A program made the position numbers and the translations under genes. A stretch of 64,000 bases of DNA from a virus. Lineage: Duplodnaviria; Caudoviricetes. Below are positions 1 through 64,000 of this stretch, piece by piece (within the stretch, counting starts at the first letter, position 1; every line of letters starts with the position of its first letter). Location of the stretch: IMG/VR virus record IMGVR_UViG_3300027749_000034; one strand, given 5' to 3'. The notes under the pieces are model-generated. The model did not search any database and was not told where the DNA came from. It saw only the letters and a list, made by a program, of their open reading frames with translations.

Positions 1-2
1 GC

Positions 3-584
3 GAACAGGCTTCAGGCATCATTGGCAAAGGTTGGAGTGGCAAAAGTGCAAGAGAATATATACCAAAATTGTACCATGATATCTGGAATAAAAAAGTAGC
101 GCAGACGCTCAGTTTCATTGTTGGATTAACCGGCGACACAAGAGAATCTTTGCTGGACACAGCACACTGGTTTGTTGACAACGATCTTTATAACATAACC
201 TGGTCGTCATTGGGTCTTAGTAATCTAGGGGCTGTGCCCGGTCGACACGCCAGCGAATTTGAAAAAAATGCAACCAAATATGGATATGAATTTGTTGAAT
301 TTATAGCTGATAATCGAAGAAAGACCAAGGGGTATTATTGGAAGACTGATTATTGGACTCTGCGAGATGCTGACAAATATGTGCAAGAAGTATTACGACC
401 GGTGACCAACAAATCAAATGCGCCACATGGCAGTTGGACACTTTTGCAGTTTATGCAATATCCTGGTGTGACCGAAGAAAATTTGACCAAAGAAAATTCT
501 AAAAAAATTGTAGCTGACCTTGATCTACGCCTGCAACAAAAATTATGGATCAATGCGTATGTAGGAAAAATGCTTGCTCTTTAA
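3..584 (+). CDS. 5'-truncated protein, probable C-terminal part of a radical SAM enzyme
   Basis: Frame is open from nt 3 (EQASGIIGKGWSGK...SFIVGLTGDT); the SFIVGL-x-x-[DE]T segment resembles radical SAM beta-5 region; CxxxCxxC is not in the window. Confidence 0.5.
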   Translation, partial: EQASGIIGKGWSGKSAREYIPKLYHDIWNKKVAQTLSFIVGLTGDTRESLLDTAHWFVDNDLYNITWSSLGLSNLGAVPGRHASEFEKNATKYGYEFVEFIADNRRKTKGYYWKTDYWTLRDADKYVQEVLRPVTNKSNAPHGSWTLLQFMQYPGVTEENLTKENSKKIVADLDLRLQQKLWINAYVGKMLAL

Positions 585-602
585 GCGCAAATCACATATA
601 AT
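574..602 (+). promoter_or_regulatory. sigma70-type promoter, probably leaderless transcript
   Basis: TTGCTC-N17-TATAAT, ATG 609 six nt downstream, no SD. Confidence 0.55.
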
Positions 603-608
603 ATACAC

Positions 609-1127
609 ATGCCTTGGATTGAAAACATACCTTTAGAAAATGTAGCCACCGGACGTCATCATGATTGCGGTGACAACAGTATGCTGATCCAAATTTCGGA
701 TCATGACATGGCGTTTCCTACTCCCAAACATCACTTCAAAGAAGTACACAAATTTACATTTTTGGACATTGAAGAAGATGGCATGACCAACACAGGTGAT
801 GGTAGAACCATTGACATGAGCGAGTTTGCCATTACAGATGCACAGGCCGCAGAGCTTGTGCGCTTGTTGCAACATGCCTTTGAAAATCGCATGAATGTTG
901 TGGTTCACTGTCATGCCGGTGTTTGCCGTTCAGGTGCTGTGGCAGAAGTTGGTGTTATGATGGGCTTTGCAGATTGCGAGCGTTTTCGTATTCCAAACCT
1001 GTTGGTCAAGCATAAAATGATGCGGGTGCTTGGATGGACCTACGATGAGCAGGAAAAGTCCTACGATGTAAACGGTACTGTTAACGAATGGGGCTTTATA
1101 CTGCCCAATCATGACGGAGATATTTAA
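609..1127 (+). CDS. protein tyrosine/dual-specificity phosphatase-like protein
   Basis: HCHAGVCRSG = HCxxGxxRS P-loop. Confidence 0.8.
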   Translation: MPWIENIPLENVATGRHHDCGDNSMLIQISDHDMAFPTPKHHFKEVHKFTFLDIEEDGMTNTGDGRTIDMSEFAITDAQAAELVRLLQHAFENRMNVVVHCHAGVCRSGAVAEVGVMMGFADCERFRIPNLLVKHKMMRVLGWTYDEQEKSYDVNGTVNEWGFILPNHDGDI

Positions 1128-1306
1128 TGGATTGGTTACGCTATAGCGGCCTATGGATAACTGTAATTTTCAACCCATTCCATTGGCGCATTTCTTACTG
1201 CATTGATTCAACCCAGGCCGAATGGCCAAGCCCCAGTCGCCGAGAAATTGTAATACAGGTCATCATGCTGTCATTCAGGCTAGTTGTCGACAATGGTGAC
1301 TGGTAA
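1127..1306 (+). CDS. small hypothetical protein (59 aa, MDWLRYSGLW...)
   Basis: TAATG overlap with upstream gene, fills the gap exactly. Confidence 0.65.
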   Translation: MDWLRYSGLWITVIFNPFHWRISYCIDSTQAEWPSPSRREIVIQVIMLSFRLVVDNGDW

Positions 1307-1309
1307 GTA
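1304..1309 (+). promoter_or_regulatory. T4-late-like promoter box
   Basis: TAAGTA-N5-ATG(1315). Confidence 0.55.
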
Positions 1310-1314
1310 TCGTT

Positions 1315-2277
1315 ATGAAATACGGCCTAGACGAAAACGACAAATATTGGATTGAATATACCAGCCTGCCCAGACCCATTGGAAACATGCGGCAAGAATT
1401 GGATTTGGCCTGTCAGCGCATTGCCAACGAAAGGAAAACAATAATCAGTCTAAGCAGTGGTTTAGACAGCCAAGTTGTACTGCATAGCTTTATACAACAA
1501 GGCTTGCCACATGAATGTGCGTTTATGTATCATCCTGGCTTTAATGATTCTGAATTTCAAAATATTAAAATCTTAGAGAAAAAATACAACTTTAAATGCA
1601 ATATCATTGACATTGATCCAATGGCTATAAAAGATGAAATAGAAGCGTTGTCGACTGCAACAAGGATACCACCACAACATCATATCAAAGCAAAATTTCT
1701 AGACCAACTTGATCAAGCTTGTCATGTGCTAGAAGGTCCAGAAAACCCAGACCTATTTGTAAACAACAACAATTTAAAATTGTCAGCCGCCGATGAGGGT
1801 ACTTGGCGCATGATGGAAAGTTACAATGCCATTGACACAACATCAGCTTGGTTCCATGCAAATCGACAAAACCCCACTGTGTATTTAGATAGACGAAGTT
1901 TGCATCAGGAATTTGCCATCAGCATGCTGATTGACGACATTGCAGTGGCCTATAGGCATGCATTTCCATATATTAAAGAAAACGGCATGGTAGATCCAAA
2001 AACTGGAAAAGCACCATTGTGGATCATCTGGGGCTGGGGCCTGTATATCAAGCCTATTCAATTTGGCAAGTATTGGGGCAATGAGCTAGAATATTTTCCA
2101 AAATTTGCTGTGCAAAAAGAAATAGATTATGTAGCAACTCCCAAAGTAATACACGACTATCTGGCACGAGTAATTTTCATCGACCTAGACCGGCACTTGG
2201 AGTTGATGTGCGATTATGGATCAAATCGCACAATAAAGCATACGCAAACATATATACAAAATGCAAAAAACATTTAA
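1315..2277 (+). CDS. PP-loop (adenine nucleotide alpha-hydrolase) ATPase, Asn-synthetase-like
   Basis: ISLSSGLDS motif near N-terminus. Confidence 0.65.
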   Translation: MKYGLDENDKYWIEYTSLPRPIGNMRQELDLACQRIANERKTIISLSSGLDSQVVLHSFIQQGLPHECAFMYHPGFNDSEFQNIKILEKKYNFKCNIIDIDPMAIKDEIEALSTATRIPPQHHIKAKFLDQLDQACHVLEGPENPDLFVNNNNLKLSAADEGTWRMMESYNAIDTTSAWFHANRQNPTVYLDRRSLHQEFAISMLIDDIAVAYRHAFPYIKENGMVDPKTGKAPLWIIWGWGLYIKPIQFGKYWGNELEYFPKFAVQKEIDYVATPKVIHDYLARVIFIDLDRHLELMCDYGSNRTIKHTQTYIQNAKNI

Positions 2278-3469
2278 TAAAAATCTAGGTTATTATGTAT
2301 GTAATGATATTGATTTTCATTCTAAAATTGAAGCATGTATATATGGAACAAAAGTCAACCAGCCAGTACGCTGGATGTTCAACAACGCAGTTTTTAACTC
2401 ACACAATTGGGCAGTGGAACCTAGTGAAACATTAGATCAGTTGTATGATTCCCGTGCAAGACAGCTTCGTGAAAAGTATGACTATGTTATATTAAGCTAC
2501 TCGGGCGGCGCAGACAGCAACAACATCTACGAAAGCTTTCGTAGACAAGGCCTGCACATTGATGAAATTGTAGTTAATACAATGACAAAGGCCAGCGAAA
2601 AGTTTATTACAGTAGATGCAAACAGTAAAAATTCTTACAATGGTCCAGAAAGCGAACATCAATTGCATTTGTTGCCGCGCTTACGCACAATCGAAAATGA
2701 AATGCCTCGAACCAAGATTCGTATCTTTGATCTAAGTGACACATTATTTGAAAGCCTGGCCAACACAGATGAAAGTTGGGTATTGAATCAAAAGGAAGGT
2801 CTTAATCCAATTGGTATTACACGATTTAACTATCTGAGTTTTGATGAAGTCAAGCGTGATTTTGACCGCGGCAAGAGTACTTGTTTAATTACAGGAGTTG
2901 AAAAGCCCAGAGTTATAATTCGAGAAAACAATTTATTAATGCGGTTCAACGATCGTAGTGCCAATATCAACACAGTGGCAGAGCATATCAAAGAATATGA
3001 AAACTGCACAGTGGAATATTTTTATTGGGCTCCAGAAAGTGTGCGTATGTTGATCAAGCAAGGACATGTTATCAAGAAATATCTAGAGGCGTTCCCTGCT
3101 CAACAAGAATTTTGGCTAGAACACAGAGTTACTCCAGCGTTGACACGCCTGATGCACGAGCGTGTGTTAAGAAATCTGCTGTACACAACCTGGCAAGAAG
3201 AGTGGTTTCAGGCAGACAAAGCAGTGAGTGATTGGTACAGTGAGTTTGATCGTTGGTTCATTGATCATTACAAAGACACGTCAGCTTGGCGAAATTGGCA
3301 TGCTGGTATTGACTATGTTAAGAACAATTTAAAACCATTTTTAAAATCAAATGGACGCGGAATTCCAGACGGTTTAAAGCCAGTGGCACACATTTATAAT
3401 CTTGGACCAATCAAATTAGCAACCAACACATGGCTAATTGGAGAAAGCGGACAAAACAGACCACCATGA
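2261..3469 (+). CDS. PP-loop ATPase, Asn-synthetase-like
   Basis: ILSYSGGADS motif. Confidence 0.7.
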   Translation: MQKTFNKNLGYYVCNDIDFHSKIEACIYGTKVNQPVRWMFNNAVFNSHNWAVEPSETLDQLYDSRARQLREKYDYVILSYSGGADSNNIYESFRRQGLHIDEIVVNTMTKASEKFITVDANSKNSYNGPESEHQLHLLPRLRTIENEMPRTKIRIFDLSDTLFESLANTDESWVLNQKEGLNPIGITRFNYLSFDEVKRDFDRGKSTCLITGVEKPRVIIRENNLLMRFNDRSANINTVAEHIKEYENCTVEYFYWAPESVRMLIKQGHVIKKYLEAFPAQQEFWLEHRVTPALTRLMHERVLRNLLYTTWQEEWFQADKAVSDWYSEFDRWFIDHYKDTSAWRNWHAGIDYVKNNLKPFLKSNGRGIPDGLKPVAHIYNLGPIKLATNTWLIGESGQNRPP

Positions 3470-4107
3470 CATATAAAAACTACCATATTCCAATGCCCAA
3501 GTTCAATCCAACAGAGGCCGAACAGAAATGGGCATTGGAGAATATTGCACCCGAGTTGGAGCCAGCATTGAAATTGATCAAAGGTGCATTTGACAGAGTT
3601 GACGTGCCGCAAGAGTTATTTAGACCATGGCCTCAGCGTGATGCAGTACTGGCGCACTTTGATGAATTAAAATTGGAATTTAAAAGATTTGCCGGTTTTA
3701 TTTCACATCCTGGTCAATGCCCCAAGAGTGCTCATATAGATGCACTTGAACGCGGTGTAGCAATGGTAGCCCGTTTTAATATTCCCATACAAGGATTAAG
3801 TCCAGTCACACTGGATTGGTGGAATGACGGAATTGACAGCGATCGAATTGGCGAGCGTGTGTTCACTGAACTTAGAAATGGCGTAGAAAAACCAGCCTAC
3901 AGCTTTAAATCTCTAATAGATGACTGGGGTACCACCCCAGCGTTTACGGTGCTAGATCCAGGAGCATGTTGGAACAGGACTGAAATTGCACACAGAGCAC
4001 AAAGCCCCAACTGTGCTGTCAGCAGGATTCAAATCACAGCAGAAGTTAAACAACAAATTGCCTGGACTGAATTGGTTGCCAGACTAGAACGCCTGGGCTA
4101 CTGTTGA
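3466..4107 (+). CDS. cupin/2OG-Fe(II) oxygenase-like hypothetical
   Basis: AHID (HxD) and distal IAHRA; ATGA overlap with upstream gene. Confidence 0.45.
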   Translation: MTYKNYHIPMPKFNPTEAEQKWALENIAPELEPALKLIKGAFDRVDVPQELFRPWPQRDAVLAHFDELKLEFKRFAGFISHPGQCPKSAHIDALERGVAMVARFNIPIQGLSPVTLDWWNDGIDSDRIGERVFTELRNGVEKPAYSFKSLIDDWGTTPAFTVLDPGACWNRTEIAHRAQSPNCAVSRIQITAEVKQQIAWTELVARLERLGYC

Positions 4108-4111
4108 CCCA

Positions 4112-4140
4112 TTGACAATCTGTGGCGATTGCTGTATAAT
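4112..4140 (+). promoter_or_regulatory. consensus sigma70 promoter
   Basis: TTGACA-N17-TATAAT. Confidence 0.85.
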
Positions 4141-4170
4141 AGCAGTAATCGCTTTTCTTTTGGAGAAATT

Positions 4171-4581
4171 ATGTTAGAATGTTTGATCTTAGGTGACAGT
4201 ATTGCAGTAGGCACACAGCAATTCCGACAGGAATGTGCGCTGATAGGCAAAGGTGGAATCAACACAGCACAATGGAATCGTATGTATCGGAGTCGAGATC
4301 TAACTGCCCGCAATGTTATTATTAGCTTGGGTACAAACGATCACGCCGGTGTCAATACCTTTCGGGAATTGATGGACATGCGTATGCGTGTGGATGCTGA
4401 TCATGTGTTTTGGATCTTGCCGCCTTGCAATGACAAATTCTGCAAACCCGCAGTGAATGAAGTAGTTGAACTTATTGCTCGAAACTTTAATGACACTGTT
4501 ATTGGCACTAAAAAACTACAAACAGATGCCATACACCCCAGCTGGTCAGGGTACCAAGAACTGGGCCAAAAGACAAAATAA
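4171..4581 (+). CDS. SGNH/GDSL hydrolase
   Basis: LGDS, GTND and DAIHP blocks; GGAG SD before ATG 4171. Confidence 0.8.
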   Translation: MLECLILGDSIAVGTQQFRQECALIGKGGINTAQWNRMYRSRDLTARNVIISLGTNDHAGVNTFRELMDMRMRVDADHVFWILPPCNDKFCKPAVNEVVELIARNFNDTVIGTKKLQTDAIHPSWSGYQELGQKTK

Positions 4582-4646
4582 CTGCGGTCCAAAATAAATA
4601 GTCCATACAACTTAGAGTTGAATTTAAGTTAACATGGGTTATTTCA

Positions 4647-5696
4647 ATGACAATCAGATCGTCAGGCGCACTGCCTGCCAGTGAAATCAATGCCGAACTC
4701 GGGCTCGCTTCAACCGCACAAATTGGCATTGGTGGAGCAGTACCTAGAGGCCTAGCTGGCGTTGCGTCAGGTGCTATTGCATTCAGCAACTTTTATGGCA
4801 AGGCCAATCTGACACCGGGCAATGGCGGTCTATTCACAACATCAACCACATTTACAGTACCCAGCTCATCTGGCGGAACACTCAAAATATTAAGCATTGG
4901 TGGTGGTGGTGGCGGTGGCGGTGGAACAAATCGTTGTGCTGTTTATCTGTATGTGGGTGGCGGAGGAGGTGGCTCCGGAGAAATCACATTAAAAACAGTG
5001 ACCGTGACACCTGGTACAGTTTTGACAATCACAGTTGGTGCCGCAGGTTCAGCTGGCGGACAGCGTGATGGACAATATGGCGGCGGTGCCGCAGGTGGCA
5101 CAGGCGGTACTACCACTGTCAAAAACGGTGCCACTATTTTGACCGGTGCAGGTGGCGGAGGAGGTGGCGCACTTTCTCAACAGCCGTCGTCGTCACCTAT
5201 TCTTGACAACTATAGTGCTCACTTTAACCAAAGCGTTATCAATACAGCGGCCAGCACAATTTTAGCGGCCGGAGGCGCAGGTGGTTCAGGTGGCGGAGGT
5301 GGTTCAGGCTACACAAATCCGTTTGCCAGCGTGGCCGGCAATGGCACTTCTTATGCAGGTACCACCTACATGGGCGGCGGCGATGGCGGCCGTGGCTACA
5401 CCATCGATACCACCAGTGGCGTGGCTACACCATACGGCACAGGTTCTGCAGGTCGTGGCGGACGAGGAAATGTTGGCCCACAAATCCAGCTGGACAAGGG
5501 TTACTATTATTTCACGCCACAAAATAGCTGTAAAGGCGGTTCGCCTGCCGCAGGAAACTACATTGCTCAAGCAGGAAGCACCTATGGAGGTGGTGGTGGT
5601 GGTGGTGGTATGGACAACGAATATTGCGGTACCACTGGTAAAGCCACTGGTGTTGCTGGATCGGGCGGCGCTGTATTCATCTGGTGGGGTTATTGA
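4647..5696 (+). CDS. glycine-rich virion/tail-fibre-like protein
   Basis: N-terminal SSGALPASEINAELG...FSNFYGK module followed by GGGG-rich repeats typical of phage structural glycine-rich proteins. Confidence 0.7.
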   Translation: MTIRSSGALPASEINAELGLASTAQIGIGGAVPRGLAGVASGAIAFSNFYGKANLTPGNGGLFTTSTTFTVPSSSGGTLKILSIGGGGGGGGGTNRCAVYLYVGGGGGGSGEITLKTVTVTPGTVLTITVGAAGSAGGQRDGQYGGGAAGGTGGTTTVKNGATILTGAGGGGGGALSQQPSSSPILDNYSAHFNQSVINTAASTILAAGGAGGSGGGGGSGYTNPFASVAGNGTSYAGTTYMGGGDGGRGYTIDTTSGVATPYGTGSAGRGGRGNVGPQIQLDKGYYYFTPQNSCKGGSPAAGNYIAQAGSTYGGGGGGGGMDNEYCGTTGKATGVAGSGGAVFIWWGY

Positions 5697-5697
5697 C

Positions 5698-6090
5698 ATG
5701 AGCGCACCAGCTATCACAATTGGATGTGTGTCCAATCTCTACAGCAGACAAATGCACTTTGTCAATGCAGGCGATGTTGAACTGGGTCATACTCACTTGT
5801 ATGATCATTTCACATTGTTGGCCGCTGGTAGTCTTAGAGTCACTGTAGATGGTGCTGATAATGTGTTTACTGCACCACATATGATTTTCATTAAAAAAGA
5901 CAAAAATCATAGATTAGAAGCACTGGAGAACAACACAGTGGCCTACTGTATACATGCTCTTAGAAACAATGACGGATCAGGTGATATAATGGATCCCAAC
6001 ATGATACCCATGATACCACCTGATGGTGGTACCTATCAACCAGGCTCCGAAGGCCTAGTGACTCCGAGTTTACCCGATTGGATGAAATAA
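5698..6090 (+). CDS. cupin-domain protein
   Basis: GHTHLYDH...NHRLEA; real start is ATG 5698, not 5281. Confidence 0.7.
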   Translation: MSAPAITIGCVSNLYSRQMHFVNAGDVELGHTHLYDHFTLLAAGSLRVTVDGADNVFTAPHMIFIKKDKNHRLEALENNTVAYCIHALRNNDGSGDIMDPNMIPMIPPDGGTYQPGSEGLVTPSLPDWMK

Positions 6091-6093
6091 CAA

Positions 6094-6153
6094 ATGGCAC
6101 TACAATCATCCGGAGCCATGAATGCCAGTGATATCAATGCCGAACTCACATAA
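6094..6153 (+). pseudogene. 19-codon remnant of a paralog of the glycine-rich gene
   Basis: MALQSSGAMNASDINAELT* vs MTIRSSGALPASEINAELG; shared DNA GCCAGTGA-x-ATCAATGCCGAACTC. Confidence 0.75.
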
Positions 6154-6171
6154 TGTTGTAAAAATACAACA
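6154..6171. repeat. 18-bp palindrome TGTTGTA-AAAA-TACAACA (copy 1)
   Basis: Perfect 7-bp inverted repeat just before a -35 box. Confidence 0.85.
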
Positions 6172-6175
6172 CCGG

Positions 6176-6203
6176 TTGACAAACTGATTTTTTGTGCTAT
6201 AAT
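6176..6203 (+). promoter_or_regulatory. sigma70 promoter
   Basis: TTGACA-N16-TATAAT with TGn extended -10. Confidence 0.8.
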
Positions 6204-6223
6204 AGTCTTTTAGAAGGATTTAT

Positions 6224-6445
6224 ATGACCAACAAACAACGAGCTGTATTTGAAACTGTCAAGATGGTTGTAATTTTTATTGTAATGGGTCTGACATTCAG
6301 TACCATCATACAAACTGGCTATGGCGTATACTTGGGTATTGCCATGGTTGCACTTGGCGTGGTGTATGCATTGATCATGATGTATGAAATGAAGCTGGGC
6401 CAAATTGAATCAAAACAAAGACTAGACGAACTATCAAAAAATTAA
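6224..6445 (+). CDS. small two-TM membrane protein
   Basis: Two hydrophobic segments; GAAGGA SD. Confidence 0.7.
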   Translation: MTNKQRAVFETVKMVVIFIVMGLTFSTIIQTGYGVYLGIAMVALGVVYALIMMYEMKLGQIESKQRLDELSKN

Positions 6446-6472
6446 TAATTTTAGCCTTAACGCAACAAGAGG

Positions 6473-6501
6473 TTGACAACAAGGCTAAGTAAGTGTACAA
6501 T
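6473..6501 (+). promoter_or_regulatory. sigma70 promoter (leaderless)
   Basis: TTGACA-N17-TACAAT, ATG 6509 seven nt downstream. Confidence 0.8.
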
Positions 6502-6508
6502 GATTACT

Positions 6509-6628
6509 ATGACGAACACATTCATATCAAGACTATCGCAGTGGTGCTCAAAACAGAGCATGAGCTTCTGTGACTCCTTTAGTATGAGCTATCATGTTCG
6601 CCATATTCTAGGAGCTCATCCAGGATAA
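6509..6628 (+). CDS. putative 39-aa leader peptide (MTNTFISRLSQWCSKQSMSFCDSFSMSYHVRHILGAHPG)
   Basis: Starts at predicted +1 and ends 21 nt before an intrinsic terminator. Confidence 0.6.
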   Translation: MTNTFISRLSQWCSKQSMSFCDSFSMSYHVRHILGAHPG

Positions 6629-6649
6629 AGTAATCAGACCGTTTACTTG

Positions 6650-6684
6650 AACCCTGGACTAACACTCCGGGGTTTTTTCTTTTT
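6650..6684 (+). terminator. intrinsic terminator / attenuator
   Basis: AACCCTGGA-loop7-TCCGGGGTT stem followed by TTTTCTTTTT. Confidence 0.8.
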
Positions 6685-6697
6685 GTGATAAGGAACA

Positions 6698-6853
6698 ATG
6701 ACATTAGATAAAAAGATCAAAGAAGCAGAGTGGACACGCACTCATACATTGAGCAAAGAGCAGTTACAAAAATTGCTCCGTGACAAGATGAAGAGAGCGC
6801 AACACATGCATCAGTTAAACAAGCGAGAGATGTTGACTCAGAGACATCGTTGA
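6698..6853 (+). CDS. 51-aa basic hypothetical protein
   Basis: AAGGA SD; MTLDKKIKEAEW...QRHR. Confidence 0.65.
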   Translation: MTLDKKIKEAEWTRTHTLSKEQLQKLLRDKMKRAQHMHQLNKREMLTQRHR

Positions 6854-6864
6854 TCGCCAAGTGG

Positions 6865-6894
6865 TTGACAGGAAACGAGGTCCTGTGCTACACT
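6865..6894 (+). promoter_or_regulatory. sigma70 promoter for the RNA array
   Basis: TTGACA-N18-TACACT with TGn. Confidence 0.7.
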
Positions 6895-6957
6895 ATAAAC
6901 AAGCACAAACGGGCGGTACTAGGGATGAAGCACCTTGTGTGGTGTGAAAAATCTAGT

Positions 6958-7050
6958 ATATTAAAGCATATACTTGCCTGACTGCAAACGTCGTGGTAAA
7001 CTACTAGAGAAAGGGGTTCAAATCCCCGGGACTGGTATGTGCTTTAATAT
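6958..7050 (+). ncRNA. tRNA-like RNA closed by a 16-bp helix
   Basis: ATATTAAAGCATATAC/GTATGTGCTTTAATAT stem enclosing GGGG-TTCAAAT-CCCC T-arm. Confidence 0.55.
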
Positions 7051-7098
7051 ACACATTGAGCTGGCCAGGACTGTAATGTCGCAGACAGTGTGTTTAAC

Positions 7099-7183
7099 GG
7101 AGAAGAAGCATCAATGGTGATGCAGTGGACTGTAAATCCGCCGCCTTCGGGCACGACTGGTTCGATCCCAGTATTCTCCACCA
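7099..7183 (+). tRNA. tRNA-Tyr(GTA)
   Basis: Cloverleaf, CTGTAAA loop, long variable arm, CCA. Confidence 0.92.
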
Positions 7184-7188
7184 ATTTA

Positions 7189-7280
7189 GGAAGTGTGGCC
7201 GAGTCCGGTTTATGGCACTAGTCTTGAAAACTAGCGGAGGGTTAAACCTCCCGTGAGTTCGAATCTCACCGCTTCCGCCA
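7189..7280 (+). tRNA. tRNA-Ser(TGA)
   Basis: Cloverleaf, CTTGAAA loop, long variable arm, GCCA. Confidence 0.92.
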
Positions 7281-7287
7281 TGTCAAT

Positions 7288-7362
7288 GGGCCAGTAGCTT
7301 AATGGTAAAGCAACCGACTCATAATCGGTCGAGTCTTGGTTCAATTCCAAGCTGGCCCACCA
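7288..7362 (+). tRNA. tRNA-Ile2/Met(CAT)
   Basis: CTCATAA loop, GGGCC acceptor resembling Ile2, ACCA. Confidence 0.85.
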
Positions 7363-7368
7363 GTTTAT

Positions 7369-7443
7369 GCCCTGTTAGTTCAACGGATAGAATTAGAGTC
7401 TTCGAAACTCAGGATGGTGGTTCGATTCCATCACAGGGCGCCA
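7369..7443 (+). tRNA. tRNA-Arg(TCG)
   Basis: CTTCGAA loop, GCCA end. Confidence 0.88.
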
Positions 7444-7446
7444 AGT

Positions 7447-7646
7447 TTTGTTAGAGTGTCAGCAAGAGAAAGACTCGCTAGAAGGCTTCTTCGAAGGGCC
7501 GACTAATGTTAAAGAAGGACGGGTTCAAGTCCCGTAAACGCAGTGGAGCACCTTTGTCCTGTATCCCAAGTGACTTACCGAATCCCGCTCGAGCTTGTTA
7601 ATTCGGGTGAATGGTGCTTATAATGTGGTAGCACTACTTTAACAAA
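7447..7646 (+). ncRNA. unclassified 200-nt multi-branched RNA with T-arm
   Basis: 12-bp end-to-end stem, ACGGG-TTCAAGT-CCCGT T-arm, GAGCACC/GGTGCTT and further helices; sits between two tRNAs. Confidence 0.65.
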
Positions 7647-7654
7647 TTCAACAT

Positions 7655-7732
7655 GTACAGATGCCCGAGAGGCCCAAGGGAACTGATTGCAAACCAGTAA
7701 AGCCGTCGGTTCAAATCCGACTCTGTACTCCA
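7655..7732 (+). tRNA. tRNA-Cys(GCA)
   Basis: TTGCAAA loop, U73 discriminator, CCA. Confidence 0.9.
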
Positions 7733-7733
7733 A

Positions 7734-7808
7734 GGTAATGTAGCATAATGGTAGTGCGCCTGCTTCATACGCAGTCCAGTGCTAGTTCGACTCTAGCCAT
7801 TACCACCA
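7734..7808 (+). tRNA. tRNA-Met(CAT)
   Basis: TTCATAC loop, GGTAATG/CATTACC acceptor, ACCA. Confidence 0.88.
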
Positions 7809-7828
7809 ATTTTATAGGAGAGCCTGTT

Positions 7829-7966
7829 ATGGCCAGTGTCAAGAAAGGAACGATGACTCGTTCACCACAGTGGTGGAAACACCTTAAAGAATGGAAGCGT
7901 GTGTTCTGGAAAGCAGAACGACAAGCTCACAAAAAAGCGGGTATAGCTCAGTTGGTAGAGCAGTAG
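7829..7966 (+). CDS. 45-aa basic hypothetical protein ending inside tRNA-Lys
   Basis: GGAG SD; MASVKKGTMTRSPQWWKHL...; stop TAG lies within the tRNA. Confidence 0.6.
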   Translation: MASVKKGTMTRSPQWWKHLKEWKRVFWKAERQAHKKAGIAQLVEQ

Positions 7967-8012
7967 ACTTTTAATCTATTGGTCGTGGGTTCGAATCCCT
8001 CTGCCCGCACCA
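7937..8012 (+). tRNA. tRNA-Lys(TTT)
   Basis: Canonical cloverleaf, CTTTTAA loop, ACCA. Confidence 0.95.
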
Positions 8013-8025
8013 ATAAATAGTTGTA

Positions 8026-8370
8026 ATGAAAATTCAGCAAGACAGCACCGGACTTTATATTGAAACAGATGAAGTAGTCTGTCGTCCAGTTGAATCAAGT
8101 CAATTCAAATCAGATGAAGAGGTTCGGCTGGCACTTGATGCTGAAATAGCCACGGTCAGTGATGCCAATGATCGCGGTGCAAATGCCTTTGAAGAACAGT
8201 GGCAAGCAGTATACAAATCTCAGCCGGCTAGAGTTACGTCAGCGCCGGTAACTCATCCACCCATGTATTATGTAGAACACACAGGTTGGTATACTGCAAT
8301 CATAATCCTACTGGGCGTCACTGGGTTTGACCTTGGTCTTCTTGTTGGCACCATCTGGGCCAGGCTTTAA
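8026..8370 (+). CDS. hypothetical protein with C-terminal TM
   Basis: ORF; TAAATA-N6-ATG. Confidence 0.65.
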   Translation: MKIQQDSTGLYIETDEVVCRPVESSQFKSDEEVRLALDAEIATVSDANDRGANAFEEQWQAVYKSQPARVTSAPVTHPPMYYVEHTGWYTAIIILLGVTGFDLGLLVGTIWARL

Positions 8371-8501
8371 TTCCAACGGTTGAAACTGCAACTTGGCTTT
8401 GGCCAGAAGAGCATCTGGTTTAAAGTCTGCAGGTAAACACCAGGTGGCGCTGGGCAACAATTTAGATTTAACACTCATACAGTATTTAAGATCATTTAGG
8501 T

Positions 8502-8574
8502 GTGACCTTAGTGTTAGCGGTCAGCACCTCGGATTGTGATTCCGATAGGATGGGTTCAAATCCCATAGGTCACC
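8502..8574 (+). tRNA. tRNA-His(GTG), atypical (no G-1, no CCA, extended helix)
   Basis: TTGTGAT loop, C73, followed by CCT. Confidence 0.8.
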
Positions 8575-8591
8575 CCTAAACGATCTTTATT

Positions 8592-8667
8592 GCCAAGATA
8601 GCTCATCTGGTAGAGCACCTGTTTGAAGCACAGGGTGTGGTTGGTTCGAGTCCAACTCTTGGTACCA
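8592..8667 (+). tRNA. tRNA-Phe(GAA)
   Basis: TTGAAGC loop, ACCA. Confidence 0.9.
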
Positions 8668-8676
8668 AGTTTCTGT

Positions 8677-8750
8677 TCGGGAATGGTGTAATGGTAACAC
8701 AACACACTTTGACTGTGTCGTTCTAGGTTCGAGTCCTAGTTCCCGTGCCA
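8677..8750 (+). tRNA. tRNA-Gln(TTG)
   Basis: CTTTGAC loop, 1:72 mismatch, GCCA. Confidence 0.9.
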
Positions 8751-8769
8751 AATTTATAAGTAAGTTTAT

Positions 8770-8846
8770 AGCCTCATAGCTCAGTTGGTTAGAGCATTGT
8801 CTTGATAAGGCAAGGGTCCCCTGTTCGAGTCAGGGTGAGGCTACCA
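8770..8846 (+). tRNA. tRNA-Ile(GAT)
   Basis: CTGATAA-type loop (TTGATAA), ACCA. Confidence 0.9.
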
Positions 8847-8853
8847 GGATATT

Positions 8854-8994
8854 ATGAAAAAATTATTGTCAATCTGCGTACTTGCAACAGTTGCCGCATG
8901 CGGTTCAATGCCCAAGACTTGCTCTGTGCCTGGTGAGCAAGGTTGTACAAAGATACCGGCAATAATGATTCCAATTTTCAGCAAACAGTTTTAA
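8854..8994 (+). CDS. 46-aa putative lipoprotein
   Basis: MKKLLSICVLATVAA-C-GS lipobox-type signal. Confidence 0.6.
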   Translation: MKKLLSICVLATVAACGSMPKTCSVPGEQGCTKIPAIMIPIFSKQF

Positions 8995-9068
8995 GGGTCA
9001 TTAGTATAATGGCAGTACTGCGGTCTCCAAAACCGTTAGTGGGAGTTCGAGTCTCTCATGGCCCGCCA
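8995..9068 (+). tRNA. tRNA-Trp(CCA)
   Basis: CTCCAAA loop, G73, CCA. Confidence 0.92.
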
Positions 9069-9089
9069 ATTACACCTAATAGGTAAATC

Positions 9090-10061
9090 ATGTCAGTTAT
9101 TTTATTTTCGCATCCACGCAGTGGAAGCAGTCACTATACCGCAATGTTGCATTGGCATAATCAGCACAAGTATAAAAACCAAAGCATATACCTTTTTGAA
9201 TTTTTTACAATACATTGCACAGATACATTTGGGCAAGCCGGCGATATACTTTACAACCTTGAGTTATATGGTAAACCTATTCAAGTCTGTGAGTTAGTTG
9301 ATGCAGTATGGAATCGTCAGTGGTTGTATTGGCAAATTGAATCCAATCAGGACCCTGCTGACTTGTTGCCAATGATGCTAAAAAACAAAACTGTAATTTT
9401 TAAAAATTTTCAAGAAGTCCAGCAGTGGTATACAGCAGAATGTTTAAAGAGGTTGAGCTGGCTTAAATTTTTAACCAACAGCAAAATTCATTATGTTGTG
9501 AAACATTTTTTTCTCAGCCAAGAACTCAACATTGATGCTGAGCTGATAGAGTTTGCCAAGTCAGCTCAGCAGGCCAAACTGTATTATAGGCAGGACTTTT
9601 ATCAAACTTTATTGAGTCATCTTATTAAGACTTGTTATTATGATATACCTGGTGCACAACAGAGTCTAACAAATCGTGGACAGGATGCACACAATATACA
9701 AAATAAAATGTCTCCACTACAACCAATGTCATTGTCATTGGAAAAAGATCAACTGTTGAAGTGGATTGATCCTTTTGTATTATTTTTAAATTTTGTCAAA
9801 AACAACAAATTTGATGCGGTAGACATATTGTTGTATGAAGACTTTTTAGCAAAAAAATCAATTCAAATTGACGGGCAAGAAATAAAGTTAGAAATAATTG
9901 ATGCTAAATTCATGCGGACCAAAGAGTTTCCAATGAATTATGCTGTGAGTAAAGATCAATATTTTATCAACAGTGAATTGATTAAGAGCGTGGTCTATGA
10001 AAAAATTGTTGACCAGCACCTGCTAGAAACAATGCAAATGCTAGGTATTCGATTGTTGTAA
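9090..10061 (+). CDS. sulfotransferase-like P-loop protein
   Basis: SHPRSGSS (5'-PSB-like), YRQDFYQTLLS (R-x7-S), LLYEDF. Confidence 0.55.
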   Translation: MSVILFSHPRSGSSHYTAMLHWHNQHKYKNQSIYLFEFFTIHCTDTFGQAGDILYNLELYGKPIQVCELVDAVWNRQWLYWQIESNQDPADLLPMMLKNKTVIFKNFQEVQQWYTAECLKRLSWLKFLTNSKIHYVVKHFFLSQELNIDAELIEFAKSAQQAKLYYRQDFYQTLLSHLIKTCYYDIPGAQQSLTNRGQDAHNIQNKMSPLQPMSLSLEKDQLLKWIDPFVLFLNFVKNNKFDAVDILLYEDFLAKKSIQIDGQEIKLEIIDAKFMRTKEFPMNYAVSKDQYFINSELIKSVVYEKIVDQHLLETMQMLGIRLL

Positions 10062-10075
10062 TTGATCAAACACAT

Positions 10076-10150
10076 ACCACTATAGTTCAATGGATAGAAT
10101 CGGGTCCTCCTAAGACTTGGATACAGGTTCGATTCCTGTTGGTGGGACCA
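10076..10150 (+). tRNA. tRNA-Arg(CCT)
   Basis: CTCCTAA loop, ACCA. Confidence 0.85.
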
Positions 10151-10158
10151 AAGTCAAT

Positions 10159-10235
10159 ACCCCGGTGGCGCAATTGGTAGACGCACCTCTCTCAAAAGGA
10201 GGGTGTTGAGAGTTCGAATCTCTCCCGGGGTACCA
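10159..10235 (+). tRNA. tRNA-Leu(CAA), short variable loop
   Basis: Leu-type D-arm (GGTAGACGC), CTCAAAA loop, 5-nt variable region, ACCA. Confidence 0.8.
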
Positions 10236-10245
10236 TTATAGTTTG

Positions 10246-10821
10246 TTATATAAAAATCTTAGATGCCAATAATTCATACGGCATCAGTTTATTTGTTGCG
10301 TCAGTCACTGTGAAAGAGACTGTGTATCGAGTTTCTTCCGTGGTTGTTACATTGTGTGGAATTCCAGTTTGTACAATGTTGTATCCAACAAGATGTTTGC
10401 TGTACAGCAAATTTACCTGATCTGCCGTAAAGCTTGCATAATTGTTTGAATAGTTATTTTTACGAGATATCTTTGTTACTTTTGGTGTGTACCAATTAAG
10501 CACTCCGCCACTGGAGTTGGAAATGTAATTGATCTTGGCCATATTTCCTGGCATCATGTAATCTGCATCAGCGCCATCGGTATGAATCATTGAGGTAAAA
10601 TTAGTTGGGTAGTAAAAAAGCTCGCAACCACGAACCAGCAAGCCCCTTCCTGCCAAGAAGCTGATCACATTGTGGTCAATGTACTTGGAAACTGTAGAAT
10701 CTTTTGAATTAAAAATAGTAGACCTATTGTAAACACCTTTGGCACTAATTAATTTCAACAGGCGTAATCCAGATACAGATAACGGACCATAAGATAAGCT
10801 GAAGTTTTTATACAATTCCAT
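10246..10821 (-). CDS. cupin/2OG-Fe(II) oxygenase-like protein
   Basis: IHTDG...IPHNV; start ATG 10821 preceded by TAAATA-N4. Confidence 0.55.
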   Translation of the reverse strand: MELYKNFSLSYGPLSVSGLRLLKLISAKGVYNRSTIFNSKDSTVSKYIDHNVISFLAGRGLLVRGCELFYYPTNFTSMIHTDGADADYMMPGNMAKINYISNSSGGVLNWYTPKVTKISRKNNYSNNYASFTADQVNLLYSKHLVGYNIVQTGIPHNVTTTEETRYTVSFTVTDATNKLMPYELLASKIFI

Positions 10822-10843
10822 GCGATATTTATTCAACAAGTCA

Positions 10844-10873
10844 TTGACAACAGTAGGTTAAATAGTTTATAAT
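10844..10873 (+). promoter_or_regulatory. sigma70 promoter for the second tRNA block
   Basis: TTGACA-N18-TATAAT. Confidence 0.7.
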
Positions 10874-10892
10874 AAATTTTACAGAGTAAATT

Positions 10893-10982
10893 GGAGCGGT
10901 CCTATAATGGTATTAGAGCAGATTGCTAATCTGTCGCTCGGCGTAATCCGGGTTCTGAGTTCGAGTCTCAGTCGCTCCGCCA
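10893..10982 (+). tRNA. tRNA-Ser(GCT)
   Basis: TTGCTAA loop, long variable arm, GCCA. Confidence 0.92.
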
Positions 10983-11001
10983 AACACAACGAAAGCACAG
11001 T

Positions 11002-11166
11002 ATGAAGCCAGGTAAAACATTTCGATTAAGCAAAACAACCAAGCGAATGCTATGTAGCATTGTTGATACAACCAAGCGTAATGCTTGGAAGGCCGCAATG
11101 ATTCAAGCAGAGTTGGCCGCAGGTGTAGTTGTCAAGAGAGAGCCAAAAGAAGGACAGCGTAAGTAA
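11002..11166 (+). CDS. 54-aa basic hypothetical protein
   Basis: MKPGKTFRLSKTTKRM...; fills the gap between tRNAs. Confidence 0.65.
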   Translation: MKPGKTFRLSKTTKRMLCSIVDTTKRNAWKAAMIQAELAAGVVVKREPKEGQRK

Positions 11167-11175
11167 AGTTTTTTT

Positions 11176-11259
11176 GCCCCGGTGGTGTAATGGTAGCCAC
11201 GCTGGTCTTAGAAGCCAGTGCCGAAAGGCGTGTCGGTTCGAGTCCGACCTGGGGCACCA
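11176..11259 (+). tRNA. tRNA-Leu(TAG)
   Basis: CTTAGAA loop, GCC-GAAA-GGC variable arm, ACCA. Confidence 0.93.
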
Positions 11260-11276
11260 TAATTTAAAGGTCAAAT

Positions 11277-11498
11277 ATGCCAACAGTCTATACTGAAGTC
11301 GAAGTCGATGTAAGTCTAAGTGATTTTGATACCGAAGATCTAATTGAAGAATTAGAATCTCGAGGTAACTTGCCAATTGAGGGCAATACCGACGCTAAAG
11401 AGCTAGTCGAGTCAATGTATCTAAAGCGTAGAAATGGCAAAGACTACCAGCAAGAGTTGGACCAACTGATTTATCGAGTCCTTGGTAAGATCGTTTAA
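11277..11498 (+). CDS. hypothetical protein
   Basis: ORF with AAGGT SD. Confidence 0.7.
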   Translation: MPTVYTEVEVDVSLSDFDTEDLIEELESRGNLPIEGNTDAKELVESMYLKRRNGKDYQQELDQLIYRVLGKIV

Positions 11499-11508
11499 AT
11501 TGCATCAT

Positions 11509-11583
11509 CTGGCCATAGTACAATGGATAGTACATAGAGCTTCTACCTCTAGAATGTGGGTTCGATTCCTGCTGGCCGGGCCA
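11509..11583 (+). tRNA. tRNA-Arg(TCT)
   Basis: CTTCTAC loop, GCCA. Confidence 0.88.
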
Positions 11584-12432
11584 CTTATTGTTGTAATGTT
11601 TGCAATGCCTGCACAGGCAAAAAAGAAAACAACTGCACCACCTAGCGAACCAGCTCGTGCAGTTTTAGTTTTTAATGCAACAACAGATACACTGGTGCAT
11701 GGTCTAAACATACACGACATCATGCCAATTGCCAGTGTGACAAAATTAATGACTGCATTTGTAGTCTTAGAAAGTCGAGCAGACTTGGATGAAAGATTGC
11801 CAGTTGTACCACAATCAGTGGAAAGTAGCCGTGTTCTCAAGCTTGGTATGATAATTACTCGACGAGAACTACTACACCTTGCACTTGTCTCCAGTGATAA
11901 CCTAGCGGCAAAATTGCTTGCTGTATACCATCCATACGGTTATGATTCATTTGTTCGAGAAATGAATGCCACGGCACAACGCCTGGGAATGAAGAATACA
12001 TCCTATATTGAACCAACTGGACTCCTGTTAAACACCAGTACCGCATGGGATTTACACCTGCTGAATCGTCATCTATCTAAATATACAATTTTCAAAGAAG
12101 CCGCAATGAGCGCAACAGCCAGTGCAGAAGCCCGGACTCGCCGGGGCATATGGCAAAAGTTAGTGATTCGTAACACCAATGCATTTGCAGGAAAATATGA
12201 TATCAAGATTGCCAAAACTGGATTTACTAATCCAGCTGGCTGGTGCATTGACATGCAAGTGCATCATAAGGACCAGGATGTAGATTTTATAGTACTAGGC
12301 TCACCAAGCAAAAAAATACGCAACGAGCTGGTCAGTAAACGATTAAACAATTACATGACTTTCATGACATCTCGATCTATTGTTATTAAAATTGAAGACA
12401 TTGATGATGCAAGTGGATTTATTAATTGGTAA
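11554..12432 (+). CDS. peptidase S11 D-Ala-D-Ala carboxy/endopeptidase (PBP7/PbpG-like)
   Basis: SVTK (SxxK), SDN (SxN), KTG motifs; signal peptide if start is ATG 11554. Confidence 0.85.
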   Translation: MWVRFLLAGPLIVVMFAMPAQAKKKTTAPPSEPARAVLVFNATTDTLVHGLNIHDIMPIASVTKLMTAFVVLESRADLDERLPVVPQSVESSRVLKLGMIITRRELLHLALVSSDNLAAKLLAVYHPYGYDSFVREMNATAQRLGMKNTSYIEPTGLLLNTSTAWDLHLLNRHLSKYTIFKEAAMSATASAEARTRRGIWQKLVIRNTNAFAGKYDIKIAKTGFTNPAGWCIDMQVHHKDQDVDFIVLGSPSKKIRNELVSKRLNNYMTFMTSRSIVIKIEDIDDASGFINW

Positions 12433-12463
12433 CAACCCTAGAACTACTGCAAATAAGTATCTC

Positions 12464-12988
12464 ATGTCATTGTTCAGTATAAACGGAATTGGTCCAACAG
12501 TTGATTCATCTGCCTATGTACATGAGTCAGCAACCATAATTGGTCACTGCCAAATTGGCAATAATTCCTCAGTCTGGCCCGGCGCAGTGATACGAGCAGA
12601 CAATGACAAGGTATTCATTGGCAACTGTGTCAATGTTCAAGACGGCACAGTAATTCATGTTGATGACAATCATCCGGTGGTGTTAGAAGATGGAGTCAGC
12701 ATTGGACATATGGCCATGATTCATGGTGCAACAGTAAAGGAAAATACATTGATTGGTATGCAAGCAATAATATTAAACAATGCAATCATTGGAAAGAACT
12801 GTATCATTGGCGCCAATACTGTTATTGCCTCCGGAAAAATAATTCCTGACAATTCGTTGGTTGTTGGTACCCCAGGAAAAGTAATAAGACAAGTGACAGA
12901 CGCTGAAGTAGAAAACAACCGTCGCAATGCGGATGTGTATGCATCAAAGGCTGTGCATTACAAAACAAATTTGATTAAGGTAGGATAA
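12464..12988 (+). CDS. gamma-class carbonic anhydrase family (hexapeptide repeat)
   Basis: VIRADND, NVQDGTVIH, IGHMAMIHG; start 12464 after TAAGTA-N4. Confidence 0.88.
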   Translation: MSLFSINGIGPTVDSSAYVHESATIIGHCQIGNNSSVWPGAVIRADNDKVFIGNCVNVQDGTVIHVDDNHPVVLEDGVSIGHMAMIHGATVKENTLIGMQAIILNNAIIGKNCIIGANTVIASGKIIPDNSLVVGTPGKVIRQVTDAEVENNRRNADVYASKAVHYKTNLIKVG

Positions 12989-12989
12989 C

Positions 12990-13766
12990 ATGTGGAATAA
13001 AACATTTGATTCAGGCACAGCATGGATTCATATGAACGGATTTAAAAAAAGAACCAATGCCAATGCATATTATAGTCCAGGGGTTGATAGATTCTTTGCA
13101 GTTGACTCATTTGATCCTTATACTGCATTTGAAGTAGCACAGATTCTAAGCGGGAAGATGCCAGGCATTTCTATTTGTGTACTAAGTGGTGATGATGCTT
13201 GGTTTGAAAATAACAACTGTCACGAATATACATTGCGAGACAAATCTATATTGTCTCCAGGAAACTCTGTGTTGTTCAATAGGCAAATTCCAATGATTAG
13301 AAAATTGCCACCTAAGAGTGTTATACAATCCCTAGCAATGCCAACTGACTACATTGATCCATCTGTAAACTTTGATAATTTTATGAAGTTTAAAGAATAT
13401 GCACAGTTTGTAATTCAAGCATGGCATACTGCAAAAATAGCAGAAATATATTTTAATACTCAACCAATGGATTTGTATCTGCAGGATTACTTTGGTGAAT
13501 CAACCCCGGAAGGATTTATCACAACAGCTGACAGCATCAATGGTAAACTTAAAACAGGTATCACAAAAGAAATCAAGAAAGTGTTATATAATAGCAATTC
13601 ATCTGAAGAGGCATTGGATGCAATTGCAGATATATGGGTTGAGAATTCAACTCATATGGGTTCTTATTGGAGAGATTTCTTTTACAAAATTTTAGAAATT
13701 GAGATTCCAGCCAAGGTGCTGGCCGCCGGTACTAACATTGATGGATATTCAGGATACATTTTATGA
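12990..13766 (+). CDS. hypothetical protein
   Basis: ORF coupled to both neighbours. Confidence 0.7.
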   Translation: MWNKTFDSGTAWIHMNGFKKRTNANAYYSPGVDRFFAVDSFDPYTAFEVAQILSGKMPGISICVLSGDDAWFENNNCHEYTLRDKSILSPGNSVLFNRQIPMIRKLPPKSVIQSLAMPTDYIDPSVNFDNFMKFKEYAQFVIQAWHTAKIAEIYFNTQPMDLYLQDYFGESTPEGFITTADSINGKLKTGITKEIKKVLYNSNSSEEALDAIADIWVENSTHMGSYWRDFFYKILEIEIPAKVLAAGTNIDGYSGYIL

Positions 13767-15058
13767 TACAATTGACAGATAAGCTATACTTCAGTTCAAT
13801 CAATTTCAATGGTTATGCCACTGACTTTTGGAACAACATGTATGCGGAAACAAGTGAAGGCGGTCGATTTGCAATTGATATGGGCAGGAGACTAAACCCA
13901 TATCGACATGTGACTAGGAATGACAGCATCTGGACCAACCCCTGGCCTCAACCAATCATTCCAAAATACGCAATGGTTGATTACGATCCAACTTTTAAAT
14001 TAAACTTTGCAGAAGTGAGTGATCTAAAAGCACAACAGTTTGCAAAACGAATTAGAGAAACAAACGAAAAGTTTGCAATCATGTATTCAGGTGGCATTGA
14101 CAGTTCCACAATCATGATTGCATTAATAAAGAACTTGACCTCTGAAGAATTAAAAAATATTAGTGTTTGTACCAGTGCAGTGGCGCTGGTTGAAAATCCA
14201 ACACTTTGGAAAAACCACATTTACGGAAAATTTGAAATTATTGATTCTGCATCGGTCAAGTACAGCGATCTAATAGCCACTGGTTATACACCAGTAACTG
14301 CTGATGATGGTGATTGCTTGTTTGGTACAGTTTTTGGTTTGAGTATCTATTACAATTGGCAATGCCTCATTGAGAAGTACAATCTAAGTCCACGGGCAAA
14401 AACCTTTATTGCCAACAACATACACAGGTTTAGTGACCCGGATTTACATTACTCATACTTCAAAGATTTGTTAATTGGATACCTTAATCTTCAAGAAGGC
14501 GGCCGATACCCAAACATTATTGTCAACCCCGATCCAAACTTTGGTCGTAGGCTGTACGACAAGTTTGACTTAAACTGTAAAACTGCCGGCCTCCCAATTA
14601 GTAGTTTACATGATTTCTTTTGGTGGCTAATTTTCAATGTCAAGATGTTGAACTGTAGCGTTCGCGGTGCATTGTATTACAATGATGTTGTGGATCCCAA
14701 CACCGCAATTCATGCAATTGAAAATTGGTACAATGATAGCTTATACCAACATTGGTCAATGAACAATAATAATAATGGACAAAAGATATTAGGTGGACCC
14801 GCTACATACAAAAAAGCGGCCAGAGATTACATTTATAGTTTTGATAAAAACGAATGGTATCGTAGTTTTAAATTAAAACTTGAAAGTATGGCAAATCTTG
14901 CATTACCACAAGCGTGGGATTTAAATTTGCCAAATGGTCGACCAACTGCAAGGTTTGGCATTACGACAGATTACAAACTATTGTCAATTGATGATATCAG
15001 TGTGCAAGAGTATATTCGACATCATTTGAACAATTATCAACTGGATTGGACAGAATAA
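13763..15058 (+). CDS. PP-loop ATPase, Asn-synthetase-like
   Basis: IMYSGGIDS and TADDGDCLFG (cf. GEGADELFG). Confidence 0.7.
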   Translation: MIQLTDKLYFSSINFNGYATDFWNNMYAETSEGGRFAIDMGRRLNPYRHVTRNDSIWTNPWPQPIIPKYAMVDYDPTFKLNFAEVSDLKAQQFAKRIRETNEKFAIMYSGGIDSSTIMIALIKNLTSEELKNISVCTSAVALVENPTLWKNHIYGKFEIIDSASVKYSDLIATGYTPVTADDGDCLFGTVFGLSIYYNWQCLIEKYNLSPRAKTFIANNIHRFSDPDLHYSYFKDLLIGYLNLQEGGRYPNIIVNPDPNFGRRLYDKFDLNCKTAGLPISSLHDFFWWLIFNVKMLNCSVRGALYYNDVVDPNTAIHAIENWYNDSLYQHWSMNNNNNGQKILGGPATYKKAARDYIYSFDKNEWYRSFKLKLESMANLALPQAWDLNLPNGRPTARFGITTDYKLLSIDDISVQEYIRHHLNNYQLDWTE

Positions 15059-15636
15059 TGAAATATAAAATAAGTGACACAATTGATGCCAAGGGCGATG
15101 CTGTAATCCTTTGGCACGGAGATTACATTTCACAATTTAAACACATTGGTGCTCTATACTATGAAGCAATTGCATTTTTATTAAAAAAGGGTTGGGCACG
15201 ACTACCTTACCATACAACTATGGCCAACCATAAAATTATTTGGGCAGAAAATGCAGATGGTGTTGCAATGGGCGGGGTCATATATGAATATCATCAAACA
15301 ATCAAACAAGGTTATATTGTAATTATTTTTACATCCGATGAGTTCAGAGGCCGCCACATATATACCCTATTGCAAACTGCACTTGAAAACGAAATTATTC
15401 GATTAGGTGGAACCAGCATTGCCAGTGAAGCACACAAAGATAATGAGCCAAGACTGATAGCAGGTCGTCGAGAAGGCATGCTTCCAGAATATTTACGGTT
15501 ATATAAAGATTTGACTCCTGTACTAGAAGAACGCAAGCAGGAAATGTCAATTCGCTTCAATTGCAAGCCAGAAGAAGTGGTAATTGAACGATGGAATGGT
15601 AATGTAAATCCGTTGTACGACAGACTTACAAAATAA
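15058..15636 (+). CDS. GNAT-family acetyltransferase
   Basis: FTSDEFRGRHIY motif-A-like segment. Confidence 0.6.
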   Translation: MKYKISDTIDAKGDAVILWHGDYISQFKHIGALYYEAIAFLLKKGWARLPYHTTMANHKIIWAENADGVAMGGVIYEYHQTIKQGYIVIIFTSDEFRGRHIYTLLQTALENEIIRLGGTSIASEAHKDNEPRLIAGRREGMLPEYLRLYKDLTPVLEERKQEMSIRFNCKPEEVVIERWNGNVNPLYDRLTK

Positions 15637-16279
15637 TTGAATTCCAAGGCTGGCACGACCTGACACTTAAAATTACCCTAGGTTGTCGGCCAGTCCAGTT
15701 TAACGCATGGAGTCTATCAGTTCTAACAAAGCTGGCATGTTGTTGTATCTTGGTTAAATTATTTGCCTTTGCCACTGGATCGCCAACCGTGCTCCATCTA
15801 TCTTCCAAACTTTTGCCGCGAGCTTGTAATCTTCCAACCAATTCATTGCGTTGGTTTGGAAACTGTATAGTTTCAACTCGATGATCACGCCAGTCTATAT
15901 CCCACCAAACCATTTCAGTGTTATCTTCGCCAGTGATCAGTATATTGAATCGAATTGGTACCTCTATATCAACTCCAGTTTTTCCAGTGGTGTCAATATG
16001 TGGATTTCCTAAAATTACGTCTCTTGGCTTTGGTAACCTTTTGTAAACAAACAATTGCGGCGATGGATCAACAATTCCATAACTACTCATTGCGTTGACA
16101 ATTTCTTTCCATGCTTCGCTTGCTATCAATCTATCTGATTGCACACTATTAAAATGCAATAATCCGTTATTCAGCGGCGCTGTGATTTGATAGTCCAATA
16201 CAATTGGTGCAACAAATTCTCTCAGCCAGGCAAAATTTATAGGACTTAGGGCAAACGGAACAGTTACAAACGGAGTCAT
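15626..16279 (-). CDS. cupin/2OG-Fe(II) oxygenase-like protein
   Basis: PHIDT...LHAL; TAAATA-N5-ATG. Confidence 0.5.
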   Translation of the reverse strand: MTPFVTVPFALSPINFAWLREFVAPIVLDYQITAPLNNGLLHFNSVQSDRLIASEAWKEIVNAMSSYGIVDPSPQLFVYKRLPKPRDVILGNPHIDTTGKTGVDIEVPIRFNILITGEDNTEMVWWDIDWRDHRVETIQFPNQRNELVGRLQARGKSLEDRWSTVGDPVAKANNLTKIQQHASFVRTDRLHALNWTGRQPRVILSVRSCQPWNSIIL

Positions 16280-16303
16280 ACTGATATTTAGTCTATAAAT
16301 AGG

Positions 16304-16332
16304 TTGACATACAAGGCAAAGATAGTTATACT
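16304..16332 (+). promoter_or_regulatory. sigma70 promoter
   Basis: TTGACA-N17-TATACT. Confidence 0.8.
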
Positions 16333-16354
16333 TTGTTATTCACTTGGGAGTTTT

Positions 16355-16588
16355 ATGATAGTTCACATTAATGTTGGTGTTGCCAAAGAAAATGGCAAAT
16401 GGATTGGTCGATGGAAAACTCAGCGATGTGCTGATGTTAGTTTTACATGTGAAGAATGTACTGATTCTCAGCACGAAATTTTAGCCAATCGCAGAGAAGA
16501 ATTAGAACGAAAACTAGATAAAGCTTTACGCCTAGCATTTCCCAAGGCCAGTTATATTGTGCAGTACCGAGACCGAGAAAATGCGTAA
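16355..16588 (+). CDS. hypothetical protein
   Basis: GGGAG SD, ATG 16355. Confidence 0.6.
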   Translation: MIVHINVGVAKENGKWIGRWKTQRCADVSFTCEECTDSQHEILANRREELERKLDKALRLAFPKASYIVQYRDRENA

Positions 16589-16805
16589 TCTAGAAGCAGA
16601 ACGAAAAATAATCGAGCGGGTCTTTATGTTGGCTGGCGCCACCCTGGTCGCAGGTTTAGTAGCACTGGCAATTGGAACAGAAATGTTAGTACTATCCTAT
16701 TACAATATTGACCCAATCATGTTTTGGATCTGGCAAGGCACTTGGGCCGTGGTTGTTTCATTTATAATCAGCGGGCTGGCCCGCATGGTCAAAGGAAACA
16801 GTTGA
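16581..16805 (+). CDS. two-TM membrane protein
   Basis: Hydrophobic segments. Confidence 0.65.
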   Translation: MRNLEAERKIIERVFMLAGATLVAGLVALAIGTEMLVLSYYNIDPIMFWIWQGTWAVVVSFIISGLARMVKGNS

Positions 16806-16830
16806 CCAATCAACTTTAGTGTGTTACACT
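16802..16830 (+). promoter_or_regulatory. sigma70 promoter
   Basis: TTGACC-N17-TACACT. Confidence 0.7.
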
Positions 16831-16862
16831 AACCCTGTTAGTAACTAATTAATAGGTGGATT

Positions 16863-18020
16863 ATGTTTAAAAAATCAGCAATATGCCTGGTTCTTTGCTG
16901 TTCAGCAGTTGCAGTTTATTCAGCACCCAGTGAGATCACCCCCAGTCAAGCCACAGGTGGCATGGCATTCCGGTATCCAAACATTCGTTTGCCGGCGGCA
17001 GATCAACCTAATCTATTACCTAATAAAGTATTGACCGAGTCGGACCGCAATATTATTAATCAAGCAGAATCCATGTTTGATCGTAATGCATCATTGTCTA
17101 TTGTAATGATAGAAAAGGGACAGCTGGTGTTTGAAAAGTATCGACAACCAGCAAGTCCACGCTCGTTGAACTTTTCATGGTCCATGAGTAAGAGTTTAAC
17201 TGCATACACCGTTGGCGCCATGTCATGCGAAGGTAAAATACCAGATCTCAATAAACCAGCGCAGACATATTCTCCGGACCTCAAAGACACAGTATATGGC
17301 GAAGCAACAGTAAAGAATTTGCTAACAATGAGTAGTGGTGTTCGTAGAGCTATATATGCAGGAAATTTAATTAAGAAACAACCAGGTACATGTGATCCTG
17401 CTAGAGATTGTGACGGCTGGCTGATGCAACGAGCCGGTATTATGACTGGTTTAGAAATGATCAAGCACGATGCAGATCGTGACACCTCTTGGGGCAGACC
17501 AGTGGCCAGTGGATCCAGGTTTGCTTACAATGGAACTGATACATTAAGCTTGGCAAATGTTGCAGATCATACAGGTGGATTTGTTGATAATTTTAACAAG
17601 CACATATGGTCGCAGATTGGCAGTCAAGGACCAGGACATTGGCTGGTTGACAAAGACAATAAAGCAGTGGCACAGGCAGGGTTTAGTGCAACCAGCAAAG
17701 ACTGGGGACGTCTGGCCATGTGGTCTATCAAACAGCTAAAGTCTGAAGATAAATGCATCAGTAGTTTTATGAAAGAAGCTACCACAGAACAATTGCCAAA
17801 CTCAACTGGCGAAGCAGGCCGAGCGTTTTCTGGATATGGATATCAGACCTGGATCATGCCCGAACGCTGGGGACAAAAAGCCAGTTATTGGTGGGTGGGT
17901 TTTGGCGGACAACGAGTTGGTGTTGATCCAGTGAGCGAAAAGATTATTGTGGTGACCAGTAGTCGAGAAGATTACATGGATGAAATCTACGGGTTGTTTC
18001 AAAAATGGCAAAGGCAATAA
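16863..18020 (+). CDS. secreted serine hydrolase, beta-lactamase/AmpC (S12) family
   Basis: Signal peptide; SWSMSKS (SxxK), FAYNG (YxN), WWVGFGGQ. Confidence 0.8.
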   Translation: MFKKSAICLVLCCSAVAVYSAPSEITPSQATGGMAFRYPNIRLPAADQPNLLPNKVLTESDRNIINQAESMFDRNASLSIVMIEKGQLVFEKYRQPASPRSLNFSWSMSKSLTAYTVGAMSCEGKIPDLNKPAQTYSPDLKDTVYGEATVKNLLTMSSGVRRAIYAGNLIKKQPGTCDPARDCDGWLMQRAGIMTGLEMIKHDADRDTSWGRPVASGSRFAYNGTDTLSLANVADHTGGFVDNFNKHIWSQIGSQGPGHWLVDKDNKAVAQAGFSATSKDWGRLAMWSIKQLKSEDKCISSFMKEATTEQLPNSTGEAGRAFSGYGYQTWIMPERWGQKASYWWVGFGGQRVGVDPVSEKIIVVTSSREDYMDEIYGLFQKWQRQ

Positions 18021-18328
18021 ACAATTACAATCAGTATTGGTCTGATGAACGATCAAACTATTGGATGGTGTACAAGAAGTTTCACTTCTATGAGGATGTA
18101 ACAGGCAATGAATACATAACCATTCAGAAGGATATCCGAGAGGCTGTCGCCGAGGTTCGACAGCAGTTAGAAGAACATCAAATTGACATTGTCAATGTGG
18201 CACAGCAACAATTTCTAGATCCGATGCGTGGCGGCAATACCATTGGCGTTGCAGTGGCCTTTAAGAATCGAGAAGACTTGGCCATGGCCAAGATGTTGAT
18301 TGAATGCGATAGTGTTTATGGATTGTGA
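18005..18328 (+). CDS. hypothetical protein
   Basis: ORF overlapping upstream stop. Confidence 0.6.
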   Translation: MAKAINNYNQYWSDERSNYWMVYKKFHFYEDVTGNEYITIQKDIREAVAEVRQQLEEHQIDIVNVAQQQFLDPMRGGNTIGVAVAFKNREDLAMAKMLIECDSVYGL

Positions 18329-18522
18329 TCGGGCAGGCCTGTAATTGGATCAACCTTTGAACCCCATTTGCCCAAAGGACAGTAACTGAATTTGAGACCA
18401 GTTTTCCATGGCAGGTAGCACCAGCACTTTTTGCACACATCTGTCACAGGATGACGATGCTCGCAGGTGTTACAAATGCTCAGTCTTCTTTGCTTTTCAG
18501 TTTCTTCTGATTTGATTGACAT
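18316..18522 (-). CDS. small Cys-rich protein (DUF6171-like)
   Basis: RLSICNTC...CKKCWC...CPLGKW; TAAATA-N4-ATG. Confidence 0.7.
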   Translation of the reverse strand: MSIKSEETEKQRRLSICNTCEHRHPVTDVCKKCWCYLPWKTGLKFSYCPLGKWGSKVDPITGLPDHNP

Positions 18523-18534
18523 GGATTATTTATT

Positions 18535-18786
18535 TTGAAACGAGTGTTATTAAAAAATTTAGCATTAGGTGATCCAAGTGATGTAGAGATTTATGCGGCC
18601 GCCGCTGTATATGAGTGGACACAGAAACCTGACGGTCGGCAAGTGGTTGAACAGTTTGGAATTACCACAGACCAAATGTATTGGACCAATGGACCTATGC
18701 TACCACACAGTATTACCGTGGATATCTGGGCCGATGTTGATAGCGAAACAGAAATATTGTTAAAATTATCTGGATTGTGTCGTTAA
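18535..18786 (+). CDS. hypothetical protein
   Basis: ORF, TTG start. Confidence 0.5.
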   Translation: MKRVLLKNLALGDPSDVEIYAAAAVYEWTQKPDGRQVVEQFGITTDQMYWTNGPMLPHSITVDIWADVDSETEILLKLSGLCR

Positions 18787-19052
18787 AAATCAGTCTGGCT
18801 TACTGTTATCACCGATTGTGTGCTACCTCCAGGTCCTGTAGCAGTGAATAAAAAAGTGGCACCTCTACCATATGTTAGACGACTAACAAAGAAGCCGCTG
18901 GTATTAGTTAATGCAAGTGAGCCTGAAATTGAGCTACATGTTAATCTAGTTGCATTCATAGTGCTCCACAGAAGGAAAATTCTTCTTTGGCCAGGAATGT
19001 ATCCTTGAATTATAGCCCGTACAGAAAGTAAAGGTTTTGGTGTAAGCGGCAT
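18783..19052 (-). CDS. hypothetical protein (possible structural/Ig-like)
   Basis: Start ATG 19052 after TAAATA-N5; TATGPGGST motif. Confidence 0.5.
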   Translation of the reverse strand: MPLTPKPLLSVRAIIQGYIPGQRRIFLLWSTMNATRLTCSSISGSLALTNTSGFFVSRLTYGRGATFLFTATGPGGSTQSVITVSQTDF

Positions 19053-19159
19053 AACAATATTTACCGAAATTGTCCGGATTGTGTCAACGGTAGTGTTGAT
19101 CAAGGCGTTATATATGTATACAGACAATAATGTGTGTATAAACAACTTAAGGAAATATC

Positions 19160-19426
19160 ATGAAATTAGTATCCGCACTTATCGCAACCCTGTTTGCCGC
19201 TACTGCATTTGCCGCTGAGCCAGCCAAGGCACCAGCAACTACTGCGCCTGCCGCGACTGCGCCTGCCGCGACTGCTCCTGCCGCGCCAGCCAAGAAAGAC
19301 GAAAAGAAAGCTGAAAAGAAAGCTGAAAAGAAAGCTACCAAGGAGGTAGCCAAGTCTGACGCTACTAAAAGTGCACCAGTTGCACCCAGCGCCAAGGATC
19401 CGAAAGCCGAAGCTACTAAGAAGTAA
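19160..19426 (+). CDS. secreted Ala/Pro/Lys-rich low-complexity protein
   Basis: Signal peptide ending AFA; TAPAA and EKKA tandem repeats. Confidence 0.8.
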   Translation: MKLVSALIATLFAATAFAAEPAKAPATTAPAATAPAATAPAAPAKKDEKKAEKKAEKKATKEVAKSDATKSAPVAPSAKDPKAEATKK

Positions 19427-19634
19427 CCCACTAAGACTAGGACTAATTAGTCAAGGAACTCGACCTAGTGACATTGAGTTTGATGATGAAGACATTATCG
19501 TTAACACTAGGCGTTCCACAAAGGTTGAGCCTGCAACGCTGGGGCCAGACGATGAACTTAGCGACTATGTCTTAGCCAGACTACAATTGGCCAGAGAAAT
19601 GGCCATGTTGAAGTATCGAGAAAAATGGGGCTGA
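19371..19634 (+). CDS. hypothetical protein, start uncertain
   Basis: Open frame ending ARLQLAREMAMLKYREKWG; no ATG near the 5' end. Confidence 0.45.
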   Translation: MHQLHPAPRIRKPKLLRSNPLRLGLISQGTRPSDIEFDDEDIIVNTRRSTKVEPATLGPDDELSDYVLARLQLAREMAMLKYREKWG

Positions 19635-19647
19635 AAGGCCCCATTTT
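19622..19647. terminator. hairpin terminator
   Basis: AAAATGGGGCT-GAAA-GGCCCCATTTT. Confidence 0.7.
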
Positions 19648-19697
19648 CCTTGAAAAAGTAGGTAAATATATGCCTACACCTTTAAGGAGGATATGTT

Positions 19698-19811
19698 ATG
19701 TTAGAAACTTTATTTTGGTTTGCACTAGGTGCGTTCGTTGGTTGGAATTTTCCACAACCTGATTTTGCCAAATCAATTCAGGCAAAAGTACTAGGAATGT
19801 TTAAAAAATGA
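19698..19811 (+). CDS. 37-aa membrane peptide
   Basis: AGGAGG SD; MLETLFWFALGAFVGWNFPQP. Confidence 0.7.
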   Translation: MLETLFWFALGAFVGWNFPQPDFAKSIQAKVLGMFKK

Positions 19812-19999
19812 TTGTAGCATTCGCAAATAAAATTGGCCAGGCGCATGGTAAGTTTTTTACATGGCTTGGTCGTAAAGCAGAGTCCAATCCTTGGTGGGCA
19901 GTAGCCCTAACCTTCTGGGCATTGTATGAGATCGTTGAACATATTGCTGGACCAATTCTAGCCGTGTTAGCCGCAACAGGACATGTGAGTATACACTAA
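19808..19999 (+). CDS. small membrane protein
   Basis: ATGA overlap. Confidence 0.65.
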   Translation: MIVAFANKIGQAHGKFFTWLGRKAESNPWWAVALTFWALYEIVEHIAGPILAVLAATGHVSIH

Positions 20000-20379
20000 T
20001 GGCATATTCAGAAAAAGTAATTGACCATTACGAGAATCCCAGGAATGTTGGCTCATTTGCAAAAGATGATACTGATGTTGGCACTGGCATGGTAGGTGCA
20101 CCAGCCTGCGGTGATGTGATGAAATTACAGATCAAAGTAGAAGATGGAATAATCACTGATGCAAAATTCAAAACATACGGCTGTGGTTCAGCTATTGCAT
20201 CAAGTAGTCTTATAACTGAAATGGTCAAGGGCATGACATTGGATGATGCCTCCAAGATTAAAAATAGTGAGATTGCCGAAGAGCTGGCGCTACCACCAGT
20301 GAAAATTCATTGCAGTATCTTGGCTGAAGATGCCATCAAGGCCGCTGTTGCCGACTATAAGGCCAAACATGCCAACTAG
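19999..20379 (+). CDS. iscU: Fe-S cluster scaffold IscU
   Basis: YSEKVIDHYENPRNVG, GAPACGD, GCGSAIAS, LPPVKIHCS. Confidence 0.97.
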   Translation: MAYSEKVIDHYENPRNVGSFAKDDTDVGTGMVGAPACGDVMKLQIKVEDGIITDAKFKTYGCGSAIASSSLITEMVKGMTLDDASKIKNSEIAEELALPPVKIHCSILAEDAIKAAVADYKAKHAN

Positions 20380-21160
20380 AATTTTAATCATGGGCCTTCC
20401 GGGCTCGGGCAAAACCACATTGGCACAGCATGTATTAGATCACTTGCAAGCTGAAAAGAAAACAGTAATGTGGCTCAATGCCGACGATGTTCGTAAAAAA
20501 TACAACGATTGGGATTTCAGTCATGAAGGCCGTATTCGTCAAAGTCTGCGTATGCGAGAACTTGCAGACAGTTATGATACCGATTTTGTAATTTGTGACT
20601 TTGTTGCACCCTTGGTTGAAATGCGTAACAACTTCAAAGCAGACTGGACCATTTGGGTAGATACCATTCGCGAAGGTCGTTATGCAGATACCAATGCCAT
20701 GTTTGTAGAACCCGAAGTTTATGACTTCCGAGTGACTGTGCAAAAAGCAGAAACATGGGGCGAGTTTATTGCAGGACACATACTGGACAATCGTCGTAGG
20801 CCTGTGTTTGATTGGAAGAAAGAAACAGTACAAATGCTGGGCCGTTGGCAACCATGGCATGATGGTCATCGTGCGTTGTTTGAACGCCTGCTGGCTCGTA
20901 CTGGTCAAGTGATCATTCAAGTGCGTGATGTGCAAGGCTGGCAAGGCAGTAACCCATTTGAAGTGGCCAAAGTCAAAAGCTTTATCAAGCGTGATTTAGA
21001 TCCATTATATCAGGGTCAATATGAAATACAAGTTGTTCCTAACATTGTACACATTGGTTGGGGTCGTGGAGTAGGCTATACTGCCGGTGAAGAAACATTT
21101 GATAACGCAGTAACAGATATCAGTGCCACAAAAATTCGTAAGGAATTAGGCCTTGAGTAG
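20369..21160 (+). CDS. adenylylsulfate kinase-like domain fused to a HIGH-family nucleotidyltransferase
   Basis: GLPGSGKTT + NADDVR N-domain; [11 protein letters not shown]-domain. Confidence 0.75.
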
Positions 21161-21171
21161 CATGGGGAAAA

Positions 21172-21492
21172 ATGATAACATTGACTGAGCCAGCAAAGCA
21201 CAAGGTCCAAAGCATGTTGAGCCGTAGAGGCCACGGACTGGGCATTAGACTTGGAGTGAAAACTACCGGTTGCTCTGGGCTTGCTTATGTGTTAGAATAT
21301 GTAGACAGTCAGGCCACAGGGGATCAATGTTTTGACTGTGAAGGATGTATGATTTTTATGGATCCAAAGAGTAGCGTATATCTAAGCGGGTTGACTGTGG
21401 ACTATGTACGCAAAGGGCTAAATGAAGGATTTGAATTCATTAACCCCAACGAGAAAGACCGCTGTGGATGCGGTGAAAGTTTTAGAGTCTAA
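21172..21492 (+). CDS. iscA: Fe-S carrier IscA
   Basis: [16 protein letters not shown]. Confidence 0.95.
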
Positions 21493-21503
21493 AGGAGACT
21501 ATT

Positions 21504-21821
21504 ATGAAAAAGCTAATTGCAATTTTATTGTTGACATTGACAGCTACTACTGCCATGGCACAACATCATGGTGGCGGCTACTATCGAGGTGGTGGTTATC
21601 GTGGCGGCTGGGTTGCACCTGCCTTGATTGGTGGTGTCATTGGATATGGTCTAAGCCGTCCCTACTACGAACCCTACTACGCACCGCCTCCGGTGTACTA
21701 CGCACCTCAGCCACCGGTGTACTACACACAACCTGCGCCAATGGTACAGTCCAACTGTGTTCGTTACATCATTCAAAATGAACAAGGCCAGACAGTACGG
21801 GAAGAAACTCGTTGCAATTAA
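21504..21821 (+). CDS. secreted Gly/Tyr/Pro-rich protein
   Basis: Signal peptide; GGGYY and YYAPPP repeats. Confidence 0.7.
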   Translation: MKKLIAILLLTLTATTAMAQHHGGGYYRGGGYRGGWVAPALIGGVIGYGLSRPYYEPYYAPPPVYYAPQPPVYYTQPAPMVQSNCVRYIIQNEQGQTVREETRCN

Positions 21822-21840
21822 CTGACAATTCAGCTATACT
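21812..21840 (+). promoter_or_regulatory. sigma70 promoter (leaderless)
   Basis: TTGCAA-N17-TATACT, ATG six nt downstream. Confidence 0.65.
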
Positions 21841-21846
21841 AGTTGA

Positions 21847-22104
21847 ATGCAAAAGTTAAATGAAATTACCGACCGTGAAACCCTTTTAAGTTATCTCGAT
21901 CCTGCGGATTGGGATAACTTTTCTACAGCATGGTACAATGGACTAGATCCATTCAAAGAATATCCCGACTCCTTGATTTTAATGGCCAATGCAGTACTAA
22001 CACATTGGGAAGTTCCATTGTATGCAGTTGATGTCAGCTGGGACGAAGAGCTAGGTTGCTTCATTTGGCACTTTGGCAAAAACACCAGTCCTGACTATCC
22101 ATAA
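21847..22104 (+). CDS. hypothetical protein
   Basis: ORF. Confidence 0.65.
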   Translation: MQKLNEITDRETLLSYLDPADWDNFSTAWYNGLDPFKEYPDSLILMANAVLTHWEVPLYAVDVSWDEELGCFIWHFGKNTSPDYP

Positions 22105-22126
22105 TTAATAGAACAGGAGATCATGC

Positions 22127-22840
22127 ATGTACTTTAATGATGGAAGCTTACTAGTTCCAGCAGAGCCACAGTGGACCAGATATGACGGTGTTAAAATGGC
22201 ACCGTTGATTGTACCCGATGGCGCAGGACCATGGGCCTTACGATATATTTGGTGCAGGCATACCGAAAATAACAAAGACTTTGTTGGCAATTACTTTGCC
22301 GCAAAATCTGATCAAGAAAAAGGAAAGGCCGGATTAAATTTGCGTAAGCGTACAGCCTACATGCAAGAACATTGGGATCCTCACAATGAGTTGATCAACA
22401 CAAGCCGAGACAATGGAAATATGATCTGGCGTGTAAAAGTACATAACCCAATTGCAGACAGCATTGACTATGTTGAATGTTGGCGCAGTCCTGAAGTGCT
22501 ATCGCAGGCATTCAGTGATTTAATGCCTGGCGCAGAATTAAAAATCAAAGACAATGTTGTTCGTACATCAACCAATCAGCAAACACTAAGAAACAATCTG
22601 TACAAGGAAGGTTTTGAAATTAGACGCTGGGTTGATCCTGTAACAAATTGGCCCACTATTAATCCAGGACTGGCCATGTACTTCTACTGGAACTTTGTGC
22701 AGAAGCATTGGCTAAAAGCAAATTGTAGGGTGAATACAATGTGGCGTGTGCATTTGAATCCATGGAGAGGCTTGTACCCAGAGCTTTATCCAATTGACGA
22801 CATGCTCGTTAAGTTAAAAGAAAATACAAGTTATCTATAA
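22127..22840 (+). CDS. hypothetical protein
   Basis: ORF, AGGAG SD. Confidence 0.7.
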   Translation: MYFNDGSLLVPAEPQWTRYDGVKMAPLIVPDGAGPWALRYIWCRHTENNKDFVGNYFAAKSDQEKGKAGLNLRKRTAYMQEHWDPHNELINTSRDNGNMIWRVKVHNPIADSIDYVECWRSPEVLSQAFSDLMPGAELKIKDNVVRTSTNQQTLRNNLYKEGFEIRRWVDPVTNWPTINPGLAMYFYWNFVQKHWLKANCRVNTMWRVHLNPWRGLYPELYPIDDMLVKLKENTSYL

Positions 22841-22849
22841 AGGAAAATT

Positions 22850-23440
22850 ATGAGTTTAGTGCCAATCGTAGTAGAGAAGACCGGAGCAGGTGAGCGCAGT
22901 TACGACATTTACAGTCGTTTACTCAAAGAGCGAATTGTATTGCTTGAAGGCGAAGTACATGACCAAATGGCCAATCTGATTGTTGCCCAGTTGCTGTTCT
23001 TAGAAGCAGACAACCCAGAAAAAGAAATCAATCTTTTTATTAACAGCCCTGGTGGAAGCATTACAGCAGGCATGGCAATCTACGACACAATGCAATATAT
23101 CAAAAGCCCTGTAAGCACCATTGTCATGGGTCAAGCATGTAGCATGGGCAGTTTCTTAGCGCAGTCTGGTCAAGCAGGTCGACGGTTTGTATTGCCCAAT
23201 GCAAGACACATGATCCACCAACCTTCAGGTGGCACTCGTGGCATGGTAAGTGATATTGAAATCAGTTACAATGAAATTGTATTTTGGAAAAAACGACTAA
23301 CAGAGTTATATGTCAAGCATAACTCAGCTGGTAAAACATATCCACAGTTTGAAAAAGACATGGATCGAGATACATTCATGAGCGCCGAAGAAGCTGTTGC
23401 ATACGGCTTGGCCGACGGTATCATGACAAAACGCCCATGA
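22850..23440 (+). CDS. clpP: Clp protease proteolytic subunit
   Basis: [24 protein letters not shown] (Ser), HQP (His). Confidence 0.97.
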
Positions 23441-23592
23441 TACTTGAAGTTATAGTATACGGATTCTTCACTGCATTTGGCTGGTGGGGCGCAAATCACT
23501 ATGTGATCGAACCCTATTTTCCTGAACCTGTTGCCAAGGTAAAGAAAGCAGAAGAAAAGAAAGAAACTACTGTTTCAAAAGAGAATCAGTAA
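23437..23592 (+). CDS. 51-aa membrane-anchored protein
   Basis: ATGA overlap with clpP; N-terminal hydrophobic segment. Confidence 0.6.
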
Positions 23593-24208
23593 ATTCCAGC
23601 AAGAGTTGATGGTGAGTACCCCCGTGGTACTTGCCCGTCATCCAACTGTATCCATCATACCAGAACTGTTCGCTTTCTGGATGACAACCAATTAGACCAA
23701 TACGGTTTTGTATTATCGCCATAGCATCATTATTAGCATATTTGGCAATGGTGTCGTGATATCCTGCACCAACTAAAGCACAGCCATCATACCAGAACAT
23801 GTTCATAGGTTTTCCTAACCAGTCAATTGAAATGTTTTTTGCATGTGGCCTGCGTGTATCAGTTCCAGGACGAGTTATGTATTGTACTGCATCAATGTCT
23901 TTTAAGATATTAAAATAGTGTGAGCCTGCCCAGTAGGCACCCATACAAATTCCCAAATACCGCCCGCCATCCTTAACAAATTGCCGAACTCGTTCACCGT
24001 TGTATTTGAACAAGTTCTCAAAGCTGTCGGCATCACCTATTCCACCAGGCACAGCAATTATATCAACATTGTTGAAAAATACATCTTCTACTGCATTTTT
24101 TCCAAACACTTTAAAATTGTAATATTGCCCAAGTGCATTCATTATACCATTTCCACTTTGCACTGAACATTTTGGATCAGCTAAAAATAGTGCTACAGTG
24201 GGCTTCAT
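23567..24208 (-). CDS. BPL_N / class I glutamine amidotransferase-like protein
   Basis: VPGG, YLGICMGAY, HPE; TATAAATA-N4-ATG. Confidence 0.8.
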   Translation of the reverse strand: MKPTVALFLADPKCSVQSGNGIMNALGQYYNFKVFGKNAVEDVFFNNVDIIAVPGGIGDADSFENLFKYNGERVRQFVKDGGRYLGICMGAYWAGSHYFNILKDIDAVQYITRPGTDTRRPHAKNISIDWLGKPMNMFWYDGCALVGAGYHDTIAKYANNDAMAIIQNRIGLIGCHPESEQFWYDGYSWMTGKYHGGTHHQLLLEFTDSLLKQ

Positions 24209-24251
24209 GATCTATTTATATAGATAAATACTTGTCAAGGAGGACTCAACC

Positions 24252-24410
24252 ATGAAACAGAAAAAGCTACTGGCTAAACTGTACAGGGCTTGCGTCGACC
24301 ATGATACAGAAACCATTGCTGAACTCCGTCAAAAAGAGTTTGCAAAGATACTGAAACACAAGGCCGAAGGTAAGTCATTTACAACAAAATGGACTTTGGT
24401 TAGGATTTAG
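24252..24410 (+). CDS. 52-aa hypothetical protein
   Basis: AAGGAGG SD after TAAATA box. Confidence 0.7.
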
Positions 24411-24460
24411 TGTAACAAAACAGTAACACAAAAATCCACAATTGGGCGATAAGTAATGGT

Positions 24461-25240
24461 ATGACAGCCAAAACTTATCGCTCAATTTTTGTTTCCGATG
24501 TACATTTAGGCACTAGAGATTGTAAAGCTGGACAGCTGAACAATTTCCTTAAACACAACAGTTGTGATACATTATATCTAGTAGGCGATATAATTGATGC
24601 ATGGAAGATTCAACAAAACAAATGGCGTTGGAAACAAAGCCACACCAATGTTGTTCGTAGAGTATTGGGACATGCCAAGCGTGGTACTCGAGTTGTATTC
24701 ATTGCCGGCAATCATGATGAGTTTTTGAGACCCATGATACCATATGGATTTAGTTTTGGCCTGGTGGAAATACACAATCAAATAGAACACATAGGTGCTG
24801 ATGGTCGACACTATCTTGTTACACATGGCGACCTGTTTGACGGTATCACAAGATTGGCACCGTGGATAGCATTTTTAGGAGACAAGGCATATGATATCAT
24901 TTTATCGCTTAATAGCAAATACAATTGGCTACGTCATCGTATGGGTTTTGGGTACTTTAGTCTTAGTCAGTATCTCAAAGCAAGAGTAAAGAAAGCAGTG
25001 GACTTTATATTCCACTTTGAAAAAAATCTAGCCACCTATTGTAAAAAGCGTGGATATGATGGAGTCATATGTGGACACATACACCACGCGGAAATAAAAG
25101 AAATAGATGGCATCATATATATGAACGACGGTGACTGGGTAGAATCGTGTACTGCACTTGTAGAACATCATGACGGTCGTTGGGAAATAATTACATGGAC
25201 CAAAAGCAATGACAAAGACAATACTGATAATAACAGATAA
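24461..25240 (+). CDS. PlcP/LpxH2-like metallophosphoesterase (putative phospholipase C)
   Basis: SDVHLG, GDIID, GNHDE, HGD, GHIH; adjacent GT4. Confidence 0.8.
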   Translation: MTAKTYRSIFVSDVHLGTRDCKAGQLNNFLKHNSCDTLYLVGDIIDAWKIQQNKWRWKQSHTNVVRRVLGHAKRGTRVVFIAGNHDEFLRPMIPYGFSFGLVEIHNQIEHIGADGRHYLVTHGDLFDGITRLAPWIAFLGDKAYDIILSLNSKYNWLRHRMGFGYFSLSQYLKARVKKAVDFIFHFEKNLATYCKKRGYDGVICGHIHHAEIKEIDGIIYMNDGDWVESCTALVEHHDGRWEIITWTKSNDKDNTDNNR

Positions 25241-26216
25241 TTTACCGGAGCAAATAAATGGCGTGGTTACGACCTACACAAATATTGAGGCACATGCGAT
25301 TTTGGATGGTTATAACTTTGTGGTGCTTCATCCCGGGTGGTTCAGCTACATTGATTGCCCTGGCTACAACGAAGTCAAGATTGCCTATCCGCGCAATCTG
25401 GGCAAGAAGATTGAGGAGATCAATCCGGATTATATCCATATCGCCACAGAAGGTCCTCTTGGTCTGTGGGCTAGAGCATATCTTTCACTGGCTAATATTC
25501 GCCACAATACCGCTTATCACACTAAGTTTCCTGAAGGGCTCAGAAAGCTATTTGGAGTTCCTGAATGGATTACTTGGCGCTTTGTTAGATGGTTTCATAA
25601 ACATAGCGGCAAAGTTTTAACAACTACTGATTCAATGGTTGCTGAACTAAAAGCACACGGATTCGGTGGCGAAGTATTGCCCTGGACTCGCGGTGTTGAC
25701 CGTGCGATCTTTACTCCTGATCTGAGAGAAGACTTTCCTAGTAGATACTTGCTGTGCGTAAGTCGTGTCAGCAAGGAAAAGAATCTAGAAGCGTTTTTAG
25801 AATTAGACTATCCTGGTTATCAAAAAATCATGGTAGGAGATGGCCCCATGCTGGAAACATATCGCCGGCAATATCCAGAAGTTGTGTTCACAGGATTTAA
25901 GACAGGAGTTGATCTTGCTCGTTACTATGCCAATGCTGAAGTGTTTGTATTCCCCAGTAAATGGGAAACATTTGGACTGGTAATGATTGAAGCCATGGCC
26001 TGTGGCACTCCTGTAGCGGCGTATAACTGCCAAGGACCTGCTGATGTGATTGATCAAGGTGTTACCGGATTCATGGTTGAAGAAAGCGAAGGTCTGGCGG
26101 CGGCAGTTGACAAGTGTTTGAAAATTAACAGAGCCGATGTGCATAGAGTAAGTCAAAGATGGACATGGAAACGAGCCTGGGAAATATTCAGAGACAACCT
26201 GGTAGAGAAGGTTTAA
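25209..26216 (+). CDS. GT4 glycosyltransferase, Agt-like glycolipid synthase
   Basis: ITD...QINGVV, HIATEGPLG, ETFGLVMIE (Ex7E). Confidence 0.8.
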   Translation: MTKTILIITDNLPEQINGVVTTYTNIEAHAILDGYNFVVLHPGWFSYIDCPGYNEVKIAYPRNLGKKIEEINPDYIHIATEGPLGLWARAYLSLANIRHNTAYHTKFPEGLRKLFGVPEWITWRFVRWFHKHSGKVLTTTDSMVAELKAHGFGGEVLPWTRGVDRAIFTPDLREDFPSRYLLCVSRVSKEKNLEAFLELDYPGYQKIMVGDGPMLETYRRQYPEVVFTGFKTGVDLARYYANAEVFVFPSKWETFGLVMIEAMACGTPVAAYNCQGPADVIDQGVTGFMVEESEGLAAAVDKCLKINRADVHRVSQRWTWKRAWEIFRDNLVEKV

Positions 26217-27295
26217 TGAATTGGTCAGCAGTTAAACATCTGCATTTGGAAATCAGTTCGCAATGCAATGCGGCCTGCCCGTTGTGTGCTAGATATCCAA
26301 CTTCCAGCTTGTACGAACATCCTAGTATTAGTATGGATCAAGTTTGGACCATTGAACAGGTTAGAGCTCGATTACCAACAGCAGACCTGGTCAATATTGA
26401 AAAGTTTCTCATCAACGGCACCGTGGGCGATTTCATTACAAATCGAGATGCACTGGAAATTATACAGCACTTCAGTTCAGCAAGTCCAACAGCACAGATT
26501 GAAATCAACACCAATGGTTCAGCCAGGACTCCAGAGTTTTGGAAAAGTCTGGCCCTGATAAAAAATGTTAGAATATCATTTGCACTGGATGGTCTGGAAG
26601 ATACACATCACTTGTATAGACGACAGACCAATTGGAAGTTTATCATTGACAATGCCAAGACATTTATCAATGCCGGCGGAACAGCTGATTGGATCATGAC
26701 CAGGTTCGCCCACAACGATCATCAAGTTGATGAGTGTGCAAGCCTAGCAAAGCAACTGGGTTTTGCAAAATTCTATGCCAGACACAGTGATAGATATTTT
26801 GCTCCAGCCAGGGACAAGAATGGAAATACCACACATGAGTTGCTACCAGCACCAACTGCTCCATATACTTCAAGCACTAGAACTTTGGCCGAATTGCAAT
26901 CAAAAGAAGTAAGATATCGCAATGGAACATTTCGAGCTGTACAAATGCACAACAGTACGCCATTGCCCAGCTTGGACAATTGTGAAAGCCTGCGAACCAG
27001 GAGCATTTATGTTGGTGCAGATTGGTCTGTTGCGCCATGTTGTTTTATTGGAGTCCTATCTTTTACTCGAGAAACAGATCATCGCTATGCCAGTTTTGCA
27101 ACTGCACTAGCCGAAGCCGGACTGACTCTACAGGATTTGATTGCAAGCACAACAGTGAGTGCCATTGTAGATCGAGGGTTTGATTGGATTTACAATCGTA
27201 TTACCACAGACCGAGCATTAATGAGCTGTTTTCATTCCTGCCATCCAGACAAATCAAATTATAGAATAAGTCAAGCTACCAAATTGGCAAAATAA
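26216..27295 (+). CDS. radical SAM protein with C-terminal SPASM/twitch-like Cys
   Basis: CNAACPLC; C-terminal C...PCC...CFHSC. Confidence 0.88.
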   Translation: MNWSAVKHLHLEISSQCNAACPLCARYPTSSLYEHPSISMDQVWTIEQVRARLPTADLVNIEKFLINGTVGDFITNRDALEIIQHFSSASPTAQIEINTNGSARTPEFWKSLALIKNVRISFALDGLEDTHHLYRRQTNWKFIIDNAKTFINAGGTADWIMTRFAHNDHQVDECASLAKQLGFAKFYARHSDRYFAPARDKNGNTTHELLPAPTAPYTSSTRTLAELQSKEVRYRNGTFRAVQMHNSTPLPSLDNCESLRTRSIYVGADWSVAPCCFIGVLSFTRETDHRYASFATALAEAGLTLQDLIASTTVSAIVDRGFDWIYNRITTDRALMSCFHSCHPDKSNYRISQATKLAK

Positions 27296-27323
27296 AATAA
27301 ATAAAGTACAGGAGGACACTAAC

Positions 27324-27377
27324 ATGTACCTAACACAAGAAGAATGCCCAATCTGCGGCGGCAACCATAAGAAATAA
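27324..27377 (+). CDS. 17-aa CxxC micropeptide (MYLTQEECPICGGNHKK)
   Basis: Strong AGGAGG SD. Confidence 0.5.
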   Translation: MYLTQEECPICGGNHKK

Positions 27378-27386
27378 GGATTAAAA

Positions 27387-27971
27387 ATGGCACTTATTGA
27401 CAGCGTAATGAATTTAATCAATAAAACACCAAAGGACCCAGATGCACCAAAGCCTCCAGTTGGATCAAGATCAGAGCGCGAAGCAAAAATCAAAGACAAA
27501 GCTGGTATGGTTATCAATGTATTTGCATTGTTACTTGCAGTCAATGCATGGTACGGCGGCACCCTTGGTTCAACAGTACTAAACAATACAATTAAAGCAA
27601 ATGACACTTGGGCTTTTTATCAAGCCAAGTCCATGAAACAAACCATGGCTGAATATGCTCGTGATGATGCACTACGAGCAAAGGATGTTAAACGGGCAGA
27701 CGAGCTGAAGGCTAGAATTGATCGTTATGAAAACGAACCCAAAGATGGCAAGCGAGATTTAATGATCAAAGCAAAGGCACTTGAAGCAGAACGAGATGAG
27801 GCCAAAAAGCGTAGTCCGTGGATTGGCTATGCAAGTACTGCATACCAATTATCAATTGTTGTACTGTCAGCAAGTATATTGGCAGTCAGCATTCCGTTGT
27901 TCTGGAGCAGTTTTATTGTTGCAGGCATTGGCATGTTATTGAGTAGTCAGGGCGTTTTACTCTGGTTCTAA
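27387..27971 (+). CDS. DUF4337-like membrane protein
   Basis: ANDTWAFYQAKSMK motif, TM segments. Confidence 0.7.
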   Translation: MALIDSVMNLINKTPKDPDAPKPPVGSRSEREAKIKDKAGMVINVFALLLAVNAWYGGTLGSTVLNNTIKANDTWAFYQAKSMKQTMAEYARDDALRAKDVKRADELKARIDRYENEPKDGKRDLMIKAKALEAERDEAKKRSPWIGYASTAYQLSIVVLSASILAVSIPLFWSSFIVAGIGMLLSSQGVLLWF

Positions 27972-27976
27972 ACCAC

Positions 27977-27994
27977 TGTAGTAAAATTGCAACA
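27977..27994. repeat. degenerate copy of the 18-bp palindrome
   Basis: TGTAGTA-AAAT-TGCAACA. Confidence 0.55.
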
Positions 27995-28017
27995 AAAGGA
28001 CCTTAGGGTCCTTTTTT
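27994..28017. terminator. intrinsic terminator
   Basis: AAAAGGACC-TTAG-GGTCCTTTTTT. Confidence 0.8.
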
Positions 28018-28018
28018 C

Positions 28019-28048
28019 TTGACAAGATGATCAGACCTATGTTATACT
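28019..28048 (+). promoter_or_regulatory. sigma70 promoter
   Basis: TTGACA-N18-TATACT. Confidence 0.7.
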
Positions 28049-28079
28049 AGGAACTTGTTAAACTTTACTCGAGGTAAAG

Positions 28080-28616
28080 ATGAATAAGTGGCTCACCGTA
28101 TTAGGAATTTCAGCTCTGTTACTCTTTATGGTTCGTATAGAATCACGATTGGACATTATTCAAAGTGAAGTTGAGGACCTAAATCGAATCGTAAAAACCT
28201 CAACCACAGTCAAGTACACCCCTAAAGATCTTGAATGCCTGGCCCGCAACATCTATTATGAGGCCGGAGTAGAGGACCAAGTTGGCAAGTATGCAGTGGG
28301 CCATGTCACACTGAACCGGCTCAGCACAGGCTACTGGGGCAAAGATATTTGTTCTGTTGTTTATGCCCGGGGGCAATTTTCTTGGACCTTAAAAAAGAAA
28401 CTACCCAAACCCAATCCAGCACTATATGCTGAAGCGGAAAGCGTTGCATGGGATGTCATACATGGCTATAAAGTTGCCAGTCTTGACAAGAGTTTATTTT
28501 ACCATGCTGACTATATTAAAGATCCGCATTGGGCAGTACAAGAGCACAAAGTGACACAAATTGGGCGTCATATTTTCTACACCAAAGCGCGAAACAGCTG
28601 GCTAGCTATGTTGTAA
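28080..28616 (+). CDS. cell wall hydrolase, SleB/Hydrolase_2 family
   Basis: CLARNIYYEA, VTLNR, GQFSW, FYHADY. Confidence 0.9.
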   Translation: MNKWLTVLGISALLLFMVRIESRLDIIQSEVEDLNRIVKTSTTVKYTPKDLECLARNIYYEAGVEDQVGKYAVGHVTLNRLSTGYWGKDICSVVYARGQFSWTLKKKLPKPNPALYAEAESVAWDVIHGYKVASLDKSLFYHADYIKDPHWAVQEHKVTQIGRHIFYTKARNSWLAML

Positions 28617-28660
28617 AAATGCAACAAAAGTACTAGTTTTTGTGTTGCAAAAATACAACA
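28609..28660. repeat. two tandem copies of the 18-bp palindrome
   Basis: TGTTGTAAAAATGCAACA (28609) and TGTTGCAAAAATACAACA (28643). Confidence 0.85.
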
Positions 28661-28669
28661 AAAAAACGG

Positions 28670-28698
28670 TTGACCACAGGCCCAATCCACAGTATAAT
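28670..28698 (+). promoter_or_regulatory. sigma70 promoter
   Basis: CGG-TTGACC-N17-TATAAT. Confidence 0.85.
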
Positions 28699-28727
28699 AA
28701 ACACTTAAACAGCAAAAAGGAACCGCA

Positions 28728-28985
28728 ATGAAAGCACTTCAAACTTACATCGACAAGAAGAATCAGTGGAACGCTATCTTCAAAGGTCGTCAATTTGAAA
28801 TCCAAACTGCCAAGGGTCGTCAAGAAGTTGCTGACTGTTTGGATGCAGATCTTAGCCCAGAGAATTTAACTTGCGATGGTGAATTGCCTCGTAGCCAAGT
28901 ACAGGCCAAGTATCGTGCATTGACTGCCGCGGCCCGTGACTTGCAGAAGCTGGACTCCTCAGTTAAATTTTACGAATTTGCCTAA
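28728..28985 (+). CDS. hypothetical early protein
   Basis: AAGGA SD. Confidence 0.75.
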   Translation: MKALQTYIDKKNQWNAIFKGRQFEIQTAKGRQEVADCLDADLSPENLTCDGELPRSQVQAKYRALTAAARDLQKLDSSVKFYEFA

Positions 28986-29215
28986 TGAAGTTTAACTTTG
29001 ACGAAGTGCTACAGTGGGCCGGAGCAGTATTAATTATTGCTGGCCACACATTGAATGCCATTGGCCCTTCCATGTATCCTTACAATATTGTGGTCTTTGC
29101 AGTAGGTACAGTGGCATTTTTAGCCTGGGCCATTCGTGCAGGAAATCGGCCGCAAATGGCAGTCAATTTAGTGTCAATAGCCATTGGGATTGTAGGGTTA
29201 CTAAAGTTGTTGTAA
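28985..29215 (+). CDS. small membrane protein
   Basis: Three short hydrophobic segments. Confidence 0.65.
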   Translation: MKFNFDEVLQWAGAVLIIAGHTLNAIGPSMYPYNIVVFAVGTVAFLAWAIRAGNRPQMAVNLVSIAIGIVGLLKLL

Positions 29216-29225
29216 AAATACAACA
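29208..29225. repeat. 18-bp palindrome
   Basis: TGTTGTAAAAATACAACA overlapping a stop codon. Confidence 0.85.
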
Positions 29226-29245
29226 AAAATAGACTCAGAAAACGG

Positions 29246-29274
29246 TTGACAGTTGGGCCTAGATCGCTTATACT
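29246..29274 (+). promoter_or_regulatory. sigma70 promoter
   Basis: CGG-TTGACA-N17-TATACT. Confidence 0.85.
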
Positions 29275-29304
29275 ATGAACATAGTAAGGAACAAGGAGAG
29301 CAAG

Positions 29305-29685
29305 ATGGAAGACTTTAAAAGCTGGGAAGAGATGAGCGATTTGGAGCAAGCCCAATGCACATTTTGGGACATGTACAAGGATGCTTATGGTGTCCGCCCC
29401 CGTGGCATTGACACCAGCACTTGGACGCTGGAGCAGTTCCAGGAGGAGTTTGTGATTCTGGGTCAAGCAATTGACCGTGAAGAAATCGCCCGCAAGGCCT
29501 CCGAAGCCGAAGCTGTCATTAAGTTTGAACAGCATGTGACCAACACCATCTGTATGGGTGCAGGTACCCGCGAAGTTGCACTTCGTTGGATCATGGAAGC
29601 CAGCAATGCCAATGGCGACTGGGAATACTTGTGCTACGATTTGGGCTTGCCCTACCATTACTTTCGAGTCAAGGAGACTGTATGA
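29305..29685 (+). CDS. hypothetical early protein
   Basis: AAGGAG SD; DMYKDAYGVRPRG. Confidence 0.75.
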   Translation: MEDFKSWEEMSDLEQAQCTFWDMYKDAYGVRPRGIDTSTWTLEQFQEEFVILGQAIDREEIARKASEAEAVIKFEQHVTNTICMGAGTREVALRWIMEASNANGDWEYLCYDLGLPYHYFRVKETV

Positions 29686-29900
29686 TGAAGTTTGATACCA
29701 TTTATGATCGCAAGCATGGCAGTCTCTATGACAGAGGTGCCGCAGACAGTTACTATGGTCGCCCAAGAGATCCACATTGGTACCCTAATGGTACCTATAA
29801 TGAGCCTCGCGTTCAGGCCGTGGATCAGCTAGACATCCGTGAGTACAATGAAGGCTATGACTATAACGAAAAGTATGGCGACAAGAAAAACTGGAACTAA
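29682..29900 (+). CDS. hypothetical protein
   Basis: HGSLYDRGAADSYYGRP; ATGA overlap. Confidence 0.7.
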   Translation: MMKFDTIYDRKHGSLYDRGAADSYYGRPRDPHWYPNGTYNEPRVQAVDQLDIREYNEGYDYNEKYGDKKNWN

Positions 29901-29910
29901 GGAAAAGAAT

Positions 29911-30021
29911 ATGTGGAATCAACTTGATCGTGAACAAAAGATTAATGAAATAATTACCTGCGTGGCCTTTGTGGCCTTTGTTGTGCTACTATGTTTCATG
30001 CCTGACTTGACAAGAGGTTAA
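29911..30021 (+). CDS. 36-aa membrane peptide
   Basis: AAGGA SD. Confidence 0.55.
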   Translation: MWNQLDREQKINEIITCVAFVAFVVLLCFMPDLTRG

Positions 30022-30022
30022 T

Positions 30023-30355
30023 ATGAACACCAGAGAACTTGACACACAGGCCGCACCAAACAAATGGTGGGCCGCTCAAGATGCTCGTATGCGTAATTTT
30101 GCAATGAGCACAAAATACACCGACGCACAAAAGGTCCAGGCCGAGCGTATGCGACTGGGACTTGGTATGGTGTACTCCACTGCCAAAGAGATCCACATCA
30201 ATTTTCGCAAGCGGTTCATTGCTATCAAAATTGAACAGCCCACAGTTCGTGATCGCAAGAACTTGGCTCTGCTGGAAGCAGACTACACCCGTGCAGGCAT
30301 TGTGAAGAAAGTTACCGCGCAGGGCATCATTTACGAAATTCCAAACAAAGGTTGA
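30023..30355 (+). CDS. hypothetical protein
   Basis: ORF, GAGG SD. Confidence 0.7.
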   Translation: MNTRELDTQAAPNKWWAAQDARMRNFAMSTKYTDAQKVQAERMRLGLGMVYSTAKEIHINFRKRFIAIKIEQPTVRDRKNLALLEADYTRAGIVKKVTAQGIIYEIPNKG

Positions 30356-30356
30356 T

Positions 30357-30950
30357 ATGAAAAGCCATTATTTTCTATTACCATTGGCTTTTACATTTAA
30401 TGTCCAAGCGGCCAATTTAAAGCCGATTGAGGATTTTGTTAACAGTTTCTACGACTGCGGCAAGATTACAAATACAATGACAACACAATGGACTGAACAT
30501 CAGACTGGTACAATTGTTAAATGCTCTAATACAAAACGCTATTTAATTCTTAAAGCTGGGCCTAATAGGCATTCGGTTAGACCGATATTATCGGACCCAT
30601 TTGACCCCAATGAGCAAGCAGAATACAAAAGAAGAGAAGAGCAGATGCTGAGAATCACAGATTCTCAGGGTGCGTTACCCTCAGCGACTAATGTTAACAG
30701 TCGGGCTTCTACAGACTGTGAAAAACCCGAATATCCAGAAAAAGCCAGACGCTTAAACCAAGAAGGTACTGTTCAGCTTAAATTGCTAATAGATGCCAAT
30801 GGCAAGGTTAATAAGGCACTCATTGAAAATTCGTCTGGATTTCCATTATTAGACGAGGCATCATTGACTAATTTATCTAAATGTCAATTTAAAGCCGGTA
30901 GGTACGCTACCGGCTGGGCTAGCATTCAATATAACTGGAAACTTAATTAA
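30357..30950 (+). CDS. secreted protein with TonB C-terminal domain
   Basis: Signal peptide (VQA|A); PEYPEKARRLNQEGTVQLKLLIDANGKV...SSGFPLLDEA. Confidence 0.8.
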   Translation: MKSHYFLLPLAFTFNVQAANLKPIEDFVNSFYDCGKITNTMTTQWTEHQTGTIVKCSNTKRYLILKAGPNRHSVRPILSDPFDPNEQAEYKRREEQMLRITDSQGALPSATNVNSRASTDCEKPEYPEKARRLNQEGTVQLKLLIDANGKVNKALIENSSGFPLLDEASLTNLSKCQFKAGRYATGWASIQYNWKLN

Positions 30951-30952
30951 TC

Positions 30953-31120
30953 ATGAAATCATTTTGGCTACTATTCCTAACAGGATTAATGCTGGTAGTA
31001 TTTGCAATATTCGGTATTGAACAACGAGTTGCAGGCAATTTGATTGATCAGATGTTGGTCATGCTGTTGGGGTTTGGTCTAATGTATTGCAGTTCATTAA
31101 TGTTGAAGGGTAGGAAATAA
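30953..31120 (+). CDS. 55-aa two-TM protein
   Basis: Hydrophobic ORF filling the gap. Confidence 0.6.
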   Translation: MKSFWLLFLTGLMLVVFAIFGIEQRVAGNLIDQMLVMLLGFGLMYCSSLMLKGRK

Positions 31121-31121
31121 A

Positions 31122-31607
31122 ATGAAATACATTAAATGGTCTCTAATTTGTGTAGTATCATTGGTTGTATTATGTTTAACAGTTTTTTATCTGACGACTT
31201 CTACAGAAGAAAAACTATATGTGTGTACAGGAACTGAAGTAAGATTCTACCCTTATTCAACTTCCATGTCAATGAAAGAAGATAAAGAGACTATTGCATT
31301 TACATATAAAATTACCAAGTCATTGATTGGCGAAAGTAGTGTAATTAATTTTGATGGTTGGGGTTTTTATGGATTCAGGAAAAATGATGGTAACCATGGG
31401 CCAGAGGCAAAAGACATAGTATGGGCCAATGATTCTATTATAGGTGCGTCTAAATTCATAGCATTCAGGGAAAATGTTTCGTTTAACTTTGACAGGATTA
31501 CAAAAAATATTAACTTCCAACACAATGTCCCAGCCCCAAATAACCCAGGCTATGAGACATTTGAAAGGACATTTAACGGTTCTTGTGTTTTAACAACCAA
31601 AGGATAA
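31122..31607 (+). CDS. membrane-anchored exported protein
   Basis: N-terminal TM. Confidence 0.7.
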   Translation: MKYIKWSLICVVSLVVLCLTVFYLTTSTEEKLYVCTGTEVRFYPYSTSMSMKEDKETIAFTYKITKSLIGESSVINFDGWGFYGFRKNDGNHGPEAKDIVWANDSIIGASKFIAFRENVSFNFDRITKNINFQHNVPAPNNPGYETFERTFNGSCVLTTKG

Positions 31608-31611
31608 TAAA

Positions 31612-31980
31612 ATGAAAAACTTTTTAATTGTAGTTGCTATGGCGGCTGTATTGTACTCTTGTGGTAAATCTGAAAAAGTTGCAAGCGACGAATCTGGATG
31701 TAGTTATTATGCATCTAAATTTAGTTGCGAGTATGTTATTAACAAGGCAAGTTATGATGTATACTACTGGAGATATTTAAACAGTGACAATTCTGAAAGA
31801 TATGTTGATACTGTTACAGGGTTGATTAACTGTCATGATGCCGCAATAAGTGCCCATAACGAAGCTAATCATCGGATGAATCAAGACCTTGAATGGTCCG
31901 ATCGTATGTATATTTGTATGCTGAAGAAGGATGGCAGAAACTTGGAAAAGCATCGTTATATTGGATGGCCTAGCAAATAA
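31612..31980 (+). CDS. lipoprotein
   Basis: MKNFLIVVAMAAVLYS-C lipobox. Confidence 0.7.
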   Translation: MKNFLIVVAMAAVLYSCGKSEKVASDESGCSYYASKFSCEYVINKASYDVYYWRYLNSDNSERYVDTVTGLINCHDAAISAHNEANHRMNQDLEWSDRMYICMLKKDGRNLEKHRYIGWPSK

Positions 31981-31983
31981 AAC

Positions 31984-32001
31984 TGTTGTAAAAATACAAC
32001 A
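31984..32001. repeat. 18-bp palindrome
   Basis: TGTTGTAAAAATACAACA. Confidence 0.85.
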
Positions 32002-32031
32002 AAAATAGGCTCAAAATAGTTGAAAAAACGG

Positions 32032-32060
32032 TTGACCAAACAGGCAGAATCCGGTATAAT
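32032..32060 (+). promoter_or_regulatory. sigma70 promoter
   Basis: CGG-TTGACC-N17-TATAAT. Confidence 0.85.
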
Positions 32061-32093
32061 ACATACATAGACAGCAACAAACAGGAGTTTTAA

Positions 32094-32468
32094 ATGGCAT
32101 ACATTGGCGCAAACGAAGTTAAAGCAATCCGCGATGAACTTAAAGCACAATTTCCAAAATTCAAATTTGGTGTTCGCAAAGGCTCTGGCAGTTTGTCAGT
32201 TGATGTTACCATTAAAGCTGGTCCTGCAGACTTCAGTGATGTGTTGCAAAATCACGGTCAGATCAATCACTACCATTTGGGCAATTACGGCGAACACAAA
32301 TCTTTCTTTGAACAGATCATTCGCATTATCAAAATTGCACCCAGCACCATACCTGGTGGACGTCGTTGGTTCGACGAGTCAGACGCACAGACTGATTACT
32401 TTCACACCGCTTACTACATGCACCTTCAAGTTGGTGCATGGGACAAGCCTTACATCCAGACCAAATAA
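32094..32468 (+). CDS. hypothetical protein, LPD29-like N-terminus
   Basis: VKAIRDELKAQFPKFKFGVRK...GP. Confidence 0.55.
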   Translation: MAYIGANEVKAIRDELKAQFPKFKFGVRKGSGSLSVDVTIKAGPADFSDVLQNHGQINHYHLGNYGEHKSFFEQIIRIIKIAPSTIPGGRRWFDESDAQTDYFHTAYYMHLQVGAWDKPYIQTK

Positions 32469-32794
32469 TGCAAGCCTTTAAAGAAACCACTGGCGGGCTA
32501 TTTCCGGCTCACATCTACTTGTTGGACAGCAACAACTTGGTTGCCTATATCAAGACAGGTGATACAGTTCCATTTTACTTTAAGAATCCCATCAAAGGAT
32601 TTGACAAGCGTGGTCGTAAGTTTGTAGAAATTAAGCCCAACCCATTCAATGCTGAAGTTACCTCAACCACCATAAAGGTGCAGGGCAGTAAGGGTGCAGT
32701 TTACGAAGTAGATCCTGAGGCAAACACTTGCACCTGCCCTGGATTCACATTCCGTGGTGCTTGCAAACATGTTAAAGAACTGGAAACAGCATAA
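32468..32794 (+). CDS. SWIM zinc-finger protein
   Basis: CTCPGFTFRGACKH. Confidence 0.8.
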   Translation: MQAFKETTGGLFPAHIYLLDSNNLVAYIKTGDTVPFYFKNPIKGFDKRGRKFVEIKPNPFNAEVTSTTIKVQGSKGAVYEVDPEANTCTCPGFTFRGACKHVKELETA

Positions 32795-32797
32795 TGA

Positions 32798-32826
32798 TTG
32801 ACAAAATTAAAATTTGGTTGTACAAT
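32798..32826 (+). promoter_or_regulatory. sigma70 promoter
   Basis: TTGACA-N17-TACAAT. Confidence 0.8.
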
Positions 32827-32909
32827 AACAGCATATGGTTATGGATGGATACAATTTTTTGGGCGGCACTTGTTGCAGTTGGAATTTTCTTTTTGGTTAA
32901 AAACAACTG

Positions 32910-33113
32910 ATGTCTTATCAACTGGAATTCCCAGCATTGTATGCCGTGACCAAAATGAATCAACAGTTGATTCGTTTGGTAGGATCTAATTTAACACATT
33001 ATTCAGTAGATGTAAGGATTGATTATGAGCGGTGGATATGCTTCGAAACGGAGTATGGCGAGTGGTCGAGGGTTAGTTCAAACAACTTCAAACAAGATCA
33101 GGAAGCCAACTAA
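32910..33113 (+). CDS. hypothetical protein
   Basis: ORF. Confidence 0.55.
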   Translation: MSYQLEFPALYAVTKMNQQLIRLVGSNLTHYSVDVRIDYERWICFETEYGEWSRVSSNNFKQDQEAN

Positions 33114-33114
33114 A

Positions 33115-33387
33115 ATGCGAATTTCATTTAGACAAAGATTTAGAAACTGGCTGTTTGAAGAAAACGACAGCCCTGACATGGTGGTAGACGATGCACCTAA
33201 TTTTGTGCAGGATGAAAATGCCATTCGCTTTGAAGTGGTCAATGCCGCAGGCGGTCGTATTGTGCAAGTTCGTCATTATGATCGCATCAAAGATCGTAAT
33301 TTTACTTCGTTGCATATCATCACACCAGACGAAGACTTGCCAACTGCACTTGCACATATTTTAGCTCTAACCACCTTGGGAAAATAA
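33115..33387 (+). CDS. hypothetical protein
   Basis: ORF from ATG 33115. Confidence 0.7.
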   Translation: MRISFRQRFRNWLFEENDSPDMVVDDAPNFVQDENAIRFEVVNAAGGRIVQVRHYDRIKDRNFTSLHIITPDEDLPTALAHILALTTLGK

Positions 33388-33388
33388 A

Positions 33389-33550
33389 ATGCTGTCATTG
33401 CGTGAACTCATGTCAGAATATATTCTTTTTGCATTTGAAGAAGAAGAACTAATGCAAAAATTTCATGTCAATGAACAGGACCTGGCCAGCATCAGCGATG
33501 TAGACCTGCTTGAAATTTATGATCAAACATTACTGACACCGGTGCAATAA
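33389..33550 (+). CDS. 53-aa acidic hypothetical protein
   Basis: Fills the gap; TAATG overlap downstream. Confidence 0.55.
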   Translation: MLSLRELMSEYILFAFEEEELMQKFHVNEQDLASISDVDLLEIYDQTLLTPVQ

Positions 33551-33822
33551 TGATTTCACTGTACCATTTCAAAGAAGGCACCTCAGATAAGATCTGGGGC
33601 TGGACCAAGACTGATGATGGTGCCATAAGTTTTTGGGGCAGAAGCCGCGGTACCTTGGCATTCAAAGTATACCATTCGGTTTATGAAGTTACCAAAGTCG
33701 AGCGGTCCAAGCGTGACAAGGGGTATCGATACATTGGTGATGGATCTACAGTAGCAGTACTGCCAGATGACTTTCAGGGCCAGTTACTTTTGGCCAAGCT
33801 GGGTCAGGTTAAATTTGCATAA
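33550..33822 (+). CDS. WGR-like domain protein
   Basis: EGTSDKIW...FWGR. Confidence 0.55.
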   Translation: MISLYHFKEGTSDKIWGWTKTDDGAISFWGRSRGTLAFKVYHSVYEVTKVERSKRDKGYRYIGDGSTVAVLPDDFQGQLLLAKLGQVKFA

Positions 33823-33827
33823 AATGG

Positions 33828-33856
33828 TTGACTTCCAAAGCCATTTCGTGCATAAT
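33828..33856 (+). promoter_or_regulatory. sigma70 promoter
   Basis: TTGACT-N17-CATAAT. Confidence 0.7.
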
Positions 33857-33929
33857 AAGAATATGGACACAAAGTTCATATGCGTTGGACAAGCGTTTCT
33901 TGTTCACACACTCACAGACAGGAGTTATT

Positions 33930-34220
33930 ATGAGTGAAAAACTTTTTACAGTAGTCGGTTATTCAACCAAAGATGGCAAAGTCAAAGCTCGCTTTGCAAC
34001 AGACATGACACGAATCAAGACCTTGGTCAAGACCGGTCATACTGACATTCAACTTTACGAGTTGGCCAAGCCAGCAACTAAAATTGAAGCACTGGAATTC
34101 TTGCACAGCAAGAACATCCACGGCACCGCAGGAGTTGCCGTTGCTGAGGAATTGGCCAAGCGTACCAAGCGCAAGGTTTCTGACCTCATCAAGACAGGCC
34201 CTGTTTCCAAAGCCGCCTAA
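33930..34220 (+). CDS. basic hypothetical protein
   Basis: AGGAG SD, ATG 33930. Confidence 0.75.
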   Translation: MSEKLFTVVGYSTKDGKVKARFATDMTRIKTLVKTGHTDIQLYELAKPATKIEALEFLHSKNIHGTAGVAVAEELAKRTKRKVSDLIKTGPVSKAA

Positions 34221-34279
34221 TAGACTTTGGGCCCTTTGGGGGCGGGCCAATGCCCCCTACATATTTTAAAGGATGCCAC

Positions 34280-35599
34280 ATGTCGACTACAGTTAACACT
34301 TTTATTATCCATGCACTAGAAACACATCCTAGCCGCTTGAATAAAGAAGCAATAATTGAAGCCGAGGCAAAAGCAGGGAATGACGAATTCTTTGCCGGTG
34401 TGCGCCTTGCACTGGACCCAATGATCACATTTGGTGTCAAGAAAGTTCCTCGGCATGGTGGCCCAGATGGACAGGGTTTACCATGGGCGGCATTCAAAGC
34501 CCTGGCAGATAGTCTTGCCAGTCGTCAGTTAACAGGTGACGCGGCCCGAGATGCAATTGAACTTTGCCTCAAGACTGCAAAACAAACTGAGTGGAACGAT
34601 TGGTACATGCGTATCCTTACCAAGGACCTACGAGCCGGGTTTGGCGAGAACACAGTCAACAAAGTAGTCAAGAAAATCAAACCTGCCTACATGATACCAG
34701 TGTTTGAATGTCAGCTTGCACATGATAGTGCCAACCATGAAAGTAAAGTATGCGGACAACGCCTAATCGAAGTCAAGTTGGATGGAGTTCGTGTTTTGAC
34801 AATCGTGTACCCGGATGGTCGAGTAAACCAGTACAGCCGCAATGGCAAGGAATTGGTGAACTTTGGTCACATCAAAAACCAATTCGAGCAAATAGCGACT
34901 GGCTTGCTGGAGCCCTGGGTGTTCGACGGCGAGATAATGTCAAGTAGTTTTCAGGACTTGATGAAGCAGGTGCATCGCAAAAGTGATGTGGATGCTGGTG
35001 ATGCAATTTTAAACTTGTTTGATTGTGTTCCGTTGGTACACTTTAAAGCAGGCCAGTGGAACGCCACACAAACATTTCGTAGTAACCATCTAACCACATT
35101 TGTTGAGCACCATAAAGCTGTTCTAACAAGTGTAAGAGCCTTGGGCCAAGAAACGGTTGATCTTGACACTCCGGCAGGACAGAAGCGTTTTAAAGAGATA
35201 AACAAGAATGCAATAGCTGGCGGTTATGAAGGTATTATGATTAAGGATCCGAATGCTCCTTATGAGTGCAAGCGAAGTGTGTCTTGGCTCAAACTCAAAC
35301 CCTTCATTGAAGTAAGCTTGGAGGTAAAAGATGTTGAAGAAGGAACAGGAAAAAACATTGGTCGGCTTGGAGCGGTTGTATGTGAAGGAATCGACGATGG
35401 TAAAACGATCAAGACTAATGTTGGGTCTGGCTTTACTGATGTTGATCGTGATAGCTTTTGGGGTTCACGCAATAACATTCTTGGACAATATATCGAAGTG
35501 CGAGCAGATGCTATCACACAGAACCAAGATGGCACTTTCTCCCTCCGCTTTCCTCGATTCCTACGATTCCGCGGATTCGAAGTTGGCGAGAAAATTTGA
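34280..35599 (+). CDS. lig: ATP-dependent DNA ligase
   Basis: EVKLDGVR (KxDG), FDGE, EGIMIK, WLKLK, SLRFPRF. Confidence 0.95.
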   Translation: MSTTVNTFIIHALETHPSRLNKEAIIEAEAKAGNDEFFAGVRLALDPMITFGVKKVPRHGGPDGQGLPWAAFKALADSLASRQLTGDAARDAIELCLKTAKQTEWNDWYMRILTKDLRAGFGENTVNKVVKKIKPAYMIPVFECQLAHDSANHESKVCGQRLIEVKLDGVRVLTIVYPDGRVNQYSRNGKELVNFGHIKNQFEQIATGLLEPWVFDGEIMSSSFQDLMKQVHRKSDVDAGDAILNLFDCVPLVHFKAGQWNATQTFRSNHLTTFVEHHKAVLTSVRALGQETVDLDTPAGQKRFKEINKNAIAGGYEGIMIKDPNAPYECKRSVSWLKLKPFIEVSLEVKDVEEGTGKNIGRLGAVVCEGIDDGKTIKTNVGSGFTDVDRDSFWGSRNNILGQYIEVRADAITQNQDGTFSLRFPRFLRFRGFEVGEKI

Positions 35600-35655
35600 A
35601 TTTGAATGCAAGTTTCCAGGATATGGATTACCACCATCAAAAGCAGAACTAGAAG

Positions 35656-35859
35656 ATGATTAGAGCTATCAAACCCAAAGATCCACACTTTGTCATCAAT
35701 GATGGATTTATAGTTGCCAATCGTGCAGGCATTGAGATTAGTCAACGATGCCCAGAAAATTACAAGGATCTTATTGTAGAGTGTATTAACCACGGTTGGC
35801 TTAAACCTGTGGCCCATGTCACAGCAGAAGAATATATGGTAATGAAATTGAGCAATTAG
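35656..35859 (+). CDS. hypothetical protein
   Basis: ORF. Confidence 0.65.
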   Translation: MIRAIKPKDPHFVINDGFIVANRAGIEISQRCPENYKDLIVECINHGWLKPVAHVTAEEYMVMKLSN

Positions 35860-35868
35860 GAGAACAAG

Positions 35869-36108
35869 ATGAAAGTAGTAAGCATTGATCCAAAAGAAAA
35901 AGAAAAACAAAAGATTAAGAATGACTTACTAGAAGTGCTAGATGAGATGCGTACTCAAATTGAAGATGGCAACATCGTAGAATTTGTAGCAGTAAGTATA
36001 TGTGATGATGGTGAATGTCAAATACATGCCAAGGTAATAGACTTGCCAACAGGCATAGGTCTGTTTGAAATAGGCAAGCATATGATGATACAACAGGAAG
36101 CCTATTAA
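35869..36108 (+). CDS. hypothetical protein
   Basis: AGGAG SD. Confidence 0.7.
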   Translation: MKVVSIDPKEKEKQKIKNDLLEVLDEMRTQIEDGNIVEFVAVSICDDGECQIHAKVIDLPTGIGLFEIGKHMMIQQEAY

Positions 36109-36422
36109 TGGCCAGGAAGAAAAAAACAGAAGTTACCGATCAGGACTTAATCAACGACCTAGATGCGTTAATGTTAGAATTTGATGAATTGATTAAACAG
36201 GAGAAAAATATGGCAACAGCTAAATCAGTAAATCGACTTGGTGACAAGTTGACAAAGGTAAATGAATCATTTACCGTTAATATGTATGACAACGGCTTCA
36301 TGGTAGAAGCAGGTGGTCGCAACAAGAAAGGCGATTATGTCAACGCTAAGATCTTGTGCAACACCTTAGACGAAGTGCTGGCACTGGTCAAGGAAGCTGG
36401 TGAGATGGACAGAGATGTCTAA
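36108..36422 (+). CDS. hypothetical protein (internal start likely at 36210)
   Basis: Internal AGGAG SD before ATG 36210. Confidence 0.65.
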   Translation: MARKKKTEVTDQDLINDLDALMLEFDELIKQEKNMATAKSVNRLGDKLTKVNESFTVNMYDNGFMVEAGGRNKKGDYVNAKILCNTLDEVLALVKEAGEMDRDV

Positions 36423-36423
36423 T

Positions 36424-37200
36424 ATGGAAAACAATCTTTTTGATATCCAAGTACACGATGGATTAGTACCCAAGGATTTCCAAAAAGAACTATGGGAATA
36501 TCTGCGTGAACAGACTTGGCATGTTTTTTGGTTAGCTCAAAAAGAGACACCTGGACGCTTAGATCGTTTTAAACCCAAAGATGGATATTGGGCACGGGCT
36601 TGGCCAGTGTGGCCTAGAGCAGGTTTTCATCGATGCTGTATTGCAACTGATGAAAATACTTTAAAAGATCGGCATCCAATAATTTCAACTTTATGGGAAA
36701 CTATTAATGCTGGATTAGATAACCAATATGAGATTACTGGAAACCCTGAAGAAATGTATGACCGGGAATACTCTAGTAAATATGGAGTCGACGGCGAAGG
36801 CTGGCGTGTTTATGTTAATGGTACTGTAGGACAAATCAATGCTGGAACTTGGGGGCCGCATAGGGACACACCAAATCTAGAAGATGATACAAGTGTAACA
36901 ATAATTTATTGTCTTAACCTAGAATGGTATCCAAGATTTGGTGGCGAATTTATTTTCTTCCCAGAGGATCCCGACGGTTCAACAGGAGACCACCAACAAT
37001 TTAATGTTGGCGCACAACAACAGCGAGGTTTTAATATTGGCTGGGCTGATAAGGGGCGACTAGTAAGTCCGATCCCAGGTAGGATATTAGTGTATGATGG
37101 CAGATGCTTACATACCACATATTCACCATCAACAACATCACAATCAGATCCATTTTGGAGAGTTGTGTTTAGAGCAAGGAGAAAAACAAATGTTCAATAA
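36424..37200 (+). CDS. 2OG-Fe(II) oxygenase
   Basis: PHRD, WYPRFGGEFIFF, LHTT, R-x-[VS]. Confidence 0.8.
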   Translation: MENNLFDIQVHDGLVPKDFQKELWEYLREQTWHVFWLAQKETPGRLDRFKPKDGYWARAWPVWPRAGFHRCCIATDENTLKDRHPIISTLWETINAGLDNQYEITGNPEEMYDREYSSKYGVDGEGWRVYVNGTVGQINAGTWGPHRDTPNLEDDTSVTIIYCLNLEWYPRFGGEFIFFPEDPDGSTGDHQQFNVGAQQQRGFNIGWADKGRLVSPIPGRILVYDGRCLHTTYSPSTTSQSDPFWRVVFRARRKTNVQ

Positions 37201-37885
37201 TGATGTATTTGCAAGTGAAACGATTTATTATCGTAGTGCCGAGGAAATCAATGACTCAATGATCCGAGTCTACAACTACATGGCTCTGGCAGTAGTCAAT
37301 TCCATGTTGGTCAGTTTCTTAATCAGTTCTAGTCCAGCACTGATGGCAGTTTTGTTTACAGGTGTAATGAAGTGGATTGTAATGCTGGCACCTGTTGCGG
37401 CAATTTTTGCAGTTGGTATGTTTATTGACAAGGTGTCCAAAGGTGGCGCATTGTTAATGCTACATGGATTTGCCGCACTGATGGGACTGAGTTTTGGATT
37501 TATTTTTGCAGTATATTCACTGGGATCTATTGTTGGAGCATTCATGGGAGCCGCAGTATTATTTGGTTCAATGAGTCTGTATGGATACTTTACCAAGCGA
37601 AGTCTTGAGAGTATGGGCCAGTTTATGTTCATTGGATTAATTGCAATCTTGATTGCCAGTGTAGTCAATATCTTTATCGGTAGTACAGTAATGCAGATGG
37701 TGATCAGTGCCCTGGCAATCATTATCTTCTTAGGATTGACTGCATACGACACACAAAATATTCGAGAAGCTGTCAGTGTGATTCATGAAGGCAACGAAGA
37801 AGTAAAAGGTGCGCTGACATTGTACATGGACTTTATCAACATCTTTATTAATCTATTGCAATTGTTTGGAGATAGGAAAGAGTAA
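37190..37885 (+). CDS. Bax inhibitor-1/YccA family membrane protein
   Basis: Seven TM; GLTAYDTQ, ALTLYMDFINIF. Confidence 0.9.
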   Translation: MFNNDVFASETIYYRSAEEINDSMIRVYNYMALAVVNSMLVSFLISSSPALMAVLFTGVMKWIVMLAPVAAIFAVGMFIDKVSKGGALLMLHGFAALMGLSFGFIFAVYSLGSIVGAFMGAAVLFGSMSLYGYFTKRSLESMGQFMFIGLIAILIASVVNIFIGSTVMQMVISALAIIIFLGLTAYDTQNIREAVSVIHEGNEEVKGALTLYMDFINIFINLLQLFGDRKE

Positions 37886-37886
37886 T

Positions 37887-38423
37887 ATGGAAAATACAAA
37901 ATTTATACCTAATGTGACCTTTGCATTCCGCGAAGGCGATGAAGCACCTGCTGACGGCGGATGCCCGATTGGCGGAGAATTTGTGTTTAAAACAGCCAAT
38001 GAGTTGTTTGACAACAAGCGAGTAATTATTTTTAGTTTACCAGGCGCATTTACACCAACTTGCAGTACATTTCAGTTACCCGGCTTTGAACAGCACTACA
38101 TCGACTTCAAAGCACAGGGCATTGATGAAATCTATTGCATCAGTGTCAACGATGCCTTTGTAATGAACGAGTGGGCCCGTAGCCTTGGCATCAAAAATGT
38201 AAAAGTTATTCCAGATGGTGCTGGCAAATTTACCAAACTGATGGACATGTTGGTTGATATGAGTGACATTGGATTTGGTTCTCGCAGTCATCGTTATGCC
38301 GCAATTATAAGTAATGGCAAGGTAGAACGAATGTTCAAAGAACCAGATTCATCCAAAGATGATGCAGATCCGTACGGGGTATCTAGTCCTGAAAATGTAA
38401 TGAAATACCTGCAAGGAGAATAA
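37887..38423 (+). CDS. peroxiredoxin (Prx5/PrxII type)
   Basis: FSLPGAFTPTCS, SVNDAFVM, DGAGKFT. Confidence 0.92.
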   Translation: MENTKFIPNVTFAFREGDEAPADGGCPIGGEFVFKTANELFDNKRVIIFSLPGAFTPTCSTFQLPGFEQHYIDFKAQGIDEIYCISVNDAFVMNEWARSLGIKNVKVIPDGAGKFTKLMDMLVDMSDIGFGSRSHRYAAIISNGKVERMFKEPDSSKDDADPYGVSSPENVMKYLQGE

Positions 38424-38424
38424 C

Positions 38425-38625
38425 ATGGAAGCAGTCAATCGTGCCGCACAAGATGCCAGTAGAATCTATGATCAAATGCAACTTAAAAAATTAGATCAGC
38501 GGCATGAAGAACTCAGGTTAGAAGCTCAGCGTGTCAAAGAAAACCAAGTAGAAAATGAGCGCAAGCGAATTGAAATGAATCGACAGATGAATCGTGCAGG
38601 ACAGAATGTAGACAAGATGGCATAA
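38425..38625 (+). CDS. hypothetical coiled-coil protein
   Basis: AAGGAG SD. Confidence 0.7.
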   Translation: MEAVNRAAQDASRIYDQMQLKKLDQRHEELRLEAQRVKENQVENERKRIEMNRQMNRAGQNVDKMA

Positions 38626-38633
38626 GGAATACA

Positions 38634-38870
38634 ATGGAAACCGCTAAATCAATCTCTGAAAATCTAATTACAAGAGCCAAGAACTTGCAAGAGTTTACAG
38701 TATTTCGTAACTTGGATAGGTTTCCTTTTTCTGCAGGTCGTATTCCATTTGATGTTCGACACAATGTAGGCTACCCAATGGAGTTTGATGTGCCGGCCTT
38801 GACACAACAAGAGGCCGAAGAGCGGGTTGACACCTGGCTCAATGACATTGAGAATAATGATGAATCCTAG
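38634..38870 (+). CDS. hypothetical protein
   Basis: AAGGA SD. Confidence 0.7.
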   Translation: METAKSISENLITRAKNLQEFTVFRNLDRFPFSAGRIPFDVRHNVGYPMEFDVPALTQQEAEERVDTWLNDIENNDES

Positions 38871-39021
38871 AGTTGAAATACAATTTTATAAAGAAACAGC
38901 CGATGGCTTAATAGTATCTAGAACTGAATTGTGTGACAATGAGTTTGAAGCAGACGCAATTATAGAAGCCGAAGAAGGCCACTATGACAAGGTACTAATA
39001 ATCGATCTTAGAGAGAAATAA
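38857..39021 (+). CDS. acidic hypothetical protein
   Basis: ORF. Confidence 0.55.
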   Translation: MMNPRVEIQFYKETADGLIVSRTELCDNEFEADAIIEAEEGHYDKVLIIDLREK

Positions 39022-39022
39022 C

Positions 39023-39382
39023 ATGTTATTATTTGAAGCCGCATTGCTAATGCTTTTTATCAAGCATTGGTTATGCGATTTTGTTTGGCAAACCCAACAG
39101 ATGATGCAAGACAAAGGCACCTATGGAGCCAAGCATGGGCTATTGCATTCTGCATACCACGGCCTTGGTACCTTTGTAGTATTTGCAGTATCGGGTATGG
39201 TGTTTGCATTGTTTTTGGCAATCATTGATTTTGTACTTCATTATCATATTGATTGGGCAAAAATGAATTATGGTATCAAAGACAATACTACCTCACGGTA
39301 CTGGGCCGAGTTTGGCCTTGACCAACTTGCTCATAGTGCAACATACCTAATCATTGTTGCAATATTTGTAAGATCAGTATAA
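39023..39382 (+). CDS. DUF3307 family membrane protein
   Basis: KHWLCDFVWQ, HYHIDWAK, GLDQLAH. Confidence 0.85.
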   Translation: MLLFEAALLMLFIKHWLCDFVWQTQQMMQDKGTYGAKHGLLHSAYHGLGTFVVFAVSGMVFALFLAIIDFVLHYHIDWAKMNYGIKDNTTSRYWAEFGLDQLAHSATYLIIVAIFVRSV

Positions 39383-39397
39383 TCAGTTACATCAATT

Positions 39398-39427
39398 CAA
39401 AAGGCCATTCGTGGCCTTTTGTTTTTT
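39398..39427 (+). terminator. intrinsic terminator
   Basis: CAAAAGGCCA-TTCG-TGGCCTTTTG then T-tract. Confidence 0.85.
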
Positions 39428-39428
39428 A

Positions 39429-39434
39429 TAAGTA
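39429..39434 (+). promoter_or_regulatory. T4-late-like promoter box heading the radical SAM array
   Basis: TAAGTA-N6-ATG(39441). Confidence 0.6.
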
Positions 39435-39440
39435 GTGTTA

Positions 39441-41099
39441 ATGAATTTCTTTGACAAAATTTCCAAGCAAGTAAAAGAGCCGCCTAAGAGAAAAGACTTT
39501 GGTTATACTGAGTATTTTCAAAAGGCAGAGAACATGCGAGACAACCTGGACAAAATTAGTCCAACAATGTGTCTGGCCAAGTGGTTACAAGTCAGTATCA
39601 ATCTGGCCAACGGTACCACACAAAGTTGTTATCATCCGCCTCCGCATGCTATTCCACTACTAGAGCTCAAAGAAAATCCCAGCGCATTGCATAACACCAA
39701 GTTCAAAAAACAAGAACGAGAACTAATGTTGACTGGCAAGCGGCCAGAAGGTTGTAGTTACTGTTGGCGTGTGGAAGATGCACCTGGTGGTGGCCCACAA
39801 GGACACCTTAGTGATAGACATTACAAGTCCAGCGAAGACTGGGCCGCCCCTGACTTTCGCAATGTAGTTCTAAAGGAGGCCGATTTCGATATTGTTCCAC
39901 GATATGTCGAAGTGAATTTTAATCAGGCTTGTAATTTCAAATGCATGTACTGTAGTCCTCATATCAGTACAGCATGGGAAGAAGAAATCAAACAGCATGG
40001 ACCTTACAACTTTGACTTGCCGGGCAAAAACAAGGTTGATCATAACAATCTACGCAATTTAAAAGTTTCAGGATACATGCCGCTAGAAGTTGCTGTCAAA
40101 GATAATCCTTATGTGACAGCATTTTGGAAATGGTGGCCAGACATTTATCGTACACTACGAGTATTTCGTATGACTGGCGGCGAACCATTGATGGATCGGA
40201 ATACCTTTAAGGTGTTGGACTATGTGAATGAGAATCCACATGGACAATTAGAACTAAGCATTACCAGCAACATGTGTCCGCCGGATCAAAAGTTATTTGA
40301 CAAGTTTATTAGCAAAGTACAGGCCATTGAAGTCATACGCACTTATGAAGATACTGAAAACTTCAACAAGTTCAGTGGCAATCATTGGTATGTGGACAAG
40401 GGCTTTAAACATTTCTGGTTATACATCAGCTTGGACGGAGTAGGTCAGCAAGCAGAATATATGCGTACTGGTTTAGACTATGCAAGATTAATGTCCAACA
40501 CTAGAAAGTTCTTAGCTGAAACTAAGTACACCACTGTCAGTTTCATCAACACCTTTAACATACTGTCAATTCCAAGTTTAAAAAGTTGGTTGCAAATGAT
40601 ATTAGATTTGCGAGTAGAATTCGGCGGCCGGAATCAAACTGAGTTTGAAATTGCTCCAGAACCAACAGAGCACGAAAAAGAACATGGCATTGAACACAAG
40701 AAGTATTTCCAAAAGAAGTTCCAAAGAATATTTTTAGACATACCATTGCTAAAATACCCCAACTGGTTTGATCCACAAAATGCAACGCCAACCTTGATTG
40801 CAACCATTGAAGATTGCTTGGAGTTTATGCGTAGCAATGCACAGCAAGAAGATTACAGAGAAACATTTGAAGGTTTCAAGCCACATGAGATATTGAAACT
40901 TGAAAGAAATCTAGCTATAATTAAAGAAGGCAAAGACCCTGCCGCTGTTCAAACGAATAGATTACAATTTTATCAATACATAAATGAGTATGATAGACGC
41001 AGAGATACTGCCTTCTTAGAAGTTTTTCCGGAGATGAACTCCTACTACAATGAATGTAAGTTGTTACAAATGAGAATAGACGATGCCAAAGAAACATAA
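39441..41099 (+). CDS. radical SAM protein, N-terminal twitch-like domain (array 1)
   Basis: CLAKW...SCYH...CSYCW; CNFKCMYC; GGEP. Confidence 0.9.
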   Translation: MNFFDKISKQVKEPPKRKDFGYTEYFQKAENMRDNLDKISPTMCLAKWLQVSINLANGTTQSCYHPPPHAIPLLELKENPSALHNTKFKKQERELMLTGKRPEGCSYCWRVEDAPGGGPQGHLSDRHYKSSEDWAAPDFRNVVLKEADFDIVPRYVEVNFNQACNFKCMYCSPHISTAWEEEIKQHGPYNFDLPGKNKVDHNNLRNLKVSGYMPLEVAVKDNPYVTAFWKWWPDIYRTLRVFRMTGGEPLMDRNTFKVLDYVNENPHGQLELSITSNMCPPDQKLFDKFISKVQAIEVIRTYEDTENFNKFSGNHWYVDKGFKHFWLYISLDGVGQQAEYMRTGLDYARLMSNTRKFLAETKYTTVSFINTFNILSIPSLKSWLQMILDLRVEFGGRNQTEFEIAPEPTEHEKEHGIEHKKYFQKKFQRIFLDIPLLKYPNWFDPQNATPTLIATIEDCLEFMRSNAQQEDYRETFEGFKPHEILKLERNLAIIKEGKDPAAVQTNRLQFYQYINEYDRRRDTAFLEVFPEMNSYYNECKLLQMRIDDAKET

Positions 41100-42621
41100 T
41101 GAATCCTTTGCCGAATACAAAATTCGGATGGTTGACAGCACTAGCGACAGCTTCTGTGCCGCCAAATGGCTCAATGCCACAATTTGGTTGGGCAATGGAC
41201 AAACAACCAGTTGCCACCATCCACTTGGACATCAAATTGATGCAAGTGAACTCGACGCCAATCCCACTGCCATTCACAATACACCGCACAAGAAACTCAT
41301 GCGTAAGATGATGCAGGAAGGTACTCGTCCACAAGAATGTGAGTACTGCTGGAAGATTGAAGACTTGGGTCGCAACAGCATATCGGATCGTGTGTACAAA
41401 ACTGCGGTGTTCTCGGACAAAGACATCATTGCGGCCGCTACCACACATTGGCAACACGATACAATGTTAAAGACATTGGAAATTTCGTTTGACCGTACTT
41501 GCAATTTTTCTTGCAGTTATTGCAACCCCAGCTTTAGTACCAGTTGGGTCAAAGACATTAAAAAGTTTGGCCCATATCGTAACATTGATGGTGATGCCCG
41601 TAGCCACTTTATCAATGCGGCTGACCATGCTATTCCAATTGCAGACGAAACCAATCCTTACATCAAAGCGTTTTGGCGCTGGTGGGATGAAGGGCTAGCC
41701 GACAACTTAGAAGAGATTCGAATCACTGGTGGCGAGCCATTGATGGCTCCGGGCGTTTGGAAACTGATGCAATGGTTCAAAGACAATCAAGAACGAGCAA
41801 CCAAACGAGCCGACGGCGGTGTATTGCGTTATGCCATCAACAGTAACCTGGTGCCCAAAGATGACTTGATGGACAAGTTTATTGAGTTGAGTAAGTTTGT
41901 TCCGCACCTGGAAGTTTATACCAGCAATGAAAGTGTGGGCGCACACAGCGAATACATTCGTGATGGTATGGTCTACAGCAAATGGAAAGACAATTTGCAT
42001 CGCTTGCACACTGAAGGCAATATTAAAAAGACACACATGATGATGACCATCAATAGTTTGTGTCTTGCCAGTATCACCGAATTCATGGATGAGATACTGG
42101 AATTCAAGCGTGAGCATAAAACTGTATATCCCACAATGAGTTTGAATATTCTGCGTTTTCCCAGCTTCCAGAGTTGCGCCATGTTGCCAACCAGCATTAG
42201 ACAAAAGTATCGCGACAAGTTACAAGCATGGTTGGATAATATAATTGCCCAGGATGAACGAGTACAAATGGGAACTGGCCCACATGGTTGGCCTATCATG
42301 ACTCCAATTGAGCGTGAACAAACACAACGACTGATTGACTATCTTGATGTCATCAAGACACCGCACAAGAATGTCAAGGATATGGGTCAACAGCACTTGG
42401 ACTTTAAAAACTTCTACACACAATATGATGTGCGTAGAGGCAAGGACTTCCGTGCAACATTTCCACAGGAGTTTGTTGATTGGTATGACAGCATTGATAC
42501 ACCAACTCCGTCAAGAGAAGAAATCCTAAGCGGAACATACAGCGATGAAACTGGACATATTCCAGACCATCCGCCCGAAGACCCCAGCAAGGAAGAATTT
42601 TTCAATCCGGACTTACAATGA
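41083..42621 (+). CDS. radical SAM protein (array 2)
   Basis: CAAKW...SCHH...CEYCW; CNFSCSYC; GGEP. Confidence 0.9.
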   Translation: MPKKHNESFAEYKIRMVDSTSDSFCAAKWLNATIWLGNGQTTSCHHPLGHQIDASELDANPTAIHNTPHKKLMRKMMQEGTRPQECEYCWKIEDLGRNSISDRVYKTAVFSDKDIIAAATTHWQHDTMLKTLEISFDRTCNFSCSYCNPSFSTSWVKDIKKFGPYRNIDGDARSHFINAADHAIPIADETNPYIKAFWRWWDEGLADNLEEIRITGGEPLMAPGVWKLMQWFKDNQERATKRADGGVLRYAINSNLVPKDDLMDKFIELSKFVPHLEVYTSNESVGAHSEYIRDGMVYSKWKDNLHRLHTEGNIKKTHMMMTINSLCLASITEFMDEILEFKREHKTVYPTMSLNILRFPSFQSCAMLPTSIRQKYRDKLQAWLDNIIAQDERVQMGTGPHGWPIMTPIEREQTQRLIDYLDVIKTPHKNVKDMGQQHLDFKNFYTQYDVRRGKDFRATFPQEFVDWYDSIDTPTPSREEILSGTYSDETGHIPDHPPEDPSKEEFFNPDLQ

Positions 42622-44003
42622 AACGAGTAATACCAATTTGGGAACCAGGTAAGCCAGCCAAGGACAATCCTAACCCTTATTTCTGTATGGCACCTTGGCG
42701 CCACACTTACATCAGTCCGCAAAGTGAGCGCAGACTCTGTTGTGCCAGTAGAGAAGAGCACAGCTTCCAGAAGCAATACATTGACAGTAGCAATGACAAG
42801 GCCTACGGAGCAGTGACTGAAAGCAAGACAGCATTGTCAGATTACCAGCCAGTCAGTTTAAAGGAACACTGGAACAGCGACTACATGAAAGATATTCGGG
42901 TCAAGCTGATGGCTGGTGAAGAAATTCCACAATGTGATGTGTGCAATCATAATTTACTAATGGAAGGCAGTTACAAGGGTTGGTTTACAGGTAATCTATT
43001 TCGCGAACAGATTCAACAGGCGTTTGATGCAACAGATGAAACAGGCCATACCACAATGGAACCTGTCAGCTTTGACTACAGGTTCAGTAACCTATGCAAT
43101 TTCAAATGCCGCATGTGTGGAGAACAATTGAGCAGTAGTTGGGAAGTTGAAAAGAAACAGCATGACCTATGGACACCCAAAGACCAACCCTTTATGGTTC
43201 CTGAAATCAAGTCTGCCATGCAAGACTTCCAAGCTCGTGTGGTAGAACCTGAATTTCGAGATGCAGTACAGCGTGGTATCATTGAAGAAATGTATTGGGT
43301 AGGTGGCGAGCCATTGATGTATGATATACATTGGTGGACGCTTGAAGAAATGCTTCGCAATGGCAGTGCAAAAGATTGTTACATGCGCTACAACAGCAAT
43401 CTAAGTCGTGTGGTGTTTGGTAAAAAGAATCTGTTTGATTACTTGCCGCAATTCAAAGACTGGATGATGTGTGCCAGCATAGATGGCACAGGTGAAATTG
43501 TAGAATATATTCGTACAGGCATCAAGTGGAACGAGTGGCTGGCCAACTTTAAAGAAGGGGTGAGCTTGCCTGGCGGTCGAGAGCGCATGAAACTGGATTT
43601 GACCATCACAGCACCGGGCATGTTCTCTCTCAAAGATCTATTTGAACTAAGCTTGGAATTAGATGTTGAAATCATCACAAAGATTACATTTGCGTTCCAT
43701 GCAGATATCATGTGGACACCAATGAGCTGGCCCAGACATATTTTAAATCGTCACATTGAGGAACTTGTTGCTTACATGCGACCTTTAGCAGGACCAAAGC
43801 AATGGAGTGTAATCTCTACCTTAGAGTCCATGCGTGATAGTAGACAAACACATGAAGAAGCCTTTCCAGAAACTTATAAGTCAGCGGCCCGCAACGGAAT
43901 GAATTGGGTCAAGCGGTTGGAAACAATCCGCAAAGATAAAACAACCATGGCCACAATCTATTCTGCAGATCCAGAACTGCTGGCTTGGTGGGAGAGTCTA
44001 TGA
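42618..44003 (+). CDS. radical SAM protein (array 3)
   Basis: CMAPW...LCC...CDVC; CNFKCRMC; GGEP. Confidence 0.9.
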   Translation: MKRVIPIWEPGKPAKDNPNPYFCMAPWRHTYISPQSERRLCCASREEHSFQKQYIDSSNDKAYGAVTESKTALSDYQPVSLKEHWNSDYMKDIRVKLMAGEEIPQCDVCNHNLLMEGSYKGWFTGNLFREQIQQAFDATDETGHTTMEPVSFDYRFSNLCNFKCRMCGEQLSSSWEVEKKQHDLWTPKDQPFMVPEIKSAMQDFQARVVEPEFRDAVQRGIIEEMYWVGGEPLMYDIHWWTLEEMLRNGSAKDCYMRYNSNLSRVVFGKKNLFDYLPQFKDWMMCASIDGTGEIVEYIRTGIKWNEWLANFKEGVSLPGGRERMKLDLTITAPGMFSLKDLFELSLELDVEIITKITFAFHADIMWTPMSWPRHILNRHIEELVAYMRPLAGPKQWSVISTLESMRDSRQTHEEAFPETYKSAARNGMNWVKRLETIRKDKTTMATIYSADPELLAWWESL

Positions 44004-45193
44004 AAGACACAAGATGCGTGTTACCCTGGATGCATCTGGCCAGCCATCCCAATGGCGGCGTTAGTCTATGCTGTCGTAGCAATCACACTGATGCAGTCAG
44101 TTGGGCAATGAAGCCACGCACAACACAATTACAGACCTTTGACAATACCAACATCTTGACCATTGCCAACAGCGACAACTTTGTTCGTGTACGGCAAGAC
44201 ATGATTGATGGCAAGGAACCTGTTGAATGTGAAGGTTGCTGGCAGGATGAGGCCGCTGGCCTGGTCAGCAAGCGCATGTACGAAAATGAACGCTGGGCAC
44301 ATATTGTACCAGAGCTGGAACAAACAGCACGATTGACCAAGCCAAACTATCGTTATGTTGAGCTGAGACTTGGCAATGTATGCAACAATGCCTGCGTGAC
44401 CTGCAACAGTTTCAGCAGTAGCAAGTGGTACGGAGATGAAGTCAAGATTGCCAAGGATCTGCCTTGGTTTACATTGCGACCAATGGAAAACTTCAAATGG
44501 CATGACCGACCAGAGTTTTATTCTGAGCTGGCCACATTGAGCACAGATGTAGAAGAGATTTACATCAACGGTGGTGAACCAACACTGATAAAAGCACACT
44601 TTGGTTACCTTGAAAAGCTGATAGCCACAGGGCAAGCACAACAGGTACACTTGGTGTACAGTCTTAACATGATGGATATTCCAGACAGACTTGCTGACTT
44701 ATGGAAACACTTTAAACGGGTCACTGTCAACTGTAGTGTCGACGACTACGGTGCTAGAAATTATTACATTCGTTGGCCCAGTGTATGGGTTGACACAGTC
44801 AACAGCATCAAGAAATTGGATGCAATTCACACTGTGGACTGGCATGTGACACAAACTGTCAGCATATTCAATGTGTTTAATCTAGACAAACTGGATGACT
44901 GGATGCGATATTCATTTGATAAAAACACAACTCATAACTATGTGTTGTATCCAGACTATCTCAGTTTACAGGCTGTTCCAACAGCACTTAAAGCACAATT
45001 AAAATCCAAGTATGAATACAAGTTTGATGATGCCAAAAGAAATGAATTGTATGCCAAGCTTGACAGACCTTGGATTCCTGAATTGACTGTCAAGGCCAGG
45101 GAGTTTGTTACAGCGTTGGATAAGAGTCGTGAGTTAAACTATAAAACTTATGTGCCTGAACTAGAAGAAATTATAAATGCAGATACCAATTAA
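44000..45193 (+). CDS. radical SAM protein (array 4)
   Basis: CVLPW...LCC...CEGCW; CNNACVTC; GGEP. Confidence 0.9.
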   Translation: MKDTRCVLPWMHLASHPNGGVSLCCRSNHTDAVSWAMKPRTTQLQTFDNTNILTIANSDNFVRVRQDMIDGKEPVECEGCWQDEAAGLVSKRMYENERWAHIVPELEQTARLTKPNYRYVELRLGNVCNNACVTCNSFSSSKWYGDEVKIAKDLPWFTLRPMENFKWHDRPEFYSELATLSTDVEEIYINGGEPTLIKAHFGYLEKLIATGQAQQVHLVYSLNMMDIPDRLADLWKHFKRVTVNCSVDDYGARNYYIRWPSVWVDTVNSIKKLDAIHTVDWHVTQTVSIFNVFNLDKLDDWMRYSFDKNTTHNYVLYPDYLSLQAVPTALKAQLKSKYEYKFDDAKRNELYAKLDRPWIPELTVKAREFVTALDKSRELNYKTYVPELEEIINADTN

Positions 45194-46454
45194 CATTGAA
45201 CACAGCTTTTGTGCGGCCAAGTGGCTGATGGTCACCATGCACTTTGGCATGGGTGAGAATCACTCCTGCTATCATCCACCGATACACCGTTGGGACTTGG
45301 CGGATGTAAACACGAACCCAGGTGCATTGCACAACAGCAAGCACAAGATCAAACAGCGAGAAATGATGCTGAACGGCATCCGTCCCAAAGAGTGTAGCTA
45401 TTGTTGGGACATGGAAGACATTGATGCCACAGCAGTCAGTGATCGTAAGCGTTTTACCAATGAAACCTGGGCTATTGAACGCAGACAAGAGATATTATCT
45501 GCGCCAGCTGACCAGCCTGTTGGTCCAGCACACTTGGAAATTTCATTTGCCAACACCTGCAACTTTGCCTGTAGCTATTGCAGTCCTGGGCAAAGCTCAA
45601 CATGGGAACACGAAATAAGCAAGTACGGTTCATACCCAATTGAAGATCCAACTGTGCATCGAGACAAGATGCACGATATGATACCCGAGGATAACAATCC
45701 TTACATTGATGCATTTTGGAAGTGGTTACCTGAAATATATTCTGGCCTGCGTTATCTACGCATAACAGGTGGAGAGCCTTTGGCCACCCGTAACTTCATG
45801 AAGCTGTTGGATTATGTGGCAGAGAATCATAATCCTGAGCTGACACTGGTTGTCAACACCAACCTGTGTGTACCTGAAAAGAACTTGGATCTATTCTTTA
45901 CCAAAGCAACAGCATTGCTTGAAGCAAAGACTATTAAAGGACTCGAAGTTTACACCAGCATGGACACATGGGGACCACAAGCAGAATACATTCGTGACGG
46001 ACTTGACATTGTCAAGTGGGAAGCAACAGTACGCAAGGTCAGCACAACATTTGGAGTGCCTATTCGTGTAATGGTCACATTTGGCCTGATGAGTGTGTTT
46101 AACTTCAGTGTGTTTGTACAGAAAGTAATTGACATGCGAGCCGACGGCATTGATATCATGTTCAATTGCTGTCGTCTTGTTGACCCCAAGCAGTTTGACC
46201 TACGCATCTTGCCAGACAGTTGCGATCAATACTTTGATACAGTCAATGACTTTGTGCTGACCAATCCTACTGTGAGTGTTGAAAGAGAAACATGGGAAAT
46301 GGTCTATCAGTTCTGGAAGTCTAGACACACTGCAATGAATGTGATTGAGCGCGATCATCGCCGAGATCAATTTGCTCGATTCACAGCAGAGTATGATAAA
46401 CGCAGAAGCTTAAACTTTGCCGCGACCTTTCCGGAATTGGCAGGATGGATTTAA
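45177..46454 (+). CDS. radical SAM protein (array 5)
   Basis: CAAKW...SCYH...CSYCW; CNFACSYC; GGEP. Confidence 0.9.
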   Translation: MQIPINIEHSFCAAKWLMVTMHFGMGENHSCYHPPIHRWDLADVNTNPGALHNSKHKIKQREMMLNGIRPKECSYCWDMEDIDATAVSDRKRFTNETWAIERRQEILSAPADQPVGPAHLEISFANTCNFACSYCSPGQSSTWEHEISKYGSYPIEDPTVHRDKMHDMIPEDNNPYIDAFWKWLPEIYSGLRYLRITGGEPLATRNFMKLLDYVAENHNPELTLVVNTNLCVPEKNLDLFFTKATALLEAKTIKGLEVYTSMDTWGPQAEYIRDGLDIVKWEATVRKVSTTFGVPIRVMVTFGLMSVFNFSVFVQKVIDMRADGIDIMFNCCRLVDPKQFDLRILPDSCDQYFDTVNDFVLTNPTVSVERETWEMVYQFWKSRHTAMNVIERDHRRDQFARFTAEYDKRRSLNFAATFPELAGWI

Positions 46455-47560
46455 CACCTTTTAAAAACTGTCTGGCGCATCGGCACGGCCTGTACATATC
46501 AAATGAAACCAAGCCATACATGCCTTGCTGTTGGTTCAAGCCCGGAGTCAGTGCCAGTACCTACAGCGAATATCAAAGTAAATTGAGTGAAATTGATATT
46601 GCCGCCGGCTGTCGACATTGTATTGATCAAGAAAGTGCAGGCGCAACATGGAGCCATCGTCAGTTGTTTAAAGATGTAAATGAGTTGGTCATTGGTGTAT
46701 GCTTTGACAATCTTTGCAATATCAAATGTATCACTTGTAATCCCTATTATAGTAGTCAGCACATAAGCGAGTGGGAAAAGTTGGACAAGTTCAATACTCG
46801 TGGGCTTACCAAGAAATACTTTAACACCATGCTGGATCAGGGCAGTAGCAAGCTTGCAATGATTGAAGATACTATATCAAACTCAAGTTTTAATAAGTTA
46901 CGCTTAGAAATTTTTGGTGGTGAACCATTGATCAATCCAGTGGTGTTGAAGTTCATTGCCTGGCTGGCCGCCAGTGACCATGCCGATATAACTGAACTGG
47001 TTATAACAACAAATGGTACTACCTCACTGACAGTGATTGAATCTGAATTAAAAAACTTCAAGCGAGTATTGATTCAATTCAGTGTAGATGGAGTTGACGA
47101 GGCATTTGATTCAATGCGTTACGGCGCTGACTTTGACAAAATGAAAGTCAATGTTGATTACTTCCGGGCGTTGACACAGTTGCACAACAATCTAAATTAC
47201 GGGTTTAATTTTACTTTGTCCTGGCTAAATGCTGATTCATTCCTGCCCTATTACAATTGGTTGCTGTTAAATTATATTGATGCGGACAGTTTACATTTGA
47301 CAAAACTAGATAGGCCAGAATATTATGCAGTTAATTTACTGCCAGAGTCTCGACGAGACAGCTTGTTGTCATTGTTGCCACAGTTGGCACCTAATCAACA
47401 GTTTCAAAGACTGTTGGATCTATATAAAGAATCTTTACAATTTACAACCAATATTGACACAGCTCTGTTGAGTCAAGGCATTAACGAATTGAAAAAGCTA
47501 GTGACTGTTCGCAACCATAATGAACATATACAAAGATTGATTGACGAATACCAGACATAA
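46445..47560 (+). CDS. radical SAM protein (array 6)
   Basis: CLAH...PCC...CRHC; CNIKCITC; GGEP. Confidence 0.9.
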   Translation: MDLTPFKNCLAHRHGLYISNETKPYMPCCWFKPGVSASTYSEYQSKLSEIDIAAGCRHCIDQESAGATWSHRQLFKDVNELVIGVCFDNLCNIKCITCNPYYSSQHISEWEKLDKFNTRGLTKKYFNTMLDQGSSKLAMIEDTISNSSFNKLRLEIFGGEPLINPVVLKFIAWLAASDHADITELVITTNGTTSLTVIESELKNFKRVLIQFSVDGVDEAFDSMRYGADFDKMKVNVDYFRALTQLHNNLNYGFNFTLSWLNADSFLPYYNWLLLNYIDADSLHLTKLDRPEYYAVNLLPESRRDSLLSLLPQLAPNQQFQRLLDLYKESLQFTTNIDTALLSQGINELKKLVTVRNHNEHIQRLIDEYQT

Positions 47561-47569
47561 CCTGTTGAA

Positions 47570-47575
47570 TAAATA
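47570..47575 (+). promoter_or_regulatory. T4-late-like promoter box
   Basis: TAAATA-N5-ATG(47581). Confidence 0.6.
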
Positions 47576-47580
47576 TCGCT

Positions 47581-48900
47581 ATGAACACTGAATTTAACCC
47601 GCTAGAATTGGCCAAGAAAAGTAGAACCTTCTGTATCCTGCCTTGGATCCATCAATATGTAGGACCACCTGGAGATGTCAAGCCCTGCTGTGTATACGAA
47701 CACAAGGAACAAATTGGCAGTCTCAAACAAAATACACTAAAAGAAATTTGGAACAATGACGCTACGCGGACCATGCGCCTGAAATTTCTAAACGGTGAAG
47801 AAGATGCCAACTGTGGTCGTTGCAACAGCAGAGTTGAATTGGAAGCTGAATTTAAAAATAAATTTAACGATGACTTCTTTAAGAACAATCAAGCTGTACA
47901 CTCAATTGTGGCCGCAACCAATCCTGATGGTAGCCTAGACGAACACAAGTTGATCTACATGGATGTGCGTTTTAACAATCTATGTAATCTAGGGTGCCGC
48001 AGTTGTGGTCCACACTTTAGCACCAGTTGGATTGTGGATAGTCGCAAGCTGTACAACAAGAAGACCAAAGAATCAATCAATGATGAATTCCAGTTTCCAG
48101 GGCAAACAGAAGAACAAGCACTAGAAGAAATGATGCCGCATCTGCCCACAATGAAAAGCATTTATTTTGCCGGTGGCGAACCATTGATGCAAAAAGAACA
48201 CTACGAAACACTGAACAAGCTGGTAGAGCTGGGTAATTCGCAATGCGGTATTAGATACAATACAAACTTCAGTAAACTGACCCTGGGCAAACATGATGTG
48301 ATTGAATATTGGAAAAACTTCAAGGATATCAATGTCAATGCCAGTCTGGATGGCAGTTATGCCAAAGCAGAATACTGGCGTCACGGTACTGTATGGAAGG
48401 ATGTTGTGGCCAACAGATTGCGAATGCGCGAACAAGCGCCACATGTTAGATTCAACATTGGCTTTACGCTCAGTTGGCCCAACGCTCACAACCTGATTGA
48501 ATTCCACAGAGAATGGGTAGAGCTGGGTTATATTCACCCAGATAACATCTTATTAAATGTTCTAGATGGACCAAGCTATTACTCGTTAAAGAATATTCCA
48601 GACTGGAAGAAGCATCAAATTGAAAAGCTTTTTAGAGAACAAATGACATGGCTACAGGAACGAGGATGCAACAAACAAACCCTGTTCATGTACGAAACAG
48701 CTATTGGGTTTATGTGGCAAGTACGCTCACTTGAAACTTATAAGATTACAAACCTGCACGACAGTTTGAAGAACTTTAGTCGCATTACCAAGAAGCTGGA
48801 TACAATTCGCGGAGAAGATTTTTGGAAAACATTTCCAGAGCATGCTGATATGCGAGACTACATGACCGAGCATGATCTACACGACGAATTTGATTACTAA
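47581..48900 (+). CDS. radical SAM protein (array 7)
   Basis: CILPW...PCC...CGRC; CNLGCRSC; GGEP. Confidence 0.9.
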   Translation: MNTEFNPLELAKKSRTFCILPWIHQYVGPPGDVKPCCVYEHKEQIGSLKQNTLKEIWNNDATRTMRLKFLNGEEDANCGRCNSRVELEAEFKNKFNDDFFKNNQAVHSIVAATNPDGSLDEHKLIYMDVRFNNLCNLGCRSCGPHFSTSWIVDSRKLYNKKTKESINDEFQFPGQTEEQALEEMMPHLPTMKSIYFAGGEPLMQKEHYETLNKLVELGNSQCGIRYNTNFSKLTLGKHDVIEYWKNFKDINVNASLDGSYAKAEYWRHGTVWKDVVANRLRMREQAPHVRFNIGFTLSWPNAHNLIEFHREWVELGYIHPDNILLNVLDGPSYYSLKNIPDWKKHQIEKLFREQMTWLQERGCNKQTLFMYETAIGFMWQVRSLETYKITNLHDSLKNFSRITKKLDTIRGEDFWKTFPEHADMRDYMTEHDLHDEFDY

Positions 48901-50153
48901 TGAATGAGCAAAAACTATTTAAAATTCGTCAGGCAACAAGTCCAACATTTTGCTTGGCCAAGTTTCACGAAGCAAGTATCTGGGTATACTCAGGCAAGAT
49001 AGCCAGCTGTCATTATACGCCATTCCTACAGGTTGGCACCACAGTTGACACATTCTACAATCCGCCAGAAAAACGCAGTCACCAACAGAGTATGCTGGCC
49101 GGAGAACAGCCGCCTGCATGCAACAGTTGCTGGCATTTTGAGAATCTTGGCTTGACCAGTGATCGTACTCGCAAAAGCCTGGCATTTACGGATCACTTGA
49201 CAGCAGAGGAATACTTTGATCCTGCTTACAACTTTAAACCAAAAGCATTGGAGTTGGCATTTCAAAACACCTGCAACCTGGCCTGTAGCTATTGCAGTCC
49301 ACAGTTCAGCACCAGCTGGATCAATGATATTCGAACTCGAGGTGTATACACTGGAATCATCACAGACGACCGCAAGCACTATCAAAAGGATCTGAGTGAA
49401 CTGGATGAAATGATTGCGCCCCCAGATATGACATTGTTCTGGCAGTGGTTTGAAACAGTTGCTCCAGGACTAGAAAGTATTCGTGTCAGTGGTGGTGAAC
49501 CACTCATGCACGAAGAAGTATTCAAACTGTTTGACCGGATGACCGAAATAAATCCCAATATTGAATGTGTCGTACACACTAACCTTTGTCAAAAGCCCGT
49601 GGTAATTGAACGCTTCTTAGAAAAAGCCAAGCGATTAAACAACCTGCGTGTCAATGTCAGCAATGAAAGTGCAGGTGCTGTGGCAGAGTTTATTCGCGAA
49701 GGCATGGTCTACGATGAATGGTTGCATAATATGGAATTATTATGCAACAGCAATGTCAGCGTGGCCACAGTCAGCACAACCTGTAGCGCAATTAGCCTAC
49801 AAGCCCTGGATCGAATGTATATTGACATCATTAAAATGCGAGAGCGCACTCGTATTAAACCAGCTGTCACTATTAATATGGTAGACAAACCAGACTTCCA
49901 GGGCTTTGGTTGTTTAAGCAGAGCAGACAGAGACTTTTATATCAAAAAATACACTGCCTTCTATGCCACGATTCAAAATGATTTACTTCCATTTGAAGTA
50001 GAGTACGCTGAACGATTGATTAAAATGTTAGATGCGGGGCTTATTAAAGATAACCAAGCGGCATTGCGTAAGGATAGCGATACATTCTTTGAACAGTACA
50101 CACAGCGAAGAAACAAGCCTGTTAACTTTGCACAATTTATAGGCAAAGTATGA
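48900..50153 (+). CDS. radical SAM protein (array 8)
   Basis: CLAKF...SCH...CNSCW; CNLACSYC; GGEP. Confidence 0.9.
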   Translation: MNEQKLFKIRQATSPTFCLAKFHEASIWVYSGKIASCHYTPFLQVGTTVDTFYNPPEKRSHQQSMLAGEQPPACNSCWHFENLGLTSDRTRKSLAFTDHLTAEEYFDPAYNFKPKALELAFQNTCNLACSYCSPQFSTSWINDIRTRGVYTGIITDDRKHYQKDLSELDEMIAPPDMTLFWQWFETVAPGLESIRVSGGEPLMHEEVFKLFDRMTEINPNIECVVHTNLCQKPVVIERFLEKAKRLNNLRVNVSNESAGAVAEFIREGMVYDEWLHNMELLCNSNVSVATVSTTCSAISLQALDRMYIDIIKMRERTRIKPAVTINMVDKPDFQGFGCLSRADRDFYIKKYTAFYATIQNDLLPFEVEYAERLIKMLDAGLIKDNQAALRKDSDTFFEQYTQRRNKPVNFAQFIGKV

Positions 50154-50713
50154 TAACAAAATTAGTTGATCAGTTTCCTAATTTGCTAATCATGGAAGTG
50201 CATGATGTTGCCCTTCCGGAGATTAAGTTTGAAGAGTTAGTATACACAGAACCAGACCATCATACCAATAAAATGTATCCAGGTAAACGATACTATGAGG
50301 ATTACAAGAATCCTGTTGGTTACAAGGTTAGTTGCCTCTTTAGAGATATAGTGTTTAATTTTATCATTCAACCAATGAGAGATGACATGAGATTTAAACC
50401 CTATGAACAGTATCTTGGTAACCTTACATTTGGAACACAAATATGTAGAGATGATCCAGGCTGGCAACAGCAAATGCACATTGACCAGCCTGTAATATTG
50501 TTATCTGGGGTAGTGCATATAACTGATACAATTACACCTACCCATTTTTATGCCAACAGTAATGATACAACGCCAATTTATACAGCACCATCAAAGGCTG
50601 GTTCGGGCGCATTCTGGTTAAACCTGCCAAACAGTTGGCATAATGTACCACCTGTAACAGAACAAAGAAATCACATTATTACATTCGTACAGGTATCAAG
50701 AGAAATATGTTAA
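50150..50713 (+). CDS. 2OG-Fe(II) oxygenase-like protein
   Basis: MHID...SWHNV...R. Confidence 0.7.
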   Translation: MITKLVDQFPNLLIMEVHDVALPEIKFEELVYTEPDHHTNKMYPGKRYYEDYKNPVGYKVSCLFRDIVFNFIIQPMRDDMRFKPYEQYLGNLTFGTQICRDDPGWQQQMHIDQPVILLSGVVHITDTITPTHFYANSNDTTPIYTAPSKAGSGAFWLNLPNSWHNVPPVTEQRNHIITFVQVSREIC

Positions 50714-51633
50714 TTTACAAATACACAGCACCACAGGGCGAAATAAAACAAATTGAAGTTGAATTATTAGATAATAAATTTGTCAATGAATGGCAACAAT
50801 ACCTGACTCGTACTGCCGCTAGATTGCCAAGCATATTGTGGAATTTTAGTAGTCATGGTATGGCCAAACAGTACAAGGCCAATCCAATTCCTTTACTAAC
50901 TGATTTACATAAGTCATTTGTGTTTTTACAAACTCATCTTGGTATTGACTTTGCTAAAGAAATTGCAGATTTGGTACACTTACTAGAAGTACCCAACGAT
51001 TTAACACAGGCACATCTTAATACATGGCATAGACACTTTACCACTGTGGCAACAGAATACTACAGCGGTCGCATGAAAATACCAGCAGAGGTTAGAGTAG
51101 ATGAAATGTTCGAACGATTCCATGCATTAAATCAGAATGTACACGATTTAGAGTTTATGACATACCCGACACTAAGTCGCCGAACAGCCATTGGTGATAA
51201 ACAACAGTATAGCGCATTCTGTGCCGACGCTAGAGCACTTGAAGGCAGTAATGCGTTGTGGGCCAGCGGCCACGCAGAAAGTATCACAGACTCGTTTGAT
51301 CCGGCCACTGAAGAATATCACTATGATGTATGGATCAATGAAGATATACAGGGCAAAGATCATATGAAGGCCTGGCTAGACGAAGATGACCTATTGGAAA
51401 CAGATGTGTGGGGCAACAGTTTTATGACTCCGAATGTCATGTTTGATCCTCACATGATATATGCCAGCATAATTGACAATCCAGCGTTCATGGCCGACTA
51501 TCAAGCCAGTGCCAAGAAACTGAATCGCTGGCCCTTGGGCAAGATAGTTAACACAGTCGATTGGCCAAAATTAACCAAGAGCAGGATTAGCTCTATCGTA
51601 TTAGATAATATTACATTATGGAAAATTCAATGA
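50707..51633 (+). CDS. hypothetical protein
   Basis: Coupled ORF in the array operon. Confidence 0.7.
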   Translation: MLIYKYTAPQGEIKQIEVELLDNKFVNEWQQYLTRTAARLPSILWNFSSHGMAKQYKANPIPLLTDLHKSFVFLQTHLGIDFAKEIADLVHLLEVPNDLTQAHLNTWHRHFTTVATEYYSGRMKIPAEVRVDEMFERFHALNQNVHDLEFMTYPTLSRRTAIGDKQQYSAFCADARALEGSNALWASGHAESITDSFDPATEEYHYDVWINEDIQGKDHMKAWLDEDDLLETDVWGNSFMTPNVMFDPHMIYASIIDNPAFMADYQASAKKLNRWPLGKIVNTVDWPKLTKSRISSIVLDNITLWKIQ

Positions 51634-53069
51634 AAACAGTGGCATTTGCATTGTATGATCAACTTGATCACAAGAATAAAACATACAGAGACCATGTCAG
51701 AGCTATTTCTACCTTTGATATTCGTGTCACAATGAACAGGCGCGGTCTAAACAAGCATTCAATTCTAGAAGGCAACAACATTGATGCATTGATATCACAA
51801 GCGTTTGACGCCGGTTACGATTATATCTACCTAATGAACATTGGTTATATCACCAGCGATCATGACCTGATCGCAAACATATTGAATTTCGCAGAAGAAA
51901 ATGAGTATGGATTAGTTGGACATCTATTAGAAGACCAAAAATATTTTAAAGGCCAATCCGAGGGATTTTTCCATTTACACACACAAAGCTTTCTTTTAAA
52001 TCTGCATATATGGAACAATTTTGGTTGTCCACGCTTTGGTGACAAAGGCACAGTACACGATATTAAAATTGCAGATTACAACAGAAGCGATGAAAACATA
52101 CACGATGATTATACCCCATTGTGGCTGACACCTGTGGGTGGCCCGCGACCACCAAATTTACAATCAAATGCCAAAACATACTCGGGCCCGGTCGGGCCCG
52201 GTTGGAACTTGATTAATACTTTCCTGACAAATCAATGTGCTGTTGGTAATTTTGATGAATATATTAGAAGAAAGAAGTCATATCTATATCCAGAAATTGA
52301 TGACGACAGGTTTGAGCGCATACTGGGTGGCGAGCAAGGAATTACTGTAGAACCCACTGGTCCAACTTATGCTCAATGCCATTATCTTAAAGAAACAGAC
52401 TTTACCAATGTGACAGGCGCAGTATTTGTTTTTAATAACGACAGCATGGAATTAGAAAGAATTAAGTATTCTCCGACGACACGACTGGGCACATTGTATG
52501 CTGTGGCCGCTGGTTTTAAACCTTTACAGTTGCTAAGCCAAGTTGATTGTGATACGGCCCGAGTAGTGTACATTGACTACAGCCAAGACGCATTAAACTA
52601 TCGCCAATGGTTAGTTGATAACTGGGACGGTGTTGATTATATGCAGGCCATAGAACAGTACCGACAAGTAAATCCCAACTTTGATCCAATTTGGCTGCCT
52701 GGTCGTCAACAACAGTATCCACAAGAATGGGCAAATACACTTGATTTATTTGGTGGCCAACAACAATGGTTAAAGTTTTGGAACAAGTACAAGGCACTGG
52801 AGCATGGGTATATTAAAACCAATTTAATAAATGAATATTCGGCCATGCTTGCGGACATGAAACAAAATCCTGGTAATAATATGATTTGGATCAGCAACAG
52901 CTTCCACACTCCTGCGACAATTAGAAACTTTGCACCAGGCTTATTACAGGACAGCTGGGACGACTTTCTAAAATCTGTAGTTGACAACAATGTATGTGTA
53001 CAAATGGTTGGATATGATCACATCGGCGGATATCAAACTCGATTACATGGTAAAATACAATATGAATGA
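51630..53069 (+). CDS. hypothetical protein (possible two-domain transferase)
   Basis: Coupled ORF; VVYIDYS segment weakly methyltransferase-like. Confidence 0.65.
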   Translation: MKTVAFALYDQLDHKNKTYRDHVRAISTFDIRVTMNRRGLNKHSILEGNNIDALISQAFDAGYDYIYLMNIGYITSDHDLIANILNFAEENEYGLVGHLLEDQKYFKGQSEGFFHLHTQSFLLNLHIWNNFGCPRFGDKGTVHDIKIADYNRSDENIHDDYTPLWLTPVGGPRPPNLQSNAKTYSGPVGPGWNLINTFLTNQCAVGNFDEYIRRKKSYLYPEIDDDRFERILGGEQGITVEPTGPTYAQCHYLKETDFTNVTGAVFVFNNDSMELERIKYSPTTRLGTLYAVAAGFKPLQLLSQVDCDTARVVYIDYSQDALNYRQWLVDNWDGVDYMQAIEQYRQVNPNFDPIWLPGRQQQYPQEWANTLDLFGGQQQWLKFWNKYKALEHGYIKTNLINEYSAMLADMKQNPGNNMIWISNSFHTPATIRNFAPGLLQDSWDDFLKSVVDNNVCVQMVGYDHIGGYQTRLHGKIQYE

Positions 53070-53775
53070 ACAGATTGTTGAATTTTTTGCTGACACGCCC
53101 TGGACTTTTAATTTTAAAGAACAGGCAGTTCCTGCATTCGATTCCGACAGGGAACTGGTGCAGTGGCTGATATACAAAAGCGGCTGGCCATACCTGCCAT
53201 TGGAATTGCCCGGCGCACCTTATGCAGATATGCTGGCAGAAGCCGCGGCATTAGAGGACTTGTATATTGCACATAGAAGTTATGGCAGTCCTGGCTGGAG
53301 AAGCATTTGCTTACACGGCGAAGCTTGGGACAAGACTGATTATTATACTGCCTACCCTGAAAATGCAGGCCGTAATGCTAATGAAATTATATATAAATGG
53401 ACAGAAATTGCAGAACGCTGTCCTGTCACTACCAAATACTTTAAAGACGAATTTCCCAACCACAATTATCAGCGATTACGATACATGTGGCTGGATCCGC
53501 AGGGCTACATTGAACCACATCAAGACAGGACAGAACATTTCTTATCCCCAATCAATGTGGCATTAAACAATCCAGACGGGTGTGTTTTTAGAATGAAAGG
53601 TCATGGTGATGTCCCTTTTAAAGATTCGGGCAATGCTTGCCTAGTAGACGTTGGTCGCATACATAGTGTATGGAACAACAGTTCCGAGCCCAGGATACAC
53701 ATGATATCGCATGGTGCACCTTCCGCTACATTTGACAAAATAGTAGCAGACAGCCTGAGAGCCGCACTTAAATGA
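53062..53775 (+). CDS. Asp/Asn beta-hydroxylase-like 2OG-Fe(II) oxygenase
   Basis: GYIEPHQD...HSVWNNSSEPRIHM. Confidence 0.8.
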   Translation: MNEQIVEFFADTPWTFNFKEQAVPAFDSDRELVQWLIYKSGWPYLPLELPGAPYADMLAEAAALEDLYIAHRSYGSPGWRSICLHGEAWDKTDYYTAYPENAGRNANEIIYKWTEIAERCPVTTKYFKDEFPNHNYQRLRYMWLDPQGYIEPHQDRTEHFLSPINVALNNPDGCVFRMKGHGDVPFKDSGNACLVDVGRIHSVWNNSSEPRIHMISHGAPSATFDKIVADSLRAALK

Positions 53776-54938
53776 TATATGACCTGACAAAGATACGCAG
53801 AGTACAGATAGAATTATCCAGCAGGTGCAATGCCAGCTGTCCTGCATGCAGTCGCAACTACAGCGGCGGTCCAGTTGTAGCTGGTTTTGAACAGGTTGAT
53901 CTAAGTACCAACGACATGCGGACATTTTTCTCTCCAGAAATAATTAAAAATATAGAACACATCAACTATTGTGGCAATTTAGGTGATCCGGGCATAGTCA
54001 AAGACTTACCCGACACTTTATTGTATTTTAAAGTGCATGGCAATAAAAATTTAAAGCAGGTGGTGCGGACCAACGGTGGCATGCGTGGCACCGAGCATTG
54101 GGCCAAGATTGCCCAACTGTTGCCCAAGCCCAATATCAAGCCAGAATTTGCATTCACCAACAGCGGAGTGGTGTTTGGAGTCGACGGATTAGAAGACACC
54201 AATCACATTTATCGACGCGGTGTTGTGTGGAACAAGGTCTGGGCCAATATGAAAGCATACAGCGAAGCAGGTGGGTATGGTATTTGGGAGTATTTGATTT
54301 TTGATCACAATAAACATCAAGTTGATGAAGCTCGAGCATTGGCCGACACACTGGGCTTTACTTTTATTCTTAAAACTCCACTGGGGTTCGGCGAAAATGA
54401 GGGAATTCAACGAGCACTGAATGTGCATGACAAAAATGGAGATTACGAATATTCTATTTGGCCGCATGACTTTGCAGGCGAAAAAATAATACCCAAAGCG
54501 CATAAGACATTTAAGATCAGTTCTATTGTTGGAACAGTTCCGATACTAAGCGAATACAGTAGACAATTGGGCAAGGAATCTATAATCAAATGTAAATCAT
54601 TTGAATATCCAGAACATCAGGAAATTTTTATATCGGCCAGCGGGCATTTGTTGCCCTGCTGTTACCTTGGCGGCGCATTTGGTCAAAAAAATACCAGTTA
54701 TGCAAGATATCAATTCAATGAAAAAATTGATAAAACAGGATTAGATGAATTTGACCTTAGAAAACACAGCCTGGTTGACATATTGTCCGGCCCCAAATTC
54801 AACAACTTCTTCGACGAAGCTTGGAACAAAGATACTGTGGAAAATGGTAAAATGTTATTTTGTGCTGAAGTATGTGGTCAAAAGAGTTCGCATGATAAAA
54901 TATACACAAAAGGAACAACTAATGGTCCAACAGTATAA
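53772..54938 (+). CDS. radical SAM protein with C-terminal SPASM/twitch-like Cys
   Basis: CNASCPAC; GNLGDP; C...PCC...CAEVC. Confidence 0.9.
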   Translation: MIYDLTKIRRVQIELSSRCNASCPACSRNYSGGPVVAGFEQVDLSTNDMRTFFSPEIIKNIEHINYCGNLGDPGIVKDLPDTLLYFKVHGNKNLKQVVRTNGGMRGTEHWAKIAQLLPKPNIKPEFAFTNSGVVFGVDGLEDTNHIYRRGVVWNKVWANMKAYSEAGGYGIWEYLIFDHNKHQVDEARALADTLGFTFILKTPLGFGENEGIQRALNVHDKNGDYEYSIWPHDFAGEKIIPKAHKTFKISSIVGTVPILSEYSRQLGKESIIKCKSFEYPEHQEIFISASGHLLPCCYLGGAFGQKNTSYARYQFNEKIDKTGLDEFDLRKHSLVDILSGPKFNNFFDEAWNKDTVENGKMLFCAEVCGQKSSHDKIYTKGTTNGPTV

Positions 54939-54962
54939 ATATAGCTTTAAAGAACCTTATAA

Positions 54963-55778
54963 ATGAAAAAAATTATTATATCAGCATTGTTTCTTTGCTC
55001 CACATTGAGTCACGCTTGGGAACAAAGACCACCACTACCACCACAGGCATGTGCAGTACATGCACCCTATGGATTCCCACAAACAGCAGGTGTACAACCC
55101 ATTTGCCGCCAGGCTTACCTGGTAGGTTATGATGCCGCTGCCAAACTACCAAAATATGTCACATATGAACTGTTGCCGCAGAATGCACTAGGTTGCGTTG
55201 CCCGCACAAATGCATTTGTGCAAGATCAAAGCATACAAAATGGACCACGCCCAGATGACTATGCGGCCACCGGTTACGACAAAGGACACATGAGTCCTGA
55301 CGGTGATTTGTCGTGGGATGTGCAAGTTGAGTTTGAGTCATTCCTAATGACCAACATGAGTCCACAAGCAGGAAGTTTAAATCGCGGAATTTGGAAACTA
55401 TTAGAAACTAGTGTGCGTGGATGGGCAGTTCAACTTAATCAACCCTTTACAATTTATGTTGGCGGCGTTTACAATGCTCAAGACAAGAAGATTGGTAATG
55501 GTGTAGTTGTTCCGCACGGCTTCTACAAAATTGTCATCAACAATGCCACAAAACAAACAGCAGGATGGGCATTTCCCCATGTTGCACCTTACCCAAATTT
55601 AGGAAATGATTTGACTAAATATCGTATGCCTGTAGCACAGATAATGCAAACGGCAGGGGTAAATTTTGCTTTCCCACCAGGGGCAGTCGAACTTGCACCC
55701 GGACAGGAATGGCCAGTTGATTTTGGTATGTTAACCAATGCGAAACGGGCAAAATGTGGTGCTAGCGCATCACCTTAA
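54963..55778 (+). CDS. secreted DNA/RNA non-specific endonuclease
   Basis: Signal peptide; YDKGH, NMSPQ, LNRGIWKLLE. Confidence 0.9.
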   Translation: MKKIIISALFLCSTLSHAWEQRPPLPPQACAVHAPYGFPQTAGVQPICRQAYLVGYDAAAKLPKYVTYELLPQNALGCVARTNAFVQDQSIQNGPRPDDYAATGYDKGHMSPDGDLSWDVQVEFESFLMTNMSPQAGSLNRGIWKLLETSVRGWAVQLNQPFTIYVGGVYNAQDKKIGNGVVVPHGFYKIVINNATKQTAGWAFPHVAPYPNLGNDLTKYRMPVAQIMQTAGVNFAFPPGAVELAPGQEWPVDFGMLTNAKRAKCGASASP

Positions 55779-55794
55779 CTTAAGGATTAATAAA

Positions 55795-56034
55795 ATGTCA
55801 AATTGGACCAAAAACGGTGAACCAACAACTTACGAAGCATTGCTTTCTGTATTCTTAGTATACGAAGAAAACATGCCCGAAGATGATAGAGAAAAATGCA
55901 GAGCCGCCAAAGATGCTGTGATGGCAGTTGAAGGCGATGGCAAGGCAATTATGCCACAAGATGACCCGGCCAAACAAGTTTGGCAAATGTACTTTGGCAG
56001 TTGGATGGACGCCAATGGCGTTAAATTTGAATAA
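55795..56034 (+). CDS. hypothetical protein
   Basis: AAGGA SD, ATG 55795. Confidence 0.7.
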   Translation: MSNWTKNGEPTTYEALLSVFLVYEENMPEDDREKCRAAKDAVMAVEGDGKAIMPQDDPAKQVWQMYFGSWMDANGVKFE

Positions 56035-56048
56035 GATTTAATTTAATA

Positions 56049-56078
56049 AAAAGAAATGGGCTTCGGCCCATTTCTTTT
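56049..56078. terminator. bidirectional intrinsic terminator
   Basis: AAAAGAAATGGGC-TTCG-GCCCATTTCTTTT. Confidence 0.9.
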
Positions 56079-56095
56079 GACCTATAAGTAGTTGC

Positions 56096-56821
56096 ATGGA
56101 TGCATACATTTTACTACATGGCAAACACAGCGGCAATAGAGAAAATCATACACTTTTTCAGCTGAGCAATGAGTTATTAGAACATGGGCTGGTTGATTAT
56201 CAGGCCTACGCCTGGAGTGAATTGGATAACAAATGCTATCATAATAGATTTGAAACTTGTAAAGATCAAATTGATTCGGCCATTGTTGATTTAAAATCTC
56301 AAGGTGCTACCAGAATATTTTTAATTGGGCACAGCATGGGAGCCAATGCGGCTCTGTATTATATTTCTCAACAGGTCAATTCAGTTGACGGTGTTGTGCT
56401 ATTATCGCCTGCACACAATGTGCATTTGCCCATGTTTGCCAAAATACACAGTTGGAGTGTAGCACATGCCAAAAACATGATTGACGCCGAGTCGGGCGAT
56501 GTTGAATCACATTTTGCAGACTACGACAGCAACGGATCCATTGTGGTATTAAAATGCACAGCGGCAAATTATTATTCGATGCTGAATCCTGAAGGTCCTG
56601 CCAACATGCGAACCAGTGTGGAAAATCTAAATTGGCCTGCCAATGTGTTGGTCATCAGTGGCGAAAGAGATATCACACAAAAACTTTTCTTTGAATCAAT
56701 TTATTTGAATTTAAAAATCAAATCAAACAAAAACAAATATGTGCTGATTCCCGACGGCACACATGTTGGTGTGGCCAGAACCAAACTCACAAAAATTCTA
56801 AATTGGATCGACACTTTGTAA
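56096..56821 (+). CDS. alpha/beta hydrolase
   Basis: GHSMG nucleophile elbow, distal GERD and THV; TAAGTA-N5-ATG. Confidence 0.8.
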   Translation: MDAYILLHGKHSGNRENHTLFQLSNELLEHGLVDYQAYAWSELDNKCYHNRFETCKDQIDSAIVDLKSQGATRIFLIGHSMGANAALYYISQQVNSVDGVVLLSPAHNVHLPMFAKIHSWSVAHAKNMIDAESGDVESHFADYDSNGSIVVLKCTAANYYSMLNPEGPANMRTSVENLNWPANVLVISGERDITQKLFFESIYLNLKIKSNKNKYVLIPDGTHVGVARTKLTKILNWIDTL

Positions 56822-56923
56822 TCCTTTAAATTGGGTTATTTCTCTATCAAAAGTCATTTAAAGTACCACTTAACTGGTAGTTTAGAAGTATAAAAATCAG
56901 AATCGCCGCATACGGTATCGCTA

Positions 56924-56950
56924 GACAGGGCACATTGGTTGCCCTGTTTT
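56924..56950 (+). terminator. intrinsic terminator
   Basis: GACAGGGCA...TGCCCTGTT-TT. Confidence 0.7.
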
Positions 56951-56951
56951 C

Positions 56952-56980
56952 TTGACTTGTTATAAGTATTTTGCTACAAT
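56952..56980 (+). promoter_or_regulatory. sigma70 promoter (leaderless)
   Basis: TTGACT-N17-TACAAT with TGn, ATG six nt downstream. Confidence 0.75.
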
Positions 56981-56986
56981 AACATA

Positions 56987-57502
56987 ATGAAAGTAATTAA
57001 TGTCATTGCAGGCCCAGGTGCAGGTAAAAGCACTCTAGCGTCAGGACTTTATCATGAAGCCAAACGCCGAGGGTGGAATGTAGAATTGGTCACGGAAGTG
57101 GCCAAAGACCTAGTCTGGGAAGGCCGCACAGTTGCGCTTAGTAATCAAGCGTATGTGTTTGGTAGGCAGATTCAACGCCTACATAGACTTAATGGACATG
57201 TCGATTATGTAATAACCGACAGTCCAGTGTTATTGAGTGCTATCTATGCTCCGGAGGATTACCCTGTAGAGTGGGAGCAGGTAGTAGTAGAACTCTGGAA
57301 GCGTTACAACAATGTTGTAGCATTTCTAGGGCGCGGCCCGTGGTTCGATGATCATGGCCGTGTGCATAATCTCAATGCAAGCATTGAGATCGATCGGCGG
57401 ATTGCGGTGCTCTTGGCCAAGCATGATATAACCTACACCCAGGTTGATCATGGATACCAGAGCCCAGGTGAAGTCTTAGACACTTTGTTGTCAAAGGCCT
57501 GA
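56987..57502 (+). CDS. P-loop NTPase, AAA_28/NadR-like kinase
   Basis: GPGAGKST, ELVTEVAK, ITDSP. Confidence 0.8.
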   Translation: MKVINVIAGPGAGKSTLASGLYHEAKRRGWNVELVTEVAKDLVWEGRTVALSNQAYVFGRQIQRLHRLNGHVDYVITDSPVLLSAIYAPEDYPVEWEQVVVELWKRYNNVVAFLGRGPWFDDHGRVHNLNASIEIDRRIAVLLAKHDITYTQVDHGYQSPGEVLDTLLSKA

Positions 57503-57534
57503 CTGGAGGTAATCCAAATGAAAGGAGGTGTAAA

Positions 57535-58221
57535 ATGCACATGAACCATAAATTTTTATTGGGCATGTCTAAGCAAAGAGTAGAATCTTTGCTAGTTAAA
57601 GTGACGCTGTCACTTTTAACTGTATTTGTAATTTTTGCGACAGCAATAGCACAGCCATCGCAAGCGCAGAGTCGTGCATACACAAACAGTATGACGTCAG
57701 TTACTGACTGGGTATCTGGTCAGCTTCACAGTTATGAAAATGAAACCTGGGAACACCGGGTTCGCAGACTAATGAACTCACAACTTGAAGAGATAGGTGG
57801 TATTCGCAAAGCAGTCAGTGACAAGCAAGTTCGTTGCCTTGCGGAAAATATCTATTATGAAAGCAGAGGTGAGTCATTGGAAGGACAGATTGCAGTTGCC
57901 AAGGTAACGCTCACCCGTCTAGAAGAAGGCTATGCTCGCACAGTATGTGGAGTAGTCAAACAGCGCAATCCCAACGGCTGTCAATTTGAGTGGGTATGCG
58001 CTGGCGCTGGAAATCCAGTGGGCTTTCATTGGAACCAAGCAGTTGGACTAGCAGTTGTTTTGATCAATGAACCCAGCGCCATTGAGGATCCGACTAACGG
58101 TGCTACCCACTTCCATGCTACATATATAAACTGGCAACCAGGTTGGCAACGAGTCAAAGATTCGGTTCAACGCATTGGCAACCATGTTTTTTATAGAACT
58201 AAACCAAAAGAGGAAAAATGA
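57535..58221 (+). CDS. cell wall hydrolase, SleB/Hydrolase_2 family, N-terminal TM
   Basis: CLAENIYYESRGE, CQFEW, GATHFHA, IGNHVFY. Confidence 0.9.
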   Translation: MHMNHKFLLGMSKQRVESLLVKVTLSLLTVFVIFATAIAQPSQAQSRAYTNSMTSVTDWVSGQLHSYENETWEHRVRRLMNSQLEEIGGIRKAVSDKQVRCLAENIYYESRGESLEGQIAVAKVTLTRLEEGYARTVCGVVKQRNPNGCQFEWVCAGAGNPVGFHWNQAVGLAVVLINEPSAIEDPTNGATHFHATYINWQPGWQRVKDSVQRIGNHVFYRTKPKEEK

Positions 58222-58562
58222 GAAAATTATACTCGGCTAGATTATTAGAAGTACGGGGAACTGATACCCTAGAAGTAGAACTAGATCTAGGTTTCAATGT
58301 GTACACACGTCAAAAGATTAGACTGTTTGGCGTATCGTCATGCGGTAAAGATGGCGATGTACGCATTGTGCTCACAGAGCTTTGCAAGGATGGACTAATA
58401 GTAGAACCCATCATTACCAAACGAGCCAAATTAGGCCGTGTGCTTGGTTGGGCCTACATTGCAAATGAAACCGGTGAACCTACATTAAATATCAACGAGG
58501 CACTAGTGGAACAAAACTTGGCTACAAGTTTCCAAGCCCCGGAAGAAGAGGAAGATGATTAA
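58218..58562 (+). CDS. degenerate thermonuclease (SNase)-fold protein
   Basis: GTDTLEVELDLGF...IRLFGV, KLGRVLG, INEALV. Confidence 0.6.
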   Translation: MRKLYSARLLEVRGTDTLEVELDLGFNVYTRQKIRLFGVSSCGKDGDVRIVLTELCKDGLIVEPIITKRAKLGRVLGWAYIANETGEPTLNINEALVEQNLATSFQAPEEEEDD

Positions 58563-59314
58563 TGTACGAACCAGGACTAACTGCTAGAAAAATAGCAGAG
58601 TTTGATACAGCCATATTTGACAAGTACCGTGAATGGGAACGGGCATTTGACTGGGAGCCAGCGGTTGACCCAAAAAGATATCTGCGGGCCGACGGCACTC
58701 ATCTAATATATTTGCCCATCAATGATCTTCGTAATAAAATATCTGGATCTAATAACTTTGGACTTTTGACTAGAAACTATCAACCTAGTGTTCAAATACT
58801 TTGGAATAAGATTCTAAAGCCCATATGCGAGTATCTGGCAAGCCTTACTGGTATTGCAGATCCTGTAATTGTGCAAGCAGACCTTGCACGAATGCGACCT
58901 GTAACAGGTGACACAGTACTGCACACTGACACCAGATACAATCAACGATACGCAAGAAGATATAATGTTGCAATCAGTACCAATGACGATTGTTGGCTGT
59001 ACTACCAATCATATGATTTAACAACTGGTGGCACACGAAATCACATCAGCGAAGGTGAAGTTTGGGAACTGAATAACAAAATAATTCATACTGCTGTAAA
59101 CTATGGCAACACCTGGAGAACACATTTGATCATTGATATTATGCCGCAAAACTATTACGACCGTATGCTAGAGCTTTACAATCCCTATGCAACTGTTCCA
59201 AACCCACAAAATAAAAATACAACCTATGATTATGACATCAATGGTAATTTAGTACACGAGCCTTTATTTGAAGACTTGCCACATTGCTTTTTAGCAAGGA
59301 CACACTCACTATGA
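58562..59314 (+). CDS. Asp/Asn beta-hydroxylase-like oxygenase
   Basis: LHTD...GEVWELNN...HTAVNYG..R.HL. Confidence 0.75.
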   Translation: MYEPGLTARKIAEFDTAIFDKYREWERAFDWEPAVDPKRYLRADGTHLIYLPINDLRNKISGSNNFGLLTRNYQPSVQILWNKILKPICEYLASLTGIADPVIVQADLARMRPVTGDTVLHTDTRYNQRYARRYNVAISTNDDCWLYYQSYDLTTGGTRNHISEGEVWELNNKIIHTAVNYGNTWRTHLIIDIMPQNYYDRMLELYNPYATVPNPQNKNTTYDYDINGNLVHEPLFEDLPHCFLARTHSL

Positions 59315-60639
59315 ACAAGACAATCACATTTGCAGACAAACTAACTGCATGGTTTGCACTATTAAGCGGATTAAGTATTTCCGCAGTTGCAGTATGGTAT
59401 TCAGTTGCAGGACTGGTTGCAATCTTTGCGGCCAGTGTTATTCCTATTATTGTTATGGGTGTAGTACTTGAACTAGGCAAGCTGGTGGCAACAGTTTGGT
59501 TAAAACAGAATTGGAGTATTGCCCCCAAGTTGATTCGACTGTATCTGTTTATTGCAGTGATCATCCTCATGATGATCACCAGCATGGGCATCTTTGGATA
59601 CCTCAGCAAAGCACACTTGGACCAAGCAGTACCAACAGGCAATGTTGTTGCACAGGTTGCAATTTTTGATGAGAAAATTAAAACTGCAAAAGAAAACATT
59701 GAATCTGGCCGCAGGGCACTCAAGCAAATGGATGCTACCATTGACGAAACAATTGCCCGTAGCAAAGGCGAACAAGGTGCAATGAATGCAAATGCCATGC
59801 GTACTCGTCAGGCCAAAGAAAGAACACAGATCCAAGCAGACATTGCCAGGTCACAGGTTGAAATTGCCAAGCTCAATGAACAACGGGCTCCTATTGCGGC
59901 AGAGTTGCGTAAGGTTGAAGCTGAAGTAGGACCTATCAAATACATTGCCGCTTTGTTGTACAATGACGACCCAGACACAAATACATTAGAAAAGGCAGTT
60001 CGCTTTGTTATTATTTTAATAGTTGTAATCTTTGATCCTTTGGCAGTCGTGCTATTGTTGGCAAGTCAGTATAGTTTTGCTTGGTTCCGCAAACAAGACG
60101 AAGAACAGCCTGCAGTCGTTGCAGTACCTGCGGCGGAATCTGTTGAGGCAAAAAAGAAGGAACCAACCATAACAATGGTAGACTCAGATGAGACAGCAAA
60201 CCTACCACAAGAGGTTGCCAACCCATATCCTGCCAACGAACAAGACATTGCTGAATTTGCAACAGCCATAGAGCAAGCCAAGGAAAAAGTTTGGGCTCAG
60301 CCTATAGAAGTTGTACAAGCACCAGTGGTAGAAACAACTGACAGCTGGCCACCGTTTGAAGGCATTAAAAATCCTGACAGTGGCAGTTGGGAACAAACAG
60401 GACCAGCGTTTGAAGAAACCAAAACAGCTACGGCTGTGGCAGAAGTCAAGGTGCCACCAATGGAAGCACCTCCAGGCACTCCTGGTGAAGTATGGGATAC
60501 TCCTATTAAAGAAGGTTCCGAGCAACAGTCGGAAGATAACTTGGATAAAATATATAAGGCCAGTACTGAAAAGCTGGCCAAAGAGCATCGCACCAAGGGT
60601 TGGTTTCAAGCAACATTCCCCAAGCGCGATGACAAATAA
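59311..60639 (+). CDS. multi-TM coiled-coil protein with acidic tail
   Basis: Three N-terminal TM, coiled coil, further TM (VGPIKY...FDPLAV). Confidence 0.75.
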   Translation: MNKTITFADKLTAWFALLSGLSISAVAVWYSVAGLVAIFAASVIPIIVMGVVLELGKLVATVWLKQNWSIAPKLIRLYLFIAVIILMMITSMGIFGYLSKAHLDQAVPTGNVVAQVAIFDEKIKTAKENIESGRRALKQMDATIDETIARSKGEQGAMNANAMRTRQAKERTQIQADIARSQVEIAKLNEQRAPIAAELRKVEAEVGPIKYIAALLYNDDPDTNTLEKAVRFVIILIVVIFDPLAVVLLLASQYSFAWFRKQDEEQPAVVAVPAAESVEAKKKEPTITMVDSDETANLPQEVANPYPANEQDIAEFATAIEQAKEKVWAQPIEVVQAPVVETTDSWPPFEGIKNPDSGSWEQTGPAFEETKTATAVAEVKVPPMEAPPGTPGEVWDTPIKEGSEQQSEDNLDKIYKASTEKLAKEHRTKGWFQATFPKRDDK

Positions 60640-60651
60640 CAAAGGTTTATC

Positions 60652-61077
60652 TTGAACGATTCAAATGTGTATGTGGTCAGTCCTCCAACATTGTACATGC
60701 CCGGTGGTGGACTTGCCTTTTGTCTTATTGGCAATGATAAGACATGGCAAGACTCTATTATAGAGTTATTAGAAAAAGGAATTCAAGATAATCAATTGAC
60801 TTTTTATGTCAATGATTCGACCAATGTAGATCCTAAGACTTGGGTTTGGTATTGGCACATTGCAACTAACTGTAGCATGATCATATGCGAACTGGCACAT
60901 GCCAGCGAACAAGAAGTCAGGATGGCATTGGCCATGTGTAAAGAAAACATGCCAGTTATATTTTATGTCAAGCCAGGCAATGATGAATTTATTGCACTAC
61001 TCAATGCCATTGATATTCCCTGGGTTGAAGACCATGATGAACTAATAAAAATCATGGAGTCAGCTTTTGGCGGATAA
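60652..61077 (+). CDS. hypothetical protein
   Basis: ORF, TTG start. Confidence 0.65.
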
Positions 61078-62296
61078 ATCACCAACATTAAACTGTAGTT
61101 TCTGTAACAAACACAGAGATGCTGTAAAAGCATTGATTGCAGGAGATAAGGCATACATTTGCAATGAATGTATTCACCTGTGCCTAGAAGCAATGAATGA
61201 AGAAGTCAATGAAGAAAAATCTGAATTTGACGATGCTACTACTCCCAGAGACATCAAAGAGTACTTGGATAGATATGTGATTGGACAACATGAAGCCAAG
61301 CGCCAACTCAGTGTGGCAGTACGCAATCATTACAAACGACTCGGCCAAGTTGATACTGATCTTATTAAGAAAAGCAATGTATTGCTAATAGGTCCCACTG
61401 GCAGTGGCAAAACTTTGTTGGCCAAGAAACTGGCAGAACGGATCAATGTACCATTTGCAATTGCAGATGCCACTACACTAACTGAAAGTGGATATGTTGG
61501 CGATGATGTTGAAAATGTCATCCATCGACTTTTGCAAAATGCAGGTGGCGACATTAAACGAGCTGAACAAGGCATTATCTACATTGACGAAATAGACAAG
61601 AAAGGTCGCAAGAGTGAAAGCGCAAGCATCACCCGCGATGTATCAGGTGAAGGCGTACAACAAGCCTTGCTCAAGTTAATTGAAGGAACTGAATGTCGTG
61701 TACCAGTAGGCGGTGGCCGTAAGCATCCTGGACATGATGCAAATGTAATCAACACAAAAAATATTCTGTTCATCCTAGGTGGATCCTTTGTTGGTCTAGA
61801 CGAGCAAGTGAAGAAAAGAATAACTGGTGGTACACGGATTGGCTTTGGTGCCAGCATAGACAAAGCAGAAGCTGATACTGGTCACTGGTTGCATTCGGTG
61901 GAGCCCGAAGACTTTGTCAAGTTTGGAATGATTCCAGAATTTATGGGCAGAGTACCAATCGTTGCCAGCTTGGATCCATTGGGCATCGACGAGTTGGTAA
62001 AAATTATGTCCGAACCCGAGGACAGTATTGAACGAGAATACAAGTCCATTTTTATGATGGATCAAGTGGAATTGGAATTTACTCCAGAATCCAAAAGTGC
62101 CATTGCTAATTTATGTGTTACTAAGAAAACTGGTGCCCGTGGATTACGCAGTATAATCGAGCAAATTTTGCTGGATATACAGTTTAATCTACCTGAATTG
62201 GCTCTAGAAGGATTAAGTAAAGTTATAATTACTGAACAAAGTGTGGTAGACCACACGCCTGTTACTGTATACAAAAATTTAGAAATAGTGGCATAA
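61067..62296 (+). CDS. clpX: ClpX ATPase
   Basis: CSFC..CNEC zinc finger, [32 protein letters not shown] loop. Confidence 0.96.
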
Positions 62297-62305
62297 AAGG
62301 ACACA

Positions 62306-62584
62306 ATGAGTAGAGACACACCAAAAAGAGAATCGCAATTTAATGGATCAATAGTTTACATCAACGACGGCAATGTTGAAAAAGCTCTTCGTAAATTTAA
62401 AAAGAAAATCCAAGACAGCGGCAAGCTGGAAGAAGTAAAAGCCCGCATGGAATATGTCAAGCCAAACATTGTCAAAACACAGACAAAAAATAAAGCTCGA
62501 CGCAGACACCTAAAACAAGTTGAAGCAGATGAATTAGCAGGACGCAGGCCAGCCAAAGACGGTGGCAGAAAACGGCTATATTAA
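62306..62584 (+). CDS. rpsU: ribosomal protein bS21
   Basis: NVEKALRKFKKK..SG.L.E...R..Y.KP; C-terminal RKRLY. Confidence 0.8.
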   Translation: MSRDTPKRESQFNGSIVYINDGNVEKALRKFKKKIQDSGKLEEVKARMEYVKPNIVKTQTKNKARRRHLKQVEADELAGRRPAKDGGRKRLY

Positions 62585-62586
62585 AT

Positions 62587-62615
62587 TTGACTTTGGTTTA
62601 GAAGATAAGTATAAT
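62587..62615 (+). promoter_or_regulatory. sigma70 promoter (overlapping TAAGTA late box)
   Basis: TTGACT-N17-TATAAT. Confidence 0.75.
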
Positions 62616-62622
62616 TGTGTTA

Positions 62623-62704
62623 TGCCAGTGCCAAGAGGGCTGGCAACGCACAGTGAGGCTCATGAAGAGCTCACAATGTTTAGACTCGCTATAAGGAGAC
62701 TATT
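62623..62704 (+). promoter_or_regulatory. ROSE-like RNA thermometer 5' UTR
   Basis: Three hairpins; last has TCGCT pairing with the AAGGAG SD with a bulged G. Confidence 0.6.
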
Positions 62705-63133
62705 ATGACTAATCTAACACTTCATCACCCTTACCAACGCTTCGGCTTAGGTTTCGATCGTATGTTCAACGAACTGGATCGTTTGCTACAAGCCAGCAAT
62801 GGTAACAATACAGGGTATCCCCCTTTCAATATTGAAAAACTACAAGACCATGCATATCGTATTACGATGGCAGTTGCTGGCTTTGCAGAAAAAGATATTG
62901 AAGTAACCCTGCAAGAAAATACCCTGACTGTAAACGGCAACAAGCAAGAAGATGATACCAAAGAGTATCTGCATCGTGGCATTGCCAATCGCAGTTTTAA
63001 GCGTGAGTTCGTTATTGGTGACCGAGTTGAAATCAATACTGCAAGCCTCAAAGACGGCATGTTGGTAATTGATCTAACCGAGGTAGTACCAGAAGAAATC
63101 AAGCCTAAGAAAATTCCTTTAATTACGGAATAA
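62705..63133 (+). CDS. small heat-shock protein Hsp20 (IbpA-like)
   Basis: YPPFNIE, AVAGF, YLHRGIANRSF, DGML.I.L. Confidence 0.95.
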   Translation: MTNLTLHHPYQRFGLGFDRMFNELDRLLQASNGNNTGYPPFNIEKLQDHAYRITMAVAGFAEKDIEVTLQENTLTVNGNKQEDDTKEYLHRGIANRSFKREFVIGDRVEINTASLKDGMLVIDLTEVVPEEIKPKKIPLITE

Positions 63134-63202
63134 TAAAAATGTGTGGGCAAGTGCAAAAGCTTGCTCACACTAAATATAGTGACTTAAACGGAACATAAAA
63201 AA

Positions 63203-63514
63203 ATGTCAGATACTGCTACCGAAACTATTAACAAGACAGATAACATCATTGGTGTCAAAGAACCAGAAAAATTTCGCGTGGTTATTTTAAACGACAACAG
63301 CACACCAATGGAATTTGTTATAGAACTACTCAAAGTTATATTTCATCATTCACAAGAAGGTGCAGTTGCAATCATGTTGCAGGTGCATCAGCTGGGCAAG
63401 GGCACAGCCGGAATTTATTCGTTTGAAGTAGCTGAACAAAAGGCCATGGAATCTACGCAAATAGCCCGTACCAATGGTCACCCGCTTGGGGTCAGTGTTG
63501 AACTTGCAGGATGA
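63203..63514 (+). CDS. clpS: Clp adaptor ClpS
   Basis: VVILNDNSTPMEFV, MLQVHQLGKG, E.AEQK. Confidence 0.9.
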   Translation: MSDTATETINKTDNIIGVKEPEKFRVVILNDNSTPMEFVIELLKVIFHHSQEGAVAIMLQVHQLGKGTAGIYSFEVAEQKAMESTQIARTNGHPLGVSVELAG

Positions 63515-64000
63515 AGAATTACCTCGCAAACTGATCATCGACATTGATGATACTTGCCTTGACACATTAACAGCATTTGTCCGCTGGCTTGCTGTACTAG
63601 GTCGACTCAAAGGCGTCGAAGGCAATCGAATTACAAATAGAGAAACACTGGGTCACTGGTTAAACATTCCAGATGATTTGGCAGATCTTTGGATGGGCGA
63701 ATTTTGCGAACAAACTTGGCAATGGGGCGCACTATATCCAATGCTGGGTTCAGAACAAATACTACCAAAATTGGCCACAGCAGGTTGGGTCATCATTGGG
63801 TATACAAAGTCTAGCAATGAAATGAATCGCGCAATATTGCGTAGAGCAAACTTGGAATTGATCATGCCGGGTGTGTTCAAAGAACTGTATGTGGTTGGTA
63901 GAACTGCTAACCTGTATCCCCTGTTCAAAGAACACGAATATGCAGTCTGCGTTACCAGTACAGAATCCACAGCCCGTATCAGTGCTCAAGCTGGGCATGC
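63495..64000 (+). CDS. HAD-superfamily (5'-nucleotidase-like) protein, 3'-truncated
   Basis: LIIDIDDTCLD (DxDxT); frame open to the window end; start GTG/TTG 63495-63504. Confidence 0.6.
   Translation, partial: MLNLQDEELPRKLIIDIDDTCLDTLTAFVRWLAVLGRLKGVEGNRITNRETLGHWLNIPDDLADLWMGEFCEQTWQWGALYPMLGSEQILPKLATAGWVIIGYTKSSNEMNRAILRRANLELIMPGVFKELYVVGRTANLYPLFKEHEYAVCVTSTESTARISAQAGH

Follow-up and report, generated by a model that had tools for sequence, protein, structure and literature searches.

Late transcription of the T4 type is a textbook system, in which promoters are usually followed by leaders carrying Shine-Dalgarno (SD) sites. The late promoters of T4 have the sequence TATAAATA and are read by gp55 together with gp33 and the gp45 clamp (PMC2988020; PMC7892883). 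In these promoters, A-12, A-9 and A-8 are flipped out by gp55, and transcription starts at the sixth nucleotide after the box (PMC7892883). The heptamer ATAAATA is the putative late motif of the Rak2-like jumbo phages CBB and GAP32, in whose description leaderless mRNAs are not mentioned (PMC5259590). Leaderless messages are known from lambda cI, transcribed from PRM, and from Actinobacteria, Deinococcus-Thermus and Caulobacter (PMC10491246; PMC4633059; PMC8459731), and a layout with the -10 element next to the start codon is widely used in Deinococcus-Thermus (PMC12340547). The middle and late transcripts of Thermus phage phiYS40 are mostly leaderless, as relayed in a paper that also reports changes of IF2 and IF3 for this system (Sevostyanova et al., 2007, via PMC3594737). 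In the literature searched, no description of leaderless late mRNAs in T4-like phages was found.

The window considered here, a stretch of 64,000 nt, comes from a T4-related jumbo phage of lake water; its clade is freshwater and abundant, with more than 600 contigs in IMG/VR. An earlier note claimed that twelve genes of this window carry the arrangement TAA(A/G)TA-N4-6-ATG, with no room for an SD, and that they form a leaderless late regulon. All 12 sites are present, seven on the plus strand and five on the minus strand (Table 1), with spacers of 4 nt in four cases, 5 nt in six and 6 nt in two. As judged from sequence, the box probably acts as a late promoter of the gp55 type that is joined directly to start codons, and leaderless mRNAs are predicted from it. 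At 8 of the 12 sites the boxed ATG is the sole possible start, because the frame contains no ATG, GTG or TTG farther 5'; these starts are forced and lack an SD, and at all 12 the short spacer leaves no space for one. Alternative upstream starts are several at 12464 and 19052 and one or two at 10821 and 39441. The TAA of the 1304 box also terminates the preceding ORF (1127-1306), and the ortholog of this PP-loop ATPase gene in a complete 352-kb relative (G003; 319671, minus strand) is also preceded by TAAATA-N5. Three matches lie outside the claimed set: 8478 on the minus strand, and 36005 and 55626, which are intragenic or stand before a short ORF only and look like chance matches. The claim that every credible minus-strand gene is boxed holds for the five ORFs of at least 68 aa, all of them isolated or at divergent junctions, positions that call for a promoter, but 8478 is a sixth boxed ORF; no box was found at the weak minus-strand ORFs 5910, 8984 and 32963. 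The dominance of enzymes is true of this window and not of the clade, in which the large terminase gene itself appears box-led and leaderless. The assignment of some members as oxygenases was not upheld, as 10821 and 16279 have no Pfam match even at E=1 and 56096 encodes an alpha/beta hydrolase.

Table 1. Boxed, leadered and sigma70-type sites in the window; ATG gives the coordinate of the start codon.
Feature	Coordinates	Strand	ATG	Remarks
TAAGTA-N5-ATG, 320-aa PP-loop/QueC-like ATPase gene	1304..1317	+	1315	Box and ATG kept in G001, spacer altered
TAAATA-N6-ATG, 114-aa ORF, no assigned function	8014..8028	+	8026	Directly 3' of tRNA-Lys; no alternative start codon
TAAGTA-N4-ATG, 174-aa hexapeptide-repeat (gamma-CA-like) protein	12454..12466	+	12464	Upstream alternative starts exist
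TAAGTA-N5-ATG, 259-aa calcineurin-like metallophosphoesterase gene	24450..24463	+	24461	
Terminator hairpin, then TAAGTA-N6-ATG	39429..39443	+	39441	Head of tandem radical SAM gene array
TAAATA-N5-ATG, SPASM/radical SAM gene within array	47570..47583	+	47581	Box and ATG kept in G001, spacer varies
Terminator, then TAAGTA-N5-ATG, 241-aa alpha/beta hydrolase gene	56085..56098	+	56096	G001 without gene and box
TAAATA-N4-ATG, 191-aa ORF, no assigned function	10819..10831	-	10821	
TAAATA-N5-ATG, 217-aa ORF, no assigned function	16277..16290	-	16279	Divergent from sigma70-type promoter 16304-16332
TAAATA-N4-ATG, 68-aa Cys-rich ORF (weak DUF6171 match)	18520..18532	-	18522	
TAAATA-N5-ATG, 89-aa ORF	19050..19063	-	19052	G001 without gene and box
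TATAAATA (full T4 octamer)-N4-ATG, 213-aa BPL_N/DJ-1-like protein gene	24206..24218	-	24208	
TAAATA-N4-ATG, 56-aa ORF	8476..8488	-	8478	Additional to the claimed set
TAAGTA box, 7 nt before tRNA-Ile	8757..8770	+		No ORF after
TAAGTA box, 10 nt before tRNA-Leu	11160..11176	+		
Leadered: TAAATA, 29-nt leader with AAGGAGG SD	19663..19700	+	19698	37-aa membrane peptide
Leadered: TAAATA, 21-nt leader with AGGAGG SD	24225..24254	+	24252	
Leadered: full TATAAATA, 21-nt leader	54934..54965	+	54963	Secreted non-specific endonuclease
Leadered: TAAATA, 26-nt leader	63171..63205	+	63203	ClpS
Sigma70-type, putative leaderless start, TTGCTC-17-TATAAT-N6-ATG	574..611	+	609	Phosphatase-like protein
Sigma70-type, putative leaderless start, TTGACT-17-TACAAT-N6-ATG	56952..56989	+	56987	AAA_28 protein

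The motif, its spacing and its conservation are direct observations. Against a composition-matched background, the enrichment is strong both in the window and in its relatives. Measured against second-order Markov simulations, TAARTA was depleted overall in the window (44 copies on both strands vs 77.9±8.6 expected), and the full pattern TAA(A/G)TA-N4-6-ATG occurred 15 times vs 5.1±2.2 expected. When box-to-ATG pairs were counted at spacings of 0-30 nt, with only the ATGs of ORFs of at least 60 codons, 12 of 18 fell at N4-6 (binomial P=7e-9), and the same peak reached P=2e-10 in a contig about 85% identical (G001) and P=1e-12 in G003. An unbiased hexamer scan of the -12 to -5 zone in the window returned TAAATA (7 seen, 0.15 expected) and TAAGTA (5 seen, 0.09 expected) as the only non-SD signals, ranking beside SD variants, as they do again in G001 and G003. 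Box-led genes also begin with less RNA structure than SD-led genes: over the first 25-45 nt the difference has P=1e-5 in the pooled set and P<0.01 per genome group, and at 45 nt the folding energy averages -2.5 vs -4.2 kcal/mol (P=3e-6).

The spacing peak is shared by G001, G003 and 80 further IMG/VR loci of the clade, in which the N4/N5/N6 counts are 4/11/2, 15/23/6 (44 sites) and 45/116/40, respectively. The G003 counts refer to ATG; GTG and TTG together follow the box there 2/2/0 times, and no enrichment of these two codons was found. At all eight sites alignable to G001, box, ATG and spacer length are preserved, and the spacer sequence differs at five of them. The fusion of box to ATG is found at about 10-13% of genes, and TerL is boxed in 16 of 16 among the clade loci listed. 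The association with late genes was scored in relatives, and the window contains no T4 core structural gene. In G003, which contains the T4 core genes, those for portal, sheath, TerL, prohead protease and gp5 are preceded by the box, and no box was found upstream of the uvsW, gp44, gp46, gp47 and gp55 genes. The layout is conserved across the whole uncultured clade and missing from six cultured relatives: the N4-6 peak is absent in T4, PA5oct, CBB, Vibrio phage 2.275.O, Phosso and Atu_ph07, four of which have a lower GC content than the window. These six set the same box 15-30 nt upstream and have SDs, and therefore the leaderless layout is not shared by the family as a whole. The hexamer scan of T4, PA5oct, Phosso and Atu_ph07 returned SD variants only, without TAAATA or TAAGTA, and the four N4-6 matches of T4 are all N5, at least two being internal ATGs inside a frame that extends more than 90 codons farther 5'.

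The geometry of the box corresponds to that of T4. Given the bases flipped out by gp55, TATAAATA would span -13 to -6, and the modal N5 would set the A of the ATG at the T4 +1 (PMC7892883), which agrees with the T4-late likeness and the +1 about 6 nt downstream proposed in the earlier note. At N4 and N6 sites, the transcription start would have to shift by one nucleotide. TATAAT, the sigma70 box, peaks at N6 (12 TATAAT-N6-ATG sites in G003), one nucleotide farther out, as predicted for a hexamer at -12 to -7. An A stands directly 5' of the box, at the equivalent of A-12, at 9 of the 12 window sites and 33 of the 44 G003 sites. The window box is a relaxed variant of the T4 octamer: the full 8 bp occur only at 24208 among the 12 sites, TA precedes the hexamer at three, with TATAAGTA at 39441 and 56096, and the G at -8 of TAAGTA (5 of 12) departs from the T4 promoter, where A-8 sits in a gp55 pocket. 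No -35 element is conserved, the matrix of the 44 G003 and 12 window sites being flat from -35 to -3 relative to the box. Strong TTGACA-17-TATAAT promoters coexist with the box as a separate class, with N6 vs N5 as the modal spacing. Leaderless starts are not exclusive to the box, as sigma70-type promoters are predicted to show them at their own N6 spacing (609 and 56987; G003). Four boxes lie within the spacers of sigma70-type promoters, and the TAAGTA inside that of 56987 may be a coincidence or a second, late promoter.

A gp55-like sigma factor, as predicted by the late-promoter reading, was found in G003 (phrog_234, E=1e-22). This homolog of about 300 aa, compared with 185 aa in T4, keeps three of the four base-pocket residues (N13, Y97 and T99; H95 is replaced by F). 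Each of the four cultured genomes searched (T4, PA5oct, CBB and Vibrio phage 2.275.O) also has a gp55 homolog, and none was found in two close relatives of about 92-96 kb, both genome fragments. The gp33 and gp45 profiles (phrog_254 and phrog_223), which detected their T4 targets at 1.6e-33 and 3.4e-86, gave no match in G003, PA5oct or CBB, and T4 activation may therefore not operate in full; G003 does have a gp44 homolog, so diverged gp33/gp45 analogs may exist. It is improbable that the box is a start-fused promoter read by the host primary sigma or another non-gp55 phage factor, which would give leaderless but not specifically late mRNAs. The resemblance of TAARTA to a weak -10 element, the boxes inside sigma70-type spacers and the leaderless starts expected of true sigma70-type promoters are compatible with it, yet the box has no conserved -35, and its spacing sets it apart from the TTGACA-17-TATAAT class. 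Similarly, gp55 is seen only in relatives and gp33 and gp45 are undetected there, but the gp55 homologs of G003 and the cultured phages, the T4 late core with A at the -12 equivalent, and the position of the box before structural and not replication/recombination genes in G003 argue for a gp55-type reader.

The claim that the box defines a leaderless regulon does not stand as worded, since copies of the box also precede two tRNA genes by 7-10 nt and other genes, including two that are SD-led, by 21-53 nt. The tRNA-Ile box precedes no ORF, which argues against a translational role. A/U-rich translation enhancers exist, and the box occupies the usual place of the SD; it is nevertheless very improbable that the box acts in translation and not as a promoter, as an A/U-rich element that loads ribosomes without an SD onto longer mRNAs with leaders. 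The box is unable to pair with the anti-SD, is rarer than expected on both strands in the rest of the window, stands before two tRNA genes and, at a distance, before other genes, two of which have their own SD, and is spaced exactly one nucleotide off TATAAT, as promoter geometry predicts; the five boxed minus-strand genes of at least 68 aa, alone or divergent, also need a promoter. A chance or compositional artefact of an AT-rich genome, which the short, AT-rich hexamer and the 3 of 15 matches outside the claimed set (two of them chance-like) could suggest, is refuted by the binomial, Markov, comparative-genome and conservation tests and has a negligible probability.

The reading as a gp55-type late promoter giving leaderless late mRNAs is thus supported by the enrichment, the N5 geometry and, in G003, the gp55 homolog and the late-gene link, the last two being likewise observed directly in relatives. 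In the proposed mechanism, (A)TAA(A/G)TA would be the -10-like late promoter core of a T4-superfamily jumbo phage, acting without a -35 element and recognized by host RNA polymerase through a gp55-type sigma factor of the phage. About half of the promoter-like box copies in the window lie 4-6 nt (mode 5) before an ATG; with transcription starting at nucleotide six past the box, as in T4, the first transcribed base would be the A of that ATG. Such an mRNA would be leaderless, without an SD, and translated via recognition of its 5'-terminal AUG. We infer in this way where transcription starts, that it is late in this genome and how the mRNA is translated. Read-through transcripts from upstream would carry the same ORF without a ribosome-binding site, and translation would therefore likely be tied to the firing of the late promoter. 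A tentative and rather unlikely extension is that the promoter-start fusion acts as a built-in translation gate, silent on early or read-through RNA and translated once transcription is gp55-directed, and that the phage may also tune host ribosomes to 5'-AUG via bS21/IF1 homologs; a bS21 homolog is present in the window, and IF1 homologs in relatives.

Summarizing, a whole uncultured clade appears to fuse a T4-type late promoter to start codons, that of the large terminase included. SD-reliant gene callers will misplace such starts, which may affect up to 4 of the 12 in the window. Efficient translation of leaderless mRNAs is a probable trait of the host and narrows the search for it, and the clade offers a natural case where the choice of promoter could determine the translatability of a message.

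Compared with the known systems, the box resembles T4 late promoters in its ATAAATA core, in having no -35 and, in relatives, in preceding structural genes; the gp55 homolog of the relative carries conserved base-pocket residues, and the predicted +1 fits the modal spacing. Differences from T4 are the lack of conservation at the octamer's first T, the tolerance of G at -8 and the undetected gp33/gp45 in relatives, and T4, unlike this clade, shows no N4-6 peak. CBB and GAP32 share the same 7-mer before structural genes, a gp55-like sigma and the failure to find gp33/gp45 (PMC5259590), and have a related TerL (44% identity to G003); in contrast to this clade, the CBB box lies 12-30 nt from start codons and shows no N4-6 peak. 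The phage phiYS40, as far as the cited source covers it, is similar as a lytic phage with later-class mRNAs mostly without leaders and a -10 element abutting the start codon, but phage and host are unrelated and the promoters are of the host sigma type and not the gp55 type. With lambda cI and bacterial leaderless mRNAs, the clade shares a predicted 5'-terminal AUG, no SD, a strict AUG preference and a 5' end of low structure; whereas those messages use the -10 of the host primary sigma, here it would be the box of a phage late sigma that is fused to the ATG.

The hexamer TAA(A/G)TA (TAARTA), lying 4-6 nt before ATG codons, had been taken in the earlier note to define a leaderless late regulon of T4 type. 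The box, the spacer (N4-N6) and the ATG were verified at all 12 sites on which this was built, and enrichment over the composition background was confirmed. The hexamer as such is rarer than expected in the window (44 seen, 77.9±8.6 expected); TAARTA-N4-6-ATG is commoner (15 seen, 5.1±2.2 expected). When only ORFs of at least 60 codons are counted, N4-6 holds 12 of the 18 box-to-ATG pairs at spacings of 0-30 nt in the window (P=7e-9). An all-hexamer scan of the window found only TAAATA, TAAGTA and Shine-Dalgarno (SD) variants enriched at positions -12 to -5 of start-proximal ATGs. Of the approximately 102 candidate ORFs, a clear SD precedes 53 and the box 12. The boxed ATG is the earliest possible start codon at eight sites, and before gene 1315 the TAA of the box also terminates the preceding ORF.

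Positions of the boxes and of other features discussed in the text
Feature	Genome	Position (strand)	Details
ATG after TAARTA-N4-6	window	1315, 8026, 12464, 24461, 39441, 47581, 56096 (+); 10821, 16279, 18522, 19052, 24208 (-)
TAA shared by box and stop codon	window	1304-1306	upstream ORF 1127-1306
Box before tRNA-Ile	window	8757-8770 (+)	7 nt upstream; conserved in G001
Box before tRNA-Leu	window	11160-11176 (+)	10 nt upstream; conserved in G001
Box 21-53 nt ahead of gene	window	19698, 24252, 54963, 63203, 4647, 16355	own strong SD at 19698 and 24252
Sigma70-type leaderless start	window	609	TTGCTC-17-TATAAT-N6-ATG
Sigma70-type leaderless start	window	56987	TTGACT-17-TACAAT-N6-ATG
Sigma70-type promoter with TAARTA in spacer	window	6486, 10859, 56963, 62606 (+)	spacer 17-18 nt
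Hairpin GTAGG...CCTAC	window	19658-19677 (+)	TAAATA at 19663
Membrane peptide ORF	window	19698-19811	37 aa
Late box, strong SD, CPxCG ORF	window	27298-27377 (+)	ORF 27324-27377, 17 aa
tRNA genes	window	7189-11583	n=16
Tandem radical SAM-like genes	window	39441-50153	7-8 genes
Alpha/beta hydrolase gene (56096) with its box	window	56085-56865
ORF of gene 19052 with its box	window	18763-19066	89 aa
bS21 homolog	window	62306-62584 (+)	92 aa; PF01165, 44.1 bits (cut-off 27)
gp55 homolog	G003	18026-18931 (-)	301 aa; phrog_234, E=1e-22
IF1 homolog	G003	274776-274991
IF1 homolog	G002	26470-26655

Coding in the window lies nearly all on the plus strand and includes, besides tRNA and radical SAM-like genes, those for an ATP-dependent ligase, ClpX, ClpS, Hsp20 and further enzymes. 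A megablast search with 21 kb of it gave no near-identical match among cultured phages, and an exact 40-mer search of IMG/VR did not recover its own contig. Two IMG/VR relatives, G001 and G002 (~92-96 kb each), are colinear with the window at roughly 80-93% nucleotide identity, and a third, G003, is a 352-kb contig, complete by CheckV, whose radical SAM protein shares 61% identity with that of the window. G003 encodes homologs of T4 gp23, gp20, gp18, gp17, gp21, gp5, gp4, gp44, gp46, gp47 and UvsW, and the TerL it encodes shares 50-52% identity with its counterparts in PA5oct, Phosso and Atu_ph07 and 44% with the GAP32 and CBB proteins. Therefore, the lineage belongs among the T4-related jumbo phages. 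Related TerL genes occur in more than 600 IMG/VR stretches, on contigs of up to 524 kb, which looks like an abundant uncultured jumbo-phage clade.

The layout recurs in G001, in G003 and across clade loci. Spacers N4, N5 and N6 occur 4, 6 and 2 times in the window, 4, 11 and 2 times in G001, 15, 23 and 6 times in G003 (44 genes, about 10% of ORFs) and 45, 116 and 40 times in a 915-kb pool of 80 loci surrounding TerL genes that share at least 81% identity with that of G003 (L100-L179, the best 80 of the more than 600). All eight window sites alignable with G001 preserve box, ATG and spacer length there, with the spacer sequence altered at five. Gene 1315 has a G003 ortholog, 33% identical in protein, that also starts with TAAATA-N5-ATG, and TerL starts with TAAATA-N5/6-ATG in 16 of 16 clade loci inspected, despite diverged upstream sequence. 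The N4-6 peak was not found in T4, PA5oct, CBB, Vibrio phage 2.275.O, Phosso or Atu_ph07; boxes of these six cultured phages lie mostly 15-30 nt upstream, and near their starts only SD hexamers are enriched. G001 lacks the boxed genes 56096 and 19052, boxes included, and one RNA contig links 18762 to 19067, bypassing the cassette of 19052; both look like promoter-plus-gene modules gained or lost as units. Freshwater metatranscriptome runs X1-X4 contain related sequence as short assembled contigs of low depth on window 8001-28000.

The search for a late sigma factor returned a gp55 homolog in G003. It aligns to T4 gp55 in two parts, the N-terminal helix and the segment resembling sigma region 2, retaining N13, Y97 and T99, with H95 replaced by F; in the cryo-EM structure of T4 gp55 these residues line pockets for flipped bases A-9, A-12 and A-8 (PMC7892883). 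In the numbering of that study, TATAAATA spans -13 to -6, TAAATA spans -11 to -6, and the base before TAAATA is A-12. This base is A at 33 of 44 G003 sites and 9 of 12 window sites. The predicted +1 falls on the sixth nucleotide past the box, which with the modal N5 is the A of the ATG. In G003, the box precedes the genes for portal, sheath, TerL, prohead protease and gp5, and was not found upstream of uvsW, gp44, gp46, gp47 or gp55. For CBB and GAP32, a gp55-like sigma factor has already been reported, along with an ATAAATA motif upstream of structural genes (PMC5259590). The gp55 homologs of the jumbo-phage group (G003, PA5oct, CBB, Vibrio phage 2.275.O) lie in open frames of ~290-330 aa vs 185 aa in T4, and that of G003 has a ~150-residue insertion between the two aligned parts. 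Profile searches did not detect gp33 (coactivator) or gp45 (sliding clamp) in G003, PA5oct and CBB. Fifteen identical bases at 10821 and 47581 (TGTTGAATAAATATC) raised the question of a -35 or extended motif; position matrices rejected it, finding no conserved -35 upstream of the box. It is likely that the box is a gp55-type late promoter fused to start codons, giving predicted leaderless mRNAs.

A box so close to the ATG might also act in translation. It is read as a transcription signal because it also stands before two tRNA genes and, 21-53 nt away, before other genes including two led by an SD. A further reason is the 1-nt difference in spacing from sigma70-type -10 boxes, given below. The box is not followed by an excess of GTG or TTG. 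Moreover, box-led ORFs have less stable folding over their first 25-45 nt than SD-led ORFs of the same genomes, in line with the known requirements of leaderless mRNAs (PMC8459731). Some of the tRNA genes may be transcribed again in the late phase, nearly without a 5' leader to process.

The late promoter is not the only source of predicted leaderless starts. TATAAT-N6-ATG occurs 12 times in G003 vs a background of ~2, its leaderless peak lying 1 nt further out than that of TAARTA. This offset is predicted by the -12 to -7 and -13 to -6 geometries if the A of the ATG is +1 in both. The predicted late regulon, moreover, takes in more genes than those with leaderless starts. Its domination by enzymes holds in this accessory-gene window but not clade-wide, where TerL is also predicted to be leaderless. 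Pfam backs the labels hexapeptide transferase, metallophosphoesterase, radical SAM, SPASM, alpha/beta hydrolase and BPL_N. The PP-loop label is weak (PHROG QueC-like match, 4e-6), and the oxygenase label is unsupported, 10821 and 16279, like 8026, having no Pfam match at E=1. With these corrections, the earlier interpretation is supported.

Several further arrangements were observed. In four sigma70-type promoters, as in TTGACA-acagtaggt-TAAATA-gtt-TATAAT, the spacer contains TAARTA; these could be early and late promoters that overlap, or the match may be coincidental. Elsewhere, a box occupies the loop of a small hairpin directly preceding an AAGGAGG SD and a membrane peptide ORF, and a late box followed by a strong SD and a CPxCG-motif ORF is kept in G001.

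One candidate cause of the layout was a remodelling of ribosomes through phage-encoded bS21 or IF1. The window encodes a bS21 homolog between ClpX and Hsp20/ClpS, the G003 bS21 gene is preceded by a late box, and relatives encode an IF1 homolog; IF3 and S1 homologs were searched for and none found. However, PA5oct and Vibrio phage 2.275.O also encode bS21 and Phosso encodes IF1, the peak being absent from all three; therefore, there is no clean correlation with the leaderless layout among the eight genomes compared. As a host clue, ClpX was uninformative: its best match (71%) is a 10.9-kb contig (L180, CAZXGO010000081.1) in a Chitinophagales-labelled MAG, probably a mis-binned phage fragment, and the remaining matches are ~50% over many phyla. 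A Bacteroidota host looks unlikely because of three 12/12 TTGACA-N16-18-TATAAT matches and frequent AGGAG SDs.

Lambda cI is the classic single leaderless case. In the Thermus phage phiYS40, middle and late mRNAs are mostly leaderless (PMC3594737), and in Deinococcus-Thermus bacteria the -10 element commonly adjoins ORFs (PMC12340547). A literature search turned up no account of T4-like phages with leaderless late mRNAs.

What the first reader, a model, noticed from the sequence alone, without database searches (positions are those of the whole stretch)
6473..6853. Ribosome-dependent transcription attenuator at the head of the phage tRNA region
Seen: a sigma70 promoter, then a leaderless 39-aa ORF (8 Ser, repeated SMSF/SMSY, also Trp, 2 Cys, 3 His), then an intrinsic terminator (6650-6684), a 51-aa basic ORF and the RNA array. 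An alternative hairpin, TCCAGG(6619-24)/CCTGGA(6653-58) plus AAGTAA(6628-33)/TTACTT(6643-48), sequesters the terminator's 5' arm, and its own 5' arm is the last codons and stop of the peptide. The two ATGAGCT (Met-Ser) repeats can also pair with (GG)AGCTCAT at 6611-19. This is the trp/his attenuator logic (established): a ribosome reaching the stop blocks the antiterminator, while a stalled one permits read-through. Inference: the phage senses failing translation (amino-acid starvation or host tRNA-cleaving defences) and up-regulates the 51-aa protein and possibly its tRNAs. Caveat: a second promoter at 6865 can drive the tRNAs independently.
Basis: partly seen in the sequence, partly recalled or inferred. 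Interest (0 to 1): 0.85.

Follow-up and report, generated by a model that had tools for sequence, protein, structure and literature searches.

The report
Leader-peptide attenuator before phage tRNAs
A lake phage places a tiny translated "test gene" and a switchable transcription stop in front of a block of its tRNA genes, and the test gene uses almost only the amino acids whose tRNAs follow, so the phage probably makes more of these tRNAs when ribosomes read those codons slowly.

Summary
A near-consensus sigma-70 promoter (6473-6501) sits 7 nt before an ATG. A 39-codon ORF follows (6509-6628), then an intrinsic terminator (6649-6684). An alternative hairpin pairs the last two codons with the terminator's 5' arm.

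The module occurs in 22 sequence variants in uncultured freshwater phage contigs. It always heads a same-strand tRNA array.

- The ORF is intact in all 22 and shows clear coding signatures.
- The terminator covaries.
- In every variant the antiterminator is the predicted fold before the 3' arm is transcribed.
- 94% of the central leader residues are amino acids whose tRNAs lie in the downstream array. The last 7 codons, where a stalled ribosome could not free the antiterminator, are at background (45%).
- Two relatives carry a paralogous module before their other tRNA array. Its 21-aa leader uses the complementary amino-acid set (Fisher p 5e-5 and 3e-7).

I read it as a ribosome-mediated attenuator that samples the supply of the tRNAs it gates. 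This is a new variant of trp/ilv-type attenuation, and nothing has been tested at the bench.

An earlier follow-up in this scan (e1-5375622) reached the same reading for the paralogous module about 6 kb upstream in this genome.

The "6865 promoter" overlies a conserved structured RNA.

The parts
6473..6501 (+). Sigma-70-type promoter (TTGACA, 17 nt, TACAAT). The spacer is also nearly invariant among relatives.
   Evidence: 11/12 match. Conserved in all 22 variants.
6509..6628 (+). Leader ORF of 39 codons plus TAA, probably leaderless: the ATG is 7 nt after the -10 and there is no Shine-Dalgarno.
   Evidence: Intact in 22/22 variants (37-40 aa). All indels are multiples of 3. Invariant residues show synonymous changes, and Ser positions swap between AGY and TCN codons. 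The transcription start is inferred, not mapped.
6546..6559 (+). Small hairpin GCUC-N6-GAGC inside the WCSKQS codons, a possible pause or synchronising hairpin (inferred).
   Evidence: Paired in 100% of cells, with one compensatory C-G to U-A change in L107.
6607..6625 (+). Weak local hairpin (UCUAGGA/UCCAGGA) that can hold the antiterminator 5' arm. It is the only candidate for a 1:2 element.
   Evidence: RNAalifold consensus. Pairs are kept through C/U swaps. It does not outcompete the antiterminator in MFE folds.
6619..6658 (+). Antiterminator. The last two codons (6619-6624) pair with the loop-proximal 5' arm of the terminator (6653-6658), stacked on a stop-codon hairpin (6628-6633 with 6643-6648).
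   Evidence: -12.7 kcal/mol. It is the MFE fold of the transcript lacking the 3' arm in 22/22 variants. Shuffle p 0.005. The core is invariant, so covariation is uninformative.
6649..6684 (+). Intrinsic terminator: 10-bp stem, 7-nt loop, T tract.
   Evidence: The basal pair changes A-U to C-G in 3 variants, and 99% of cells are paired.
6698..6853 (+). Optional 51-aa basic ORF with its own Shine-Dalgarno and no promoter of its own. It can be expressed only by read-through.
   Evidence: 61% identical in L018. Missing in about half of the variants. No Pfam or PHROG family.
6868..6905 (+). Two hairpins with conserved loops (AACGAGG and ACACUAUAAACA) that open a structured RNA running to about 7098.
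   Evidence: Present in 21/21 variants with enough DNA, with at least 10 different complementary stems. No Rfam match.
7099..11583 (+). The gated tRNA array: Tyr, Ser, Met, Arg, Cys, Met, Lys, His, Phe, Gln, Ile, Trp, Arg, Leu, Ser, Leu, Arg.
   Evidence: ARAGORN. tRNA-Tyr at 7099-7180 comes from Rfam only.

Best explanation
The stretch is a ribosome-mediated transcription attenuator at the head of the phage's second tRNA array.

Proposed mechanism:
- Host RNA polymerase starts at or next to the A of the ATG at 6509, giving a leaderless mRNA, and a 70S ribosome translates the 39-codon leader.
- If the ribosome keeps pace with the polymerase, it reaches the last codons and the stop (6619-6628) as the terminator is being made. 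Its footprint covers the antiterminator 5' arm and the stop-codon hairpin. The 5' arm of the terminator is then free to pair with its 3' arm, and transcription stops at 6684.
- If the ribosome lags anywhere in the central ~28 codons, the antiterminator forms first. It sequesters the six loop-proximal bases of the terminator arm. The polymerase then runs on into the 51-aa ORF, the structured RNA and the tRNA genes.
- The central codons encode almost only the amino acids whose tRNAs lie downstream. The element therefore works as a homeostatic sensor of the supply of those tRNAs. Shortage could come from host shut-off, starvation or tRNA-cleaving defences.

Shown here: the anatomy, conservation of the module, coding of the leader, terminator covariation, availability of the antiterminator, the composition match, and its complement in a paralogous module.

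Inferred: the transcription start, the ribosome footprint logic, the direction of the switch, and the physiological signal.
For: 1. The module is conserved in 22 variants and precedes a same-strand tRNA array in every variant with enough DNA.
2. The leader is translated. It is intact in 22/22, indels are in frame, and there are synonymous and AGY/TCN serine changes.
3. The terminator covaries.
4. The antiterminator is the MFE fold before the 3' arm exists in 22/22 variants. Its position at the ORF end has shuffle p 0.005. CCA, GGA, TAA and the 7 nt after the stop are invariant at the nucleotide level even though other conserved codons vary synonymously.
5. There is no promoter between the terminator and the next gene. 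The 51-aa ORF starts 13 nt after the T tract. In the paralogous module tRNA-Gly starts 5 nt after it.
6. In the window, 29 of 38 leader residues fall in the array's amino-acid set and all 12 array amino acids are used. The joint p is 2-3e-4.
7. In 7 variants with complete arrays, 180/191 central residues are in the set, against 22/49 in the last 7 codons. The footprint model predicts this difference.
8. In relatives G001 and G004 a paralogous module precedes array 1. It has the same -10-to-ATG design, the same terminator stem, and last codons that pair 8/9 with the 5' arm. Its 21-aa leader is 19/21 array-1 amino acids. Fisher p for the leader-by-array partition is 5e-5 and 3e-7.
9. tRNA-Leu(UAG) lies in array 2 in G001, where leader 2 has CUA twice and leader 1 has none. 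It lies in array 1 in G004, where leader 1 has CUA twice and leader 2 has no Leu.
Against: - There is no experimental evidence, and the transcription start is not mapped.
- The antiterminator core never varies, so no compensatory change supports it. The one variable flanking pair is unpaired in 7 of 21 rows.
- The invariant peptide residues (W, C, F, R-H-I, G, P-G) could instead reflect a function of the peptide.
- The match is at the amino-acid level, not always the codon level. The L025 leader has six UCN serine codons, but ARAGORN finds no tRNA-Ser(UGA) on that contig.
- Asp, Thr and Val occur in leaders whose array lacks those tRNAs, and L057 has tRNA-Glu and tRNA-Thr but no Glu or Thr in its leader.
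- Several tRNA groups have their own strong promoters: window 10844, and G001 just before tRNA-Tyr/Met. The attenuator therefore cannot be the only control.
- Transcripts from the perfect promoter at 6176 can enter the module with a 5' leader.
- The composition test was chosen after seeing the data.
Confidence: 0.6

Rival explanations
1. An ordinary small-protein gene. A strong early promoter, a leaderless 39-aa protein with a function of its own, and a normal, somewhat leaky terminator. The tRNAs are driven by their own promoters, and the alternative hairpin has no regulatory role.
For: The peptide sequence is well conserved (WCSKQS, RHILGxHPG) under purifying selection. Internal promoters exist in the arrays. 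No compensatory change supports the antiterminator.
Against: It does not explain why the leader composition mirrors the downstream tRNA set, or why the paralogous leader mirrors the other set. It does not explain why in-set residues drop to background only in the last 7 codons. It does not explain why nucleotides around and after the stop are invariant. Nor does it explain why genes without promoters start 5-13 nt after the T tract. There is no Pfam or PHROG family.
Confidence: 0.18
2. A nascent-peptide arrest attenuator of the TnaC/SecM kind. The conserved peptide, ending in Pro-Gly-stop, stalls the ribosome at the stop codon in response to a ligand or factor, and the stalled ribosome fixes the RNA fold.
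For: There are invariant residues spread over the C-terminal 25 positions, and P-G-stop is invariant. The stop codon sits inside the switch.
Against: The paralogous 21-aa leader and the third leader type share the architecture but have no peptide similarity, whereas composition tracks the tRNA set. P-G-stop is also explained by the RNA pairing it encodes. A ribosome arrested at the stop would favour termination, which makes ligand logic unclear.
Confidence: 0.08
3. A promoter-to-terminator small RNA of about 175 nt, or a dual-function RNA, that acts in trans. The ORF would be secondary.
For: A compact promoter-to-terminator unit conserved at the DNA level more strongly than the flanking protein genes. 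It has conserved small hairpins. It is present in metatranscriptome assemblies (contigs only).
Against: The reading frame is kept in 22/22 despite many substitutions and four in-frame indels, and serine positions switch between unrelated codon families. That is a protein-level constraint. No Rfam family matches.
Confidence: 0.07

Closest known systems
Multivalent leader-peptide attenuators of enterobacterial amino-acid operons (ilvGMEDA, thr; also trp, his, leu, pheA)
   Same: A promoter-proximal short ORF, an intrinsic terminator before the structural genes, and an antiterminator whose 5' arm is masked by a ribosome that reaches the end of the ORF. Regulatory codons are cognate to the product being controlled. 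As in ilv and thr, more than one amino acid is sensed.
   Different: It gates tRNA genes, not biosynthetic enzymes. It samples 11-12 amino acids (about 19 in a related single-array phage) spread over ~28 codons, with no tandem run. The mRNA is leaderless. No conserved 1:2 protector helix was found, so the untranslated state is predicted to read through. It is phage-encoded and duplicated, with one sensor per array.
pheM leader of the E. coli pheST operon (attenuation of a phenylalanyl-tRNA synthetase operon)
   Same: Leader-peptide attenuation applied to a component of the translation apparatus, creating feedback on charged-tRNA supply (from my own knowledge, not checked here).
   Different: It senses one amino acid through a run of Phe codons and controls a synthetase, not tRNA genes.
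T-box riboswitches
   Same: The functional goal is the same: transcription read-through of translation-related genes when a particular tRNA is not adequately charged.
   Different: A T-box binds uncharged tRNA directly and needs no ribosome. No T-box or other Rfam family matches here.
pyrBI/pyrE coupling attenuators
   Same: The outcome depends on the distance between the RNA polymerase and the first translating ribosome.
   Different: There the close ribosome physically prevents the terminator, because the ORF runs through it, and UTP-dependent pausing sets the gap. Here the close ribosome promotes termination, and ribosome speed sets the gap.

Membership tests
Ribosome-mediated (leader-peptide) transcription attenuator | A short ORF close to the promoter that is actually translated | tested here: met
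   ORF intact in 22/22 variants, in-frame indels, synonymous and AGY/TCN serine changes. Translation itself was not observed.
Ribosome-mediated (leader-peptide) transcription attenuator | An intrinsic terminator between the leader ORF and the regulated genes, with no promoter in between | tested here: met
   Terminator 6649-6684 with covariation. The 51-aa ORF starts 13 nt after the T tract. In the paralogous module tRNA-Gly starts 5 nt after it.
Ribosome-mediated (leader-peptide) transcription attenuator | An antiterminator mutually exclusive with the terminator and masked by a ribosome at the end of the ORF | tested here: inconclusive
   It is the predicted fold in 22/22 variants before the 3' arm exists, with shuffle p 0.005. 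The core is invariant, so there is no compensatory proof.
Ribosome-mediated (leader-peptide) transcription attenuator | Regulatory codons cognate to what the operon supplies | tested here: met
   29/38 residues in the set and 12/12 amino acids covered, joint p 2-3e-4. 180/191 central residues in the set. Complementary leader and array in G001 and G004, p 5e-5 and 3e-7.
Ribosome-mediated (leader-peptide) transcription attenuator | Read-through responds to ribosome stalling in the leader | not testable with these tools
   This needs reporter, Term-seq or coupled in-vitro assays.
trp/his-type attenuator in the strict sense | A tandem run of codons for one amino acid, and a 1:2 protector helix that enforces termination without translation | tested here: not met
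No codon run. Only a weak local hairpin at 6607-6625, which does not displace the antiterminator in MFE folds.
T-box or any other curated cis-regulatory RNA family | A match to an Rfam covariance model | tested here: not met
   No hit with E up to 1 in 6473-7098 other than tRNA.
Nascent-peptide arrest leader (TnaC/SecM-like) | A conserved arrest motif at the C-terminus that stalls the ribosome | tested here: inconclusive
   RHILGxHPG-stop is conserved, but the paralogous leaders share no peptide motif. Stalling cannot be tested here.

The most novel reading that the evidence does not exclude
Phage tRNA arrays are under homeostatic feedback from 'codon-sampling' leader peptides. Each array carries its own leaderless test ORF, written in the amino acids of the tRNAs it gates, and transcription runs into the array only when that ORF is read slowly. 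This would be the first leader-peptide attenuation of tRNA genes. It would be a direct sensor that lets a virus respond to host tRNA depletion or cleavage, and it is widespread in freshwater phages.
Probability: 0.5. Interest if true: 0.88.

Novelty: new variant of a known kind. Interest (0 to 1): 0.8.

Why it matters
Why phages carry tRNA genes, and how they control them, is an open question. The proposed answers are codon-usage matching, compensation for host shut-off, and escape from tRNA-cleaving defences. A built-in sensor that reads the translation speed of exactly the codons its tRNAs serve would show that the phage measures tRNA supply and tops it up on demand. The two complementary sensors in one genome make the idea directly testable with reporters and tRNA depletion. 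It would also extend classical attenuation to a new class of target (tRNA genes) and a new design, with many amino acids sampled once or a few times on a leaderless mRNA. Two full-text searches of the held library found no description of such control.

Tried and rejected
present in the window, but both partners change freely in relatives. Rejected.
- **Close relatives among cultured phages:** only a 90-nt tRNA-Tyr match to Limnohabitans phage DC31.
- **The window's own genome:** no whole genome is held, so its upstream module could not be read. I used relatives G001 and G004 instead.
- **PHROGs and Pfam** for the 39-aa, 51-aa and 73-aa ORFs: nothing meaningful.
- **Rfam** at E up to 1: only tRNAs.
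- **Covariation of the antiterminator core:** all six pairs are invariant. The flanking pair is A-U 8, G-C 5, U-A 1, unpaired 7, which is suggestive only.
- **My first codon-versus-tRNA test** counted only the window's 17 tRNAs (27/39 cognate against a 45% background, empirical p 0.002). A scan note says the genome has 28 tRNAs for all 20 amino acids. I therefore recast the test as array-specific and checked the complement in relatives.
- **Shuffle test for the paralogous module:** significant in L165 (0.015) but not in L164 (0.16).
- **'Pangram' test of the third leader type:** 19 of 20 amino acids in 33-37 residues gives only p 0.02-0.05.
- **Glu and Leu co-occurrence** between leader and array across variants: Fisher about 0.05 each by my own hand count from the table, and only one or two independent events each.
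- **Metatranscriptome contigs from four studies** cover the module. Two bridge the terminator into the 51-aa ORF, and one ends at 6677. Contigs cannot show RNA ends or exclude DNA carry-over, so I draw nothing from them.
- **The Rfam tRNA scan of relatives** added no anticodons and was not used.

Full report
**What is there**

The window is a phage-like contig from fresh water. No whole genome is held. No cultured phage is close: only a tRNA-Tyr match to Limnohabitans phage DC31.

At 6473-6501 there is a TTGACA / 17 nt / TACAAT promoter. Seven nucleotides after the -10, with no Shine-Dalgarno, an ATG (6509) opens a 39-codon ORF that ends at the TAA at 6626-6628.

A 10-bp terminator stem (6649-6675) with a T tract to 6684 follows. 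Then comes an AAGGA Shine-Dalgarno and a 51-aa basic ORF (6698-6853). After that lie a structured RNA and 17 tRNA genes.

Bases 6619-6624 pair with 6653-6658 and bases 6628-6633 pair with 6643-6648, at -12.7 kcal/mol. The small hairpin plus terminator gives -17.4 kcal/mol.

**Relatives**

A protein search with the 51-aa ORF found a relative, L018. It is 78% identical over 6433-6952, and its small ORF is kept in frame despite a +3 and a -6 indel.

Pattern scans followed, anchored first on the stop-codon region and then, to avoid bias, on the -10/ATG region. These covered viral and metagenome contigs. Together they gave 22 distinct variants of the promoter-ORF-terminator module (alignment A2).

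In every variant with enough downstream DNA the module heads a same-strand tRNA array that starts 300-1700 nt later. The 51-aa ORF is present in only about half of the variants. Where it is absent, the structured RNA starts directly after the T tract.

**Is the ORF translated?**

- It is intact in 22/22 variants, at 37-40 aa.
- All indels are multiples of three.
- Invariant residues show synonymous changes: Ile ATA/ATT, Ser TCA/TCT/TCC/TCG, Arg CGC/CGT.
- Several Ser positions switch between the unrelated AGY and TCN codon families.

This is protein-level, or at least amino-acid-level, selection. It argues against a purely non-coding RNA.

Some codons never vary although they could: CCA GGA TAA at the end, the 7 nt after the stop, and TGGTGCTC...CAGAGC. 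This points to an overlapping RNA-level constraint.

**RNA structures**

- *Terminator.* It is paired in 99% of cells, and its basal pair changes A-U to C-G in three variants.
- *Hairpin in the WCSKQS codons.* A 4-bp hairpin (6546-6559) has one compensatory change.
- *Antiterminator core.* It is invariant, so covariation cannot test it. The next pair outward shows A-U, G-C and U-A but is unpaired in 7 of 21 rows.
- *Fold before the 3' arm exists.* I folded each variant up to the terminator loop only, which is the RNA that exists before the 3' arm emerges. In 22/22 the MFE structure pairs the six loop-proximal bases of the 5' arm with positions -7 to -2 before the stop, even though the whole upstream leader is free to compete.
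- *Shuffle test.* This placement occurs in 0.5% of window shuffles.
- *No protector helix.* No conserved 1:2 protector helix emerged. There is only a weak local hairpin at 6607-6625.

**Composition of the leader**

The window's array supplies Tyr, Ser, Met, Arg, Cys, Lys, His, Phe, Gln, Ile, Trp and Leu.

- Of the 38 residues after the start Met, 29 belong to this set, and all 12 amino acids are used.
- Among 38-residue windows of the window's own proteins, the joint frequency of both properties is 2.4e-4. An iid simulation gives 3e-4.
- In the seven variants with complete arrays, 77-85% of leader residues are in the respective array set. Five leaders cover every array amino acid.
- The out-of-set residues are not scattered. 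The central part is 180/191 in the set and the last seven codons are 22/49.

A footprint model predicts this. A ribosome stalled within about 7 codons of the stop already covers 6619-6624 and cannot free the antiterminator. Only the earlier codons can therefore act as sensors. The last codons are also the ones fixed by the RNA pairing.

**A paralogous module with the complementary alphabet**

A scan note mentioned "the same terminator stem" elsewhere in this genome. Following that lead, I searched the contigs of four relatives for that stem.

G001 is the contig of L024, whose module is 90% identical to the window's. G004 is the contig of L025. Each carries a second copy 10-13 kb upstream (L160, L161). 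That copy has these features:

- a promoter, then a -10, then 6 nt, then an ATG;
- a 21-codon ORF (L160:1411-1476, L161:1409-1474);
- a stop codon inside a hairpin;
- last codons (L160:1464-1472) that pair 8/9 with the terminator 5' arm;
- a T tract, with tRNA-Gly starting 5 nt later in L160, which leaves no room for a promoter.

The array behind it holds Gly, Glu, Leu(UAA), Asp, Asn, Met, Ala, Val, Thr, Pro and Gly. 19 of the 21 leader residues belong to that set.

I counted residues exclusive to one array or the other. Leader 1 against leader 2 gives 15:2 against 9:25 in G001 (Fisher p 5e-5). In G004 it gives 18:2 against 6:28 (p 3e-7).

tRNA-Leu(UAG) provides a further check:

- In G001 it sits in array 2. 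Leader 2 has CUA twice, and leader 1 uses only UUA/UUG.
- In G004 it sits in array 1. Leader 1 has CUA twice plus UUA twice, leader 2 has no Leu at all, and array 2 has no tRNA-Leu.

A third leader type was also found, in L169 and L175. It shares the same -10/ATG context. It precedes a single array that covers all 20 amino acids, and it contains 19 of the 20. On its own that is only p 0.02-0.05.

**Mechanism proposed**

Transcription starts at the A of the ATG (inferred from the conserved 6-7 nt spacing).

- *Ribosome keeping pace.* It is on the last codons or the stop when 6653-6675 emerges. It covers 6619-6633, the terminator forms, and transcription ends at about 6684.
- *Ribosome delayed anywhere in codons ~5-32.* The antiterminator forms first and occupies the loop-proximal half of the terminator arm. 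The polymerase then continues into the 51-aa ORF, the structured RNA and the tRNAs.
- *No translation.* The predicted state is read-through, unlike trp.

The net effect is negative feedback on the supply of the array's tRNAs.

**Caveats**

- Nothing has been tested at the bench.
- The match is by amino acid and not always by codon. The L025 leader has UCN codons, but no tRNA-Ser(UGA) was found on its contig.
- There are exceptions for Asp, Thr, Val and Glu.
- Other promoters exist inside the arrays.
- The perfect promoter at 6176 can send leadered transcripts through the module.
- Metatranscriptome contigs cover the module, but they cannot show RNA ends.

**Comparison and novelty**

By architecture this is a leader-peptide attenuator. 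It fails the strict trp/his definition, because there is no codon run and no protector helix. It matches no Rfam family.

Three things are new: the target (tRNA genes), the many-amino-acid sampling design on a leaderless mRNA, and the pairing of one sensor with each array.

Two full-text searches found no description of this.

An earlier follow-up in this scan (e1-5375622) reached the same reading for the paralogous module about 6 kb upstream in this genome. I did not read that DNA. I tested the idea independently on relatives.

Noticed in passing
window 6868-7098: A conserved structured RNA follows the attenuator, or the 51-aa ORF where present. It opens with two hairpins with invariant loops (AACGAGG, ACACUAUAAACA) and freely covarying stems, then AAAYGGGCGG and further covarying helices. 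There is no Rfam match.
   Followed up: partly
window 7099-7180: A tRNA-Tyr(GTA) with a long variable arm is missed by ARAGORN but scores 35.3 bits with Rfam. It is 90% identical to the tRNA-Tyr of Limnohabitans phage DC31.
   Followed up: partly
window 6958-7050: A long AU-rich helix encloses a tRNA-like insert with a GGGG-UUCAAAU-CCCC T-arm. In relatives the same helix encloses unrelated or much shorter inserts (L023, L024), so the insert behaves like a swappable cassette.
   Followed up: no
L169 and L175 / L178 (G006:1-4800): A third leader type occurs in other phage contigs. It has the same GGATATATAATAACACT-ATG start context, a 33-37 aa leaderless ORF containing 19 of 20 amino acids, and a different terminator. 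It precedes a single array of 23 tRNAs covering all 20 amino acids.
   Followed up: partly
window 6479-6495: The promoter spacer (GGCUAAGUAAGUG) is almost invariant across 22 variants, which is unusual for a spacer. It could be an operator for a phage or host regulator.
   Followed up: no
window 6176-6445: A perfect consensus promoter (12/12, with an extended -10 TG) drives a 73-aa predicted membrane protein. There is no terminator before the attenuator promoter, so leadered transcripts can run into the module. One metatranscriptome contig shows a relative in which this ORF is missing.
   Followed up: no
L164:13400-13433 (G001), versus window 7050-7098: In G001 a perfect TTGACA / 17 nt / TATAAT promoter is embedded in a 12-bp hairpin just before the first tRNAs of array 2. 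In the window the hairpin is kept, but the promoter hexamers are degenerate.
   Followed up: no

What the first reader, a model, noticed from the sequence alone, without database searches (positions are those of the whole stretch)
7447..7646. Unclassified 200-nt ornate RNA embedded in the tRNA array
It fills the space between tRNA-Arg and tRNA-Cys exactly. The ends pair over 12 bp (TTTGTTAGAGTG/TACTTTAACAAA). Inside are a textbook T-arm (ACGGG-TTCAAGT-CCCGT, 7519-35), a GAGCACC/GGTGCTT helix, an ACCGAAT/ATTCGGGT helix and a GGC..TTCG..GCC hairpin, and there is no credible ORF (seen). It is too short for GOLLD/ROOL and lacks tmRNA ends. A terminal stem plus tRNA-like module recalls bacterial/phage Y RNAs (YrlA) (established architecture; identity not shown). 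Candidate new phage ncRNA class.
Basis: partly seen in the sequence, partly recalled or inferred. Interest (0 to 1): 0.75.

Follow-up and report, generated by a model that had tools for sequence, protein, structure and literature searches.

The report
Self-pairing phage RNA among tRNAs
The 209 bases between two phage tRNA genes are one copy of a widespread family of folded freshwater-phage RNAs that is absent from Rfam, and its two always-palindromic loops suggest that it binds copies of itself, as the GOLLD and ROOL RNA cages do.

Summary
The feature is real. Window 7444-7652 (+) is a single copy of a family of at least 189 distinct sequences, 200-230 nt long. They come from uncultured freshwater phage contigs and lake metagenomes. 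The family has no Rfam match and no match in cultured phages.

Most copies sit inside tRNA arrays and start right after a tRNA 3' end. Some lie 30-240 nt downstream of a GOLLD RNA.

Covariation supports a terminal stem, two long-range pseudoknot helices, a T-loop hairpin and three other hairpins. On the model-fitted alignment 98.8% of cells pair, against 84.5% after shuffling, and 18 of 26 pairs change on both sides.

Both main hairpin loops are self-complementary:
- **Loop A:** UUCGAA in nearly all copies, with UGGCCA or UCUAGA in rare variants.
- **Loop B:** a perfect palindrome in 189 of 189 copies, with 11 different hexamers. Its adjacent central bases switch among CG, GC and UA.

Cryo-EM work on OLE and GOLLD tied this same signature to symmetric intermolecular kissing loops.

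Lake metatranscriptome contigs cover the element.

The YrlA likeness is not, and two of its helices are not conserved.

First readers of this scan noted relatives on other DNA. Function is unknown. My best reading is a self-assembling RNA.

The parts
7444..7652 (+). Whole RNA element, 209 nt, short type. It begins one base after the CCA of tRNA-Arg.
   Evidence: Covariance model R1: 202 bits, E 1.1e-63, full length, the only copy in the window.
7447..7457 (+). P1 5' strand (UUUGUUAGAGU)
   Evidence: Pairs with 7636-7646. Family P1 pairs are 89-99% canonical with UA/AU/CG switches. A second P1 flavour has a wholly different, fully compensated sequence.
7636..7646 (+). P1 3' strand (ACUUUAACAAA)
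7458..7461 (+). Pseudoknot helix PK-A 5' strand (GUCA)
   Evidence: Pairs with UGAC at 7571-7574. 100% canonical in 120 sequences. The third pair is CG 80, UA 25, UG 15.
7571..7574 (+). PK-A 3' strand (UGAC, inside the conserved AAGUGAC)
7462..7471 (+). Conserved purine-rich joiner GCAAGAGAAA
   Evidence: A18-G23 and A26-A27 (element numbering, 7444 = 1) are invariant in 75 representatives. No role is shown.
7472..7474 (+). Helix PK-B 5' strand (GAC)
   Evidence: Pairs with GUC at 7556-7558. The middle pair is UA 82, AU 37, or UA 56, AU 31 on the model-fitted alignment.
7556..7558 (+). PK-B 3' strand (GUC)
7478..7506 (+). P2 arm. The outer stem is CUAG/CUAA, with one C-A mismatch in the window. 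The inner stem is 7484-7489 with 7496-7500.
   Evidence: Five of the six inner-stem pairs change on both sides. In the outer stem the changes are compensated, for example CUAGG/CCUAG against UUAGG/CCUAA.
7490..7495 (+). Loop A: self-complementary hexamer UUCGAA closed by C-G
   Evidence: UUCGAA in 185 of 189 copies, UGGCCA in 2, UCUAGA in 1, and one non-palindrome (UUCAAA). The closing pair is CG 115, GC 5, which keeps an 8-nt palindrome.
7514..7555 (+). Helix Py (GAAGG 7514-7518 with CCUUU 7551-7555). It encloses the T-hairpin and a 15-nt linker.
   Evidence: Compensated by eye, GAAGG/CCUUU against GUAGA/UCUAU. Only the central pairs are 87-95% canonical on a mixed subset. Moderate support.
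7519..7535 (+). T-loop hairpin ACGGG-UUCAAGU-CCCGU
   Evidence: The stem covaries. The loop invariants U, U, C, A, U match the tRNA T-loop pattern. Two divergent members replace this hairpin.
7584..7607 (+). P6 hairpin (CCCG 7584-7587 with CGGG 7604-7607) carrying loop B
   Evidence: Third pair CG 89, UA 29. Fourth pair GC 90, AU 13, UA 9. Three of four pairs change on both sides.
7587..7594 (+). Loop B: self-complementary octamer GCUCGAGC with core CUCGAG
   Evidence: All 189 copies have a perfect palindrome of at least 6 nt at this site, with 11 different hexamers. In 138 copies it is 8 nt or longer. The central adjacent bases switch among CG, GC and UA.
7608..7614 (+). Nearly invariant joiner UGAAUGG
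   Evidence: Invariant or nearly so. It is complementary to the T-loop bases GUUCR in 98-100% of copies, but with no double changes. It is also kept in members that lack the T-loop, so that pairing is unproven.
7614..7634 (+). P7 hairpin (GUGCU 7614-7618 with AGCAC 7630-7634) with an 11-nt loop holding an invariant GG
   Evidence: 99.8% of cells pair and 4 of 5 pairs change on both sides.
7647..7654 (+). 3' tail UUCAACAU running up to the 5' end of tRNA-Cys
   Evidence: A tail like AAUUCAAU is conserved in copies embedded in tRNA arrays. In about 70 of 120 copies the next tRNA starts 1-9 nt after the trimmed copy, which ends inside this tail.

Best explanation
This is a stand-alone structured non-coding RNA of a new family carried in the tRNA islands of uncultured freshwater phages.

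How it probably works, step by step:
1. It is transcribed with the tRNA array. This is inferred from position and strand, and lake RNA libraries support it.
2. The enzymes that mature the flanking tRNAs cut it out. RNase P, cutting at the next tRNA's 5' end, would set its 3' end. This step is inferred.
3. It folds into a compact core. The core has a terminal stem P1, two long-range helices that tie the 5' region to the middle (GUCA/UGAC and GAC/GUC), a P2 arm, a T-loop hairpin, and hairpins P6 and P7. Covariation shows this.
4. The fold displays two hairpin loops that are each self-complementary. I infer that each loop forms a symmetric kissing contact with the same loop of another copy. Two different two-fold contacts per molecule would build dimers and then closed rings or chains.

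This is the same principle as the RNA-only assemblies of OLE, GOLLD and ROOL. Its cellular role is unknown. I place it in the same functional niche as GOLLD and ROOL, as a phage-made RNA particle or scaffold active during infection.
For: **Family**
- Three more copies lie in MAG contigs, all inside tRNA arrays.
- Each of five large phage contigs holds one copy.

**Structure**
- 98.8% of cells pair, against 84.5% after shuffling.
- 18 of 26 pairs change on both sides, and no shuffle out of 500 reached this.
- Slid controls pair at 32-49%.
- P1 and P2a were counted separately.
- G-U pairs are tolerated while A-C pairs are rare, which points to RNA of the + strand.

**Self-complementary loops**
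- Loop B is a perfect palindrome in 189 of 189 copies, with 11 different hexamers. Adjacent central bases covary (CG, GC, UA).
- Loop A is a palindrome in 188 of 189 copies, with three different sequences.
- Adjacent bases cannot pair within one molecule.
- Kretsch et al. (bioRxiv 10.1101/2024.12.08.627333) used this signature for symmetric kissing loops of OLE L9.3 and GOLLD L21a seen by cryo-EM.
- One locus, L066, holds two copies that differ in both loops: UUCGAA with CUCGAG, and UGGCCA with GUCGAC.

**Context**
- 87 of 120 copies start -1 to +2 nt from a tRNA 3' end. The upstream tRNAs are of 19 identities.
- GOLLD lies 30-240 nt upstream on the same strand in five loci.

**Expression**
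- Contigs from three lake RNA-library studies cover 7468-7640, some with 0-2 mismatches.
- Some of these contigs end in adapter sequence.
- The flanking tRNAs have no cover in two of the runs.
Against: - No experiment shows oligomers. Palindromy is indirect evidence.
- A 6-nt loop closed directly by a C-G pair is tight for a six-base-pair kissing contact.
- Loop A is almost invariant. Its conservation could reflect a protein or another RNA partner rather than self-pairing, and part of the sampling required it in the search pattern.
- One copy has a non-palindromic loop A.
- Contigs from RNA libraries cannot show strand, ends or abundance, and DNA carry-over is possible.
- The single-sequence fold is not unusually stable.
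- No function or partner is shown.
Confidence: 0.55

Rival explanations
1. It is a monomeric tRNA mimic or decoy. The T-loop hairpin, possibly docked on one of the invariant GG motifs like a tRNA elbow, would bind and titrate a host or phage factor that recognises tRNA. Candidates are a defence anticodon nuclease, a tRNA-modifying or processing enzyme, or the ribosome. The palindromic loops would be secondary.
For: The T-loop consensus U-U-C-R-A-N-U and the G-C closing pair are conserved. The element is always in tRNA islands and directly abuts tRNAs. Phage tRNA arrays are known to counter tRNA-cleaving defences (my own knowledge, not tested here).
Against: Two divergent members replace the T-hairpin yet keep both palindromic loops. 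There is no acceptor-like stem stacked on the T-arm and no CCA. ARAGORN and the Rfam tRNA-clan models give no match in the element. This reading leaves the palindrome switching unexplained.
Confidence: 0.15
2. It is a cis-acting spacer of the tRNA polycistron. As a folded cassette it would direct or pace processing, or protect the transcript from nucleases, with no role once it is released.
For: It lies exactly between tRNAs. Its 5' start (AGUUUU) and 3' tail resemble the ordinary inter-tRNA spacers of this array. A relative about 92% identical joins the same two tRNAs without it.
Against: A pseudoknotted fold of about 200 nt, with 18 covarying pairs and two conserved palindromic loops, is far more than a spacer needs. 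Copies also occur away from tRNAs, downstream of GOLLD, with a different P1. Contigs from RNA libraries cover the element but not the flanking tRNAs.
Confidence: 0.1
3. It is a small ribozyme, for example a minimal RNase P-like RNA that matures the phage's own tRNAs.
For: AGAGAAAG(U/A)C loosely resembles the RNase P CR-I motif, and GGGUGAAUGG loosely resembles CR-IV. It has a pseudoknotted core and sits in tRNA arrays.
Against: No RNase P model of any type matches at E up to 10, in the window or in 13 other loci. The helix after the A-rich motif is only 3 bp. Its partner strand lies in the middle of the molecule, not next to the 3' strand of P1 as in P4.
Confidence: 0.05
4. It is a bacterial or phage Y RNA (YrlA-like) that tethers a Ro60/Rsr ring to a nuclease.
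For: It has a terminal stem made by the two ends, plus a T-arm-like hairpin.
Against: No RF02553 match falls in the element. The weak YrlA hits elsewhere overlap true tRNAs. TROVE is absent from five phage contigs that carry the element, one of them a complete 383-kb genome, and the control genomes gave hits. None of the large window ORFs scanned against Pfam matched TROVE. The element is about twice the size of YrlA, and some members lack the T-hairpin.
Confidence: 0.04
5. It is a DNA-level element. The palindromes would be protein-binding or recombination sites, and the cassette would be a mobile unit of the tRNA array.
For: The palindromes are 6-12 nt. The element shows a precise presence/absence difference of 205 nt between relatives. 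It occurs after 19 different tRNA identities.
Against: A protein site would keep its sequence, not only its symmetry, and loop B has 11 different hexamers. The stems tolerate G-U but not A-C, which is strand-specific and acts at the RNA level. The long-range helices covary.
Confidence: 0.02

Closest known systems
GOLLD RNA (Rfam RF02032)
   Same: It is carried by phages, typical of lake metagenomes, and sits in or beside tRNA islands. It has an ornate pseudoknotted fold. Its symmetric kissing loops show palindrome-switching covariation. In five loci the element lies 30-240 nt downstream of a GOLLD on the same strand.
   Different: GOLLD often exceeds 800 nt, while this RNA is 200-230 nt. The GOLLD model does not match the window, and model R1 matches nothing inside the GOLLD of L102. 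The window has no GOLLD.
ROOL RNA
   Same: It is a phage or prophage RNA found near tRNA islands. It forms an RNA-only dihedral cage held by kissing loops and A-minor contacts.
   Different: The ROOL that was studied is 659 nt. No Rfam match other than tRNA fell in the window. Sequence and secondary structure are unrelated.
OLE RNA loop L9.3 and the HIV-1 dimerisation initiation site
   Same: Each has a hairpin loop with a self-complementary core that pairs with the same loop of a second molecule. In OLE L9.3 the core switches between palindromes. The HIV-1 comparison rests on my own knowledge.
   Different: Those give dimers through a single such loop. This RNA has two different self-complementary loops per molecule, which allows rings or chains.
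manA and EGFOA motif RNAs (Ren et al. 2026, bioRxiv 10.64898/2026.07.01.735769)
   Same: These are short natural RNAs, under 200 nt, shown by cryo-EM to form higher-order RNA-only assemblies.
   Different: No Rfam model other than tRNA matches the window. Assembly is shown for them and only inferred here.
YrlA / bacterial Y RNA (Rfam RF02553)
   Same: It has a terminal stem formed by the two ends, and a T-arm-like module.
   Different: There is no model match, no Ro60 gene in the phages, a different arrangement of the T-arm, about twice the size, and two pseudoknots.
Phage T4 stable RNAs of the tRNA cluster (species 1 and 2, rnaC and rnaD)
   Same: They are small stable RNAs of unknown function, encoded within a phage tRNA gene cluster and released by tRNA processing. 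This rests on my own knowledge and was not tested here.
   Different: No sequence relation was found. The two searches of cultured phages gave only chance-level hits.

Membership tests
YrlA / Y RNA | Match to the family covariance model (RF02553, gathering score 69 bits) | tested here: not met
   No hit inside 7444-7652 at E up to 10. The only YrlA rows (17-31 bits) overlap true tRNAs.
YrlA / Y RNA | A Ro60/Rsr (TROVE) protein encoded in the same genome | tested here: not met
   PF05731 is absent from five large phage contigs that carry the element, one rated 100% complete, and the control genomes gave hits. None of the large window ORFs scanned against Pfam matched TROVE. The host genome is unknown.
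YrlA / Y RNA | A tRNA-like domain (T-arm with D-arm and an acceptor-like stem) joined to the terminal Ro-binding stem | tested here: inconclusive
   A T-loop hairpin is present. It lies mid-molecule inside helix Py, and two divergent members replace it. No D-arm or acceptor mimic was identified.
GOLLD | Match to RF02032 (gathering score 150 bits) | tested here: not met
   No hit in the 64-kb window. The same search finds GOLLD at about 200 bits in L020, L021, L050, L102 and L126.
GOLLD / ROOL kind (phage tRNA-island RNAs that self-assemble) | Location in phage tRNA islands | tested here: met
GOLLD / ROOL kind (phage tRNA-island RNAs that self-assemble) | Symmetric intermolecular kissing loops, seen as palindromes that switch by compensated changes, including at adjacent bases | tested here: met
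   Loop B is a palindrome in 189 of 189 copies with 11 hexamers. Loop A has 3 palindromes. The criterion is that of Kretsch et al..
GOLLD / ROOL kind (phage tRNA-island RNAs that self-assemble) | Homo-oligomer observed physically | not testable with these tools
   Needs native gel, SEC-MALS, mass photometry or cryo-EM.
RNase P RNA | Match to any RNase P covariance model | tested here: not met
   None at E up to 10 in window 6700-8100 or in 13 loci with family members.
RNase P RNA | A P4 helix formed by CR-I and CR-V, with its 3' strand next to the 3' strand of P1 | tested here: not met
   The helix after the A-rich motif is 3 bp (7472-7474 with 7556-7558). P6 and P7 lie between its partner strand and the 3' strand of P1.
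tRNA / tmRNA | Cloverleaf, or a tRNA-like domain with a CCA end | tested here: not met
   ARAGORN and the Rfam tRNA-clan models find nothing in 7444-7654.

The most novel reading that the evidence does not exclude
This is a new class of small (200-230 nt) natural RNA that assembles without protein into closed dihedral rings, cages or filaments. Assembly would run through two orthogonal, symmetric kissing loops whose sequences act as a self-recognition code. Paralogues in one phage carry different codes. It is made by many freshwater phages from their tRNA operons and is sometimes co-encoded with GOLLD, so it may work with or beside GOLLD cages.
Probability: 0.45. Interest if true: 0.85.

Novelty: new variant of a known kind. 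Interest (0 to 1): 0.8.

Why it matters
RNA-only quaternary assemblies (OLE, GOLLD, ROOL, manA) were seen only in 2024-2026, and their biology is still open.

- **A third tRNA-island RNA.** This family would be a third, unrelated, much smaller phage tRNA-island RNA with the sequence signature of symmetric self-association. That would suggest self-assembling RNAs are a recurrent phage strategy.
- **Easy to test.** At about 210 nt, with two simple loop codes that can be mutated, it is far easier to study than GOLLD. Palindromes can be broken and restored, or heterodimer pairs designed, and cryo-EM should be feasible.
- **Common and transcribed.** It is abundant in lake viromes and appears in lake RNA libraries, so it is likely to matter in freshwater phage infection.
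- **Annotation.** It fills a recurrent unannotated gap in phage tRNA arrays.
- **RNA design.** The natural self-recognition loops could serve RNA nanostructure design.

Tried and rejected
- **Single-sequence folding.** Both strands gave z-scores of -0.7 and -0.4, which are not informative.
- **Cultured phages (INPHARED).** The window array matched only through its tRNAs. The element itself gave only chance-level 24-39 nt hits, both as the window copy and as a long-type copy.
- **Whole genome.** No genome is held for this window.
- **GOLLD in five large contigs.** No match, but the control found nothing anywhere, so this does not show absence.
- **Conserved neighbour protein.** The commonest ORF cluster occurs in only 23 of 79 loci. 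No partner emerged, but the flanks are short and redundant.
- **Fremin et al. 2023 (PMC10690425).** Their catalogue of 8495 IMG/VR candidate RNAs could contain this family. Its supplement is not held, so I could not check.
- **Anticodon-loop reading of CUUCGAA.** Rejected. C46-G53 is a covarying pair (CG 115, GC 5), so the loop is the 6-nt UUCGAA.
- **T-loop GUUCR pairing with UGAAU.** Complementary in 98-100% of copies but without double changes, and UGAAUGG persists where the T-loop is lost. Left open.
- **Loop A pairing with loop B in the same molecule.** By hand, complementarity holds only for some loop B variants. Rejected.
- **Heterologous helix UAG/CUG (consensus positions 60-62 with 122-124).** Judged an artefact of subfamily differences, because it clashes with P2a.
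- **Cover in RNA runs.** There is no cover of 7444-7467 in runs X17 and X18. This proves nothing.
- **The joint 7448 to 7654 in RNA-library contigs.** The contigs are about 92% identical relatives, so I read this as a phage that lacks the cassette. Excision from RNA cannot be excluded.
- **RNAcofold.** The dimer comes out 15 kcal/mol better than two monomers, but the method ignores pseudoknots and models extended duplexes. I give it no weight.

Full report
**1. What is at the coordinates**

ARAGORN finds 16 tRNA genes on the + strand between 7189 and 11583. tRNA-Arg(tcg) ends at 7443 and tRNA-Cys starts at 7655. Nothing in the 211 nt between them matches tRNA, tmRNA or any of the 4227 Rfam 15 models, either at gathering scores or at E up to 10. 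Folded alone, the stretch is not unusually stable, with a z-score of -0.7. From the window alone the finding could therefore have been chance.

**2. Relatives**

An exact 25-mer from the T-hairpin found one IMG/VR contig, L001. It holds a diverged copy in a different tRNA neighbourhood.

Degenerate patterns then brought in many more loci:
- 272 loci in all, holding 189 distinct full-length copies.

A scan of one genome per prokaryote species found real copies in only three MAG contigs, all inside tRNA arrays. One is a 183-kb contig with 20 tRNAs. Cultured phages have none.

A covariance model built from 75 representatives (R1) scores the window copy at 202 bits (E about 1e-63). It finds no second copy in the window. 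Each of five large phage contigs has exactly one copy. One locus, L066, has two.

The runs that hold the window's stretch are freshwater and lake metagenomes.

**3. Structure**

There are two size classes:
- **Short type, about 205 nt.** The window belongs here. A 15-nt linker follows the T-hairpin.
- **Long type, about 225 nt.** Two extra hairpins sit at that place. One usually has a GNRA-type loop such as C-GGAA-G.

On the model-fitted alignment of 90 copies:
- 98.8% of cells form standard pairs, against 84.5% after shuffling;
- 18 of 26 pairs change on both sides, and no shuffle out of 500 reached this;
- slid controls pair at only 32-49%.

My own counts on 120 unique copies add P1 (8 pairs with double changes) and the outer P2 stem.

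The window copy has these parts (coordinates checked):

| Part | Coordinates |
|---|---|
| P1 | 7447-7457 with 7636-7646 |
| PK-A (GUCA/UGAC) | 7458-7461 with 7571-7574 |
| PK-B (GAC/GUC) | 7472-7474 with 7556-7558 |
| P2 arm | 7478-7506 |
| Py | 7514-7518 with 7551-7555 |
| T-loop hairpin | 7519-7535 |
| P6 | 7584-7587 with 7604-7607 |
| P7 | 7614-7618 with 7630-7634 |

G-U pairs are frequent and A-C pairs rare, so the selected molecule is RNA of the + strand.

A minority of copies have a P1 of entirely different sequence that still pairs fully.

**4. The two loops**

The P2 hairpin ends in a 6-nt loop, UUCGAA, closed by C-G. In five copies the closing pair flips to G-C, which keeps an 8-nt palindrome. 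In the wider sample loop A is:
- UUCGAA in 185 copies;
- UGGCCA in 2;
- UCUAGA in 1;
- non-palindromic (UUCAAA) in 1.

The P6 loop begins with a hexamer that is a perfect palindrome in all 189 copies, at the same place. There are 11 different sequences:

| Hexamer | Copies |
|---|---|
| CUCGAG | 61 |
| UCCGGA | 39 |
| GCCGGC | 30 |
| CCCGGG | 25 |
| CGGCCG | 15 |
| GUCGAC | 6 |
| GUGCAC | 4 |
| CCUAGG | 4 |
| GCUAGC | 2 |
| CAGCUG | 2 |
| ACCGGU | 1 |

In 138 copies the palindrome is 8 nt or longer. The two central, adjacent bases switch among CG, GC and UA.

Adjacent bases cannot pair with each other inside one molecule. The conserved property is therefore complementarity to a second copy. 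Kretsch et al. made this same argument for OLE L9.3 and GOLLD L21a, where cryo-EM shows symmetric intermolecular kissing loops.

Loop A and loop B are not consistently complementary to each other. The two copies in L066 differ in both loops.

**5. Context**

- Of 120 unique copies, 87 start -1 to +2 nt after an ARAGORN tRNA 3' end. The upstream tRNAs are of 19 identities.
- About 70 copies are followed by the next tRNA within 1-9 nt.
- In L020, L021, L050, L102 and L126 the copy lies about 30-240 nt downstream of a GOLLD RNA (about 200 bits) on the same strand. These copies carry the other P1 flavour.
- The window has no GOLLD.
- No protein family is a constant neighbour.
- No Ro60/TROVE gene occurs in five large phage contigs that carry the element.

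**6. Expression and polymorphism**

Contigs from RNA libraries of three lake studies (X16, X17, X18) cover 7468-7640. Some have 0-2 mismatches to the window, and several end in adapter sequence, which means short inserts. The flanking tRNAs have no cover in X17 and X18. This fits a discrete RNA, but contigs cannot prove strand, ends or level.

In X15 and X16, a relative about 92% identical joins 7448 to 7654 and lacks exactly the 205-nt cassette.

**7. Interpretation**

*Shown:* the family is conserved, its fold is pseudoknotted, it acts on the RNA strand, both loops are self-complementary, and it lives in tRNA islands.

*Inferred:*
- release from the tRNA polycistron by tRNA-processing enzymes;
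- homotypic kissing at both loops, giving dimers and then rings or chains;
- a role like that of GOLLD and ROOL.

*Rivals:*
- A tRNA-mimic decoy, weakened because some members lose the T-hairpin.
- A mere processing spacer, which is too elaborate for that role and also occurs away from tRNAs.
- An RNase P-like ribozyme. No model matches, and the helix topology differs from P4.
- YrlA. No model match, no Ro60, and a different layout.
- A DNA-level site. The symmetry is conserved but the sequence is not, and G-U pairs are tolerated.

**8. Novelty**

The family is absent from Rfam 15, and I found it in none of the papers I could search. It may sit unnamed in the Fremin et al. 2023 catalogue, which I could not check. 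Other first readers of this scan noted a 220-nt relative in another genome. Those notes were unchecked.

I class it as a new variant of a known kind: phage tRNA-island RNAs with symmetric kissing loops.

Noticed in passing
window 7099-7180 (+): A type-II tRNA-like gene with anticodon GTA (Tyr). Rfam finds it at 35.3 bits, just over the cut-off, but ARAGORN misses it. It is 90% identical to the tRNA-Tyr of Limnohabitans phage DC31.
   Followed up: partly
window about 6990-7040 (+): A T-arm-like hairpin (GGGGTTCAAATCCCC) with no tRNA called around it by ARAGORN or by Rfam at E up to 10.
   Followed up: no
window 7819-7936 (+): A ribosome-binding-site-like AGGAG followed by ATG at 7840 opens a short basic ORF between tRNA-Met and tRNA-Lys, inside the tRNA array.
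   Followed up: no
window 39435-50153 (+): A run of large genes, several with radical-SAM and SPASM domains (41083-42621, 45177-46454, 47581-48900). It looks like a peptide- or metabolite-modification cluster in a phage.
   Followed up: partly
window 11482-12432, 16863-18020, 34250-35599 and 61067-62296 (+): A D-Ala-D-Ala carboxypeptidase (Peptidase_S11), a beta-lactamase-family protein, an ATP-dependent DNA ligase and a ClpX-like AAA+ ATPase with a zinc finger. The first lies inside the tRNA array and the second just downstream of it.
   Followed up: partly
L066:83-283 (+) and L066:803-1023 (+): Two copies of the RNA in one locus. The divergent copy (103.8 bits) has loop A UGGCCA and loop B GUCGAC and lacks the T-loop hairpin. 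The standard copy has UUCGAA and CUCGAG.
   Followed up: partly
L102:775-1239 (-), and also L020, L021, L050, L126: Lake-phage GOLLD RNAs at about 200 bits. The one in L102 has a tRNA embedded in its linker (L102:1105-1176). Each is followed on the same strand by a copy of the new RNA.
   Followed up: partly
L020:754-1160 (+) and L052:3288-3596 (-): Permuted tmRNA genes encoded in the same phage tRNA islands.
   Followed up: no
window 7448 and 7654: Contigs in runs X15 and X16, from a relative about 92% identical, join tRNA-Arg directly to tRNA-Cys and lack exactly 205 nt. The RNA therefore behaves as a discrete cassette that is present or absent.
   Followed up: partly
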